Part shown: in pieces, positions 1-64,000 of the stretch
How the letters are laid out: each line of letters starts with the position of its first letter
Position numbering within the stretch: position 1 is the first letter of the stretch
From: Eledone cirrhosa
Lineage: Eukaryota
Direction of reading: 5' to 3'
NCBI GenBank assembly: GCA_964016885.1
Contig: OZ024748.1
Location: 33,542,001 to 33,606,000 of the forward strand
DNA length: 64,000 bases
Program-made: the position numbers and the translations under genes
The notes under the pieces: generated by a model
Told to the model about the DNA's origin: nothing
Database searches by the model: none
The model's input: only the letters and a program-made list of their open reading frames with translations

Positions 1-58
1 TACTAAACACTTTAGATTGTGTTTCGCATTTAATCTTCTTTGTCAATTTATTTTCCAT
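1..58 (-). CDS. 5' end of C2H2 zinc-finger gene copy A (continues off the left edge)
   Basis: Minus strand from the ATG at 58 reads [19 protein letters not shown], matching the N-terminus at 50529 ([19 protein letters not shown]). About 480 bp of upstream sequence also matches 26830-27260 and 50530-50890. Confidence 0.8.
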   Translation of the reverse strand, partial: MENKLTKKIKCETQSKVFS

Positions 59-490
59 AATTATTTCTTCTTCAACAGAATATACAAATGTTTTACTTGT
101 AATATTTTTTATATTATATTTCTTATAAAATATTTCTTCTATATTTTCCTCAACTGTGATTTCAGTTAATATCTGAAGATAATACAAACTTCTTTTACAC
201 CCAAGTTTAGTTAAAATACAAAATCATCTCATAGTGAAGAAAATAAACTCAGTTTTGAGGAAATATTTCACAGTAATATGATGAGAGATTTATATAAACA
301 GTGTCATATAAGTTCTGTTTAGAAAGTTTTAGTCTTAAATTGATGATAAATAGAGGTGATGTATCCAAGATTGAAAATAATAATTTATTCCAATGTCATC
401 TGATATTCTGAAATAAGAAAGAAACAGTATAAGATAATAGAGATCACTTAAAATACAGGGATAGATTTAACAGTGGAAACTTTACATTTT

Positions 491-810
491 TACCAGCGTC
501 GAAGACGTTACCTTTTCCCTAATATAAGTCTAAAAAATCTACCAAACGTCCTGGAAGCCGAAGGTTGTTTGAGAGCGGTGGATTGGCAGTATCGGTAGAG
601 GGTCGGACGCCATGCTTTGACGCATAGAGTTACAGCCCTTGCCATTCTGAGTTCAAATCCCGCCGAGGTTAACTTTGCCTTTCATCCTTACGGGGTCGAT
701 AAAATAAAGTACCAGTAATGCACCGGGTGATTGCTGGTCTTGTGCCAAAAGTAGAAACAATTATTTTTTTCCAAATATTGTATCGACTCTGACGCCAGTA
801 AATACGGTAC
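491..810. mobile_element. Degraded pogo/Tigger-like MITE interrupted by a SINE
   Basis: Homologous to the uninterrupted copy at 51350-51488. Right end AAATACGGTA is retained. Confidence 0.55.
571..775 (+). mobile_element. tRNA-derived SINE family 1
   Basis: A-box-like TGGCAGTATCGG, B-box GAGTTCAAATCC, core CTTTGCCTTTCATCCTTACGGGGTCGATAAAAT and ATT tail. Multiple copies in the window. Absent at the paralogous site near 51440. Confidence 0.85.
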
Positions 811-899
811 ATTGGTAAATTGTAGAAATATACTTGTGTGATGTTTATTTATATAAACCAAGGCTATATATATATGTCAAACTACAGCTGCACCATCAC

Positions 900-1265
900 A
901 ATTGTGGTGTCATCTAGTATAGGGCCCCAAAACTGTGGTAACCTTGTGAGATGGGTTTTGCTCAGCTGACTGGCTACCCCTCCCTCCTCATAGTGGTGCC
1001 ACCCAGTACCAGGCCCCAAAACTATGGTAACCTTGTGAGATAGGTTTTGCTCAGCCGACTGGCTACTCCTCCTCATAGTGGCACAGCCAACAGGATCAGC
1101 CCTTCTTGTATCCGTACCATCCAGTACCAGGCCCCAAAACTAAGGTACTCTTGTGAGATGGGTTTGCTGCAGCTGACTGGCCACCCCTCCTCATAGTGGT
1201 GCCACCCAGTACCAGGCCCCAAAATTATAGTTGCACTGTGAGATGGGTTCAGTGCAGCCAACTGG
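900..1265. repeat. Minisatellite, about 85-90 bp unit, about 4 copies
   Basis: Recurrent GGCCCCAAAACTATGGTAACCTTGTGAGATGGG...CCTCCTCATAGTGGTGCCACCCAGTACCA. Paralogous array at 51600-51900. Confidence 0.85.
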
Positions 1266-1453
1266 CCTGTCCCTCCTCATAACAGAGCCATCCAGTTCCA
1301 CACTGTAAACATGGTTCATGTTAGGAAGGGAATCCAGCCGTAAAATACCTGACCAAATTTACAGACCTCGCCTAAGCAAGGTGTGACACATGGCCAACTC
1401 TGGCCAGACTTGCCTCCTGGCATGGATGACCCATCTGACCCATGCAAGAATGG

Positions 1454-1484
<31 letters not shown>

Positions 1485-1920
1485 ACGTTAAATGATGACA
1501 GACATATATATATATATATATATCATCATCATCATCATCATCAACGTTTAACGTCCGTGTTCCACGCTTGCATGGGTTTGGACGGGGGTAGTCCCACTTG
1601 AGGCAAGAGTGATTGTCTTGCTCGCATAGGACTGTCTGGCAGGTTTTCTACAGTTGGATGCCCTTCCTAACACCAACCACATTTACAGTGTGGGTCTGGG
1701 AGGTTTTTACCGTGTTGCCTACACGGCCACATTACAGCGTGGACTGTGTGTTTTTTTGTCGTGACACCTACACGATCTCATTTGTTTCGGCCTCGATGGC
1801 GTGGCACCAACATAACTTTACATAGAACGGGGTGGTGTGGATCGGGTGGGGGTGGTGGTGGTGGGACGGGGTGTATTTTGTTAGAGATGCCTACTGGCTG
1901 GAGTAGGTTTTACTATATAT

Positions 1921-4697
1921 TTAGGTAAGGCGGGTCTTCTCTGTTACTGAGTACCGCCAAAGGTCTCGGTCCAGTGACATTGTCTTGGAGAGGTGTAAGT
2001 GTGTGATGTCGGAGTTTATCAGCTCGTCCCAGGTTTTTCTAGGTCTGCCTATTCCGTGACTACCGTCTATCTTTATTGCCCTGCACTTTGTTATACAGCT
2101 ATCGACTTTCATGCGCATCACGTGTCCATACCAACGTAGCCTTCTCTCGAGTAAACAACATCTGATCCCTCTTATCTCTAATTTTTTCCTTAGTTCGTTT
2201 ATGCTTTGCCGTTCACGTATATTACTGTTACACATCCAGCGGAGCATGCAAGCTTCGTTCCTCTCTAGTCTGCGTATATCCTCTGCACACAATGCCCAGG
2301 TCTCACTGCCATGCAGCATTGCTGTTCGTATGCAGGCATCGTACAACCTGCCTTTCATTTTTAGTGAGAACCCTTTAGCAGCTAATAGTGGTATAAGCTC
2401 TCTGAACTTTTTCCAACCAGTTCTGACTCTAGCTACAGTACTTTCAGAGCACCCTCCACCACTGCTGATTTTATCGCCCAGGTAACGGAAGCTGTCCACT
2501 ATTTCTATAGAACCCTCTGCGCAATTGAAAGAGCTAGTAGTTTGTGGGCACTTGCTGCTACTTATTGCACCAGAGCACCGGCCACATGTAAAATCTATGT
2601 TCTTAGTTAGCTTACCTGTGATCCCACTACATCTTTTATGCACCCATACTTTGCATTTAGGACATAAAATGGAGTTTCTACCTACGCCTTTCCTACACAC
2701 CGAGCACGACCATTTCCCAGAAGGGACCGCCGCCTTGTTTTCTTTCCTACAAACTAGTACTTTGGTCTTAGCCAGGTTAATTTTAAGTCCTTTTGACTCT
2801 AGGCCGTGCTTCCATGTTTGGAATTTCTTCTCTAGCTCGGCCATTGATTCCGCTATGAGTGTCAGGTCGTCTGCGTATAGGAGTTCCCATGGGCAGCCTG
2901 TCTTGAACTCCTCTGTTATAGCCTGAAGGGCAATAATAAATAGTAGTGGACTGAGAACAGAGCCCTGATGGACGCCAACTTTTACGCTAAACTCTTCACT
3001 ATATTCGTTGTTAATTCTAACCTTGCTGACTGTTTCTTTATACATGGCTTGTATAGCCCTCACAAGCCATTCGTCGACGCCTAGTTTTCTAAGAGCCCAC
3101 CAGATAATGGAGCGGGGGACTCTGTCGAAGGCTTTCTCCAAGTCGACAAAAGCTAAGTAGAGGGGTTTACCTTTAGCTAGGTACTTCTCCTGTAGTTGCC
3201 GTACTATGAAAAGAGCGTCTGTGGTACTTTTGCCTGACACAAACCCGAACTGCATTTCATCTAGGTCAATTCTCTCTCTGATTAGTTGCGCTATTACTTT
3301 TTCCGTGACCTTCATGACCTGGTCGATTAATTTAATGCCTCTATAGTTACTCCTATCTAGGGCGTCTCCTTTACCCTTATAACAGTTAACGATGATGCTG
3401 CTATGCCAGTCCTTCGGAACAACCCCATTCTGTACGACTTGGTTAACTATGCGGGTGACCATGGTGTGTCCCACCGTGCCAGATGCCTTCAGCATCTCAG
3501 CAACTATTTCCGAAGGCCCAGCCGCCTTACCAGTCTTCATATCCTTGATTGCCTTACTTATTATACTCCCCTCGACTAACACTGCTGGTCCCTCTATTGG
3601 GTCGATATGGGGGAGACTGCCTTTCTCCCAATTATTCTCCTCATTTAGTAGCCTTTCATAGTGACACTTCCAAGCTACCTTCTTATCAGCGTCGGTGATG
3701 GCAAGTGTGCCATCGTCGTTTAGTACACACTTCTCCCCGACAATATCACGGTTTTCCTTGACGCATTGCCTAGCAATCCTGAACACCTCACGTTTTTGGT
3801 CATCGCGTTGTAGAACATGCTTGAACTTTCTTTCCTCAGCTTCCCTTCTTGCTAAGTACACTTGTCTCCTAGCTTCCCTCCTGGCCACTTGATAGTCCTC
3901 TCTACTTCCCCCATCCCGCCATACTTTCCAAGCCTGCTTTTTGGCCTTAATTGACCCCTCCACCTTACTGTTCCACCACCATGTTACTCTCCTCCTGCCT
4001 ACAGGCCTGCTCCAGCCACAGACCTCGTCTGTCGCCAACAGCAGGTTTGCTTTCAGAAATTCCCACTCTCCCTCTATATTGTCCGACTCTAAATGTTCTT
4101 CCTTACTGTCGAAAGCATCAAGTAATATGCTTTGAAATTTATTCCTGGCTGTGGGGTCCTTTAGCTTCCATATTTTCCTCCTGAGGATAGTCCTCTTCTG
4201 TTGTCGAGTACGTCTCGTCCTGACTATGAGGTCGCTAATTATCAGTCTATGTTGGGAGGTGCATTCTTCATGGGGGAGGGATTTAGTGTTAACAACAGAC
4301 ACTCTGTCACGTCTTCTGGTAAGGATATAATCTACCTGGCTTGTGTGTTCCCCGGATCTATAGGTGATCAGGTGATTGTCACGTTTTTTGAAGTTAGTGT
4401 TACAGATAGTTAGGTTATTTGCATCACAGAATTCCAGGATTCTGGCGCCTTCCTCATTTCTAGTACCAAACCCATAGCCTCCATGGATTTCGTCGTAGCC
4501 GTCACAATGTTGTCCAACGTGACCATTTAGGTCGCCTGCGATAATTATATAGTCACTGTCGGATATTTGGGAGGTAGTTAGCATCAGTGTCTCATAGAAT
4601 CTGTCTTTTATAGTGCCGGGCAGTCCGGATTGGGGTGCGTACGCAGATATTACTGTCACCGTAGTTCTATTGAGGACAAGTCGTATTTTAATTATTC
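1921..4697 (-). CDS. RTE ORF: N-truncated AP endonuclease, reverse transcriptase and internal PHD finger
   Basis: APE motifs SAYAPQ, GDLNGHVG, QVDYIL, SQHRL. RT motifs NYRGIKL, QFGF, FVDLEKAFDRV, GVHQGSVLSP, YADD. C4HC3 finger. RTE C-terminus RLRWYGHV..GRPRKTW. About 920 aa without stops. Confidence 0.92.
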
Positions 4698-4975
4698 TAA
4701 AATACGACTTGTCCTCAATAGAACTACGGTGACAGTAATATCTGCGTACGCACCCCAATCCGGACTGCCCGGCACTATAAAAGACAGATTCTATGAGACA
4801 CTGATGCTAACTACCTCCCAAATATCCGACAGTGACTATATAATTATCGCAGGCGACCTAAATGGTCACGTTGGACAACATTGTGACGGCTACGACGAAA
4901 TCCATGGAGGCTATGGGTTTGGTACTAGAAATGAGGAAGGCGCCAGAATCCTGGAATTCTGTGATGCAAATAACC
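4413..4975. repeat. Perfect inverted repeat: 278-bp arms (4413-4690 and 4698-4975), 7-nt loop ATTATTC
   Basis: Arms read as exact reverse complements, and the ORF track gives the same peptide on both strands. Confidence 0.95.
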
Positions 4976-5239
4976 ATATATATATATATATATATCCCAC
5001 CCACACTGGCATGTAAAAGACACAGCAAAAAGCACCCAGCCCACACTGTTAAGTGGACATGTAGGTGCGTCCACACTGTCAATGTGGTTGGCGTTAGGAA
5101 GGGCATCTAGCCGTAGAAAGCTAGCCAGAAACACCCCTATATGAGTGAGACACGGTCACCTGACCCAAATTGCCTCTAAATGGGACCCGTCTAACCCATG
5201 CTAGCATGGAAGATGGATGTTAATTGATGATGATGATGA

Positions 5240-5424
5240 TATATAATAAAATGTAGTTTCCTTGAAGCATTATATATAATATATAATGTTGAAAGAGGTA
5301 GAAGGCTAAACAATGCAAAATGGACTGTAAGATGAGGTAAGGAAAAGTGAAAGTTACCTGGTAATATTTGTTTTGTTTTTTTATTGTCCAATATTGCGAG
5401 ACCTAAAAGTCCTTTCTTCAGGGT
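5240..5424 (-). mobile_element. Penelope-like pLTR remnant with a decayed minimal hammerhead
   Basis: Minus strand CC-CTGAAGA-AA-GGAC-TTTTAG-GTCT-C-GCAA-TATT-GG. The paralog at 52653-52684 retains GAAA. Confidence 0.5.
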
Positions 5425-5425
5425 T

Positions 5426-5632
5426 TTAACATTTACATTACTACATATATACTATTATATTTCCATGGTAAAGGCTTTACCTCACATATGTCACATAATA
5501 TCGAATCTATGAGATTTTGATATTATTTATATTGAAAACAATATCTTAACATCAGTATGAGCGGCAAATTACGGCTGGTTTGAAACGAAAAAGGGGACAA
5601 CATTCTGGCCAGTTTTAACGTTAAAAGGTTAA
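5426..5632. mobile_element. piggyBac-type TTAA MITE (left end eroded)
   Basis: Homologous to 37504-37719. Ends AAAGGTTAA. Confidence 0.6.
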
Positions 5633-5730
5633 GCAACTTTCAGTGGATAATGTTCCAATTTCCTCTCTTTGGGATTAAATTTTGATTTTGATTAAAATTT
5701 TTTCTAAGTTGTTTCCAAGAGTTTTAGAAA

Positions 5731-6345
5731 ATTGATGGAAGCTATGGAGTCGGAAGGCCTGGGATGAGGTGATAAAAGCTGACCTCACACAATTGATGGA
5801 AGTAGGAAGACCTAGGATGAGTTGATAAAAGCTGACCTCACACAATTGATGGAAGCTATGGAGTAGGAAGACCTGGGATGAGTTGATAAAAGCTGACCTC
5901 ACACGATTGAAGCTATGGAGTAGGAAGACCTAGTTTGAGGTGATAAAAGCTGACCTCACACAATTGATGGAAGCTGTAGAGTAGGAAGACCTGGGGTGAG
6001 GTGATAAAAGCTGACCTGACACATTTGATGGAAGCTATGGAGTAGGAAGACCTAGGATGAGGTGATAAAAGCTGACCTCACACAATTGATGGAAGCTGTG
6101 AAGTAGGAAGACCTAGTTTGAGGTGATAAAAGCTGACTTCAAATAATTGATGGAAGCTATGGAGTAGGAAGACTTGGGATGAGGTGATAAAAGCTGACCT
6201 CACACAATTGATGGAAGCTATGGAGTAGGAAGACCTGGGATGAGGTGATAAAAGCTGACCTCACACAATTGCACTTCTCAAAGACAATGACACAGGATCG
6301 AGATCTTTGGCGTTATACAGTAATATAGAAGACCAGCTTTCCCTA
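5731..6345 (+). repeat. About 60-bp minisatellite (about 9 copies) derived from the 3' end of an RTE ORF
   Basis: Unit ATTGATGGAAGCTATGGAGTAGGAAGACCTGGGATGAGGTGATAAAAGCTGACCTCACACA corresponds to RTE IDGS.G.GR..TWDEVIKADLT and runs on into the single-copy RTE end. Only 2 units in the paralog at 53548-53670. Confidence 0.85.
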
Positions 6346-6689
6346 GCATTGGTATCAATGACTCCCACATGGACATCAATACACATCTGTATATACACAC
6401 CTAAAAAATCGAAGACCCTTGTCGGTCACAAATGACCATGTGATTTGCAACTAGAAAGTTCCCTTCCAAAGCACAAGTCCGGTTGTTTGAGGAAGACCAG
6501 CAGTTGCCCATGTATACCAGTCTCCCCACTCCACACCACCGATGTTGTCCAAGGGAAAGGTAATGGCTGATATAGCTTGGTACCAGTGACATCACAACAT
6601 ATATATACACTATATATATATATATAGGGCATCCAACCAGTGTATCAATGCCAAAACGATTATAAGCACAGCAACAAGTATATAGGATC

Positions 6690-7177
6690 AACAAAGGCCG
6701 GTTATATGATGCCTGTGTGAGGAGCGCGATGCTGCATGGTAGTGAGACATGGGCAGCAACTGCCGAGGATATGCGACGACTGGAGAGAAATGAGGCAAGC
6801 ATGCTCCGTTGGATGTGCAATGTCAATGTGTGTGAACGACCCAACATGAATGTGTTGAGAGAGAAACTGTGTCTGGGAGGGATAGAATGTAGTGCATGAG
6901 AGAGGAGACTGAGGTGGTATGGGCATGTGATGCGCATAGAGGATGACCGATGCGTGAAGAAGTGCCAGGAAATGCCAGTTGAAGGTAGATGTGGTAGAGG
7001 TAGACCACGAAAAACATGGGCGGAGGTGGTGAGAACAGACCTCAGATCGCTGAAGCTCACAGTGGAGATGATGAAGGACCGTGACAAGTGGAGAGATGCT
7101 GTGCTGAATAAGACCCGCTCCACCCTTGCAAGCAGGAAGAAGCGGATGTAAAATGATGATGATGATGATGATGATGG
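6690..7177 (+). mobile_element. RTE LINE 3' fragment (second family)
   Basis: MLHGSETW..RLERNEASMLRWMC..GRPRKTW with a (GAT)n tail. Near-identical to 35375-35830 and absent from paralog C. Confidence 0.88.
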
Positions 7178-7486
7178 TAATTATATATATATATTATACA
7201 CTATATATGTTGTCCAAGGGAAAGGCAATGGCTGATACAGCTTGACACCAGTGACATCACAACATATATATACACTATATATATATATATATACACTGTA
7301 TACAATATATATTATACACTATATATGTTGTCCAAGGGAAAGGCAATGGCTGATACAGCTTGGCACCAGTGACATCACAACATAGTTATATATAACTTAT
7401 ATCTCAGACTTCCATAGATTATTTCTATTCTACAGCTATCTCTCTTCTCCAATTTCAAAATTGTTTACATTATTATTATTATCATT

Positions 7487-7690
7487 GGGCGGTGGATTGG
7501 CAGTATCGGTAGAGGGTCGGACGCCATGCTGTCCAGCATAGTTACGTCCCTTTACGATCTGAGTTCAAATCCCGCCGAGGTTGACTTTGCCTTTCATCCT
7601 TACAGAGGTCGATAAAATAAAGTACCAGTAATGCACTGGGTAATTGCTGGCCTTGTGCCTAAAGTAGAAACAATTATTATTATTATCATT
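7487..7690 (+). mobile_element. SINE family 1
   Basis: Same sequence as 571-775. Absent from the paralogous position near 54575. Confidence 0.85.
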
Positions 7691-8548
7691 CACTGGTTTC
7701 CACAACGTATATACTTTGACCTTGTTTTTGATAGAAACCATGTTCGACATTGTCTCTTTCTCTACAAACTCATCCCTAACCTCCCCTTTCTCTCACTCAT
7801 TCATTTCGGTGTTTACAAAGCTAGTTGACCATATTCGAAATTCTTGCGTATCTGCCTTGTCTAATATGCCTACTTATATCTGCTTATTTCACCCGAATCT
7901 CCTGTGATGATATATGTCATGATGGCTACCTATCTCACAATGTCCCACTCACCAACAGGCTATTTGACCAATCAAACCTCAGCAACATGTCCTTACCCAT
8001 TACCAGCCCCAACAAACTCTGCCATTAATACTACTGTCCTTCTAGCCCTTATTAGCCCCAACAAACTCTGCCATTGCTACTACTGTCCTTCTAGCCCTTA
8101 CCAGCCCCAACAAACTCTGCCATTACTACTACTGTCCTTCTAGCCCTGCACCAAAGAATTCTTGTTTACCGTTATCTATGGAGGAGCGAAGGATAAATGG
8201 AACAACCCCAAGTAAATAAATGAATATGAATCCGCGAGTTACCAAGCACCCGTGCGAAGCTTTAATTCAGATATAGGAAGCATACACACTCCCCCGCAAA
8301 AATTCACCCTCTCCTACAAATGATGGCAAATATCCAAAACTCTGAGTTGGCAGCATCAACATAAGCACAATGAATGGAAAGGCAGGAGAAATTATAGATA
8401 TGCTAGAGTGAAAGAATATTGACGTATGTTGTGCGCAAGAGTCTAGATGGAGAGGAGAGTCCCCGCTAGAGTCCTTGTAGGTAAAAGTTAGTGCTATGAA
8501 ATTTTCTGAGTGGGAAATGACAACGGGATCGGTGTTGTAGGCATACTA
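7690..8548 (+). mobile_element. 5' UTR and start of an RTE ORF (remainder deleted)
   Basis: LRVGSINISTMNGK..IDVCCAQESRWRG is an APE N-terminus. Paralog of 54585-55400. Confidence 0.7.
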
Positions 8549-9159
8549 AGGCTATGGGCGATACAGCTTGATGCCAGTGACATCATAACTCATTTCTACA
8601 GCTGAGTAAACTAGAGCAACGTGAAATAGAGTGTCTTGCTCAAGGACACAACATATCACCCGGTCCGAGAATCGAACTCACCACCTTTTGATAGTAAGCC
8701 CAATGCTCTAACCACTAAGCCATGATACCTTCCAGAACCAACGCTGATATAAAGAGACCATAAAGACAACCGTTGTTTTCATAGTTTAAGTCTTAAAATA
8801 CCTCTCATACATGCTTTAAGTACATATAAACTCATTAAAACACACTTTTGTATTTAAACACCAAAAACAGCCAGTAACGATTGTATAGAAACTACCACCA
8901 ACCATCGTACCACTAGTTACCAATGAGGACCATTGCCAGCCATGGTAGCCACTTGGTAATACACTGCACTTCTCCTGTCAAGCTATGAAGGGTTGGTAGT
9001 AGATTAGAGAAAAACACAATCAGTAAAACAGTAATGGAATGAAAAATAGAAACATTCTTTCATAGTTAAAGCCTTAAGGTGTCCCTTCCTTACGATATAC
9101 ACTTTAATAACATTGAAACTTATTTAATAAGTTTAAAATTTAAACATTTTTTTATTCAG

Positions 9160-9313
9160 ACGTACCGCGATAAGAAAATAGACATGTTTCTAACGAAAAA
9201 TCCGCGATGTGGCGAGGATTACCGCGATAGGAAATTAGATACGTTCCAAATAAATATCCGCGATGTAACGGGACCGCGAAATGTGAACAGCGATATAGCG
9301 GGGGATTACTGTA
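9160..9313. mobile_element. Tigger/pogo-like terminal fragment
   Basis: CpG-rich end reading CAGTAATCCCCCGCTATATCGC on the minus strand next to TA. Paralog at 60376-60467. Confidence 0.5.
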
Positions 9314-9734
9314 CACACACACAACATACATCTATCTATATACACTCGTAATATTTATTTCTGACTGAGGGTGCGACAACTGTTTCTTGTTTGAGGTTGT
9401 TCCAATGGTTGAAATATAGAACGAGGTATTTTAAATAATTGTTTCTACTTTAGGCACAAGGCCAGCAATTACCCAGTTCATAAATAATAAAGACAGTCAC
9501 GATAACAATATATTTTATATCACATGTAACAGTGGAATCTGGTGATTGAGAAATAACACATTAACATTTCAGTTTGGAAGTTTTTTTTCTATATATAAAA
9601 GTGGAGGAAGAAATATATTTTTATAATGTTGTTATATATATTTTCACTTGCATATAATTACTGGATCGTTGTAGGGTTCACATAATGATATTATTTACAC
9701 ACATTAATATAGATATTTAAGTAAATCTTTGTCA

Positions 9735-9950
9735 ACTTACCTCCTTCAGATATAATCAATGTGTTGTGTTGTTAGTTTTTACTAAACAACCAAAGAAATA
9801 ATCTTTGTTATGAAATTAGAAGTTTCAAAGATGTTATCAGCTTTATTTCACGACATTACGTTGGTGTATCTTATTCATCTTTAGTCATAAATTGATATCT
9901 TGTCAGAATGAAGTAGTGAGGCTGACTTTATGTCGTTAGCTACAGATTTG
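9735..9950 (-). promoter_or_regulatory. Putative 5' non-coding exon and splice donor of ZNF copy A
   Basis: Consensus donor AG|GTAAGT at 9740-9735, inside a non-TE block conserved upstream of all three ZNF copies (41930, 60863). Confidence 0.55.
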
Positions 9951-10867
9951 ATAGGAAATATATATATATTAGGTTGATATGTGGTCTAAAATATATATAT
10001 TGTCTATAATTGACTGATAGATGTTCTGGTGAAATAGTAGTTTTACTACTACAGATTGAAATGGAACTCTTGGTAGACACAATTGTAAAGTAAGAATAGA
10101 TATGACAGTGTAAGACTGGTGTCGGGGAATTAAAATTGTATATATATATAATTGTTACACAAGATATAATTAGATTAATTAAAGTTATAATGAAGACAGC
10201 AGGTACTCGGTGTCGTTGGGAATGTTTCAACTTTCGTACCGGTGTCATACATTAAAAGTCCCTGATATAATTGAATACCTTCAGACACAGTTCCAATCGT
10301 ATTTAATTTATTGTAAATCAGAAAGTATCACTCAATAAAATATCAATTATATATCAATAAGAAAACCTCTGCGTAGTCTCTCTAACTGCTAGAAATAGCA
10401 GTGATATCATCCATTACAACTGCTCTCTCTCTCTCCATATATATATACACACACATATGTATGTATATGTGTATATATGGGTATGTATGAGTATGTGTGT
10501 GTGTTTGCACGTATGTATAGTGTGTATATCTATCTGTACATAGGGTTTTGGTATATGTACGTTTGGTGAACATATGTGTATTTACCTGTAGGTATGTGTG
10601 TTCTAGGTGGGTTCTATACGCACTTATGCGTGTATATTTATATATGTATTTATAATTATATGTATATACACACACACAAACATATATTTATGTGTATTTG
10701 GTGTATACGTTCGAACGTGTGCGGGTATATGTGTCGCGCCGGTTTACGTCCGTGTGCGCGTGTTTATGTGTTCGTGCATGTATATGCATGCATGCCGTGT
10801 GTTTTCGCGTATGCACCTGTATAAATGTGTGTATGTATATATTTAATTATTAGTTTTATGGATGGTC

Positions 10868-10975
10868 TGAGTTCAAATCTCGCCCAGGTTAACTTTACCT
10901 TTCATCCTTACGGGGTCAATAAAATAAAGTACCAGTAATGTACTGGACTTGTGCCAAAAAGTAGAAATAATCATT
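10868..10975 (+). mobile_element. 5'-truncated SINE family 1
   Basis: B-box, core and tail match 571-775. Confidence 0.75.
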
Positions 10976-11123
10976 AGTTTTATGATTTTAATAACCTCTG
11001 TCGTTTTCATTCAATTAATTTATTTACATTATTCTCAACTCCGAAGCCGTGAGTCATTCGGTTTCCTAAATAGTATATTAGTCTACAACTTCATTTATAC
11101 CACAAACGTGGTTTTGTCTTTAC

Positions 11124-11287
11124 GTACAACTATGTCACAACATATACCTGCAATTATAGTCATTTTTAATAATATATATACACTGATACTAACATTCTAG
11201 AACAATTGTTCTAGAATGTTAGTATCAGTGTATATATATTATTAAAAATGACTATAATTGCAGGTATATGTTGTGACATAGTTGTAC
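11124..11287. repeat. Perfect 164-bp palindrome (82-bp arms, no loop) at an LTR end
   Basis: Centre AACAA|TTGTT between 11205 and 11206. Arms are exact reverse complements. Confidence 0.95.
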
Positions 11288-11849
11288 TTCACAGAAGTCA
11301 AATAAATTAATAGAAATAATTTTTACCACATATTGATGGTGAGTTGGTTTCAACTCCCAGACTGGAGCGTGTAGAGAAGAGAGAGAGAGAAAGCAGAGAT
11401 CTTCTCTTGGTAAGGTTGAAGTCGTTCTTTTCAGCTGCGGCGTAGGAAGTGAGAGAGAATTGCCTCACGTTCTCAAATATATAGTCCCCATGGGGACGTA
11501 ACTCCATTTAGTACATGGATGTACCACTAGGGGTCACGACCGTCGCAAAGGGACGCAACTCTTATCCGTTCTGAGATCCTCGCAAAGGGGCGCAAGTCTT
11601 ATCCGTTCTGAGTTCCAGCCGTAAGGGGGTCGTTACAGTACCTTCCTCCAGACAATAGGCGAAAAGCCCGAAGGTAATAGTAGCGAACCCACAAGCATGG
11701 GCTCCCAGCACAGGCATGAAATATTAACGAAAAGGTACATGTATACATAGTTCAATACAATAAAGAGAAAAACAAATAAAAAGGCTCCAGTGGCCAGTTC
11801 ACATAAAAACAGTTTGGCAGAGTTTTTTGGGCCAGTGGATCTTCGACCG

Positions 11850-14800
11850 GAACGGGTCGTGGTCTTGTATGTAGGTGAAGGTGGGGAAGAAGGAGCAGGT
11901 GTATGCACAAGAGAGAAAGATTGGGGTATTTGTGGCTCCGGTGTATGAGCGTCATTGTAAGACCTTTTTAGTATATCCACCGAAATTGTCTCTCTGGACC
12001 CCTTAATGTCTACTGTGAAATGTTTGTCAGTACGTGCTAACACACGGTAGGGTCCAGAGCACGGCTGTGTGAGGGGTGGAGTAACGGCGTCGTTTCTGAC
12101 GAATATATGTGTCCACGAGGCAATATCCCTCGGGACTGCAGCTTTAATAGTTTGTTTCCTAGTATTCATGGGCGGTAAGTCCTGAAAATAGGAGCGCAAA
12201 CGAGATATGTAGGAAAGAGGGTCCTGAAAAGCAAGATCAACAGGAGCAAGCATTTGCCCAGGCAACGCTAGAGGAGCACCATACAGTAATTTGGCCGGGG
12301 AGAACCCAAGGTCCTGCTTTATTGATGACCGAATTCCTAACAACACAATAGGAAGGTACTCGCTCCAACGTTGAGAGTCTGGATAGGCGCGAAGAGCGGC
12401 CTTTAATTGGCGGTGGAATCGTTCCACCATTCCGTTCGAAGCAGGATGATAAGCTGTGGTCCGAATCCGTTGAGTACCAATGATCTTTGTCAGCTCCGAG
12501 AAGAGATGAGAGTCAAATTGTCTACCACGGTCTGTGTTGACTGTTGTTGGCATGCCAAAGCGAGTAATCCACCCTGATACCAGGGCACGCGCTATAGTCT
12601 CAGCACTGATGTATTTTAAGGGGATGGCTTCAGGCCATCGCGAAATACGATCGATGCAGGTCAAGAGGTAAGAATATCCACTACTCAATGGCCAAGGTCC
12701 AACGATATCAATGTGGATGTGTTGAAACCGAGCATCTGGAGTACTGAAAGTACCAAGTGGAGTCCGGATGTGTCTGTGGACTTTAGATCTCTGACACTGT
12801 GTGCAGGAACGGCACCAAACAGTAATTCTCGCCTCATTGGGCCAGAAAAATCTAACCGTTATGAGCTTTACTGTGGCTGAAATTCCTGGGTGAAAAATGC
12901 TGTGCAAAGCAAGGAACACAATATGACGGTGAGTCTCAGGAACAGAAGGTCATGGTGAATCCGTAGATACATCACATAGAATCTGCCTGCCGGTGGTCGA
13001 CAAGGGCAGATATTTGAAGATGCAAGTCGCAAACTCGGCAGAAAAAGTATCCAACGATTTGAGTGCAGGTTGGTCTGCAGCTAAACGACTTAAGTCGATC
13101 TCCTGGGATGACAAGACGGAGCTGATTGGCAAACGTGACAATGCGTCTGCAGCTATGTTAAGCGAGCCAGCAATGTGCTGGATATCATTTGTAAATTGCG
13201 AAACGTAATCCAGGTGCCTTGTCTCTCTGGGTGAATATCTGTCGGCTTTAGCCCTCAAAGCGAAGGTCAGAGGTTTGTGGTCAGTTAAAACAGTAAAATT
13301 TCTCCCCTCAAGAATATGAGAGAAATGGTTCACCGACAGATATATGGCTAATAATTCCCGCCCAAACGTGCTGTAACGCGTTTCTGCTGGTTTCAGCTTT
13401 CTTGAGAAAAATGCCAAAGGTTTCCAGCGTTGTACTGCTGTAAAACTGCCCTCACAGCGGTATCAGATGCATCAACACAAAGCGAAAGCTTGACCTCTGG
13501 TACCGGGTGGGATAGCAAAGATGAACTAGCGAGTGCTCTCTTGGCAGCTGTCCTTGTGTCAAGGAAATATCCTCATTCTTCTTACGACGATTTTTCAAAA
13601 TGTCAGTAAGGGAAGATAGCAAATTAGCATAATGAGGAACGAAACGCCTATAGAAATTGATTAGGCCTAAGAAGTGACGCAACTGGTGAAGTGTAGTAGG
13701 CGGAGGTAAATCCTGTATGGCTTGAACTCGCTGGAGAAGCGGCCTAATACCTTCGGCGTCGATGAGGTGGCCTAAAATATTGAGCGAAGTGGAACCGAAA
13801 TCACACTTTGCGGGATTCACACGAACGCGGTAATCCTGAAGTTGCCGAAATAAAAGATGCATGTGGTGCATATGCTCTTCCGGGGAGGAACTAGCGACGA
13901 GAAGATCATCTATGTATGCATAAACGAAGTCCAGACCACGAGTGACTTCGTCTATGAACCGCTGAAAAGTGCTAGCGGCGTTCCTGAGTCCGAAAGGCAT
14001 GGTAAAAAATTCGAAGGATCCGAAAGGAGTTGTGATCGCCGTTTTTGGAATATCCTCCTTCCTGACCGGAATTTGGTGGTAAGCTCGCACTAAATCTAGT
14101 TTTGAGAAAATCTTACACCCCTGCAATGAAGATGCGAAATCCTGGAGATGGGGAATGGGATACCTATCCGGGACGGACATAGCATTTAACCTCCTATAAT
14201 CCCCAGTGGGTCTCCAGTCGCCAGAAGTCTTGGGCACCATGTGTAATGGTGAAGCCCAAGGACTCGTAGATGGGCGAATAATGCCCAGCTGCAGTATATG
14301 GTCGAGCTCGGACCGTGCTGCCTTTAATTTGTCCGACGGTAAGCGGCGTGGACGCGAAAATACTGGAGCACCGGTGGTGGAAATGAAATGTTCAGTTGAG
14401 TGGGTTGGCTCAGTGACTCGCAAATTTCCATCGGTGAGCTCCGGGAAAGAATCTAACAACGAATGGTAGGCGTCTCCAGCGGCAGCGATGAAGAATATGG
14501 GGCTAACTGTTGGAGATTTGGCTTTCCGGCCACGAATTGAAAAACCGGTGATGTCATCCAAAAGGCGTTGGCCACGGACGTCCACAGTCAAAGAGAAGTT
14601 GTGGAGCAAATCCGCTCCTAAGATAGGGTATGGCAAATCGGCAACCGTAAAAATTCACTTAAAATCCCTACGAAGATTTAGGAATTTGAGAGGAGGCGAG
14701 ATTTGTCCGTACGTCGTTATAGACGAGTGATTAACGGACTGCAGAGTAACGGATGACTCTACGGGGGTATCTTTCAGGCAATGGACCGGCTAAATACTAC

Positions 14801-14900
14801 AGGAGGCTCCTGTATTAACGAGGAAACCTCTTCCCGACATAAGGTCCTTAATGAAGAAATGGCGGTTTGGTGGCTTTATGTTGAAGTCAACTGCCTCCAT
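11850..14900 (-). pseudogene. pol: Outer Gypsy pol (protease, RT, RNase H, integrase), frameshifted
   Basis: [56 protein letters not shown] and TRSGR, spread over several frames. Confidence 0.9.
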
Positions 14901-15712
14901 CAGCGGGCCTCTTTGGCGTTTCCCGCCTTATGAAACGAGCAAGGTTGCACGCAGTGGTTCACGCTCTCGGCAAAAAGCTCGTGGTACCAGCCTAAAGATG
15001 AAGCTGATGACCTGGGGCGGCGTCTAAAAGAGTGAGATCTCCCACGGTTGCGCGAGCGCGAACGGGCACCACACCAGACTTTCATCTTCTGGAGCTCCAG
15101 GGTGAGTTCTTGAATGGCCTTCTGCATCGCCATAATGGCTGAGCTGTCTGTAGGAGCTGCCGCGCAGATGGCTTGGCCAGGTGTGACCTGAGCTGGTTGG
15201 GAAACAGCGGCAAGGGCTTCGCTGCCTCCAGCACCCGTGACTTCAAAACTTTGTCCGCAGAGGCGGCAAGCTGATCAACTGTGCAAGTGTCCCTAATGGG
15301 GGCCAAAATTGCCTGTACGTTGTGGGTAGGCGTGAGAAGAACAACTGCTTCAACATTGCAGATTCCGCTACCGACCCCTCCGTTAGGTCATTCATTCGCC
15401 TTAGGAGGTTCGATGGGGTGCCATCACCGATATGCTCCAGGTGGACCAGAGCCCTAAATCTTTTCTCTGCGGACTGTGCAGTCCGGCTGAGTATTTCAGC
15501 CTTCAGAGACTTGTACGTCGCGTCGGTGGATGTATCTAACACCAGGTCCTTAATCGCTGGGATAAGTGCCGGCGGAATTGCACTAAGGCCTAGGGGACGT
15601 TGTTGTGCTTCGTCGATTCTGTTCCCTCGAAAAATGCTTCGATTTGGGCGAACCATGACCTTACGTCGCCCGTGTACGTAGGTAAAACAGAATGAGATGC
15701 CATTGGTATACC
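14900..15712 (-). pseudogene. gag: Outer Gypsy gag, frameshifted
   Basis: GDGTPSNLLRRM..QLFFSRLP. Degenerate CHCC knuckle (G)WYH..F..VNHCVQPC. Homologous to 19887-20651. Confidence 0.8.
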
Positions 15713-16757
15713 GTAGGTAATCTGCTAAAAATTGTCTCAGTTCGGAAAAATATCTCCAACACAAGACAAAAAGAAAACAAAATCGCTTGTCAACTGGGCA
15801 GGAAAAAGAATGCACCCGAGAGAATATGTAAAGGAGCGACTAACGGAGCAATGTCATTAATAAGGTATAGGCGGCGAATTTAAAACAAAAATCAATATGG
15901 CGGACGATTTCGCGCCAAAAACACTTTTGATGGAGAAGAAAACCGCCATCTTGTCATCCTCAAACATTTTAGCCAGAGAAAAGAAGAAAAGAAGAAAAAA
16001 CATTCATACAATTGTTGTCTTGCTAGGAAGCTAGCAGCAATATCATCTTATTTTTTTTTTTTTTCTTGTGTTTAGTGTTCGGCCAGACCCATGATTATTT
16101 ACTTGAGTAAATATCACCGGAATCTAACTACTAAATTTTATACAGAAAATGATAAGATATATACAAAACACCATAACGAATACAAGTCTTCATTTTATTA
16201 TAACTCCGTTATAATTGTTGTACACAAATATCCTCGTACATATTTAGGTATAGTCTAAGCCCGTGATTAACATGTTCATCTTCAGTGTTGTCGGTTCGAA
16301 GGAAAGGCGCCAAAGAGAGAAAGAGCTGGCTGTGTTGCCGCTATTTATAACCTCTTTCCGGAAGTTGCAAAAGAGGGTTCTAGGCTTTCGACGGGAAGTA
16401 ACTCTAACTACTTCCCTGTCTAGAGAGCGCTACAAGACTCCCCTCTCAGACGACAAGTCGAATGACCAAATGAAATCATTGTAGCGAGAACATGAGGAGC
16501 AAAGCAAAAGGTACAAGAACATGAATGTATAAAACATGAGCAAGCAAATAGCAAAATGAGCATAAAACAAGTAATGCATTTTTACAAAGAATGTTTGAAT
16601 GTAACGAATGATAAATCATAGTCATACAAAGGAGCAGAGAATATTGATGCTCAATGGTAAAATCAATGTTTTTCAAAGTCAAATAGTTCATACATCACTA
16701 GTGTACAGACTTTTCTGACACTAGTTCTATCTGAAAACTGAAAAAAGAGGAGGTATG

Positions 16758-19700
16758 TTAATGCCACTGGGGTTTAATATATATTGTTTTTGAGAGTTTT
16801 CGTGGCCATTTTACCGACCTGCCACTTCGTGTGACATAAGGTTGTGTGGTATGTGGTGTTTGCGGTGGCGGTGAAAGTATTGGTGTAGGAGTATATGTAC
16901 GAGGTGTATCAGGCAGTGTGATGAGCCTTTCGGAGAAAGCCTTTTTTGCTCTGTCAATCGATATTGTCTCTTTTCGATTATTGACAGCCACTGTGAAATG
17001 TTTGGGTGTGTGCAAAAGCACACGAAAAGGTCCATTACAAGGTGACGTAAGAGGTCCCTTGACGGAATCATTCCGTATGAAAACGTGTGTCCACGTAGAG
17101 ATGTCCGATGGGACAGCAGAAGAAATAGATTGGTCACGAGGGTTCATCCGTGGAAGATCCGAGAAATACGAACGAATCCTGGGTCAAGATGTAATGAATC
17201 CACTGGTGCTAACATTTGTCCAGGAAGAGACAATGTGGCACCATAAAGAAGTTCAGCGGAAGAAAAACCTAAATCTGTCTTAATGGCAGCACGACAACCA
17301 AGAAGCACGATAGGCAAAAATTCAGTCCAACGTTGTGGATCAGGAGTAGCGCGAAGTGCAGTTTTTTAACTGTCTATGAAACCTCTCTATCATTCCATTG
17401 GAGGCTGGGTGATAGCTGGTCGTATGGATGTGATGAGCACCCAAGAGTCGTGATATTTCACGAAATAAGGAAGCCTCAAATTGGCGCCCACGATCCGTAG
17501 TTATTTTAGTAGGAACACCGAAACGAGCAATCCAATTGGAAATGAAAGCTCGGGCAATGGACTCTGCTGTTATGTCCATGAGGGGTATAGCTTCAGGCCA
17601 CCGAGAGAAACGATCGATACAAGTCAATATGTATGTGAATCCACGACTAACGGGCCATGGACCAACAATATCCATGTGTATATGACGGAAACGTGCGTCT
17701 GGCGGGCTGAATTTCCCAAGAGGAGCGCGGATATGCCGCTGAGTCTTAGAGCGCTGACACTTCAAGCAAGAACGTGCCCAACCGATTAAACGACGCATAT
17801 TAGGCCAGAAGAATGGAGCCGTAATAAGCTTCACCGTGGCAGCTATGCCAGGATGTGACAAGGAATGAAGTGCATCAAAAACGGTACGCTGATGACAATC
17901 TGGAACAAGTGGTCTGGGTGAGCCAGTAGAAACATCGCAGAGAATTTTCCCTTCAGAAGATGGAAGAGGTAAATATTCCAATTTGCAGCAGGAGAACTGG
18001 TCAGAGGAAATGTCCAGCGATTCCAAAGTAGGTTGTTCAGTTGCAATGGCAACTAAATCGATATGTGCAGGAGACACAAGAGAACACACAGAAAGTCGAG
18101 GTTATTTTGGAAGTTCCGGCTATGTGACGAATGTCACTGGTATACTGTGGATGAGATCCAGATGCCTATACGCTCTCGGAGAGTACTTGTCGGACTTAGA
18201 TTGTAAAGCGAACGTTAACTGTTTGTGGTCCGTGAATATCGTGAACTCCCGCCCCTCCAAAAGGTGGTGGAAATGCTTCACGGCAACATAAATCTCCAAA
18301 AGTTCTCTGTCAAAGGTGCTGTATCTCTGTTCTGCTGGTTTTAATTGGCGAGAGAAAAATGCCAATGGTTGAACTTGGCGATCGATTACATGATGCAAAA
18401 CTGCGCCAACAGCACGATCAGATGCATCAACAGAAAAGGAAAGTCTCGCATTTGCAACAGGATGGGCAAGGAAAGAAACTTTAGCTTGCTCAGACTTGAC
18501 GGATTTAAAAGACTGCAATGCATCGGCAGAAAGTGAAATTTTTTCATCTTTCTTTTTTGCAGCTCTTAAAAACTGTGCCAAGGGGAATAACTTGTCCGCA
18601 CAGTTAGGAAGAAAGCGACGATAAAAGTTAATTAATCCTAAGAAGTGGCATAATTGTTTCAAGGATGTTGGTGGTGCTAATTGCTGAATCGCCTCTACCT
18701 TAGATGGCAAAGGTCGTATGCCTTCTGAATCTATAAGGTGTCCGAGGAATTCCAGTGAATCTGCACCAAACACACATTTAGCTGGGTTGATTCTGACTTT
18801 GTACGATTGGAGACGTTGAAATAACTGAGATAGATGTTGATGATGGTGATCATCCGAATCACTGGCTATCAGGAGATCATCAACGTAAGCAAACACGAAA
18901 TCCAATCCACGCGTGACTTCATCGACAAAACGCTGGAACGTACTTGAAGCATTCCGAAAACCAAAAGGCATGGATAGGAATTCAAACGAACCAAAAGGGG
19001 TGGTCACAGCTGTTTTGGTATGTCTTCCGGATGCATGGGTATTTGATGGTAAGCGCGTACCAGATCTATTTTAGAAAATATCTTGCATCCATGCAGAGAG
19101 GAAGAAAAATCCTGTAAATTTGGTAGAGGATAACGATCAGATGTTGTGATAGCGTTAAGTCGTCTATAATCACCTACAGGTCTAAAATCCGCTTCACCCT
19201 TACGAGTCAAATGAAGCGGAGATGCCCATGGGCTGGTGGACGGTCGTAAAAGACCAAGCTGAAGCATGTGATCGAACTCATCCCTGGCTTGTTTTAGCCT
19301 GTCTGTAGCCAGCCTACGTGGCCGAGAAAAAACAGGCGGAGCAGTTGTTGTAATAAAATGTCGAGTCGAGTGGATTACTTGGTTCGGTTTAAATGAAATG
19401 TCAGTTAACTCGGGAAACGAGGCAAGAAGAGAATGAAACTGGTTTCCAGAGGCAGCTACGAAACACGCGGGACTTGTGGTGGCAACAATAGAACCATGAG
19501 CAGGCGTAGATAAAGATGTGGTGCCATCCACAAGTTTCTGTTTCCTGACATCTACTAACAGTGAGTAGTGGTGTAACAAATCCGCACCGAGAATAGGGTG
19601 GGGTAGGTCTGCTACAACGAAAAAACATTTGAAATCCCGACGCAAAGCTAGGTCCAATGATAGAGATATTTGTCCATAAGTTTTTATAGGAGACTGGTTT

Positions 19701-19860
19701 ACTGCATACAAGGAAATACCTGAAAAATTTGGCTTGGTACAGCTGAAACGAAGTGGCCAAAAACTGCAGTTAGAACCTGTGTCGACCATAAACGATTTGT
19801 TTGAAATTCGATCTTTTATAAAAAAAAAAAGGCACGGCAAGGAGAATTAATGGTGGAGAG
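16758..19860 (-). pseudogene. pol: Inner Gypsy pol, frameshifted
   Basis: Protease FMVDTGS, RT YVDD, RNase H VDAS..TDHK, integrase [22 protein letters not shown] and TRSGR. Confidence 0.9.
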
Positions 19861-19886
19861 ATCTGCCGTGCCCAGATTCTCCAGGT

Positions 19887-20654
19887 TTAGTTTTCCGAAG
19901 TCCCGAAAGAGCAGGGTTGAATGCAATGATTCGCCTTTTCACGAAAACGCACGTGATACCAACATAAAGACGAGTCGTTGGCGGGGGTTTTGGCGCGACG
20001 ATGAAAAGAAGAACCACTTCGTGGGCGCCATCTGAAATGTGTTCGTTCTCGACACAGTTTAGTCAATGGACGAGTTAGCACGTCAATGGCTCTCAATATA
20101 GAGTCCTCACGGGGTGGAACAGACTGTGCTTTAAGAGTAGCAGAAGCAATGTGTGGATCTGCCGAAGTAGGTACTCGATAAAATTCCATTATGCGGTCCA
20201 CTGAGGCTGCAATTTGGTCCAGAGAACTAGTGTCGACTATATTTGCCAGTATGGTCTGCACATTTGTTGGCAAACGGGAGAAGAATAATTGTTTTACGAA
20301 AGAGTTATCCTCTGCTGTTGAGTCGCTCAATTCTCGGATGCGCCGTAAAAACTGGGACGGAGTTCTATCTCCCAGGATTTTCTCCTCCAACAAGAAACGA
20401 AATTTGCTCTCAGACGAACGACTGTTCCGTCTGAGCACTTCTGCCTTAAGGGTCTCGTAAGTGACGCCTTGTGGGGGATCGGTGATGATATCCTTTACTG
20501 ACACGGCGAGCGAGGCAGGGATTCCGCTTATGAGCACGTGTAACCTCAGTTGTACCGCTTGGACGCCATGTGCAACAAAAAAATACGAATCTAGTTGTGC
20601 AAACCACAACTCTGCATCACCTGAATACGTCGGTAGCGAAGAATTACTCATCAT
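19887..20654 (-). CDS. gag: Inner Gypsy gag
   Basis: Open frame with the CHCC knuckle CWYHVRFREKANHCIQPC typical of the CsRn1 clade. Confidence 0.85.
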   Translation of the reverse strand: MMSNSSLPTYSGDAELWFAQLDSYFFVAHGVQAVQLRLHVLISGIPASLAVSVKDIITDPPQGVTYETLKAEVLRRNSRSSESKFRFLLEEKILGDRTPSQFLRRIRELSDSTAEDNSFVKQLFFSRLPTNVQTILANIVDTSSLDQIAASVDRIMEFYRVPTSADPHIASATLKAQSVPPREDSILRAIDVLTRPLTKLCRERTHFRWRPRSGSSFHRRAKTPANDSSLCWYHVRFREKANHCIQPCSFGTSEN

Positions 20655-22239
20655 GAATGTAGTAGCCGCTGGGTGAAATGTTCTCTTTTTTAAATTTTTT
20701 TTATTTTTTTTTTTTACTTGCCGCACATGTGGTTTAACTTCCGTGAATCAGGCAATGACAACACATTTCAAAGAAAATTAGTTGTATTTTCAAAAGATAT
20801 ATACGCACGTGGTGGTAAGATGAATGGTTGAAGTGATGTAACACGGAGGAAGCAAAATGGCGGATACAAAAACGAAGACACGAGGTGCAAACATTTTTTT
20901 TTCTTTTTTTTATGCGTATCCGGGAATTATCATTTTTTTTTTTTTTCGTTGGTGTTTCTGTACGTCGAGTCACCATTTTAGTGTTCTGCCAGACCCAGGA
21001 TTATTTACTTGAGTAAATATCACCGGGATCTAACTACTAAATTTTATACAGAAAATGATAAGATAGATTTACAAAACACCATAACGAATACAAGTCTTCA
21101 TTTTATTATAACTCCGTTATAATTGTTGTACACAAATATCCTCGTACATATTTAGGTGATTAACATGTTCATCTTCAGTGTTGTCGGTTCGAAGGAAAGG
21201 CGCCAAAGAGAGAAAGAGCTGGCTGTGTTGCCGCTATTTATAACCTCTTTCCGGAAGTTGCAAAAGAGGGTTCTAGGCTTTCGACGGGAACTACTTCCCT
21301 GTCTAGAGAGCGCTACATGTATATAAATAAATGGAATGTTCGCTTTGCACATATGAGGAGTTTGATTGTTAAATGTTTCAGATAAAGATGCTGAAATCAG
21401 TAAAATACAGCCAGATCAGAATGAAGCGTGTTGTTCTGTATTAAATGTTTTTTTCTTTCTTTTTTTATATATAGACATAATACGGTTTCCTTTTTTTTTT
21501 TCGGTGTCACCAATTTAGAATATTAGTATCAGTGCATATATATTATTAAAAATGACAATAATTGCAGCTATGTGTTGTGACATAGTTGTACTTCACAGAA
21601 GTCAAATAAATTAATAGAAATAATTTTTACCACATGTTGAGGTGAGTTGGTCTCAACTCCCAGACTAGAGCGTGTAGAGAAGAGAGAGAGAAAGCAGAGA
21701 TCTTCTCTTGATAAGGTTGAAGTCGTTCTTTTCAATTGCGGCGTAGGAAGTGAGAGAGAATTGCCTCACGTTCTCAAATATATAGTCCCCATGGGGATGT
21801 AACTCCATTTAGTACATGGATGTACCACTAGGGGTCACGACAGTCACAAAGGGATGCTTAGTTTACGGATGTGACACTAGGGGTCACGACCGTCGCAAAG
21901 GGACGCAACTCTTATCCGTTCTGAGTTCCTCGCAAAGGGGTGTAACTCTTATCCGTTCTGAGTTCCAGCCGTAAGGGGTCGCTACATTCTCACGCTCCAC
22001 ATAAAGGCGTATTATCTTCGCTTTTATCCGTCCATTGCCAGGGAACGTCTTCACGAACCAAAGTATTGTCTTCCTGTTTTCCTTCGGTTGTAAAGTTTTT
22101 CGAAATATTTACTTCTGCGTTCATAGATTGATTTTTTTAATTTCAGAAGATCCTGTTAAGGGTGAAAGCAGTGATTCTTATATTAGATAAAAGAATATAA
22201 TATATACGTGTATATTCATATATTGTATTTATTCTCATC

Positions 22240-23662
22240 ACAATTTAAACACCATTTTACATGCTAGCATGGGTCAGAAGAGTTGTCCTGTTGTGTGAAA
22301 ACTTAGATCAAATGACCGTGTCTTGCTCATGCAAGAACCATTTCTAGTTGGTTTCTACGGCTGGATGCCCTTCATAACTCCAACCACATTTACAGTGTGG
22401 ACTTGGTATTTATTGTTGTGTTGCTAACATGACCAACCTACAGGATGAACTGGGGCTTTTCGTTGTGTCATCATCATGACAACCACCAGCTAAGAGAGCA
22501 GACTGGGTGCTCTTTGTCATGTCACCAATTTGACAACTTCGAAGGGTGGTTCGGGTGCCTTCAGTCTTGTCCCTAGCATCACTACTTTACAGAATGGGCT
22601 AGGGCCTCCTGTCATGTCTACCTCACAGGGTGGACTGGCTGCTTCTTTGTCATGTCACCAGCATGACTACCGTACCTTATAGGGAGGATTAGGTGCTCTT
22701 TTGTCATGACACCTGCATGACCACATTACATGGTTGCCTAAGGGTTTAGCTATTTCAGCAGCATTGGAGGAGAGCATGTTAAGCTTTCCATACATGTATA
22801 CATGGGTTGGTCAAGAGAGGTGTATCAGATGTGAAAGTGGGGATGGGGTTGTGTGTATGTATGGTGGGGATTGGAGAGGTGGGTAAGGGTGGTGTACTTA
22901 GCTGGTAAGGGGGTGGAGTGTTATGATGTGGGGAGGAGGAAAATTAGGAGCATACTTCAAACCACTAAATGCTGCTCATCCCGCGCACATTGGAATGCAG
23001 GTCTCCTGCAGTACTGTACATCACCTTTCAGAGCTGCAATGGTGTCAGGTCAGTTTTTACCTCCTCATCCCAAGCTTTCCTAGGTCTTCCACTTCCATCA
23101 ATTTCAAGCACTCAACTTTTTATACAACATCTCTATTTTCATGCACATCACATACCCATAACACAGCAATCTACACTCCTGCATACTGTATCTTATCCCT
23201 CTCATGCCCAGGTTCTCTCTCAGTTTATTAACATTTTGTTCTTCATGTATATTAATATTACACATACATCGGAGAATTCAAGCTTCAATTCTATCCAATC
23301 TTCGGAGGTCCTGTGCACACACCGCCCACATCTCACTGCAATGCAGCATTGCTGTTCATATGCACACATCAATTTGATGAAACAACCTTTTGTAGCTAGC
23401 AGTAGTAGTAGTAGCACCCTAAACCTTTGCCATCTTGTTCTTACTCTGGTTACTGTACTTTCAGAACACCTACCTCCACTGCTAATTTGGTCACCTACGT
23501 AAGAGAAACTGTCAACTGCTTCTACGGAATCCTTTAAATATATGATAGAGCTTGTCCCCTAAAAGCGATTGCGTCTCACTGCTCCAGTGAAATGATCCCA
23601 TGTAAAACCTACGTTCGTAGCTAACTTACCTTGTATCCAACTAAATCTCTTGTGTACCCATA
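22240..23662 (-). mobile_element. Old degraded RTE LINE 3' portion
   Basis: 3' UTR motif TTTCTACGGCTGGATGCCCTT and remnants of the RT C-terminal and PHD regions. Confidence 0.65.
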
Positions 23663-23675
23663 GTCTATTTAGTGT

Positions 23676-24218
23676 AAATAATTGTTTCTACTTTTGGCAC
23701 AAGGCCAGCAATTAACATAATCATCATCATCATTTTACGTCCGCTTTTCCATGCTTGCAAGGGTGGGACGGAAACTGATTCTGGCTTGATTTCTACAGCT
23801 GGATGCCCTTCCTAACACCAACCTCATTTACAGTGAGTACTGGGTGCTTTTTTTCCGTGGCGCCTACACGTCCACTTTACAGTGGAATGATAGGGACCCC
23901 AGTCCCTATCATCTCATTTCTACAGCTGAGTAAACTAGAGCAATGTGAAATAAAGTGTCTTGCTCAAGGAAACAACACATCACCCAGTCTGAGAATTGAA
24001 CTCACAACCTTTCGATTGCAAGCCCAATGCTCTAACCACTAAGCCATGTGCCTCCATATCCCAGTGTATTACTGGCACTTTATTTTATCGACCCCGTAAG
24101 GATGAAAGGCAAAGTTAACCTTGGCGGGATTTGAACTCAGATCATAATGGGCCGTAACTCTTTGCTGCAAAGCATGGCGTCCGACCCTCTACCGATACTA
24201 CCAATCTGGGTAAATAAT
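23676..24218 (-). mobile_element. SINE family 1 containing a nested RTE 3' end and a SINE family 2 head
   Basis: SINE1 tail at 23680-23715 and head at 24060-24206. GTAAATAAT occurs at both ends. Empty site near 48080. Confidence 0.75.
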
Positions 24219-24444
24219 GTTTCATACACATAACATGTATGTGTGACTATTGGTTTCTGAGTCAACTTATGGCCACCACTGTTTATTGTGGGGTGGCACT
24301 TCCATACAGACCCTTCATTGGGCATGCTGACAAATATATAAAGGAAGTTATTTCCTCCAACAATTTTCACTCCAAACAGAGGAGTGTTTCATATTGCCAA
24401 AAAGGGAGGTAAATCTTTAGTGGTGGAATGTCAGACTTAATTAA

Positions 24445-25090
24445 ATATGCAATTAGGCACACATTGAAGTGGTTGATAGCTTTTGCAATCTAGGTGACTT
24501 AATTAGCAATGGTGAGGCTGCTCTGAAAGATAAATAGCTAGAATAAGGATAGGATGGAAACAGTTTAGAGAGCTACTTCAACAGTTGACCACAAAAGGTT
24601 TCTCTCTCAGTACAAAAGGACAACTGTATGACACGTGGGCGATGTGCAATGATCAATGGTACGAAACAAGGGCTGTGACTGCATAGGATATATAGACGGG
24701 AGAAGAATGCAACAACCATGCTTTGTAGGATATGTTATGTGCGTGTGAGAGAAAGACAGAGCTTGGTCGTGTTAAAGAAGAAGCTGGGTTTAAAAGTGAT
24801 CTGAAGTGGTATGTAAGAGAGAAGACTGGGTTTGTACGGACATGTGATGCACATGGATAATGACCGCTTGGTAATGATGTGCAGGAAATCCCAGTAGAAG
24901 GAAGCCATAGTAGAGGTAGACGAAGAAAGACCTGGACAGAGGCTGTGTGAACTGACTTCAAGTAATTGACTCTCACAGAGGAGATGACAAAGGAACACGA
25001 GTTGAAAGATGCCATGTTGAGAAGGACATGTCCAACCCAAGGAAGCATGGAAAAACGGACATAAAAACAGTGATGATGTTGATGAAGATG
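24445..25090 (+). mobile_element. Degraded RTE 3' fragment
   Basis: VDSFCNLGD..RIRIGWK..GHVM remnants and a GAT tail. Paralog at 48330-48900. Confidence 0.7.
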
Positions 25091-25404
25091 ACGTACATAT
25101 ACACATACACATACACAAATAAATCAAATACAAATATGCACAAATATACAAACACAGATACAAAAATATACACGGACATAAATTTCTACACACATACATT
25201 CACATATATATAACGTATGTAAATTCTGCACCATACAGTTTTGTCAGCACAAGTCTTGGCTACAACTTCTACATATAAAATGAAAGGAGAACAATTTCTT
25301 AGTAAAACAGTTGTATTCAAATTATTAACAACATTGGTGGCACTATTTTGGGTGAGTGATATGATTTTTATCTTGTCTGATTGTGTTTTATTAAGTAATC
25401 TTTA

Positions 25405-26038
25405 CAAGAGAATGATTTATCCCTGACATCAAAGTGATATGGTTCCTCTCCTGTATATGTTAGTGTGTAGTGAAGGCACAACATTTAGAGAATGATTTAT
25501 CACAGACATCACATTGATATGGTTCCTCTCCTGTATATGTTAATGAGTAGGGAAGCCACAACATTTACAGAAGGATTTACCACAGACATCACAGTGATAT
25601 GATTCCTCTCCTGTATATCTTAGTGTGTAGTGAAGCCACAACATTTAGAGAATGGTTTACCGCAGACATCACAGTGATATGGTTCATTTCCTGTAAATGT
25701 TAATGCCGAGTGAAGTGACTTATTTCAGAGAATCACAGTGATATGGTTTCTCTCCTGTATATATATGTTTGTATGTAGTTAATGTAGCAATGAAAGAGAA
25801 TGATTTCTCCCCAATGTGGTATGTCTTCTCACTCATATGAATGTATTTGTGTTTAATTAATTCACCATTTTGAGACAATGAGATATGACTTTGTTAAGGT
25901 TTGTCACCTGTATGGGTATATTTGTGTCTAGTTAAACTACTTGAAACGGTGAATGATTTACCACTGATATCAGTGATATGGTTTCACTCCTGCATGGGTA
26001 CGTATGTGAGAAGTTAATGTACCACTTGATGAGAACGA
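25405..26038 (-). pseudogene. Decayed C2H2 finger repeats downstream of the ZNF B stop
   Basis: About 83-bp units resembling TGEEPYHCDVCGKSF, with frameshifts and stops. Confidence 0.75.
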
Positions 26039-26827
26039 TTAACCACAGGCATCACAGTGATATGGATTGTCCCCTGTATGTATACATTTGTGAATAGGTA
26101 AATGACTACTTACAAGGAATGATTCACTACAGATATCATATTGAAATGACGTGTCTCCTGTATGTATACGTTTATGCTTAATTAAGCTACTGCTTTGAGA
26201 GAATGATTCACCACAGATATCACAGTGATATGGCTTGTCTCCTGTATAAGTACGTTTGTGAGAAGTTAATATACTACTTCGAGAGAATGATTTATCACAG
26301 ATATCACAGTGGAATGGTTTCTCACTTGTATGGGTACGTTTGTGAGAAGTTAATGTACTACTTTGAAAGAATGATTTACCACAGATATCACAGTGATAAG
26401 GCTTGTCTCCTGTATGTATACGTTTGTGGGAAGTCAAGTGACTACTTCGAGAGAATGATTTACCACAGATATCACAGTAGTATGGCTTCTCACCTGTATG
26501 GGTACATATGTGAGACATTAATGTACCACTCTCTAGGAATGATTTACCACAGATATTACATGGCTTCTCACCTGTATGTATACGTTTGTGTCTAGTTAAG
26601 GTACTACTAACAGAGAATGATTCACCACAGATATCGCAGTGGTATGGTTTCTCACCTGTATGGGTACGTATGTGTTTAATTAAAGTATCTGATGCAGAAA
26701 ATGAGTTGTTACAGAAATCACAGTGATATGGCCTCCCTTCTCTATTCTTTGACATCTCTTCTGGAGTAGCCATATCTTTAGACAATGTTTCACATTTAAT
26801 CTTCTTCTCACTCAATTTATTTTCCAT
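26039..26827 (-). CDS. Tandem C2H2 zinc-finger protein copy B (262 aa, about 7-8 fingers)
   Basis: Repeated CxxC-x12-HxxxH with TGEKPY/TGDKPY linkers. One finger has lost a Cys, one has lost a His, and the last is cut by a frameshift stop. Confidence 0.9.
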
Positions 26828-27464
26828 GTTTCTTCTTCCCTTGGCAGAATTTACAGATGTTATTCTTGTCTTATTTTTTATATTATATTCCTGAAGATAT
26901 TTCTTCTGCTATATTTTCCTCAACTGTGACATCAGTTAATATCTGAAGATGATACAAACTTCTTTTTCATCCAAGTTTTGTTAAAAATCAAAATCATCTG
27001 ATAGTGAAGAAAATGAACTCAGTTTTGAGGAAATATTTCACAGTAATTCGACGACAGATTTATATAAACAGTGTTATATGAGTTCTGTATAAGACATTTT
27101 AGTCTTAAAATTATGGTAAATAGAGGTGATGTATCTGAGATTGAAAATAATAATTTATCCCAATGTCATCTGATAGTCTGAAATAAGAAAGAAACAGTAT
27201 GAGATAATAAAGAATTCTTAAGAAGCAGGGATAGATTTAACAGTGGAAATTTTATGTTTCTATATTGATAAACTGTAGATATCAACTTTCCTGTCCAGAG
27301 CAATTCTCTCCAATGTAAGCAGTGGTAATCAAGCATGTTCTATAAATTATATCCTTCTATCTCTTGGGAGGTCTACTCTATGGCAGTTTAGCATAAATTT
27401 TTGTAGAATTTTCTAACATAGCTATCATCTCCTCTCCTAGTGACATGTCAACACGAGTTTAACA

Positions 27465-28298
<834 letters not shown>

Positions 28299-28299
28299 T

Positions 28300-29084
28300 T
28301 GGAAAAAAAGGTTGCCCTGAGACTCTCATACTCTTTTCCATCAGGTGAAACTCTCGTAGCATCCAACAACATCAGAGACATGGAAGTAATTGGGGACAAC
28401 AACATAAGCTGGGACACTCATATAAAGAGCAAAGTTGACATGGCCTGCAGATTGTGTTCCTGGAATTTCAGAACCTTCCAGTCGAGAGATATCCCCACTG
28501 TTATCCTTCTCTTCTCCACATTTGCCCGACCCCACCTTGAATACTGCTGTCCACTGTCGTCTCCCCACACGAAACAAAGTAGCATGGAAGTTGAAGCACC
28601 TCAAAAGTCAATTACAAAAAAAGATAGATGGCATGACAGGCCTTGACTATGGGAGTTGATTAGAAAAGCTCAACTGGTATTCTCTCCAACATTGCCGTGA
28701 GCGCTACATTATCTGCATGATGTGGAAGATATTCCATTAGCATTGCCCAAATGATGTTGGCATCACCTTTAAGATACACCCAAGGCATGGGCCCCGTGCT
28801 ATCCGCCCACGACAAAAATCTCACTCACATCTCATAACAACAATACGGCACAATTATTTCACATCAATTGGCCCCGCCCTCTTTAACATGACACCAAAAC
28901 ACATTGAAACGGAAACAGACCCCAAAAAGTTCAAGAAGTCTTTGGACAAATTCCTTCAAGAAATCCTGGATATGCCTCCGTAAACAATAAATCCTGATTT
29001 GAAAGACTTCGCCAGGTGGTGCTGTTAAGTTATACATGGCCTGGGCCAATACTGGTCGAAACCTATCAAAGTTATCAAAGTTAC
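28300..29084 (+). mobile_element. CR1/L2-group LINE 3' fragment
   Basis: [22 protein letters not shown] and FKKSLDKFL remnants. Short tandem tail (TATCAAAGT)x2. Confidence 0.75.
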
Positions 29085-29109
29085 ACACATATATATATAT
29101 ATATATTTA

Positions 29110-32100
29110 TCCGAACGGAAGTCGAACGAATCGTGTGACGCACCAAACTACAGGCACATTTCCATCTAACACCACCGGCTCCGAACGCTCCAGACCCGTT
29201 TCTAGCCCTGGGCCGCCGACCATTGTCTTGGACGCCGGCACCAGGGCAATTTAGCACCCTGGACACGTTCGTTGTCGCCTACCGTAGCGCAGTAAATCGC
29301 TTCGACTTCCGCCACCGTTCCAAACGGAATAACATCTCACGGGGTGAACTCCTCACTCTCCGCTCCCTGCGTAGCCGAGATGACATCGTCATCAAACCGG
29401 CGGACAAAGGAGGCGCCGTGGTGGTATGGCGCGCTGACCTCTACACGGCTGAAGCCCTCAGGCAGTTCCGTAACCCCCTCTTCTACCGCCCTCTACCCTC
29501 TGACCCCACAACCCTCTACCAACAACAAGTTTCCTCCACCATCAAACACCTTGTCTCCTCCTCCCTCCTACCGCTTCCCACCTCATCGTACGCACCCCTA
29601 CTATCTACTTCCTCCCCAAACTCCACAAACCTGTTAACCCCGGCCATCCCATCGTCTCTGCTTGCAACTAACCCACTGAACTCATCTCCGCCTTTCTTGA
29701 CTCCATCCTCGCCCCCTCGTCACCACCCTCCCCTCTCACATCTCCGACACTAACCACGCCCTTCGCCTGTTCGACTCCTTCACTTTCCCACCCGGCCCAC
29801 ATCCCCTCCTCTTCACCCTAGATATCCAGTCCCTCTATACTGTCATCCCCCACGCTGACGACCTCGTGCCCTCCGGCACTACCTCGACCTTCGCCCTTCC
29901 CCCATCCCCTCCACCCCACCCTCCTTCACCTCGCCGAGCTGGTCCTCACCCTCAACTGCTTCTCCTTCTCGGGTGAGTTTTACCAACAGGTCACGGGGGT
30001 AGCCATAGGCACAAGAATGGGCCCAAACTATGCCAACCTTTTCGTTGGCCATGTTGAGGCCCAAATCTTTGCCCAGTACACCGGCCCCACGCCCGAACTA
30101 TACGGTCGTTACATCGACGACTGTATAGGAGCCACGACCCTCACCCTAGAACAGCTCGACTCCTTTCTCTCCTTCTTCTGCTCCTTCCACCCCTCCCTCC
30201 ACTTCACCACCTTTATCTCCACCACTCACGTCCACTTCTTTGACATCTCCATCGCATCGACCCCTCCCTCCGCTCCCTCATAACCTCCGCCTTCTTCAAA
30301 CCCACCGACACCCACTCCTACTCGACTTCACCTCCTCCCACCCCCCACACACTAAACACTCTATTCCCTACTCCCAACTCCTCCGGATCCGCCGCCTCTG
30401 CAGCCGAGATGCTGACTTTGAGTCCCAAGCACTTTCCCTAGTCAGCCATTTCATCCGGCGAGGTCCCCCCTCCCTAGTACACACCGCCCTCACTCGCGCC
30501 CGTACTGTCCACCCCTCCACCGCCCTCACCCCACGCCACCGCAACACCAACCCACCGTCTCCCCTTCCCCATCACCTACCACTCCTCCACCTCTTCCACT
30601 GCACCATCCTCCGCCTCTTCCGACCCTCCACTTCCTCCACCTTCCCATCTTCCCATCCCCACCCCTCCCCTCCTTCAAACGCGTACGTAATCTCCGCACC
30701 CTCGTCGTCCACAGCTCCCTACCTCCCAATCCACGCTCTCCTCCCCCCTGTGGTTCACTTCCCTGCTCCAGGCCTCGTTGCCACACCTGCCCACACATCA
30801 CCAACACCACGACCTTCCATGGTCCCAACGGCCACTCTCTCTCTGTCCGGCACACCTTCCGCTGCACCTCCTCCAACCTAGTCTATGGACTTCGCTGCAC
30901 GGAGTGCAACGCAACCTACGTCGGACAGACTAGACGTCACCTGGCGGACCGTTTCACGGAACACCTCCGGGATATTCGCCTCGGCGGGAGTTCCCCGATC
31001 GCCCGCCACTTTCGCTCCCCTGGACACTCCGCCCACCATCTCACAGTCTGTGGCCTACTCCAATGCCATGGAACACCCGCTACTCGCCTCATGGTCGAAC
31101 AACGCACCATCTTCACCCTCCAGACCCCCCCCCCCCCCCCGGCCTGAACTCCCCACCCCTATTCCTTTAGGCTTCGACCGCCCACATTCCCCTCTAATAC
31201 CCCTAACACACTTCCCCTTTCACCGCCCCACTCCCTTTGCCCATCCCACAATTAACATTACTAACACCCCCAACCCACATTACGGCCCTCCCCCCAACTT
31301 ACAATACTAACATCCCCACCCCTCCCCATAACCGCACACACCCACCTGAACATGTATACACGCACTCACACTATCCACACACCCTACTACCACCACTAAC
31401 CCTCACACACACATCCCCTCCGACCACCCTACAACTAACATCACTAACCTCCCCCCGACCCCACGCACACGAACACACACCATTACACACATACACCTAT
31501 GTACACCACCCGCTCCACACACTCAACCACCACTAACCCCCACTTACACACCCGCCTTCCACCCTTTCCCCACCACACGGAATACTAACACACACTTTAC
31601 CACACACACACTCATCCAAACACGCACACACACACCAGTATACTACACTCCCTCCTCTGTCCCAACACCTCTTCCCTCCCACTCTCTCTCTCTCCCTCTC
31701 CCCGCTCCTCTTACACTCCTTCACACACACACATCCCACTAACACCTCTACTAATATACACCCCGTCGCCCCACTTTACCACCCTCCCCCTCAACCATTC
31801 ACACCGACCCATCCTCTTGCATGTCCACCACACAAACAGACACACAGTCTACACCACACTGACCTTACTCCACCTGTCATCCAGCTCTGCTGCTATCTCC
31901 TCCTCCTCCTCCTCTACTTCTATCTCTTCACCTTGCCTTGACCCTCTGACCACTTCCTGTTGCGCGCGCACACCACTTCCCTCCACTTCCGACCACCAGC
32001 ATTGGATTCCACACCACCGGTCACTTCTCCAGCGATCCACTCCATACCATGGAAAATATCCAGCATCCCTTCTCACACTCGATGGAACTACCTCAGGAAC

Positions 32101-32605
32101 TTACCCACGAACATACACTCACATTTTTTTTCGTACCACGCCACCCACATATAAACACAAACACACACGTGCGTACCCCCACTTATATACACTCTCAACC
32201 TCCGGAATCCAGAACATGGAACCTCGTCCTTCTTCTCGCATACACCCACACACACACTCACGTACACCTACACACATACACAAACACCACCTTCAGCCTT
32301 CCCCGCTTTGACCCCCCTCCCAACTCCACCCGCCACCACCCTTACACGCCTTACACCCTTCCATCACTTGCTCATCTCATTATTAATTCTTATGTTTATT
32401 TTTCGTTTATTTTTATTCTTATTTTCATTTGTTCTCCATCGCCCCTTTTTCTAAATGTTTTTCCACACACCCGCGGAACTCTCTTCCTAACCTATTTATC
32501 TTGAAGAAGGGCATATGCCCGAAACGCCCCCCCCCTCAAAAGCGTGAACCTAGTAAACCTTTATTTGTCTGCCTCTCTGTTTTGTTCCCGTATAAATTTG
32601 CACTA
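29110..32605 (+). mobile_element. Penelope-like element (Neptune-type RT plus GIY-YIG), frameshifted and 5'-truncated
   Basis: IVIKPADKGGAVVVW, MGPNYANLF, RYIDD, SIPYSQLLRIRR, linker CSRPRCHTC, NLVYGLRC..C.ATYVGQT. Hammerhead-like TTGAAGA-A-GGGC-ATAT-GCCC-GAAAC at 32501-32525. Confidence 0.88.
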
Positions 32606-32610
32606 TACAT

Positions 32611-33015
32611 ATCATCATCATCAGGTCGAGCTTGCTCGGCATTCTACGACACGCTTCCTCCATCCATCTCTGTCTCTCATAGCGTTTGCCAGTTCTTCCG
32701 CAGTGCATCCAGTATCGTCCTCAAGTTGCTTGACGTATGTCTTCTTGGGACGACCAGCGTTTCTTGCTCCATGAGATGGACTCCATAACAACACATCACC
32801 TGCTATTTCTTCATTGCTGCGCCAACAGTGGCCAGCAAATCTGAGTCTCTGTCCACGTATTGACCTGCTGATAGGTGGTATATTGCCATAGAGATCCTTA
32901 TTTGTTGTGTGTTCCCTCCAAGACACGTTTAAAGCAGCGCGGAGCATACGTGTGTATGCCCCGTCTAGCTTTTTCTCCACTTTCGACGTTAGCGTCCAAG
33001 TGACAGAGCCATAAA
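32611..33015 (-). mobile_element. RTE-group LINE 3' fragment (third family)
   Basis: [32 protein letters not shown] with a (TGA)n tail. Confidence 0.8.
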
Positions 33016-33273
33016 CATACATATATATATATATATACATATATATATATTTATACATATATATATACGCACACATATATATACACATATTTATACATAT
33101 ATTTATATATATATACACACACACACATATATATACATACACATATTCATACATATATTATATATACACACACATATATATACACACACATATATATATA
33201 CACACACACATATATATATATACACACACACATATATATATATATACACACATATATATACACATATTCATAC

Positions 33274-33326
<53 letters not shown>

Positions 33327-33329
33327 CAC

Positions 33330-35835
33330 TCAAGAAATGAAGAAGGAGTGAGACTTCTTGAATTTTGTGATGCAAGTACACTGACTATTTGCAACACTAA
33401 CTTCCAGAAACCTGCCAACCACCAAATAACCTACAAATCAGGGGAGCATATAAGCCAGATTGACTTCTTACTAGTTAGGCAGATGATGTCAAATACCAAG
33501 GCATACCCTGGGGAAGAATGTACCCCACAGGTTAGTCGTTAGTGATATCTCAGTAAGCAAGAGATGGAATGAAACATACAGGAAGGTGTGGAGAAGAAAG
33601 GTCTGGAAGCTAAAAGACCTTTCACTACAATACAAATTTAGGAAAGCCCTTCAAGATGTGTGACATAGATAATAACTGGAATTTCTTACGTGACAACTTA
33701 CTGCAGGCTACTGATGAAACTTGTGGCTGGAGCAGAGCTCCAGCCAGACAGAGAGTGACCTGGTGGTGGAACAGCACAGTAGATAAGGACTTTAGAGACA
33801 AAAGACTACCATGGAAGGCTTGGAAAAAGGGTGGGAGTAGGGAAGGATATACAGCCGCTAAGAGAGAAGCTAGACGTCAGGTGTACTTAGCACGCAGGGA
33901 GGCTGAGAGTAGGAGGTTTGCCAATGTTCTGCGACGGGAAGATCAGAGGTGTGCAGTGTTCCACATTGCAAGGCAGTGTGTCAATGCAAATCAGGATGTT
34001 GTTGGAGATAAATGTGTCCGGAATGATGCCGGTGTACTTAGTGTCATGAATGACCAGAAAAGGAGGCCGGGAAATGTCATTATGAGAGACTGATGAATGT
34101 GGAGACCGAATGGGAGAGAGATAAATCAGTAGATCCGACAGAGGGAGCAGCTATTGAGATTAACAAATATAGGGTCCAAGAGGCGATTAAGGAAATGAAA
34201 AATGGTAATACTGCTGGACTGTCGGGGATAGTTGCTGAGATGCTGAAGGCATCAGGAGACGTAGGCACTAAACTGGTTGCACGCATCATCAATCAGGCTA
34301 TATATGGTGGTGTCATACCCAAAGACTTGTGCAGCAGTATTCTCATAAATTGCTACAAAGGTAAAGGGGATGCTCTGGAGAGGAGCAATTATAGGGGTAT
34401 AAAACTGATGGATCAGGTTATGAAAATGGTAGAAAGGATATTAGCACAACTAATTAGAGAAAGGGTCAAACTAGATGAGATGCAGTTTGGTTTTGTGCCT
34501 TGGAAGAGTACAACAGATGCCCTCTTCTTGGTGAGACAATCACAAGAGAGGTTCTTAGAGAAAAATAAACCACTATACTTAGCCTTTGTTGACCTAGAGA
34601 AGGCCTTTGATAGGGTACGCCGATCTGTCATCTGGTGGTCCCTAAGGAAGCTAGGTGTTGAGGAATGGCTTGTGAGGACAGTGCAAACTTTGTACAGAGG
34701 TGGTGTCAGTAAAGTGAGGCTAGGAATGGAGTTTAGTGAGGAATTCCAGATACAAGTAGGAGTACATCAAGATTCGGTCCTCAGCCCGCTCTTGTTCATT
34801 AAAGTCCTCCAAGCCATAACAGAGGAGTTTAAGACTGGCTGTCCATGGGAACCTCTCTATGCTGACGATCTGGTTCTTATAGCAGAATAAGTAGAGGAGC
34901 TAGAGAATAAATTCTGGCTATGGAAACAGCAGTTGGAAGCAAGAGGACTGAGAGTGAACAGAGCTAAGACAAAAGTGTTGATGAGTAGAAAAGAGGAGAA
35001 AACTTTGATTCCGTCAGGGAAATGGCCATGTTCGATATGCAGAAAAGGAACTGGCATAAATTCTATAAAATGCACACAATGCAGATCCTGGGTACACAAG
35101 AGATGTAGCGGGATAACAGGCAAACTAACAGGTAGGGAGAAATACGTATGCAGTAGATGTTCAGGGAAATTAGACAGTAGAAGTCGCATTGATAGACACA
35201 TTTTTCAAATGCAGGCGGGTGCTATAGAAATGGTGGATAGCTTCCGGTACCTAGGAGATCAGATTAGCATGGGAGGGGGTGTTCCGAGGCTATAGTATCT
35301 AGAATAAGGACAGGTTGGAAGAAGTTTAGAGCTGCTTCCTCTGCTGATGAAGAAGGGTTTCTCCCTTTGTACGAAAGGCCGGTTATATGATGCCTGTGTG
35401 AAGAGCGCGATGCTACATGGTAGTGAGGCATGGGCAGCAACTGCAGAGGATATGCGACGGCTGGAGAGAAATGAGGCAAGCATGCTCCGTTGGATGTGCA
35501 ATGTCATTGTGTGTGAATGACCCAGCATGAATGTGTTGAGAGAGAAACTGTGTCTGAGAGGGATAGATTGTAGTGTACAAGAAAGGGGACTGAGGTGATA
35601 TGGACATGTGATGCGCATAGAGGATGACCGATGGGTTAAGAAGTGCCAGGAAATGCCAGTTGAAGGAAGACGTAGTAGAGGTAGACCACGAAAAACATGA
35701 GCGGAGGCAGTGAGAACAGACCTCAGATCGCTGAAGCTCACGGTGGAGATGACGAAGGACCGTGACAAGTGATGCTGAATAAGACCCGTCCCACTCTTGC
35801 AAGCAGGGATTGCTTAGCAGAATGATGATGATGAT
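33330..35835 (+). mobile_element. Degraded RTE LINE (APE remnant, RT, PHD finger)
   Basis: Homologous to 1921-4697, with YADD, a PHD at 35029-35160, several stops and a GAT tail. Confidence 0.9.
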
Positions 35836-35922
35836 ACACACACACGCACACACATACACACACACACACACACACACATATATATGTATATATATATATA
35901 TACACACACACATATATATATA

Positions 35923-36442
35923 ATAGGTTGAGGAAAAAGTTTGTGTGCCATGTTAAAATAATGGTCGCGCCCACAACGCTAAACTTTACTGTGAGCAACT
36001 TGATCGTGTCTACGATGCGCTGGTTAAAAAGTACCCAAGTCTTGTTCGTCGAAAACACGCTTTGTTTGAACAAGACAATGCAAAGATGCATACCACCAGA
36101 AAGACCAGCAACAAGATTGAAGAATTCAACAGTGTGGAAGTTCTGTCACATCCAGCTTATAGTCCAGACATTGCTCCATCTGACTACGGTCTCTTCCGAT
36201 CAATGCAGCACCCTATGAAAGGTCGCCGATTTGAGTGATTCGATGAAGTTGAAGAAGCCTGTCAAGAATTCTTCGATTCAAAGCCGAAGGATTGGTACCT
36301 TGACCAAATCCAAAAACTTGCAGGTCGTTGACAGAAGGCAGTGGACAATGATGGTCTTTAAGAATAGTTGTTGTTTTTGAATAAATTCTTGCATAAAAAA
36401 TCATTATTTTAACACGGCGTACAAACTTTTTTCTCAACCCAG
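35923..36442 (+). mobile_element. Internally deleted mariner transposon
   Basis: About 40-bp imperfect TIRs (GGTTGAG.AAAAAGTTTGT..GCC.TGTTAAAATAATG), TA flanks, and transposase motif HPAYSPDIAPSDY.LF. Confidence 0.88.
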
Positions 36443-36721
36443 TATATATACACACACACACACACATATATATATTTCTACATATACATATTTATATACA
36501 TAATTATATTTACATACATATATACATTTATATATATATATATTTATAGACATATAGATATATTTATATACATATACATAGATATATTTATATACATATA
36601 CATATATATATATATTTATACATATATATATTCATATACATATATATTTATATACATTTATATATATATATTTATATACATATACATATACATATTTTTT
36701 TCAATATATATGTGTATATAT

Positions 36722-36914
36722 AAATTTATCCCGGGTTCAATCAGGAGTAACCCCAGTAAGTAAGGTACTCAATACATGGCTGAGTATAAATATTTAATAT
36801 AGAAATGGCTTCTACAGGACTAGAACTGTTTCATTCGGGAGAAATCATCTGGAAGCTTCCTGATGATTTCTCCCGAATGAAACAGTTCTAGTCCTATGGA
36901 AGCCATTTCTATAT
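36722..36914. mobile_element. Fold-back element: 118-bp loopless palindrome (36797-36914) with a hammerhead-like core in each arm
   Basis: Centre GGAAG|CTTCC, 3 mismatches in 59 pairs. CTGATGA-TTTCTCCCGAAT-GAAAC at 36860-36883. TA flanks. Confidence 0.7.
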
Positions 36915-37092
36915 ATATGCTAGTATTCAAGTGTTTAGGGTGAGACTGATAACATTGTCAGAACTCATTGCAGCCTTGAAGAGATGGTTTCAACAAGATT
37001 GGGCGGTGAAAGTTATAGTTTTTGTAGTAGGATCTCATCATATAAGGTTCCTTCAAAGATTCTTCTAGAGTTACAGAGTCATTTATATATAT

Positions 37093-37396
37093 ATGTGTGT
37101 GTTTTGAACAATGAAAATAAAACTTGAGACAAAGATATGTTCTTAATTATTTCATTGTTTTACGATCATTTCAGAGGTTTAATTGATCATGGTAGATTGA
37201 TATATTGACAAACAGGTAGTTGTCATGTCACTAACTATTTCTAGTCTAAATATCCCTGATCAATCACAACATATCAATATATTGATTTACCATGATCAAT
37301 CAACCCTCTGAAACGACCGTAAAACAATGAATTAATTAAGACCATATCTCAGACTTTTGTTTTATTTTCATTGTTCAATACCCACAAACACACATG
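37093..37396. repeat. Diverged inverted-repeat element (about 115-125 bp arms)
   Basis: 37093-37208 is an imperfect reverse complement of about 37270-37396. Contains GAAA-CG-AC-CG-TA. Confidence 0.65.
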
Positions 37397-37404
37397 TATA
37401 ATTG

Positions 37405-39110
37405 ACAATCTCTTTGGAATAATTGATAAGACTTGTGGCTGGAACAAAGTACCAGCCAGACAGAGGGTGACCTAGGGGTGAAACAGCACAGTAGATAGAG
37501 CCATTAACCCTGTAGCATTTACATTACTCTATATTTACTATTATATTTTCATGATAAAGTCTTTATCTCACATAATATTGAATTTATGAGACTTTGATAT
37601 TACTTATTTTGAGGATAATATATTAACATCAATATGAGCGACCAGTTACAGCTGGTTTGAACAGAAAAAGGTGAGAGAATTCTGGCTGGATTTGGCCAGT
37701 TTAAATGATAAATGATTAAAGACAAGTGACAGGCATGGAAAGACTGGAAAAATAGGGGTATCAGATCAGGACCAGGTAGCTAAGAGAGAAGCTAGAAGAC
37801 AGGTATACATAACACAGAGAGAGGTTGAAAAAAGAAAGTTTTCCAAAGTCTTGAAACGTGAGAATCAGAGGTGTGAAGTGTTCCACATTGCAAGATAGGG
37901 AAAGGTGTGTTAGAAATGACACTGGTACACTTAGCACCACTGACACTAAAAAAAAAAGAGGCCTGGAAATGTTTCTATGAGAGATTGGTGAATGTAGAGA
38001 ATAAATTAAGAAGCAATCTTAGACTTTTGTTTTACGTTCATTGTTTAACACACATACACATATAATTGACATTCTCTTTGGAATTACTGATGAAACTTGT
38101 TAGTGACACAACTACAAGAGAAGTTCCTAGCCAAGATTAAGCCACTATATTTAGCTTTTATAGATCTAGAAAAGGCCTTTTACAGAGTACCTTACTCTGT
38201 TATCTGGTGGTCCTTCAGAAATTTAGGTGTAGAAGAATGGCTTGTGAGAGAAGTGCAAGCCATGTACAGAGGAGCTGTCATTAAAGTGAGAGTAGGAAGG
38301 GAGTTTATTGAGGAATTCAATGTACAGGTAGGTGTTCATCATGGTTCAGTTCACAACCCACTGCTGTTCATCATAGTTCTCCAGGATATAACCAATGGGT
38401 TCAAGACTGGCTGTTCACAGGAAACAGTCTACGTGAATGATCTGGTCCTTATAGCTGAATCCATAAAAGAACTAGAGAATAAGTGACCCTACTGCATATG
38501 TAGAAAAGGAGTAGGCATAAACTGTACACAATGGTAACCTAATTAGCAGCGGAGGAGGGTGCTTCGTAAGAGAGGATAGGATTGAAGTTTAGAGAGCTAC
38601 TTACACTGTCGGCAAATAAAGGTTTCTCCCTACGTACAAAAATGTTGGCTGTATAATGCCTGTGAGTAAAGTGCAATACTGTATGGAATTGAAATATGGG
38701 TAGTAACTGCAGAAGACATGCATAAGCTGGAGAGAAAGGGGGCAACCATGCTTCATTGGATGTGCAACGTAAATGTGAGAGGAAAGCAGAGCTTGGATAA
38801 AATGAGGAAGAAATTGGACTTCAGAGGAAACCGAAGTGGTGTGGAAGAGAAATTGCTTTGGTACAGATATGTGATATGCATGGATGGTGATCACTGGTTA
38901 AAGAAGTGCCACGGAATACCAGAGGAGGGAAGCCATGCTAGAAGTAGACCTAGGAAGACCAGGGCAGATGTGGTGAGAGCTGATCTCAAATTGCTGAGAC
39001 TCGCAGAGGAGATGACGAAGGAACGAGCGAGTGAGGAGATGTGCTTAGAAGGACCCACCAACCTATGCCAGGATTGAAAAACGGACGTAAAACTATGATG
39101 ATGATGTAGA
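37405..39110 (+). mobile_element. Heavily degraded RTE LINE
   Basis: QLQEKFLAK.KPLYLAFIDLEKAF, GVHHGS and RPRKT remnants with a GAT tail. Confidence 0.8.
37504..37719. mobile_element. piggyBac-type MITE
   Basis: TTAA-CCCTGTAGCATTTA ... TAAATGATAAATGA-TTAA. Removing it restores the RTE reading DRAIKDK. Confidence 0.75.
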
Positions 39111-39619
39111 TGAAGTAAATTAAATCAAAATAGATTTAGACTAAAACGAACAAAACTTCCCTGAAACAACAACAAAGTACAGCTAAATATAAAATAAATT
39201 TTATAATGTAAGATAGTGAACAACATAATTAAATAGACGGAGGTATTTTAGATAATAAAGATATCTTTAATTTACTTAAAGCAATAACAAGGCACAGCTA
39301 AATATAAAGTATATTTTATAATGTAAGGTAGTGAACAAGATAATTAAATGGACGGAGGTAATTTAAATAATAAAGACAGTCATAATAACAATATATTTTA
39401 TATCATATGTAAAAGTGGAATCTGGTGATTGAAAAATAACACATCAACATTTCAGTTTGGAAGTTTTATTTCTGTATATATATATAGGAAAAGGTATGAA
39501 CCCGACGGCAGAGCTCAAGCCGTTTCGACATATATATGTATATATATATATAACACTTTCATAAGTCATGAGAAAGAAATATATTTTCACTTGTATATTT
39601 ACTCGATATATACATAAAA

Positions 39620-41435
39620 AGATAATACAATGAAAGATATATTTCTTCAATGCTACAATATTAAAGAAAATGTAAAGGAAGGGGTGAACAACGGGGCCAA
39701 CACCAGAGCAAAAGATAGCAACATTGCGAGTACTGGGCAACCTCTCTAATGATTTTTGAGGCAAGCCAGCACACTCGCAGCGTTGCCTCGGGTGATGGTG
39801 AGGCTGATGTGCTGAAACAGCCAAGCACCATCGCGAGATTCGCCAGTCACCTCTATTAGGTGAGCCGCCAGTGAGGAAAGGAACCTCGCAGTCAGCGGCC
39901 CGACTCCCCCAAACCTCTCGAAAGCCAAAGGCTGAAAAATGTAGCTGGCCAACAGATCAGAGTATTTGAGGGTCTTACTCTGCTCGGCTGTAGAAGCTGT
40001 GGCTCTCGTCCTAACCGCGGTATCCAGGATGTGGGAAAGCACAAAAGAGTCACTAACAGTGACGTCCCAGACAAGGCACCTGCCTCTTGACCAGGGGCAC
40101 AGGGTAAGACCGTCAGGTCTTTTGCCGTCACTTCTGGACAACCCAGATGGTTCCAAGACTGAGGAGATATTCGCCTGGGCCAAAGTTCGCTTCAGAATGA
40201 GGTTTAGCTCCATGTGACGCGTGAAGCGCCCGGCATTCAGGCGGCAAGAAAGACTGTGGAGACCCGTGGAGTCGAGGAGTTTGCCGCATTGGCACCTTAA
40301 ACCCATGCAGACGGTGGCTCCCACTCTGAGGGTGATGGAGACACGAAGTTCGTCCATGCTGAGTAGGCCACCAACGTTGGCCTCCGGTAGGGCATCGACC
40401 CAGTCGCCTGAGTATTTGGCGCTGGCAGATAGTAAGCGGCACCTTGAAAACCGATTTGACTGGACGAAGAGGGAGTCGAAGGTGGCCTCGAACTGATGCT
40501 GTCCCAACTTCTCTGACTTCGACTGTCCTCCACCCTCTCAGGAAGAGACAAGCCCAACTCACTCCATTGCTGGAGAGCTTCACCCAACTCCCTGTTGGAA
40601 CTAGTCCATGCTGGAGAGGAGAGGATGCTGCTCACCAGGGTGGAGCAAGCGTGGGTGGAGGAAAGGAAGCAGGGGAGAGAGAGGGACAAAAACTTATGAA
40701 GACCAAGACCCCCAAATCGCTTGGGCAACACAGCCTGATCGTGGGACTCCGGAGAAAGTCTAACATTGACCAGACACTCGAGTCTCTCGAAGATTAGGTC
40801 ATCGAAGCGTTGGAGGCAGGACGGAAATCTGTGAGAGGGGCTGACCCTGAGCAGATACAGAAGCTTAGGAATAGACAGGTAGTTCCTGAGTATGAAGAAA
40901 CATTGATGGGGTTCGATAACTTCGATATTCCTCAGCAGCTGCTCAAGGCCAACCATCTTCGATTGGAAGGTTGACTTGAAGGCCAGGTCTGTGATTGGGG
41001 CTCCTAAGGAGCACCAAGCCGACGGGGGAGGGACCGCGATGGAAGGGAAGGACTTTGTGAACAGGTCGATCAGCTGTTGGTGTTGAGGAGCCGGGTGGTT
41101 GAGGATCCAGAGCTCACATTTGGAGCTATTGATCTGGAGACCCCGGTGGCCAAGCTCCTCCTGTTGGCAGTGGTGAGAACCATATCCGGAGTTCCCCCCA
41201 AACAGGCGTCGTCGAGGTACCAGACATTGAGATCCAACTCAACCCCCATCTTGGTGACGTCATCAATGCCCAGTGCAAACAGTGCGGGCCCGAGTGGGTC
41301 ACCCTGTTGGACTCCTCAGGCAGAGGTGATGATCTGGTCACCGAAAGAGAAGTAGGAGGGCTCCCGATAAGCCTGCCAAGCAAAGTGGTAGAGTTGTGGG
41401 ACCCTCTCTCTTAGTGAGCCGAGGATGATGTCGCA
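39620..41435 (-). mobile_element. CRE-like non-LTR retrotransposon fragment (RT plus restriction-like endonuclease), frameshifted
   Basis: GVQQGDPLGPALF, WYLDD, GGLGL, C.CG..LD..GLH.LSC, RH, EP.GL...DGKRPDGLT..WDVT. Confidence 0.82.
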
Positions 41436-41855
41436 GATGTGTACCATTGAAGGAATATATCTTTCATTGTATCATCCTTTGTAGTGTTACCGAGACATTT
41501 GTAATGTTATTTATGTATATATTTAAAACATATTTGTTATGTTATTCTACTGTAAATTTATTTATATGCTCTGTTTATATTTTAATTCTGAAGAAATTGC
41601 AAACGATTTGTAATGTTGTTTGAACTTTAATCTGTTATTTTAATGAAATAAATAAAGATGATATAACAAATAATAAATGACCTGTATACATAAAATCAGC
41701 CAATCCGATGTACCGGATATTTGAATAAATGATTGTAATTAAAGAAGTTTTCATGACCAAATATAAAGTCAAGAAAATTTAGTAAAAACTAAATGTTCAC
41801 TGATTTCTGATTAAAAAGACATTTTCCTGGCCCGTAAAATGTTGAACAACCACTT

Positions 41856-42040
41856 ACTGGATCGTTGAAGAGTTCATGTAATTATATTATTTACATACAT
41901 TAATATAGAAATTAAGTAAATCTTTGTCAACTTACCTCCTTCAGATATAATCAATGTGTTGTGTTGTTAGTTGTTACTAAACAACCAAAGAAATAATTTC
42001 TTTGTTATCAAATTAGAAGTTTCAAAGTTGTTATCAGCAT
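41856..42040 (-). promoter_or_regulatory. Putative 5' exon and donor block of ZNF copy B (truncated by a PLE)
   Basis: AG|GTAAGT at 41935-41930. Matches 9660-9842. Confidence 0.5.
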
Positions 42041-43620
42041 TGTATGTATTGTAGTGTCTACGCCATTTTAATTTTATCTATTTATTTATTTATTTATTTT
42101 TGTCCTCGTCTCTGCGCATGCGTGTGTATAGTGTTTGGTGTGTGTTCGCGTTTGGGTGACTGTGTTTTGGTTATTGTATTCTATCTTAGTTTACTAGTGT
42201 GTGTTTATATTTGTTTGTTGTTATTGTGCTTGTGTATATATTTATTTATTTATTTATATTTCTCTTAAGTAAATATTGTTTGTTTGGGTGTTGTTATTCC
42301 ATTCATTTTTTTCTGTTTAGCTTTGGCCTTCTAAGCTCTATTTCGCTTGCTTCTCTGATTTTCCTACCTGTTGGGGTCATTTCTATGTTTAGATATTATT
42401 TTAATTTCTATGTTGTCTATGTTACCGTCATGTTGTCTGGCGTGTTCGTATAGTACTGAACCGTTTTTTTGTCCTTTTAATTCCCCCCAGTGTTGGTCTA
42501 TCCTTTCTCCTATACTTCGAGCTGTCTCGCCTATGTATGTCGTTGTCATGTTTCTGCAAGTACCCTCTGTACATCTTATGCTATAGACTACATTTCTAGT
42601 TTTACAGTTTATCTGAGGGTTTACTTTACATATAATACATTTCTTATTATACAATGGGTTTTCTTAAAAGGGTTTGTTTTGCTGATCGGGGATTGTATGG
42701 TAGTTCCTGGCTTTTCTACCACTTTAATCTTTAAGTGGGTCTTCCTTAAGGCCTTTCTACGTTGGTTAGCTAATTTCCCTCCAGGGGTAGCATCCTCGAA
42801 CATGACACTCTGGTATCTCTTGTTGTCGTACCATGAGGTGGCTTTCCCTATCTTATGTTTAGTCCTATCTAAGCTATTCCATCATTTACTCCTGTATAAT
42901 GGGAAAATTCATTTCATGTCCAGTTCTATGAGGGTCTTATACTTCTCCGTGGCTCCTTTGTATGCTCTGATTCTGTCTCTTTGGTTGTAGCCAGAGAACT
43001 GCATGCGGTTGATGAAGTGTTGAATGTGTCTTTCCATTTCTGTTGGGTCGCACATACGGGACACGTTCTTCATCACTCGTACCAAGTCTGCGATCAGAAT
43101 ATTAAACTTAGCACTGGACATTGCTGAATTTTTGAGTATCAGGTATTTGTAGGCCATGGGTTTAGTGTAGTGTGAGTGGAGAATTTGGGCCCTCTCGTCT
43201 ATAGTGTTAATCCAGAGTTCCATGTCTAATACAGGTAGTCTATTGCTAGGGTGTTTGGAAAGGTAGTCAACGGTTACAGTTATACTCTGGTGTATGGAGT
43301 TAGCTATCTGCTGGATGCTTTCCATTGTGCTACATTCTAAATCATGTTCGTTAGTACTCTCTTGTGCGGGTGTCCTTATTACTATATTAATATCGTCTAC
43401 GTAACGAGAGTACATGATGAGGTCTATGGAGCTCTCTTCAAGATATTTGGGTGTCCTTTCCCACCATACCATAAAAAAGGTTGACAACATCACCAGCTAT
43501 GCTGCTCTCTCATTTTTGGTGTAAATCTTTTCATTGAATTTGAATATATGGCTCTTTAGGGTAGTTTTAATACTGGCCCCTATTACATGCGTGACCATTT
43601 TTCTCACCTGATCATTCTAT
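42040..43620 (-). mobile_element. Second Penelope-like element fragment (RT C-terminus plus GIY-YIG)
   Basis: YSRYVDDI, LPVLDMELW, HYTKPM, NVVYSIRC..C..YIGETARS.GERI..H. Frameshifted. Confidence 0.82.
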
Positions 43621-43804
43621 AACTGCAAAAGGAAAAGAAATAAAAAGAAAGAAGAAAGGGACATGATGCGTGACAGTTTTTTTCAAATATTAAGTCAGGT
43701 AGAAGCGACCAATTAAATATCATGAAATTTTTAATCTATTGTATTTGGTTATATTTGAGCAAATTATACTATTATATTATATCAAAATTAAACAATATAA
43801 AATA

Positions 43805-43866
43805 TTTTATCTGATGAGAACGTACTGAAAAAACAGCACAGTACCTCCGAAATATATATAATAAAA
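43805..43866 (+). ncRNA. Minimal type I hammerhead ribozyme motif
   Basis: TTTTAT-CTGATGA-GAACGTACTG-loop-CAGTACCTCC-GAAA-TATATA-TA-ATAAAA. Complete core, 6-bp stem I, AUA triplet. Confidence 0.75.
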
Positions 43867-44009
43867 CATATATTTTGATTATGTGAATGTCTCCATTTAT
43901 TAATATTTTGAATAATATTAATAACTCCAGAAAACTTCTTTGTTGAGTGCTTTTAATCTATTGTAAAACTAAATTCATTGAGTAATCAATGAACCCTATT
44001 AACATTTGG

Positions 44010-44046
<37 letters not shown>

Positions 44047-44611
44047 TGAAGTATTTCCGTCGGAAAGTTACAGGAAAAAAGAGTGCTCTATGTAGGCTAC
44101 AGAGCTTATTAGTTATGTAATGAACAACATAAAATAATTATTTCATTTACCAGTGGTTTCTTGAAAGCAGATGTTGTATCTGTTTTCAGTCGTCAGAATG
44201 AATAAAAAACATGGTGTTTTTATTAAATTTGGATTTGAAAACAAAATTTAAGAAATATGAAAGTGAGGCTGAGAAAAAACGGGCGAAAAAGAAAAGGGGA
44301 AAAAGAATATATAAAAATATATATATATAAACAATAAATATCCAGAACGTAAACACACACACTCAACCACGCGCATATACTTAAAAAGTACGTAGACGTA
44401 TACTTTTTCACATAAGCGTATTTACAACCCCTTTTTTTCCCTTACCTGTGCTTAATAATTGTGTTTATTATTTTATTTCAGTTTTACTCCCCTTTTGCCC
44501 TTACTTACCCATAGGTTTTTAAATGTACTCACATAGAGTTGTATGCGGGCGCATATGCAGACAGACTTATGTGTACATACATTTATAGCGTTTTGATTAT
44601 TTAATTGTATG

Positions 44612-44642
<31 letters not shown>

Positions 44643-44773
44643 ATGTGTGTGTGTGTGTGTATGTGTGTGTGTATATATATATGTATATGTGTGTGTATAT
44701 ATTTATATATATATATATATATATATATTTTAATTCAAAATATTAACAAAATAGATATTCTTGTGATCAAGTA

Positions 44774-44840
44774 TATTTTATTATACATATTTCAGAGGTA
44801 CTGAGTTAAGTTCAACAGTACGTCCTCATCAGATAAAATA
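44774..44840 (-). ncRNA. Minimal type I hammerhead ribozyme motif (inverted second copy)
   Basis: TATTTTAT-CTGATGA-GGACGTACTG-loop-CAGTACCTCT-GAAA-TATGTA-TA-ATAAAATA. Confidence 0.75.
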
Positions 44841-45729
44841 AGATGATGCATGACATACCCTGACATAGTAGATGGTTAAGATTCAGTCATGGTAGTGAGT
44901 AATATATGACAAAACTCAATATTTATATACCTTAATAATGAAAACATGAAAAAAACCACAGATAATACATATAATAGAGAGGGTGCGTGTGAGAAAGCTT
45001 AAAAGAATACATGGCAGCAATATAACTGTTACAGATTCAAATAATTTAAATTATTGAAGAAAGAGAAAAGAAAAGAAAGGCATAGAGGAAGAAACAGATG
45101 AGGGGATAATATAGCTAGTAGGAGCCTAGAAAACAAAAGAGAGTTGATTACAGAGAGAGAGAGATAAAGAGGAATAACTTTTATAATGTAATAATATAGG
45201 GAGATAGTAAATTAGAACAACATTTGGGCTTAGCTTTAGGAAAAAGAAAAAAATTCAATTCATTGAATTATTGAAATATCTAAAAATATTCATCAATCGG
45301 AATTTTAAATATAATTGGGAGTATTCCTATGATGGTTAATACCAAGTCTTTAGACAAATTATCCATATATACAATATATATCCAAACATATCTGGTTGAC
45401 TGTTAACATTCAAATCATTTAATTTAAGTTAGTTCAGAGTAATGAATAATATTTTAGGTTATAAAAGTTAATAAATATCTGTATTAATATTAAAGTATAC
45501 TATCATATTTAATTTATAAAATCAAATTTTATGAAATCAAATTTAAAGGATTTACAAACACGAGAAAGAAAACATAATGTTTTTACAACCTCACGAAGGT
45601 AAACTTTACTAAATTTATTATATAATATTAAATTATTTATATTATATTGAAAATAGTTTATATTATATAACTTAGAAAATAATTACAGTTATAGTTTTTA
45701 AAGTATTTTAAGATTAACAATTTGAATGC

Positions 45730-45982
45730 CAATTTATTTTCCATATTTCTTCTTCCCTTAGCACAATTTTCAGATGTTATTTTTTATATTATATTCCTGA
45801 AAATATTTCTTCTGCTATATTTCCCTCAACTGTGATCTCAGTTCTGAAGAAATAATTCACAGTAAATCTGAAATAAGAAAGAAACAGTATGAGATAATAA
45901 CGAATACTTAAGAATCAGGAATAGATTTAACAGTGTAAATTTTATATTTCTATATTGATAAACTGTAGATAACTTTCCTCTC
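45730..45982 (-). pseudogene. Orphan 5' fragment of a fourth ZNF copy
   Basis: MENKL start and upstream block match 26815-27296 with internal deletions. No fingers follow. Confidence 0.7.
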
Positions 45983-45983
45983 C

Positions 45984-46506
45984 ATCTGGGTCCACCTATC
46001 GTTGGGTGATTCTCACCATTGTCCAGCAGCCAGACCACGAAGCAGCAGTCCTTGAGAGAATAATGATGTGAAACATTCACGTTCTACAGACCCCTTGGGG
46101 TCTGCAGACTTCCACTGACGTCTACGGACCTTTTACTCTATCTCTCAGACAAGCGAGACCGAAGCAGCTGTCCTTGAGAAGAATAACGAACACTAAGGAT
46201 ACACACACACACTCAGTAGGTTTCATTTCACTGTTTACTTATGTGTTTTATCTATTCTTTCGTCATCCTGTTGATCACTTCTATTGTATCGTTGTATTGA
46301 TACATACATACATGCTAGCTCGAAGTAGCTAATCAGCAAATTGATGTAGTGATAATTCCTGTCACAATTTTTATTACTCGATATTCAATGTAGCAACAAG
46401 TGAATATTGTTATTGTAAAATAAACATTTTCAACATCACAATTTTGGCATTATTCTTTTTATCATTCATCCACAAAAGAATACATTTATCCACTAAATAT
46501 GCAACA
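45984..46506 (+). mobile_element. Possible solo or truncated LTR
   Basis: Interrupts the ZNF upstream block, has an internal short direct repeat and AATAAA, and ends TGCAACA. Confidence 0.3.
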
Positions 46507-46630
46507 AACAAAAGGGGTCCAAGAACAGATCCCTGTGGTACACCAGATGACATCTCATACGGTGAAGAATGCTGTCCTAGAACCGTGACTACCTCCGACT
46601 GAGAGTGAAGGATTTCAACCAGTTAAAAAT
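46507..46630 (-). mobile_element. CR1/Jockey-group RT fragment
   Basis: Reads SGVPQGSVLGPLLF. Confidence 0.7.
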
Positions 46631-46749
46631 TATACACTATATATGATGTTGTCCAAAGGAAAGGCAATGGCTGATACAGCTTGGCACAAGTGATGTCACA
46701 ACATATACACCCTATGTTCAGTATATATACCCTATATATATTATATATA

Positions 46750-47145
46750 CTAGCAGAAAAAACCACTCTTCGGGTGGTTTTCTGCTAGCATTTGTAGATA
46801 TGATACATCAAATAAAATCGTAATTCTCAATATAAACAGACATTGAACGAAGACGTTGTTACACTGTCTTAGGTAATCAGTAACGTAATCCATGATACAT
46901 TAAAAAAAGACGATATTATATATAAACTGCATTAGGAGAAAATTAGTGACAGAAAATTAGTATGTTTATTTAAGTGATCGCCACCAGAAGTGTTGACATC
47001 ACACACTCTCTCTTTCTATATATATGGTAGTTGAAGTGGTGGTGGTGGTGGTGGCAACGATATACCGGAAGTGCAACTTTGAAAAGAAGTCAATTTTAAA
47101 TTATTTATTTTTACGAAATTATTTTTGTTTACGAAATTTAGTAGA
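46750..47145 (-). mobile_element. Non-autonomous mini-Helitron
   Basis: A|TCTACTA 5' end at 47145, subterminal hairpin ACCAC..GTGGT and CTAG|T 3' end at 46750, no TSD. Confidence 0.65.
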
Positions 47146-47169
47146 TAAATTATGTAATATTCATTCATT

Positions 47170-47358
47170 GATTGGCAGTATCGGTAGAGGGTCAGACCGC
47201 CATGCTTTGACGCATAGAGTTACGGCCCTTGCCATTCTGAGTTCAAATCCCGCCGAGGTTAACTTTGCCTTTCATCCTTTTGGGGTCGATAAAATGCAAT
47301 ACTAGTAATGCACTGGGTAAGTGCTGGCCTTGTGCCAAAAGTAGAAACAATTATTTAT
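47170..47358 (+). mobile_element. SINE family 1
   Basis: Matches 571-775. Confidence 0.85.
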
Positions 47359-47650
47359 TCCAAGTAATCCAACTTATTTTATTAACGGGATAAAAAATTA
47401 TAAACCGCACGCAGGCCCGCAGACCTTCCTTTATTATAGTTTAGATATGATGTTGTCCAAAGGAAAGGCAATGGCTGAAACAATTTGGCACCAGTGACGT
47501 CACAACATATATACACTATATATATTATATATATATACACTATACACAGTATATATACACTATATATATATATTATATATATACTATATACCGTATATAT
47601 GATGTTGTCCAAGGGAAAGGCAATGGACGATACAGCTTGGCACAACTCAT

Positions 47651-48058
47651 ATCATCATCATCACCATTTTACGTCCATTCTTCCACGCTAGCATGGGTTA
47701 GACAGGTTGTCCTGTTGTGGGCAGTGCCACGTCGGGTGAGAATGTCTTGCTCATACGGGAACTGATTCTAACTTGATTTCTACAGCTGGAGGCCCATCCT
47801 AACACCAACCTCATTTACATTGAGTGCTTGGTGCTTTTTTTCCGTGGCACCTCCACGACCACTTTGTAGTGGGAGGGTGTGGGGGTATATTGTCTATATG
47901 CTTCAGCTTCGGCTTGTACCGTGGGGGTCGGGTGTTCTGTATTACTGCTTGATGCCAGAGGTCATGGTCGTGTGTCATCGCCTTTGAGAGGTGTAATTGA
48001 GTAAGGTCGGCTTTTATCATCTCATCCCAGGTCTTCTTGGGTCTCCCCAAACCGCGGA
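47651..48058 (-). mobile_element. RTE 3' end
   Basis: GRPKKTWDEMIKADL..DLW plus 3' UTR and TGA tail. Confidence 0.8.
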
Positions 48059-48329
48059 CCCATAGTCTATTTAGTGTAAATAATGTTTCATACACATAAC
48101 ATGTATGTGTGACCACTGGTTTCCGAGTCCACTTATGGCCACCACTGTTTAATGGGGGGAGGCACTTCCAAACAGATCCTTGATTAGGCATGCTGACAAA
48201 TATATTAAAAGGAAGTTCTTTCCTCCGACAATTTTCACCCCAAACAGAGGAGTTTCATATTGTCAAAAAGGGAGGTAAATTCTTTAGTGGTGGAATTGTC
48301 AGAATTAATTATATATGTAATTAGACACA

Positions 48330-48905
48330 CATAGAAATGGTTGATAGTTTTTGCAATCTAGGTGACTTAATTAGCAGTGGAGGAGGCTAGAATAAGGATA
48401 GGATGGAAAAGTTTAGAGAGCTACAGTTGACCACAAAAGGACAACTGTATGACACCTGTGGGCGATGTGCAATGTTGCATGGTAACGAAACAAGGGCTGT
48501 GACTGCAGAGGATATCTAGACGGGAGAGAAATGAAACAACCATGCTTTGTAGGATATGTTATGTAAGTGTGAGAGAAAGGCAGAGATTGGACAAGTTCAA
48601 GAGTGATCTGAAGTGGTGTGTAAGAGAGAAGACTGTGTTTGTACGGACATGTGATGAACATGGATAATGACCACTGGGCGATGAAGTGCCAGGAAATCCC
48701 AGTAGAAGGAAGCCATAATAGAGGTGGACTAAGAAAGACCTAGACAGAGGCTGTGTGAACTGACTTCAAATAACTGACTCTCACAGAGGAGATGACAAAG
48801 GAACATGACAAGTGGAAAGATGCCATGTTGAGAAGGACCTGTCCAACCCAAGGAAGCATGGAAAAACCGACATAAAAACAGTGATGATGTTGATGAAGAT
48901 GACTT
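48330..48905 (+). mobile_element. Degraded RTE 3' fragment (paralog of 24445-25090)
   Basis: Colinear similarity with 24445-25090. Confidence 0.7.
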
Positions 48906-49224
48906 ACATATACGTACATATACGCACATACGCAATCAAATACAGATATGCACATACGTATATACAAACACAAAAACATATACATGGACATAAAATTCTA
49001 CACACAAACATTCACATATATATGGCGTGTGTAAATTCTGAACGATACAGTTTTGTCAGCAAAACTCTTGGTTACAACTTCTACAAATAAAATGAAAGGA
49101 GAATAATTTCTCAGTAAAACAGTTTTATTCAAAACATTTACAACATTGGTGGCACTATTTTAGGTAAGTGATATGGTTTTTATCTTGTCTGATTGTGTTC
49201 GTGTTGCATCAAGTAACATTTACA

Positions 49225-50574
<1,350 letters not shown>

Positions 50575-51349
50575 TTAAAAATTATATTCCTAAAAAATAT
50601 ATCTTCTATATTTCGCTCAACTGTAATTTCAGTTAACATCTGAAGATAATACAAACTTCTTTTTCATCCAAGTTTAGTTAAAATACAAAATCATCTCATA
50701 GTGAAGAAAATAAACTCAGTTTTGAGGAAATATTTCACAGTAATTGTACGACAGATTTGGTATAAACAGTGTTATATAAGTTCTGTTTAAAAAGTTTCGG
50801 TCTTCAAATGATGATAAATAGAAGAGATGTATCCAAGATTTTAAATAATAATTTATCCCAATGTCATCTGATATTCTGAAATAAGAAAGAAGCAGTATCA
50901 GATAGCTAGTCAATGTCCGATGGGAATATCTTCTATTTTTTATATGTTATGACTCCATTGAAATAACTGGAAGTTATTGGTAGTGTATGCATTGGTTTCA
51001 GAGTAAAAACGACAGAGCTTATCAACGTAACAATTGTTTTATACAGAATACTTAAGAAGATAATACAGAATACTTAAGAAGCAGAGTTAGATTTAACAGT
51101 GGAAATTTTATATTTCTATATTGATAAACTGTAGATATCAACTTTCTGACCAGAGTGATTCTCTCCAATGTAAGCAGTGGTATTCCAGCATGCTATATAA
51201 GTTATATCCTTCTATCTCTTCGGAGGTCTGCTCTATGGCAGTTTAGCAAAAAATTCATTCTTATAGGACTTATAAGAAAGAAACAGTATGAGATAATAGA
51301 GAATACTTAAAATACAGAGATAGATTTAACAGTGGAAATTTTACATTCC

Positions 51350-51488
51350 TACCATATTTTCCAGCGTCGAAGACGTTACTTTTCCCCTTATATAAGTCTC
51401 AAAAATCTACCATGCGTCCTGGAGGCCGAAGGTTGTTTATTATTTTTTTCAATAATCTGGTCGCTTCCAGTGCCGGTAAATATGGTAC
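51350..51488. mobile_element. pogo/Tigger-like MITE
   Basis: TIRs TACCATATTTTCCAGC / GCCGGTAAATATGGTA with TA ends. Confidence 0.65.
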
Positions 51489-51596
51489 ATTGATAAACTG
51501 TAGAAATATACCTGTGTGATGTTTATTTATATAAACCAAAGCTATATATATGTCAAACTACAGCTACACCATCACTATAGCGGTGTCATCTAGTAC

Positions 51597-51900
51597 AGGG
51601 CGCCCAAACTGTGGTAACTTTGTGAGATGGGTTTGGCCTGGCCGACTGGCTACTCCTCCTCATAGTGGTGCCACCCAGTACCAGGCCCCAAAACTATGGT
51701 AACCTTGTGAGATGGGTTTGGTGCAGCTGACTGGCCACCCCTTCTCATAGTGGTCCACACAGTACTAGGCTCCAAAACTATGGTAACCTTGTGAGATGGG
51801 TTTGGTGCAGCTGACTGGCCACCCCTCCTCATAGTGGTGCCACCCAGTACCAGGCCCCAAAATTATAGTTCCACTGTGAGATGGGTTCAGCACAGCCAAA
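51597..51900. repeat. Minisatellite paralogous to 900-1265
   Basis: Same unit. Confidence 0.85.
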
Positions 51901-52682
51901 TGGCCTGTCCATCTCATAACAGAGCCATCCAGTTCCACACTGTAAACATGGTTGTTGTCAGGAAGGAATGCAGCTGTAAAATACCCAACCAAATTTACAG
52001 ACCTCACCTGAGCCATATGCGACACATGGCCAACCCTGGCCAGACTTGCCTCCTGGCATGTATGACCCGTCTAACCCATGCAAGAATGGAAAAATGGACG
52101 CTAAATGGTGATGATACATACATATATATATATATATTCCACCCACACTGGACGTGTAGAAGACACAGCAAAAAGCACCCAACCCACACTGTAAAGGGGA
52201 CACATAAAAGACATGGCAAAAAGTACCCACCCCACACTGTAAAGCGGTCATGTAGGTGTCATGGGAAAATGCACCCAGCCAACACTGTAAAGTAGACGTG
52301 TAAAAGACAGCAAAAAGCACCCAGCCGAAATGTTGTTGGCGTTAGGAAGGGCATCCAACCATAGAAAGCTAGCCAGAAACAGCCCTATATTAGTGAGACA
52401 CGGTCACCTGACCCAACTTGTGTCTAAATGGGACCCGTCTAACCCATGCTAGCGTGGAAGATGGACGTTAATTGAAGATGATGATGATATATAATAAAAT
52501 GTAGTTTGTTTGAAGCATTCTATATAATATATAACGTTGAAAGAGATAGAAGGCTAAACAATGCAAAATGGACTGTAAGATGAGGTAAGGAAAAATAAAA
52601 GTTACCTGGTAATCTCTGTTTTGTTTTGTTTTGTTGTTGTTCTTTTATTTGTCCAATATTTCGGGCCCTAAAAGTCCTTTCT

Positions 52683-53450
52683 TTAACATTTACATTACTC
52701 TATATATACTATTATATTTCCATGGTAAAGACTACCTCACATAACATTTACATTACTCTATATATACTATTATATTTCCATGGTAAAGACTTTACCTCAC
52801 ATAACATTTACATTACTCTATATATACTATTATATTTCCATGGTAAAGACTTTACCTCACACAACATTTACATCACTCTATATATACTATTATATTTCCA
52901 TGGTAAATGCTTTACCTCACATAACATTTACATTACTCTATATATATACTATTATATTTGCATGGGAAAGTCTTTACCTCACATAATATCTCACATAACA
53001 TTACATTACTCTAGAAATACTATTATATTTTCACAGTAAAAGCTTTACCTCACATAACATTGACATTACTTTATATATAAAATTATATTTCCATGGTAAA
53101 GTCTTTACCTCACATAATATCGAATCTATGAGATTTTGATATTATTTATATTGAGAACAATACTTTAACATCAGTATGAGTGGTCAGTTACGGCTGGTTT
53201 AAAAAGAAAAAGGGGATAGAACTCTGGCCGATTATTGCCGGTTTAAATGTTAAATGTATTTTATATATACTATTATATTTTCATGGTAAAGACTTTATCT
53301 CACATAACATCGAATCTATGAGATTTTGAAAGTATTTATTTTGAGAACAATACATTAACATCAGTTTGAACGACCAGTTACAGCCAGTTTCAACAGAAAG
53401 ACGTAGAGAATTCTGGCCGGTTTTGGCTGGTTAGAACACTAAAGGGTTAA
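52683..53450. repeat. TTAA MITE with an internal 60-bp tandem expansion (about 7 units) and a second partial MITE copy
   Basis: Unit ATAACATTTACATTACTCTATATATACTATTATATTTCCATGGTAAAGACTTTACCTCAC. Ends CTAAAGGGTTAA. Confidence 0.8.
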
Positions 53451-53827
53451 GAAACTTTCAGTGGATAATGTTCCAATTTCCTCTCTTTGGGATTAAATTT
53501 TGATTTTGATTAAACATTTTCTAAGTCTTTTTCAAGCATTTTATAAAATTGATGGAAGCTATGAGGTAGGAAGACCTGGGATGAGGTGATAAAAGCTGAC
53601 CTCACACAGTTGATGGAAGCATTGGAGTAGGACGACCTAGTTTGAGGTGATAAAATCTGACCTCACACAATTGCACTTCTCAAAGACAATGACACAGGAT
53701 CGAGATCTTTGGCGTTATACAGTAATATAGAAGACCAGCCTTCCCTAGCATTGGTATCAATGACACCCACATGGACATCAATACACATCTATATATACAC
53801 ACATTACTATAAACACACCTAATATAT

Positions 53828-56800
53828 CAAAGACCCCCGTCGGTCACGAATGACCATGTGATTTGCAACTAGAAATTTTCTCTCTGAGGCACAAGTCTGG
53901 TTATTTGAGGAAGACCAGCAGTTGCCCAAGTATACCAGTCTACCCTCTCCACGCCACTGATGTTGTCCAAGGGAAAGGTAATGGCTGATACAGCTTGGCA
54001 CCAGTGACATCACAACATATATATACACTATATATCTATTATATATACACTGTCTACAATATATATTATACACTATATATGTTGTCCAAGGGAAAGGCAA
54101 TGGCTGATACAGTTTGGCACCAGTGACATCACAACATATACATATATACACTATATATATATATACACTGTGTACAATATATATTATACACTATATATGT
54201 TGTCCAAGGGAGGCAATGGCTGATACAGTTTGACACCAGTGACATCACAACATATATATATATACACTGTGTACAATATATATTATACACTATATATGTT
54301 GTCCAAGAGAAAGGCAATGGCTGATACAGCTTGACACCAGTGACATCACAACATATACTGTATATACACTATATATATATATTATATATACACTGTGTAC
54401 AATATATATTATACACTATATATGTTGTCAAAGGGAAAGGCAATGGCTGACACGCCTTGGCACCAGTGACATCACAACATATATATACACTATATTATAT
54501 CCCAGACATCCATAGATTATTTCTATTCTACAATTATCTCTCTTCCCCAATTTCAAAATGTTCTCTTTACATTATTATTATTATCATTCACTTGTTTCCA
54601 CAATGTATATACTTCGACCTTGTTTTTGATAGAAACCATGTTGGGCATTGTGTCTTTCTCTACAAACTCATTCCTAAACCCCGCCATTACCTCCCCTTTC
54701 TTTCACTCATTCATTTCGGTGTTTACGAAGCTAGGTCACCATCTACAAAATTCTTGCATATTTGCTTTGTCTAAAATGCCTACTTATATCTGCTTATTTC
54801 CCCCGAATCTCCTGTGATGATATATGTCATGATGGCTACCTATCGCACAATTTCCCACTCACCACCATTGGCTATTTGACCAATGAAACCTCAGCAAAAT
54901 GTCCTTACCCATTACCAGCCCCAACAAACTCTGCCATTACTTCTACTGTCCTTCTAGCCCTTACCAGCCCCAACAAACTCTGCCACTACTGTCCTTCTAG
55001 CCCTGCACCAAAGAATTCTTGTTTACCGTTATGTATGGAGGAGTGAAGGATAAATGGAACAACAAAGAATAAATAAATGAATATGAATCCGCGAGTTACC
55101 AAGCACCCGTGCGAAGCTTTAATTCAGAGACAGGAAGCATACACACTCCCCCGCAAAAATTCACCCTCTCCCACAAATGATGGCAAATGTCCAAAACTCT
55201 GAGTTGGTAGCATCAAGATAAACACAATGAAATGATGGGAAGGAGAAATTATAGACATGTTAGAGTGAAAGGAAATTGACGTATGCTGTGTGCAAGAGAC
55301 TAGATGGAGAGGAGTGTCCGCTAGAGTCCTTGTAGGCAAAAGTTAGTGCTATAAATTTTTCTGGGTGGGAAATGACAATGGGATGGTTGGTGTAGGTATA
55401 CTATTAGCTGACAAATGGGTAGATAACGTAATAACCACATGTATTATTAACCCGGTAATATTAGAGGTTGTCATACCAAAGGATTGGTGCAGCAGCATCA
55501 TTGTCAACTGCTACAAGGGTAAAGGAGATGCACTAGATAGAAGAAACTATAGAGGTATGAAGCTGATGGACCAGGTCATGAAAGTAACGGAAAGAGTCAG
55601 AGCACAGTTGATCAGGGACTGGGTAAAACTAGACGAGATGCAGTTTGGGCTTGTGCCAGGAAATAGCACCACTGATGCTCTCTTCCTTATGAGGCAGTTA
55701 CAGGAAAAGTACCTAGCTAAAAGCAAGCCGCTCTACCTGGCTTTTGTCGATCTGGAAAAAGCCTTCGACAGAGTGCCCCGTGCTATAATCTGGTGGGCTC
55801 TTAGAAAACTAGGAGTAGATTACTGACTTGTGAAAGCTGTACAAGCCATGTATAGGGGAGCAGTCAGTAAAGTTAGGCTTGACAATTACTATAGCGAGGA
55901 ATTTAGCATACGGGTCGGTGTCTACCAGGGCTCTTTTCTTAGCCCTCTCCTGTTTATTATAGTATTGCAGGCTATAACAGAGGAGTTTAAGACCAGATGC
56001 CCATAGAAACTCCTATATGCGGATGATCTTACACTTATAGCTGAATCTATGGCAGGACTAAAGAAACAAGCACCAACAAAACTCTGGGAGAAATCTGTAG
56101 AAACAATAAACAGTTTTTGCTACCTAGGTGACCGAATGAGCAGCGGAGGTGGGTGTTCTGAAAGTACAGTAACCAAGGTAACAACGGGATTGAAGAAGTT
56201 CAGGGAGCTACTGCCACTACTAGCTGCAAAAGGCTTTTCCCTCAAAATGAAAGGCAGACAGTATAATGCGTGCATACGGAGAGCAATGTTACATGGTTGT
56301 GAGACCTAGGCGCTGTCTGTAGAAGACTTGCGTAAATTAGAAAGAAACGAAGCTTGCATGCTCCGATGGATGTGTAATAGTAATATACGTGAACAGCAAA
56401 GCATTAACGAATTGAGAGAGACTGGGCATAAGAGGAATCAAATGCTGTGTGCAGGAGAGGAGGTTGTGTTGGTATAGACATGTGATGTGTATGAAGGATG
56501 AAAGCTACATAAAAAGACGCAGAGCACTAGAAGTTGATGGAAGCCATGGATAGGGGAGACCCAAGAAGACCTGGTATGAGGTGATAAAAGTTGACCTCAC
56601 CCAATTGCACATCCCAAAGGCGATGACACCGGACATTGACCTCTGGCTTCATACAGTAATACAAAAGACCCAACTTCCCACGGGTACAAGACGAAACTGA
56701 AGCATATAGACCATATGCACCCACCACCTCTCACTGTAAAGTGGCCATGGAGGTGTCACGACAAAAAAGCACCCATCACTCACTGTGAGGTTGGTGTTAG

Positions 56801-56947
56801 GAAGGGCATCCAGCTGTAGAAATCAAGCCAAAATCAGTTCCCATCTGAGCAAGACAAGGCCACCACACCTGACACTCCCCAAAACAGGAAAACCTGTCTA
56901 ACCCATACTACCGTGGAAGAATAGACGTAAAACGGTGATGATGATGA

Positions 56948-56985
<38 letters not shown>

Positions 56986-57442
56986 CATCATATTTATATA
57001 CAGTATATATTATACACTATATATGATGTCCAAGAGAAATGCTATGGCCGATACAGCTTGGCACCAGTGACGTCACAATGTATATATATACTATATATAT
57101 ATACACTATGTATATATTATATATACACTGTGTACAGTATATATACACTATATATATGTCCAAGGGAAAGGTTATGATCGATACAGCTTGGCACCAGTGA
57201 CATCACAACATATATATATACTATATATATTATACAGTATATATATACATTATATATATATCCAAGAGAAAGGTTATGGCCAATACAGCTTGGCACCAGT
57301 GAGATCACGACTCATTTCTACAGCTGAGTAAACTGGGGCAACGTGAAATAAAGTGTCTTGCTCAAGGACACATCATCCGATCCGAGACTCGAACTCACCA
57401 CCTTTTAATTGCAAGCCCAATGCTTGAAACAGTAAGCCATGA
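53828..57442 (-). repeat. SINE family 2 with an internal repeat/AT-spacer array (8 units), split by an RTE
   Basis: Repeat TGTTGTCCAAGGGAAAGGCAATGGCTGATACAGCTTGGCACCAGTGACATCACAACA at about 53961, 54080, 54197, 54297, 54423, 57026, 57157 and 57260. SINE head at 57312-57442. Confidence 0.8.
54585..56950 (+). mobile_element. RTE LINE with 5' UTR and 3' tail but two large internal deletions
   Basis: APE start, RT core with YADD, C-terminus and GAT tail. Jumps near 55430 and 56065. Contains stops. Confidence 0.85.
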
Positions 57443-57837
57443 TACGTTCCAGAACCAACAGTGATATAGAGAGACCATAAAGACGACCGTTGTTTTCATA
57501 GTTTAAGCCATAAAATATCTCTCATACATGCTTCCAGTACATATAAACTCATTAAATGACACTTTTGTATTTAAACACCAAAAACAGCCAGTAACGATCT
57601 TATAGAAACTACCACCAACCATCGTACCACTAATTACCAATGAGGACCATTGCCAGTCACGGTAGCCACTTGGTAATACACTGCACATCTCCTGTCAATC
57701 TATGAAGAGTTTGTAGTAGATTAGAGCAAAACACAGTCAGTAAAACAGTAATGGAATGAAAAATAGAAACATTTGTACATAATTAAAGCCTTAAGATGTC
57801 CCTTCTTTACGGTATACACTTTAATCACATTGAAACT

Positions 57838-59849
57838 AAATAACAGGTGACACTGGGTTGTATGAATATAACAGGGTGACTGAGTTGTATGTACAATGTT
57901 TATTTAACAAGGTTGAGCTATGTAAAGCAGAATATTTGACATGCCAAGAGAGATGAAAGAATGAATTAAAGTTAGTTGTTTACCGTTTTGAAGTCAGCCC
58001 CAAGAGACCAAGAGGTCTTTACATTACCATGTTCAGGTTGCCAGAGAGTATAGCCTCGGCGAACGCGATCCTGGCCGAAGGGCCAGGCAGGTTAAAAGAG
58101 AGGGAGATAGATAGCTTTCGGCTATCTCCTTTATATGGTCCCAGGACGGAAGTGACAAAGAAGGTTCTGCCACCTCAACGGGAAGTGACTCCAGCTACTT
58201 CCTATCTAGAGAGCGCTACTGGTGATGTGATCGTCACAACAAATGAGGCAACTCTTGCTACATTATCCCCCGCCAGATTTTTAAAACATAAAAATCGAAA
58301 CAACTGTGTATGAAGTAAGATGGCGAGCATGTAACACCAAAGTCCAGGCATGAAAATTACAAAAAAAAATATTGTTTGCAATAAAAGCAAAACAGCAAAA
58401 TATAAGCATGCAAAAATCAATGATAGGTATCAAGGTGGCCAACCGCTCTTGGCCAGAGAACGACGGGACATCTATCTATCCATTACACAAGATACAATGT
58501 AATCAATCTAAAAGAATAGGTCAAAGGAGCAAAGAAACGTGCTCGAACATAGTTATTAAAAAAAAAAAGGTTCAAATGTTCAAAATACAGTTCACAGGTG
58601 ACAGCAGAGAATATATGCAGGTTGTTTCTGGACTGTGGTACAACGTGAAATTCCCAACATCCGAAGGCTGGTGGGATTTTCTCACAGGAAGAGTGCTGCA
58701 AAAATAAATTCTGTGTTTTGTTCTGCTGGTTTTGGTTGTTGATAAAGCAAAGATGAAGCTGTGTTGTTGTTGTCTCGCGGAGTGAGCCTATTCGATGTTG
58801 TTTCCATTCACAGAAAAAAGTTTCAAAAGAAAAAATGAGTTGCGCAAAGTGCTAGAAATAACAGCCAAAGTTGATGGTCGATGTTTAGAACGCGTTGACA
58901 TGGAAGGGTGAAGAGGCCAGCGACCAAAGAAATAAGCATTCTGAATAAATGCGCAGTTTTCAACGGCAAATTTACGTGGTAAATCTTTAAACCGGCAAAT
59001 AGGAGAATATAACTTAAGGCTGGAGAATCATTGGCAAGAAACATTATCTATGGCGTGTGTTATCTCAGTGAGTCGAGATATGTGCTTCCACACGTACCGA
59101 AACAAGGTTAAAGTCAAGTTGAATAAAAAATATTTCTATTGCGCGAGAAAATGGCGCGAAAATGATGGGCAACAGGTTGTTGGCAGCCATTTTGAAAAAT
59201 TTGTGTGTGAACGTGATAATATGATGAAAAAGATATATATGGCGAGAGTTCAATTTTTATTTTTTTTTTGAAAGTGATGAAAAAGTAGCGACATTTAAAC
59301 GATGTAAGCACGTTAGGTGAAGAACAAAATTTGTTCTTGTTTCTTTGCTGCTGAGCAAAAGATTACTACTATTTTTCGTTGTTGAAAAAATCCATGTGGA
59401 ATGTTGTTAGAGGAATTTTTCTTTTGAAGTACTGCTAATTAATTTTCTTTTTTTTTCATATTCACACAACACCGGATCCTATTATTTTTTTCTCGGGATA
59501 ACCAATTATAACAGGTGACACTGGGTTGTATGAATATAACAGGGTGTCTGAGTTGTATTTACAATGTTTATTTAACAAGATTGAGCTATGTAGAGCAGAA
59601 TAGTTGACACGCCAAAAGAGATGAAAGGATGAGTTAAAGTTAGTTGTTTACCGTTTTGAAGTCAGCCCGCAAGAGACCAAGAGGTCTTTACATTACCATG
59701 TTAAGGTTGCCATTGAGTATAGCCTCGACGAACGCGAGCCTGGTCGAAGGGCTAGGCAGCTTAAAAGAGAGGGAGATAGCTTTCAGCTATCTCCTTTATA
59801 GGGTCCCAGGACGGAAGTGACAAAGGTTCTGCCACCAAAGGTTCTGCCA
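57838..59849 (-). mobile_element. Internally deleted, non-coding Gypsy-type LTR element
   Basis: Direct repeats at 57838-58220 and 59507-59849 (truncated). PBS-like TGGTTATCCCGAG at 59504-59492. LTR start GTAGCGCTCTCTAGA is shared with the inner Gypsy LTR. Confidence 0.75.
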
Positions 59850-60375
59850 TATCTATCCTTCTAACTTCAACCCTTATAAATACAGGGGTTGTTTACGCCC
59901 CAAGAGAAAAAGAAGTGATATACAGACAAGACAAGTCGCATTTACAAGCTCTCGTCACGAAACACCAGTCTGTCACTTATTACTCACCTGCCGGGCTGCT
60001 CACTTACTACTACTACTACTACTAAAACAAGCAAATATACTGATACGCACACACGCATTCATAGTAAATTCCCACTGTTTGCATTTTCACACGCACCATT
60101 TCTGTTTATTCACGTTGTATCTTTCAGATACAGTACAAATTATATTATAATCGTATTCTGTGATACTTGTATTTACGTGGCTCGAAGAGCCACCAAATTA
60201 TTGTACGAATATTTCGTGTTATTGATTTTATCATTCAATATTCAAATTGAATATTGTTATGATAAAATAAACATTGTAACAACACAATCCTGGTATTATT
60301 CTTTACATCGAAACCACCATACCAACAGTTACATCCATCCACTTATCGTTACAACCACACAAATATTCCGTTACA
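59850..60375 (+). mobile_element. Possible truncated LTR of another family
   Basis: TATAAATA, AATAAA and a GTTACA end abutting the resumed paralogous sequence. Confidence 0.35.
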
Positions 60376-60862
60376 CCGCGATAGGAAATTAGATACGTTC
60401 CAAAGAAATATCCGCGATGTAACGGGACCGCGAAAAGTGAACCGCGATATAGCGGGAGATTTCTGTATATATACACACACAACATACATCTATCTATATA
60501 CACTCATAACATTTATTTCGATTTTTTACTTTAAAATGTTGACTGAGGGTGCGACAACTGTTTCTTATTTGAGGTTGTTCCAATGGTTGAAATATAGACG
60601 GAGGTATTTTAAATAATAAAGACAGTCATGATAACAATATATTTTATATCACATGTAACAGTGGAATCTGGTGATTGAAAAAAACATATCACATTTCAGT
60701 TTGGAAGATTTTTTTATCTATATATAAAAGTGGAGGGAGAAATATATTTTTCTAATGTTGTTATATATATTTTCACTTGTATATAATTACTGGATCGTTG
60801 CAGGGGTCACATAATTATATTATTTACACACATTAATATAGACATTAAGTAAATCTTTGTCA

Positions 60863-61085
60863 ACTTACCTCCTTCAGATATAATCAATGTGTTGTGTTGT
60901 TAGTTTTAACTAAACAACCAAAGAAATAATCTCTTTGTTATCAAATTAGAAGTTTCAAAGATGTTATCAGCTTTATTTCACGAGATGAACGTTGGTGTAT
61001 CTTCTTCATCTTTAGTCATAAATTGATATCTTGTCAGAATGAAGTAGTGAGGCTGACTTTATGTCTTTAGCTACGGATTTGATAG
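60863..61085 (-). promoter_or_regulatory. Putative 5' non-coding exon and splice donor of ZNF copy C
   Basis: AG|GTAAGT at 60868-60863. Near-identical to 9735-9950. Confidence 0.55.
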
Positions 61086-61166
61086 GAAAAAATATATATA
61101 TTAAGTTGATATGTGGTCTAAAATATATATATTGTCTATAAATGTCTGATATTAAATTTATGTATA

Positions 61167-64000
61167 TCTCTTCTCTCTCTATATAAAACTGAAGATGTCT
61201 GTCTGTGTGCGTGTATGATGTTTATGCATTTCCACATTTCTCTACCAATTTTGATGGTTCTTTTTCCAATGCGCTCCAAATTTACCGAGGATGGTCCACG
61301 CGATATAAACTTTGCCAAAAATGTTCTGCTTCCATGAAAAAAATCGATAAAACTAAATACATGCTCTAACTCTCTCTTGCCGCCTCAACTGCTGCGTCAC
61401 GTGCTGGTGAGGACGAAGGGCAGCGTTCCAGAAGCCGACGTACAGACGCCGCTACTTGAATCTCAACGAAGACATTATATTTTGTTGTTGTCCTTTTTGT
61501 AATTTTTTTTCTTTCTTTTTAGCAATATCAGAAAAAAAGTAATATAAATATTCTCATAAAAAAAAAATAACGATTTTGATGATTTTTTTCCAGTGTGCTC
61601 CAAATTATCGCCCTTGTTTACGCTCTTTTGTGCTATAACTCAGATGTGCTTGGCTTACAGGTTTGACCTACTATTTAACGCGCATTCTTGCTACATCTTA
61701 CTTAGTACTCATTTTCCACTTATTCACTCTTCAATTGAAATTACCTGCATAAATATTAACGTGTTTAATTAGTACTTCCTATTTCCCTTTTGAAACTTAC
61801 CTTTAAAACATACTTTGACACTACGGTCATGCCCCCCCCCCCCCCCAAAAAAAAAGACCACGGCTTAGTGGCCAAACTAAAGCTGCTTCTGCTGCCAAAC
61901 AAAGAAGAGCTGCAGAGTCGTCGCTCGAGAATTTGACTCGGTTGTCACAAAATGCAACTCGAAATGCAATTACTCGGTCAACCGAGACAGAAGAAGAGAG
62001 GAGCATTCGCCTTTCCCGGAATGTATTTCTAACTGCAGTTGCACGTGCAGCGCAAACTGATGAACAATATTCTCGACGACGAAGCAAAAATGCGGCCTCC
62101 ACTGTTGCAGCGCGTACTGGTGAGGATGAAGAACAGCGTTCCAGACGACGTGGAAGAGATGCCGCCTCAACTGCTGCGTCACGTGCTGGTGAGGACGAAG
62201 GGCAGCGTTCCAGACGCCGCCGTACGGACGCCGCTTCAACCACTTCTGTGCGCGCGTCAGAGACTGCGCAAATTCGATTACACAGACTAAACGCCAATGC
62301 ACTCCGCAGGAGTGCTCAACGAGGTTCTCCGAGGGTCAGTTGTACTCAGTGGTCTCATAAGGCTTTCCACTATGACCCAACAGTTAACTATGCACTGCTG
62401 CCAGAAGTTCAGATTGGATCCATGTCCGTCATTTGCCAATCTTGCCGGGCAAAGAAATGACCTGGGGAGACTTCAGGGATGTGCTGCTCTGACGGCAAAT
62501 TTTGCTGTTATAATCGACGCCGACAGGAAACCACTAGGTTCCCACGCCGGCCGTTTTAACGCTCCCATGTGCAATGAAATAGCTGTGCTTCTTCATGGAG
62601 AACAGTACAACAAGCGGGATATCATACTTCAGTGTAGGGACAATAGTCTGCAACGGATCAGCGAGACGCATAGGTCCTACGACGCATTCCAATATCCCCT
62701 TCTTTTCCCATTCGGTGATGACGGATACCACTTTGGAATTCCTTTGTGCAACAGCAACAAAACTGTTTCCTGTATGCAATTCTACGCCTACCGATTCATG
62801 GTCCGCGAAGGCTGCTTTAACCACCTCCACCGTGCAAGAGTACTCTTCAACCAACTTGCTGTAGACACGTGCGCAAAGATGGAATCTGAAAGGCTGTGCT
62901 ACATAAGGAACAATCAAGCACGCCTTCGTTCGGACAGCTACATTCACTTACGGGATGGAGTAAGGAATGACGTCGATCCCGAGAACCTAGGAAAACATTG
63001 TATCCTTCCGTCGACCTTCATTGGGAGTCCCCGATACATGAGTGAACGCACACAGGATGCTATGACTTACGTGCGTCTCTATGGCAGACCGGATCGCTTC
63101 ATCACTTTAACTTGCAGCCCTAAGTGGACTGAAATTACAGCGGAATTATTCCCCGGACAAAGAGCGGCAGACAGACACGACCTTACTACACGAGTACTTA
63201 CTACTTGAAATTGACAAAACTTATTGAACTCATACAATCAGGTAAGGCCTTTGGACCTGTTAGGTGCTACGTATACACCGTTGAGTGGCAAAAGAAAGGC
63301 CTGCCACACGCCCACCTACTCATTTGGCTAATAACGAAAATCAACGCAACCAGCATTGACAGCATTATTTCAGCAGAAATATCCAACCCGAAATTGGACA
63401 GAGAACTCCACAACATCGTCACTGCTCACATGGTTCACGGGCCATGCGGAAACGGTTTCAACATGAATTCGCCATGCATTAAAGAAAGAAGGTGCACCAA
63501 GAGGTATCCAAAGCCATTTCTCCGAGAAACTCAGACAGGTGGCGACGGTTACCCATTATACCGCCGCAGGGACCCAGCGGACGGAGTAATTGTTGCGAAA
63601 ACCCCACATCCCCACATCGACAACCGGTGGATTGTACCCTACTGCCCACTTCTGCTTAAAATGTTTAACGCCCACATTAACGTGGAAAACTGCCACTCCG
63701 TCAAATCAATAAAGTACGTCTGCAAGTACATCAATAAGGGGTTCATTGCTGCGTCCTTCGGTCTTACAATGGAGAACAGCCGAGATGAAATCACTCGATG
63801 CCAGGTCGGCCGATACATCAGCAGTAATGAAGAGTTCTGACGATTCTTCCACTTTGCAATACACCATAACTATCCCCCAATAAAATAGTTGGCGGTGCAC
63901 TTTGAAAACGGTCAAAGAGTCTACTTCACCGCCTCTACCGCTGCTGAGATAGCAGAGGAACCTAAGGACACCATACTTACGGCATTTTTTAAGTTATGCC
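61167..64000 (+). mobile_element. Helitron (5' part; runs off the window)
   Basis: A|TC start (TCTC..TCTATATAAAA) close to where similarity to paralog A ends. A RepHel coding remnant follows. Confidence 0.85.
61829..64000 (+). pseudogene. Helitron RepHel (N-terminal repeats, Zn-binding motif, HUH Rep domain) with stops and frameshifts
   Basis: C..C.AK...E..G.CC..G, ISETHRSYD..QYPLLFP.G, LPSTFIGSPRYM, FITLTCSPKW, VEWQKKGLPHAH, MVHGPCG, KYVCKYINKG. Confidence 0.9.

What the first reader, a model, noticed from the sequence alone, without database searches (positions are those of the whole stretch)
4413..46788. Window-wide theme: fold-back palindromes at retroelement ends plus a swarm of tiny hammerhead-bearing inserts
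Seen: long inverted repeats at 4413-4975, 11124-11287, 27706-28084, 36797-36914, 37093-37396 and 46750-46788, each forming or abutting an element end. Seen: hammerhead cores or halves near 5400/52670, 27880, 32510, 36870, 37310, 39515, 43830 and 44800, mostly in unrelated sequence contexts and mostly next to (TA)n. Known: Penelope-like elements carry minimal hammerheads in their pLTRs and often have inverted pLTRs. Inference: this genome may host a diverse population of non-coding, ribozyme-processed mini-retroelements mobilised by PLE proteins, and a general cDNA snap-back route that also acts on RTE and LTR cDNA. Each such insert in a ZNF intron would supply long dsRNA, relevant to the high A-to-I editing known in coleoid cephalopods, or a self-cleavage site.
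Basis: partly seen in the sequence, partly recalled or inferred. Interest (0 to 1): 0.72.

Follow-up and report, generated by a model that had tools for sequence, protein, structure and literature searches.

The report
Penelope stubs, not new ribozyme elements
The mirror-image repeats are real, but they have four origins: most are short ends of ordinary Penelope-like jumping genes, likely copied twice during insertion rather than cut by their ribozyme, while the fold-backs at a LINE and at an LTR element are rare one-offs and one hairpin is simply the fixed end of another repeat.

Summary
All six inverted repeats are present and exceed chance; two of the named hammerhead sites pass a strict descriptor, one more keeps its core, the rest are relics or halves. 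They do not share one mechanism. 27706-28140 and 36720-36914 are head-to-head ends of two coding Penelope-like (PLE) families (about 28,700 and 18,100 exact marker hits) whose parents carry RT and GIY-YIG ORFs. In 23 of 23 family-A pairs one arm has the 80-nt tail and the other lacks it, and in 9 the tailless arm is longer, which a single snap-back cannot make. Family-B stubs mostly stop just upstream of the hammerhead (31-32 of 69), rarely at its cut site (3 of 69); 5,483 loci hold two cores head to head with varied junctions. The RTE fold-back fits true snap-back but recurs in 0 of 88 other copies; the LTR palindrome in 0 of 39; 46750 is a fixed hairpin at 5,475 loci; 37093 spread by segmental duplication. 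The layout is published (Craig 2021; Frangieh 2024), and this scan reached the same reading before on other DNA. Editing was not testable.

The parts
1500..4690 (-). 5'-truncated young RTE-type LINE (APE endonuclease, RT) inserted in (TA)n
   Evidence: Pfam RVT_1 and Exo_endo_phos_2; 5,295 exact 3' marker hits; empty paralogous site near 52100
4698..4975 (+). Fold-back arm of the RTE: perfect copy of 4413-4690, 7-nt loop, wholly contained in the main arm
   Evidence: absent from 88 other copies
11124..11287 (.). Perfect palindrome centred 4 nt outside the end of a Gypsy-type LTR (LTR 11210-11637; partner LTR 21514-21986)
   Evidence: only 1 of 40 scored places has it
27706..27965 (-). Family-A PLE end, tailless arm, with minimal hammerhead at 27902-27860
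27966..28140 (+). Family-A PLE end, inverted arm with the 80-nt tail region, shorter at its 5' side
29139..32530 (+). Decayed PLE (RT and GIY-YIG fragments) ending in a hammerhead relic near 32500-32530
36720..36855 (-). Family-B (Hydra-type PLE) stub, tail-bearing arm; hammerhead core mutated
36856..36914 (+). Family-B stub, inverted tailless arm; cleavage triplet mutated
37093..37396 (.). Old head-to-head pair (arms 72-76% alike) with hammerhead relics, multiplied with its flanks by segmental duplication
   Evidence: 29 of 29 other loci share flanking DNA with the window
39480..39530 (-). Family-C stub: 3' half of a hammerhead-like fold in (TA)n
42376..43613 (-). Truncated PLE ORF, 58-64% identical to the family-A protein
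43803..44010 (+). Family-D hammerhead-bearing end with intact core, ending in (TA)n
44730..44860 (-). Second family-D end, descriptor-positive hammerhead at 44840-44774
46750..46788 (+). Fixed terminal hairpin of a dispersed repeat that continues to at least 46999; not a fold-back
   Evidence: 5,475 loci; 7 of 13 loci read continue in the same direction into the same sequence
5385..5425 (-). Hammerhead-like relic, paralogous to 52655-52690
   Evidence: no further copy among 346 fetched loci

Best explanation
The hammerhead inserts that I traced are short ends of coding Penelope-like retrotransposons inserted in TA repeats, and their mirror shape likely arises because both cut strands of the target prime a DNA copy of the element's uncut RNA and the two copies are then joined head to head. 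Shown: coding parents, outward-facing pairs, one tail per pair, either arm the longer, varied junctions, family-B ends piled up just upstream of the ribozyme. Inferred: the two primers use the two start sites that bound the tail; the pile-up is the RNA's 5' end (a TATA-like box lies about 30 nt upstream); joining is by microhomology. The RTE fold-back is likely a rare true cDNA snap-back. The LTR palindrome is likely a one-off DNA-level inverted duplication at the insertion edge. The 46750 hairpin is a fixed end of an unrelated repeat.
For: Parents: family A ends a 919-aa RT/GIY-YIG frame (L255); the family-B unit lies upstream and/or downstream of a 758-aa frame (L312-L314) and within 5 kb of the ORF in 14 of 16 loci. 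Orientation: among the first 100 family-A marker hits, 24 neighbouring pairs within 1.5 kb face outward and 0 have another orientation; the RTE control has 0 such pairs in 100. Tail rule: 23 of 23 pairs examined (of 28 within 4 kb) have one arm from reference 1-30 and one from 81-85; the tailless arm reaches over 50 nt further in 9 of 23, as in the window. Family B: 41 of 42 inverted arms lack the tail; 5' ends at +37..+51 from the cut site in 32 of 69 by script (31 after removing L238, which visibly continues), at the cut site in 3 of 69; inverted arms 30 of 42 against 1 of 42. 5,483 twin-core loci, control 0, 27 junction types in 50. In vitro, a PLE protein cleaves and extends both strands, starts at two sites bounding the tail, and does not need ribozyme cleavage (PMC11167929).
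Against: No RNA data, so the start site is inferred from sequence only. One family-B pair has two tails (L248). Frangieh et al. saw no strand difference in start-site use, which does not by itself predict one tail per pair. Nine family-A pairs with a longer tail arm, and the near-symmetric ones, also fit snap-back. Family-A ends cluster only weakly at the repeat boundary (5 of 46 arms at 345-359). Families C and D and the relics were not traced to coding parents. All unbiased samples come from the first 33 Mb of one contig.
Confidence: 0.75

Rival explanations
1. All palindromes come from one cDNA snap-back (self-priming) route shared by PLE, RTE and LTR elements.
For: The RTE case has a 7-nt loop and an arm wholly contained in the main copy; snap-back junctions are documented for R2 (PMC11371274); Arkhipova 2013 reads PLE junction palindromes as self-priming (PMC3846280); partner arms share subfamily variants (mean 1.1 differences against 6.4 to other copies, n=18).
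Against: In 9 of 23 family-A pairs and in the window each arm holds sequence the other lacks. 0 of 88 other RTE copies and 0 of 39 other LTR places fold back. 46750 is a fixed hairpin. The LTR palindrome is centred outside the LTR.
Confidence: 0.1
2. The short inserts are self-propagating non-coding, ribozyme-processed elements (retrozyme-like) moved by PLE proteins.
For: Thousands of near fixed-length stubs; family-B hammerhead stems are conserved with an A-U/C-G swap in stem I (37 of 62 Watson-Crick against 23 in shuffles; relatedness not controlled); retrozymes are reported to derive from PLE repeats (10.64898/2026.07.22.740005); 3 of 69 ends lie at the cut site.
Against: Stubs span the uncut ribozyme; junctions differ between loci; none of the window's hammerhead sites lies in a tandem array; identical sequence flanks coding ORFs. 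Short RNAs from solo repeats serving as templates are not excluded.
Confidence: 0.12
3. The perfect RTE and LTR palindromes are assembly artefacts.
For: Both are 100% perfect and single-copy; no listed contig bridges the centre of the LTR palindrome.
Against: The RTE arm ends in the (TA)n target seen at the empty paralogous site; one contig of run X2 joins the left flank to the inverted LTR arm (11092-11199), though its last 24 letters do not follow the window; the PLE pairs recur at thousands of loci.
Confidence: 0.1

Closest known systems
Complex insertions of endonuclease-positive Penelope-like elements: inverted 5'-truncated copy plus tail (Craig et al. 2021, PMC8557442, passages and section 11; Arkhipova et al. 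2013, PMC3846280, passages)
   Same: Head-to-head inverted copy, tail at one end, (TA)n target, hammerhead in the terminal repeat, TATA and initiator-like motifs in the repeat.
   Different: Tail is about 80 nt, not 30-40; thousands of minimal copies made of terminal repeat only; the one-tail rule and the fixed 5' stop are counted here.
PAc Poseidon element in vitro (Frangieh et al. 2024, PMC11167929, main text read)
   Same: Both target strands primed, two start sites bounding the tail, AT-rich target, uncut RNA as template.
   Different: That work does not assign one start site to each strand or explain the inverted copy.
Non-LTR retrozymes (Cervera and de la Pena 2020, PMC7229834, abstract; Li et al. 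2026, 10.64898/2026.07.22.740005, first fifth)
   Same: Short non-coding sequence with a type-I hammerhead, PLE-related.
   Different: Retrozymes are tandem arrays processed to circles; these are dispersed inverted pairs spanning the uncut ribozyme.
Snap-back 5' junctions of R2-mediated insertions (Zhang et al. 2024, PMC11371274, passages); foldback inversions at L1 insertions (Nam et al. 2023, PMC10191854, passage: 0.3%, copying the target flank)
   Same: The RTE copy has an inverted copy of its own 5' end with a tiny loop.
   Different: Here a fixed genomic RTE copy; rare in its family.

Membership tests
Endonuclease-positive PLE | One ORF with RT and C-terminal GIY-YIG endonuclease | tested here: met
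   Family A: 919-aa frame, RVT_1 E=9e-4, VVY...YIG motif read directly; family B: 758-aa frame, GIY-YIG E=0.026, both Pfam scores below cut-off
Endonuclease-positive PLE | Pseudo-LTRs flanking the ORF | tested here: met
   Family-B unit on both sides of the ORF in L303, L312, L314
Endonuclease-positive PLE | Inverted 5'-truncated copy and one-sided tail | tested here: met
Endonuclease-positive PLE | Hammerhead motif in the repeat | tested here: met
   cleavage activity not tested
Endonuclease-positive PLE | RT groups with PLE clades in a tree | not tested
   no reference set fetched
Hydra clade (family B parent) | DKT motif, CxCX5C linker, CxxC and CxH near the C-terminus, RWK-like motif, (TA)n target | tested here: met
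   DKT, CNCLNKEAC, CDLC, CMH and RWR read in L312 against section 11 of PMC8557442
Hydra clade (family B parent) | CCHH motif absent | tested here: inconclusive
   two cysteines lie between the VY and YIG motifs; no alignment to references
Neptune/Nematis-type PLE (family A parent) | CX2-5CxxC linker and CCHH motif | tested here: met
   CIDKKCITC linker, two cysteines inside the core, two histidines downstream; the two clades were not told apart
Non-LTR retrozymes | Tandem repeats with a hammerhead in each unit | tested here: not met
   no tandem array covers a named hammerhead site; copies are dispersed inverted pairs
Non-LTR retrozymes | Unit begins at the ribozyme cut site | tested here: not met
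   3 of 69 and 1 of 42 ends at the cut site
Non-LTR retrozymes | Expressed as linear and circular unit RNA | not testable with these tools
   needs RNA reads
cDNA snap-back junction (RTE copy) | Inverted arm wholly contained in the first strand, small loop at the truncation point | tested here: met
cDNA snap-back junction (family-A insert) | Inverted arm wholly contained in the first strand | tested here: not met
   each arm holds sequence the other lacks

The most novel reading that the evidence does not exclude
Penelope-like integration is a two-primer reaction with fixed roles: a protein dimer primes from one cut strand at the tail end and from the other strand 80 nt inside, possibly on a single uncut RNA that is read twice, and both copies run off at the pLTR transcription start. 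The tens of thousands of stubs in this genome would then be a fossil map of PLE start sites and of how the inverted repeat forms.
Probability: 0.5. Interest if true: 0.55.

Novelty: new member of a known kind. Interest (0 to 1): 0.3.

Why it matters
The origin of the inverted copy in Penelope-like insertions is still open (Craig 2021 names it as a task). The counts here give testable constraints: one tail per pair, either arm longer, uncut RNA as template. The genome also carries at least 5,483 short perfect hairpins from one family, a plausible but untested source of double-stranded RNA. The wider claims of new ribozyme elements and of a general snap-back route do not hold for this window.

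Tried and rejected
Rfam scan: no hammerhead family, only microRNA look-alikes of hairpins. DNA search with the RTE 3' region found nothing because common words are skipped; replaced by a pattern. First RTE reference was itself truncated and microsatellite noise swamped the output; redone. L043's 22-nt palindrome lies in simple-repeat flank and L038's inverted piece is a separate 3' end 100 nt away; both rejected as fold-backs. Top-hit samples are biased towards the query's shape and were not used for frequencies. No RNA holder listed, so editing and expression stay open. One RNA against two RNAs: arms are closer than the median other copy in 14 of 15 family-A pairs, but closer than the nearest other copy in only 4 of 15, so undecided. 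A cap-derived extra G at family-B ends: too few informative arms. RNAalifold on a rough alignment recovered only stem II. The first covariation script had a wrong spacing, corrected.
Full report
Setting. The window is G000:C8:33542001-33606000 of a 3.0-Gb assembly. It is a mosaic of RTE-type LINEs, two nested Gypsy-type LTR elements, Penelope-like (PLE) fragments, a Helitron fragment and C2H2 zinc-finger exons, with large internal duplications.

Observation. All six inverted repeats are in the sequence, and local inverted repeats number 11 against 0 in each of 10 shuffles. Of the hammerhead sites, 27880 and 44800 pass a strict type-I descriptor, 43830 keeps an intact core, both arms at 36870 carry one lesion each, and 5400/52670, 32510, 37310 and 39515 are relics or halves. 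Rfam detects none.

Family A (27706-28140). A 22-nt marker occurs 28,723 times. Among the first 100 hits, 24 neighbouring pairs within 1.5 kb face outward and none has another orientation. Longer copies run into a GIY-YIG and RT frame (L255, 919 aa) with a CX4CX2C linker and CCHH-type residues, as described for Neptune and Nematis elements (PMC8557442, passages). I mapped 23 of the 28 pairs within 4 kb: each has one arm ending at reference 81-85 and one carrying the 80-nt tail (one degraded to position 30). In 9 of 23 the tailless arm reaches more than 50 nt further upstream, in 9 the tail arm does, and 5 are about equal. In the first group, which includes the window's insert, each arm holds sequence the other lacks, so neither can be a fold-back copy of the other; two template copies are needed.

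Family B (36720-36914). A tail marker occurs 18,088 times. The unit is the terminal repeat of a 758-aa PLE: it lies near the ORF in 14 of 16 loci picked by protein search and on both sides in L303, L312 and L314. DKT, CxCX5C, CxxC and CxH motifs match the Hydra clade. In 69 loci taken in genome order (70 read; L178 dropped as a tandem duplicate; L154 classed as long by hand), the tail arm ends at +37..+51 from the cut site in 32 (31 without L238), beyond that in 14, short of the cut site in 10, inside the ribozyme in 10, and at the cut site in 3. An inverted arm was found within about 600 nt in 42; 41 lack the tail and 30 begin at +36..+51. In long copies a TATAAA box lies about 30 nt upstream of this point, so I infer a transcription start. 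Two cores lie head to head within 24 nt at 5,483 loci, control 0, with 27 junction types among the first 50: the hairpin is made anew at insertion rather than copied from one master. The ribozyme fold is conserved in the family (stems II and III paired in 56-62 of 62 sequences; stem I shows an A-U/C-G swap), but the templates were mostly uncut.

Other hammerhead sites. 39515 belongs to a family whose short copies also form one-tailed inverted pairs and begin inside loop II; two long copies show a TATA-like box there and a variant core upstream, which would explain the half ribozyme. 43830 and 44800 belong to a further family with inverted pairs elsewhere; in the window they face each other and are separate inserts. 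32510 ends a decayed PLE. 37093-37396 is old (arms 72-76% alike), and 29 of 29 other loci share its flanks, so it spread by segmental duplication. I did not trace coding parents for these families.

RTE fold-back. The element is young (5,295 exact marker hits) and sits in a (TA)n site that is empty in the paralogous block. [quoted passage not shown] None of 88 other copies shows it (28 top hits and 60 copies in genome order). About 75 of these have a readable 5' end, which bounds the rate at about 4%.

LTR palindrome. Other copies place the LTR end at 11210 with 4-bp target duplications in one pair checked (L294/L299). The centre lies 4 nt outside, at the outer edge of a flank that matches the far flank in 3 of 4 letters. 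The arms are identical while the two LTRs differ by 6.6% over the same stretch (chance of no difference 0.006), and both arms share a private base, so the duplication is later than the insertion or was homogenised. Only the window's own place among 40 scored shows it. Public contigs support the left junction but do not bridge the centre.

46750 hairpin. The same 38-nt hairpin occurs at 5,475 loci as the start of a dispersed repeat. It resembles non-autonomous Helitron ends (recalled, not tested). It is not a fold-back.

Mechanism and comparison. The layout is the published one: an inverted 5'-truncated copy, a tail often at one end only, (TA)n targets (PMC8557442, passages; PMC3846280, passages), minimal hammerheads in the repeats (PMC4209133, passages). 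Frangieh et al. (PMC11167929, main text) show cleavage and extension of both strands, two start sites bounding the tail, and no need for ribozyme cleavage. Joined with my counts, the likeliest route is two primed copies of uncut RNA, one from each start site, joined at their 3' ends. Whether one RNA or two are read is undecided. Three searches found no paper stating the one-tail-per-pair rule as a mechanism; the library omits most subscription papers, and I did not see the supplements of Craig 2021 or Frangieh 2024, which may bear on this. Earlier notes of this scan reached the same reading on other DNA; I had stated it before opening them, took the Hydra lead from them and tested it.

Verdict. 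Real features, ordinary kind, with a useful mechanistic constraint. Interest 0.3.

Noticed in passing
window 44202-44142 (-): An unnamed site passes the strict hammerhead descriptor (CUGACGA core, 6-bp stem I, GUA); shuffles give 0-1 hits, so it may be chance.
   Followed up: no
L064:4327-4470 and L304:1748-1890: Long family-C copies have a variant core upstream and a TATA-like box inside a long loop II, so transcripts starting there would carry only half the ribozyme.
   Followed up: partly
L251:4117-6770, L303, L311: The Hydra-type family-B element has a 2-3 kb 3' region made mostly of TA/CA microsatellite-like sequence between ORF and terminal repeat; L251 forms a 2.7-kb inverted repeat.
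   Followed up: partly
window 39746-41238 (-): Two overlapping frames with RT-like and restriction-enzyme-like endonuclease motifs (read by eye; no Pfam hit), possibly a CRE-type LINE.
   Followed up: no
window 16071-21317 inside 11210-21986: One Gypsy-type element (LTRs 91.5% alike) is nested in another whose LTRs end in AA rather than CA.
   Followed up: partly
window 5730-6271 and 52684-53121: A 61-nt tandem array derived from an RTE 3' fragment and a 60-nt array next to the hammerhead relic, expanded in only one of two paralogous blocks each.
   Followed up: no
window 61819-63840 (+): Helitron Rep/helicase fragments (Pfam Helitron_like_N).
   Followed up: no
families B and C tails, e.g. 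L122:1392-1460: Both tails share the motif TATTGAGTAC, a candidate protein-binding signal.
   Followed up: no
L161: One family-B pair joins an arm ending at the cut site to an arm starting at the putative RNA start through the stem-I microhomology.
   Followed up: partly

What the first reader, a model, noticed from the sequence alone, without database searches (positions are those of the whole stretch)
4413..4975. Young RTE ends in a perfect 278-bp snap-back hairpin
Seen: the + strand (first-strand cDNA sense) reaches ...TTTTA-ATTATTC-TA, then copies itself backwards for 278 nt and rejoins the (TA)n target. The paralogous empty site near 52130 shows the flanks are otherwise intact. Known: classical LINE twin priming inverts upstream sequence rather than duplicating a long stretch already copied. 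Inference: the cDNA 3' end self-primed on a 2-bp TA match, giving a fossil of hairpin-primed second-strand synthesis. Such perfect palindromes are unstable, so the event is probably recent, consistent with the intact ORF. It would yield dsRNA against the active family.
Basis: partly seen in the sequence, partly recalled or inferred. Interest (0 to 1): 0.7.

Follow-up and report, generated by a model that had tools for sequence, protein, structure and literature searches.

The report
Snap-back scar at LINE 5' end
A young, front-truncated jumping gene ends in a perfect 278-base mirror copy of itself, likely made when its fresh DNA copy folded back and primed itself during insertion; eight other insertions of the same family carry a shorter version of this scar, which is already known from laboratory insertions.

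Summary
The palindrome is in the assembly: arms 4413-4690 and 4698-4975 (100%), 7-nt loop, at the 5' end of a truncated RTE-like LINE flanked by an exact 22-bp target-site duplication. Two paralogous sites are empty. The loop and T4698 are element-templated; A4699 is not, so the priming match is 1 bp, not 2. The ORF is unbroken but lacks its first 131 codons. Both arms carry an allele seen in 1 of 37 other copies, so arm 2 was copied from this lineage. The hairpin is not intrinsic: it occurs once in the assembly, and 0 of 63 sampled junctions fold back. Thirteen genome-wide palindrome scans found eight more terminal fold-backs (arms 13-49 nt, loops 6-16 nt, 0-3 nt microhomology), roughly 1% of junctions by a hand estimate. 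This matches the published 'snap-back' 5' junction of engineered R2 insertions, and this scan noted similar scars in other genomes. Only the arm length stands out. No raw reads test the locus; one public sample showed no apex-bridging contig (inconclusive). dsRNA is untested.

The parts
1503..1524 (+). Left copy of the target-site duplication, C(AT)10C; its last base overlaps the element's (CAT)n tail
   Evidence: Identical to 4975-4996
1524..1543 (-). Short tandem-repeat 3' tail of the LINE, (CAT)6 on the + strand
   Evidence: Sequence; copies start at the same point
1524..4698 (-). 5'-truncated RTE-like non-LTR retrotransposon copy
   Evidence: Collinear with other copies at 97-100%; nearest 2 mismatches in 1,899 nt
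1921..4698 (-). Remainder of the single ORF (925 codons plus stop): partial APE endonuclease, RT, PHD-like finger; first 131 codons missing
4413..4690 (+). Arm 1: element-collinear cDNA-sense sequence, template for the copy-back; carries minority allele C4446
4691..4697 (+). 7-nt loop, element-templated in the sense of arm 1
   Evidence: 28 of 28 copies read the same loop and then diverge after 4698
4698..4975 (+). Arm 2: inverted copy of arm 1; T4698 is the last templated cDNA base (1-bp priming match), C4975 is shared with the target (1-bp junction match); G4942 mirrors C4446
4975..4996 (+). Right copy of the target-site duplication
52110..52145 (+). Paralogous empty (AT)n site in a duplicated zinc-finger gene unit
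1..424 (-). Context: acceptor-like sequence ending at 408 and the start (ATG at 58) of a C2H2 zinc-finger reading frame that runs left out of the window; the LINE lies 1.1 kb upstream in the same sense
   Evidence: splicing not shown

Best explanation
This is a single recent target-primed insertion of an RTE-like LINE whose first-strand cDNA likely stopped at 4698, folded back on itself through one A:T pair and a 7-nt loop, and was likely extended 278 nt on its own cDNA before being joined to the other target end. Shown: the geometry, the templated loop, the exact TSD, the empty paralogous sites, the shared minority allele and the recurrence of the junction type in the family. Inferred: the order of events, and that the whole insert was then filled in and ligated by host repair. 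The enzyme is open: I favour a processive polymerase (the element's own RT, or a replicative host polymerase) for this long arm and repair-type snap-back (Pol theta-like; typical tract lengths recalled, not from a call) for the 13-49-nt arms. It is an insertion accident with no function shown.
For: Exact 22-bp TSD with the palindrome ending precisely at it. Loop templated and hairpin absent from other copies. C4446/G4942 in both arms versus 1 of 37 unbiased copies. Eight further terminal fold-backs among 27 places from 13 scans (dissected in 41, 61). Apex microhomology of at least 1 nt in 8 of 9 events including the window (7 of 8 by script; L135 read by eye; P about 4e-4 if chance is 0.3). 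Loop reads in the sense of the tail-bearing arm in 8 of 9 (P 0.02 against 50:50). The four wide-gap scans gave 4 places, none a single-copy event with a large spacer. No twin-priming-type inversion beside a 5' end in 118 loci. Same anatomy as R2 snap-back junctions (PMC11371274, PMC11204384, passages).
Against: No raw read or long read of this locus was seen. The cDNA end has no favourable pre-formed hairpin (-0.7 kcal/mol, z 0.5) and 1 bp is a weak primer. L145 has its loop in the opposite sense, which fits twin priming or later spacer inversion. The nine short-gap scans select for small loops by design; only four scans looked wider. No private RT error lies in the arms, so cDNA-templated copying is not proven against re-reading the same RNA. 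278 nt is more than five times the longest other clean arm (49 nt).
Confidence: 0.76

Rival explanations
1. Overlapping twin priming: the upstream target end primed a second cDNA on the same RNA at the position of 4413, both cDNAs ran to nearly the same (broken) RNA end, and were joined end to end through 1 bp.
For: Gives the same final sequence and the shared C4446. L145 has the loop belonging to the flank-attached arm. Microcomplementarity joins the two cDNA ends in L1 (10.1101/2024.08.27.596794, section 4 part 1).
Against: Needs both cDNAs to end within 8 nt of each other. L1 twin-priming duplications are short (median 22 bp) and invert upstream RNA. No ordinary twin-priming inversion seen in 118 loci. 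Loop sense 8 of 9. Only 1 nt of match at the flank junction.
Confidence: 0.1
2. Assembly or library artefact (fold-back chimera).
For: No read-level support obtained. A fold-back read would also keep the loop and the allele.
Against: The inversion stops exactly at the TSD and the sequence returns to the forward flank, matching two empty paralogs; a read chimera has no reason to. Short-armed events of the same anatomy recur.
Confidence: 0.07
3. Post-insertion repair or replication template switch: a break in a longer or ordinary copy folded back, copied 278 nt and rejoined.
For: Internal fold-backs where the element continues exist in the family (L138, L140), as do palindromes with (TA)n loops (L132, L139). 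Small-hairpin inverted duplications form at resected ends (10.1101/2024.12.14.628481, passages).
Against: It would have to rejoin exactly at the TSD boundary without losing a base; the copy is very young.
Confidence: 0.05
4. Two transcripts: arm 2 came from a second RNA or a second insertion.
For: Head-to-head pairs of separate copies exist (L146, L148).
Against: Arm 2 has no tail or TSD of its own, ends 8 nt from the end of arm 1's cDNA, and carries an allele found in 1 of 37 copies.
Confidence: 0.02

Closest known systems
Snap-back 5' junctions of R2-protein (PRINT) insertions in human cells (PMC11371274, PMC11331408, PMC11204384; passages and figure legends read, figures and supplements not seen)
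   Same: cDNA 3' end primes synthesis on the cDNA itself; the antisense segment is then joined to the upstream target; a minority junction class.
   Different: Here a natural, assembled germ-line-type insertion of an APE-type RTE-like element in a (TA)n target with a TSD. I could not see the arm lengths or rates of the R2 events, so I cannot say whether 278 nt is unusual there.
L1 insertions with small-hairpin inverted duplications (10.1101/2024.12.14.628481; passages)
   Same: Short microhomology (2 bp) at a small hairpin primes an inverted duplication; TSD preserved.
   Different: The examples read duplicate genomic DNA at the reciprocal end; here the element's own cDNA end is duplicated.
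L1 twin priming (10.1101/2024.08.27.596794; section 4 part 1 and passages)
   Same: 5'-truncated element with an inverted segment at the 5' junction and a TSD.
   Different: Twin priming inverts RNA upstream of the breakpoint with short deletions or duplications (medians 14.5 and 22 bp); here the inverted part wholly repeats sequence already copied.
Active single-ORF RTE LINEs of octopuses (10.1101/2021.01.24.427974; passages)
   Same: Single ORF with endonuclease, RT and a zinc-binding finger; very young copies.
   Different: No sequence comparison was made; the resemblance is a lead.

Membership tests
Snap-back 5' junction (R2 PRINT category) | [quoted passage not shown] | tested here: met
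Snap-back 5' junction (R2 PRINT category) | The antisense segment is joined to the upstream target DNA | tested here: met
   Arm 2 abuts the right TSD copy
Snap-back 5' junction (R2 PRINT category) | Template was the cDNA, primed by its own 3' end | tested here: inconclusive
   Shared minority allele, templated loop, family-level microhomology and loop sense fit; no private RT error in the arms; L145 is flipped
TPRT insertion of a non-LTR retrotransposon | 3' tail, 5' truncation and TSD relative to an empty site | tested here: met
Classical twin priming | Inverted segment derives from RNA upstream of the breakpoint, with only a short overlap | tested here: not met
   Arm 2 lies wholly within sequence already copied
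RTE clade | Single ORF with APE endonuclease and RT; short tandem-repeat tail (definition recalled) | tested here: met
   Pfam RVT_1, Exo_endo_phos_2, PHD; about 1,056 aa from first Met in long copies; (CAT)n tail
RTE clade | RT phylogeny groups with reference RTE elements | not tested
   No tree built; Atlas look-alikes are unnamed RT/endonuclease/PHD clusters
Intrinsic terminal hairpin of the element | Shared by family copies | tested here: not met
   1 place in the assembly; 28 of 28 other copies continue linearly
dsRNA / endo-siRNA source locus | Transcribed through both arms; small RNAs or A-to-I editing on the arms | not testable with these tools
   No RNA run listed

The most novel reading that the evidence does not exclude
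Self-priming is a regular minor exit from TPRT in a natural germ-line LINE family: some 100-200 of about 25,000 copies would be snap-back fossils, long arms such as this one being made by the element's own RT copying DNA. That would make the genome a natural data set on who extends the cDNA end, and this hairpin, if it lies in a zinc-finger gene intron, a perfect 278-bp dsRNA against the youngest sub-lineage.
Probability: 0.25. Interest if true: 0.5.

Novelty: new member of a known kind. Interest (0 to 1): 0.27.

Why it matters
How non-LTR 5' junctions and second strands form is called undefined in PMC11371274 (discussion passage). Snap-back is documented there for engineered R2; this locus and eight others show the same outcome in a natural APE-type family, with measurable loops and microhomology. 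One locus does not settle the enzyme. It also shows one way that long, break-prone palindromes arise (loops under 9 nt are Mre11 targets in yeast; PMC8053094, abstract).

Tried and rejected
Reads: Logan contigs of X1-X4 on 1200-5400 were swamped by family copies; my first reading of their 'differences' as another species was wrong, since several are family-majority alleles. On the apex (4650-4745) no listed contig of X1, X2, X3 or X8 bridged 4691-4698 (36 pieces not shown); the individual is unknown and contigs show presence only, so this is inconclusive. No RNA holder listed. One wide gapped pattern could not be run, so the family survey covers only 13 narrow windows. Places dropped from the count of clean events, 18 of 27: nine in older related 3'-UTR-like repeats, not dissected (L122, L124-L131); two with (TA)n loops (L132, L139) and one nested (L133); two internal (L138, L140); one complex (L144); three pairs of separate copies (L146-L148). 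L142 and L143 are tandem duplicates counted once. Direct sample: 118 loci, 63 resolved, 42 ending in the 5' UTR array, 13 running off; a few of the 63 are duplicates or internal deletions. 'Perfect means recent' rejected as an argument: a 338-nt perfect palindrome of another repeat sits in L097 and template switching can homogenise arms (PMC8604942, abstract). PMC2718515 has no snap-back terms. Searches for natural-genome reports listed none besides the R2 and L1 papers named; the library lacks most subscription papers.

Full report
Observation. The repeat finder gives arms 4413-4690 and 4698-4975, 278 nt, 100% complementary, 7 nt apart. They sit at the 5' end of a minus-strand non-LTR element that runs from a (CAT)n tail at 1524 to 4698. 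Its frame encodes part of an APE endonuclease, an RT and a PHD-like finger. The insert is flanked by C(AT)10C on both sides, identical over 22 bp. The flanks match an empty site near 52,130 and a second empty site in the neighbouring unit left of the window. These units are tandem C2H2 zinc-finger gene repeats.

All 28 best-matching copies read through the loop and T4698 and then go on with G, not A (54 of 55 in a wider pool continue TGTCGTTC). The templated priming match is therefore one pair, T4698:A4690. The 961-codon frame includes 36 codons from the inverted arm, and long copies have 131 more residues from their first Met, so this copy is unbroken but truncated. Recency rests on the exact TSD and on 2 mismatches in 1,899 nt to 5 of 28 best-hit copies; the nearest of 36 unbiased long copies differs at 11 places in 3,175 nt.

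Not intrinsic. A pattern for this apex has one place in the 3.0-Gb assembly, the window's own. Exact motifs count 25,442 copies at window position 1968, 10,529 at 2261 and 2,070 at 3836. Of 118 loci examined, 63 had a resolved end outside the 5' UTR array and none folded back (longest reverse match 7 nt, like the control; 95% upper bound 4.6%). None of the 118 showed a twin-priming-type inversion at its 5' end.

Recurring class. I scanned the genome with a conserved 11-mer, a gap and its reverse complement. Nine short-gap scans gave 10, 3, 3, 2, 2, 2, 0, 1 and 0 places; four wide-gap scans gave 1, 0, 3 and 0. Of these 27 places, nine are clean terminal fold-backs, eight events since L142 and L143 are tandem duplicates: L123, L134, L135, L136, L137, L141, L142/143, L145. 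Arms are 29, 44, 15, 30, 13, 18, 27 and 49 nt; loops 6-16 nt. Most rejoin (TA)-rich target, and L141 shows a TSD-like match of about 45 bp by eye (28 exact by script). The other 18 places are listed under Tried and rejected. Six events fell in eight short-gap scans of the ORF, each covering about 15 apex positions; with roughly 700-1,500 junctions in those windows (hand extrapolation from the counts) the rate is of order 0.5-1%. The window's arm is the longest clean one seen, though it was chosen for being long.

Mechanism. Both arms carry C4446 (mirror G4942), found in 1 of 37 unbiased copies, so arm 2 comes from this sub-lineage and almost surely this molecule. Apex microhomology is 1, 1, 2, 3, 0, 1, 2 and 1 nt in the eight events the script resolved, window included, and 2 by eye for L135. 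The loop reads in the sense of the tail-bearing arm in 8 of 9. Both fit a cDNA end folding on itself. Against: L145 is flipped, which fits twin priming or later spacer inversion (PMC8604942, abstract); short-gap scans favour small loops; the free cDNA end has no stable hairpin; and no private error in the arms separates copying of cDNA from re-reading of RNA. The copy-back ended after 278 nt and remained part of the first strand, so it is not the element's second strand. The enzyme is inferred only.

Artefact. No read-level test succeeded. The exact return to the forward flank at the TSD argues against a chimera.

dsRNA. The element lies 1.1 kb upstream of, and in the same sense as, an acceptor-like sequence at 408 that precedes a 563-codon zinc-finger frame and recurs at 27,178 and 45,868. 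It may be intronic, so read-through is plausible but unshown. Inverted pairs of family copies of 680-1,830 nt at 94-95% occur in 3 of 60 loci (L088, L100, L102), so this hairpin would not be a rare source.

Known. PMC11371274 defines snap-back junctions, in which the cDNA 3' end primes synthesis on the cDNA before joining upstream target (passages); PMC11331408 and PMC11204384 repeat the category (passages). L1 work reports small-hairpin inverted duplications of flanking DNA (passages). Figures and supplements of these papers were not seen and may hold arm lengths and rates. My searches listed no survey of such junctions in natural genomes. Earlier notes of this scan describe the same scar for CR1, L1/Tx1 and Rex1 copies in other genomes (unchecked).

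Verdict. A real, young insertion scar of a described kind, with an unusually long arm, in a family where it recurs at a low rate. New member of a known kind; interest 0.27.

Noticed in passing
L132 and L139, near base 1500: 5' junction followed by (TA)n and then a 25-37-nt inverted copy of the element: fold-back with the microsatellite as loop, so it happened after the cDNA had reached target sequence.
   Followed up: partly
L138 and L140, near base 1500: Internal fold-backs: an 18-32-nt inverted copy replaces part of the element, which then continues.
   Followed up: partly
L145 1500-1605: Terminal fold-back (49-nt arms) whose 9-nt loop reads in the sense of the flank-attached arm; candidate twin-priming join or spacer inversion.
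   Followed up: partly
L122, L124-L131: Older related 3'-UTR-like repeats fold back repeatedly at one spot with an intrinsic short inverted match; possible hot spot.
   Followed up: no
L003-L121 junctions: Most resolved 5' junctions abut (TA)n-rich sequence; a run of copies on C1 near 7.7-9.5 Mb instead sits in one short tandem repeat. RTE insertion signatures are treated in PMC6007223 and PMC13295347 (search listing only).
   Followed up: no
L005, L097, L101 beyond window-equivalent 5300: Long copies carry a variable tandem array of about 470-500-nt units at the 5' end.
   Followed up: partly
L097 6213-6550, L099 2406-2754, L119 631-1078: Unrelated long palindromes beside (TA)n (338 nt at 100%, its relative at 94%, and 449 nt at 97%); possibly a palindromic MITE-like repeat.
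   Followed up: no
window 11,633-15,839 and 17,340-20,747 (-): Two LTR-retrotransposon-type elements (RT, RNase H, integrase, DUF7041), each split over several frames.
   Followed up: no
window 25,400-26,908 and 49,200-50,900 (-), L151 3-686 and 7533-9224: Tandem C2H2 zinc-finger gene units, about 80-93% alike.
   Followed up: partly
window 62,291-63,205 (+): Helitron helicase-like N-terminal domain.
   Followed up: no
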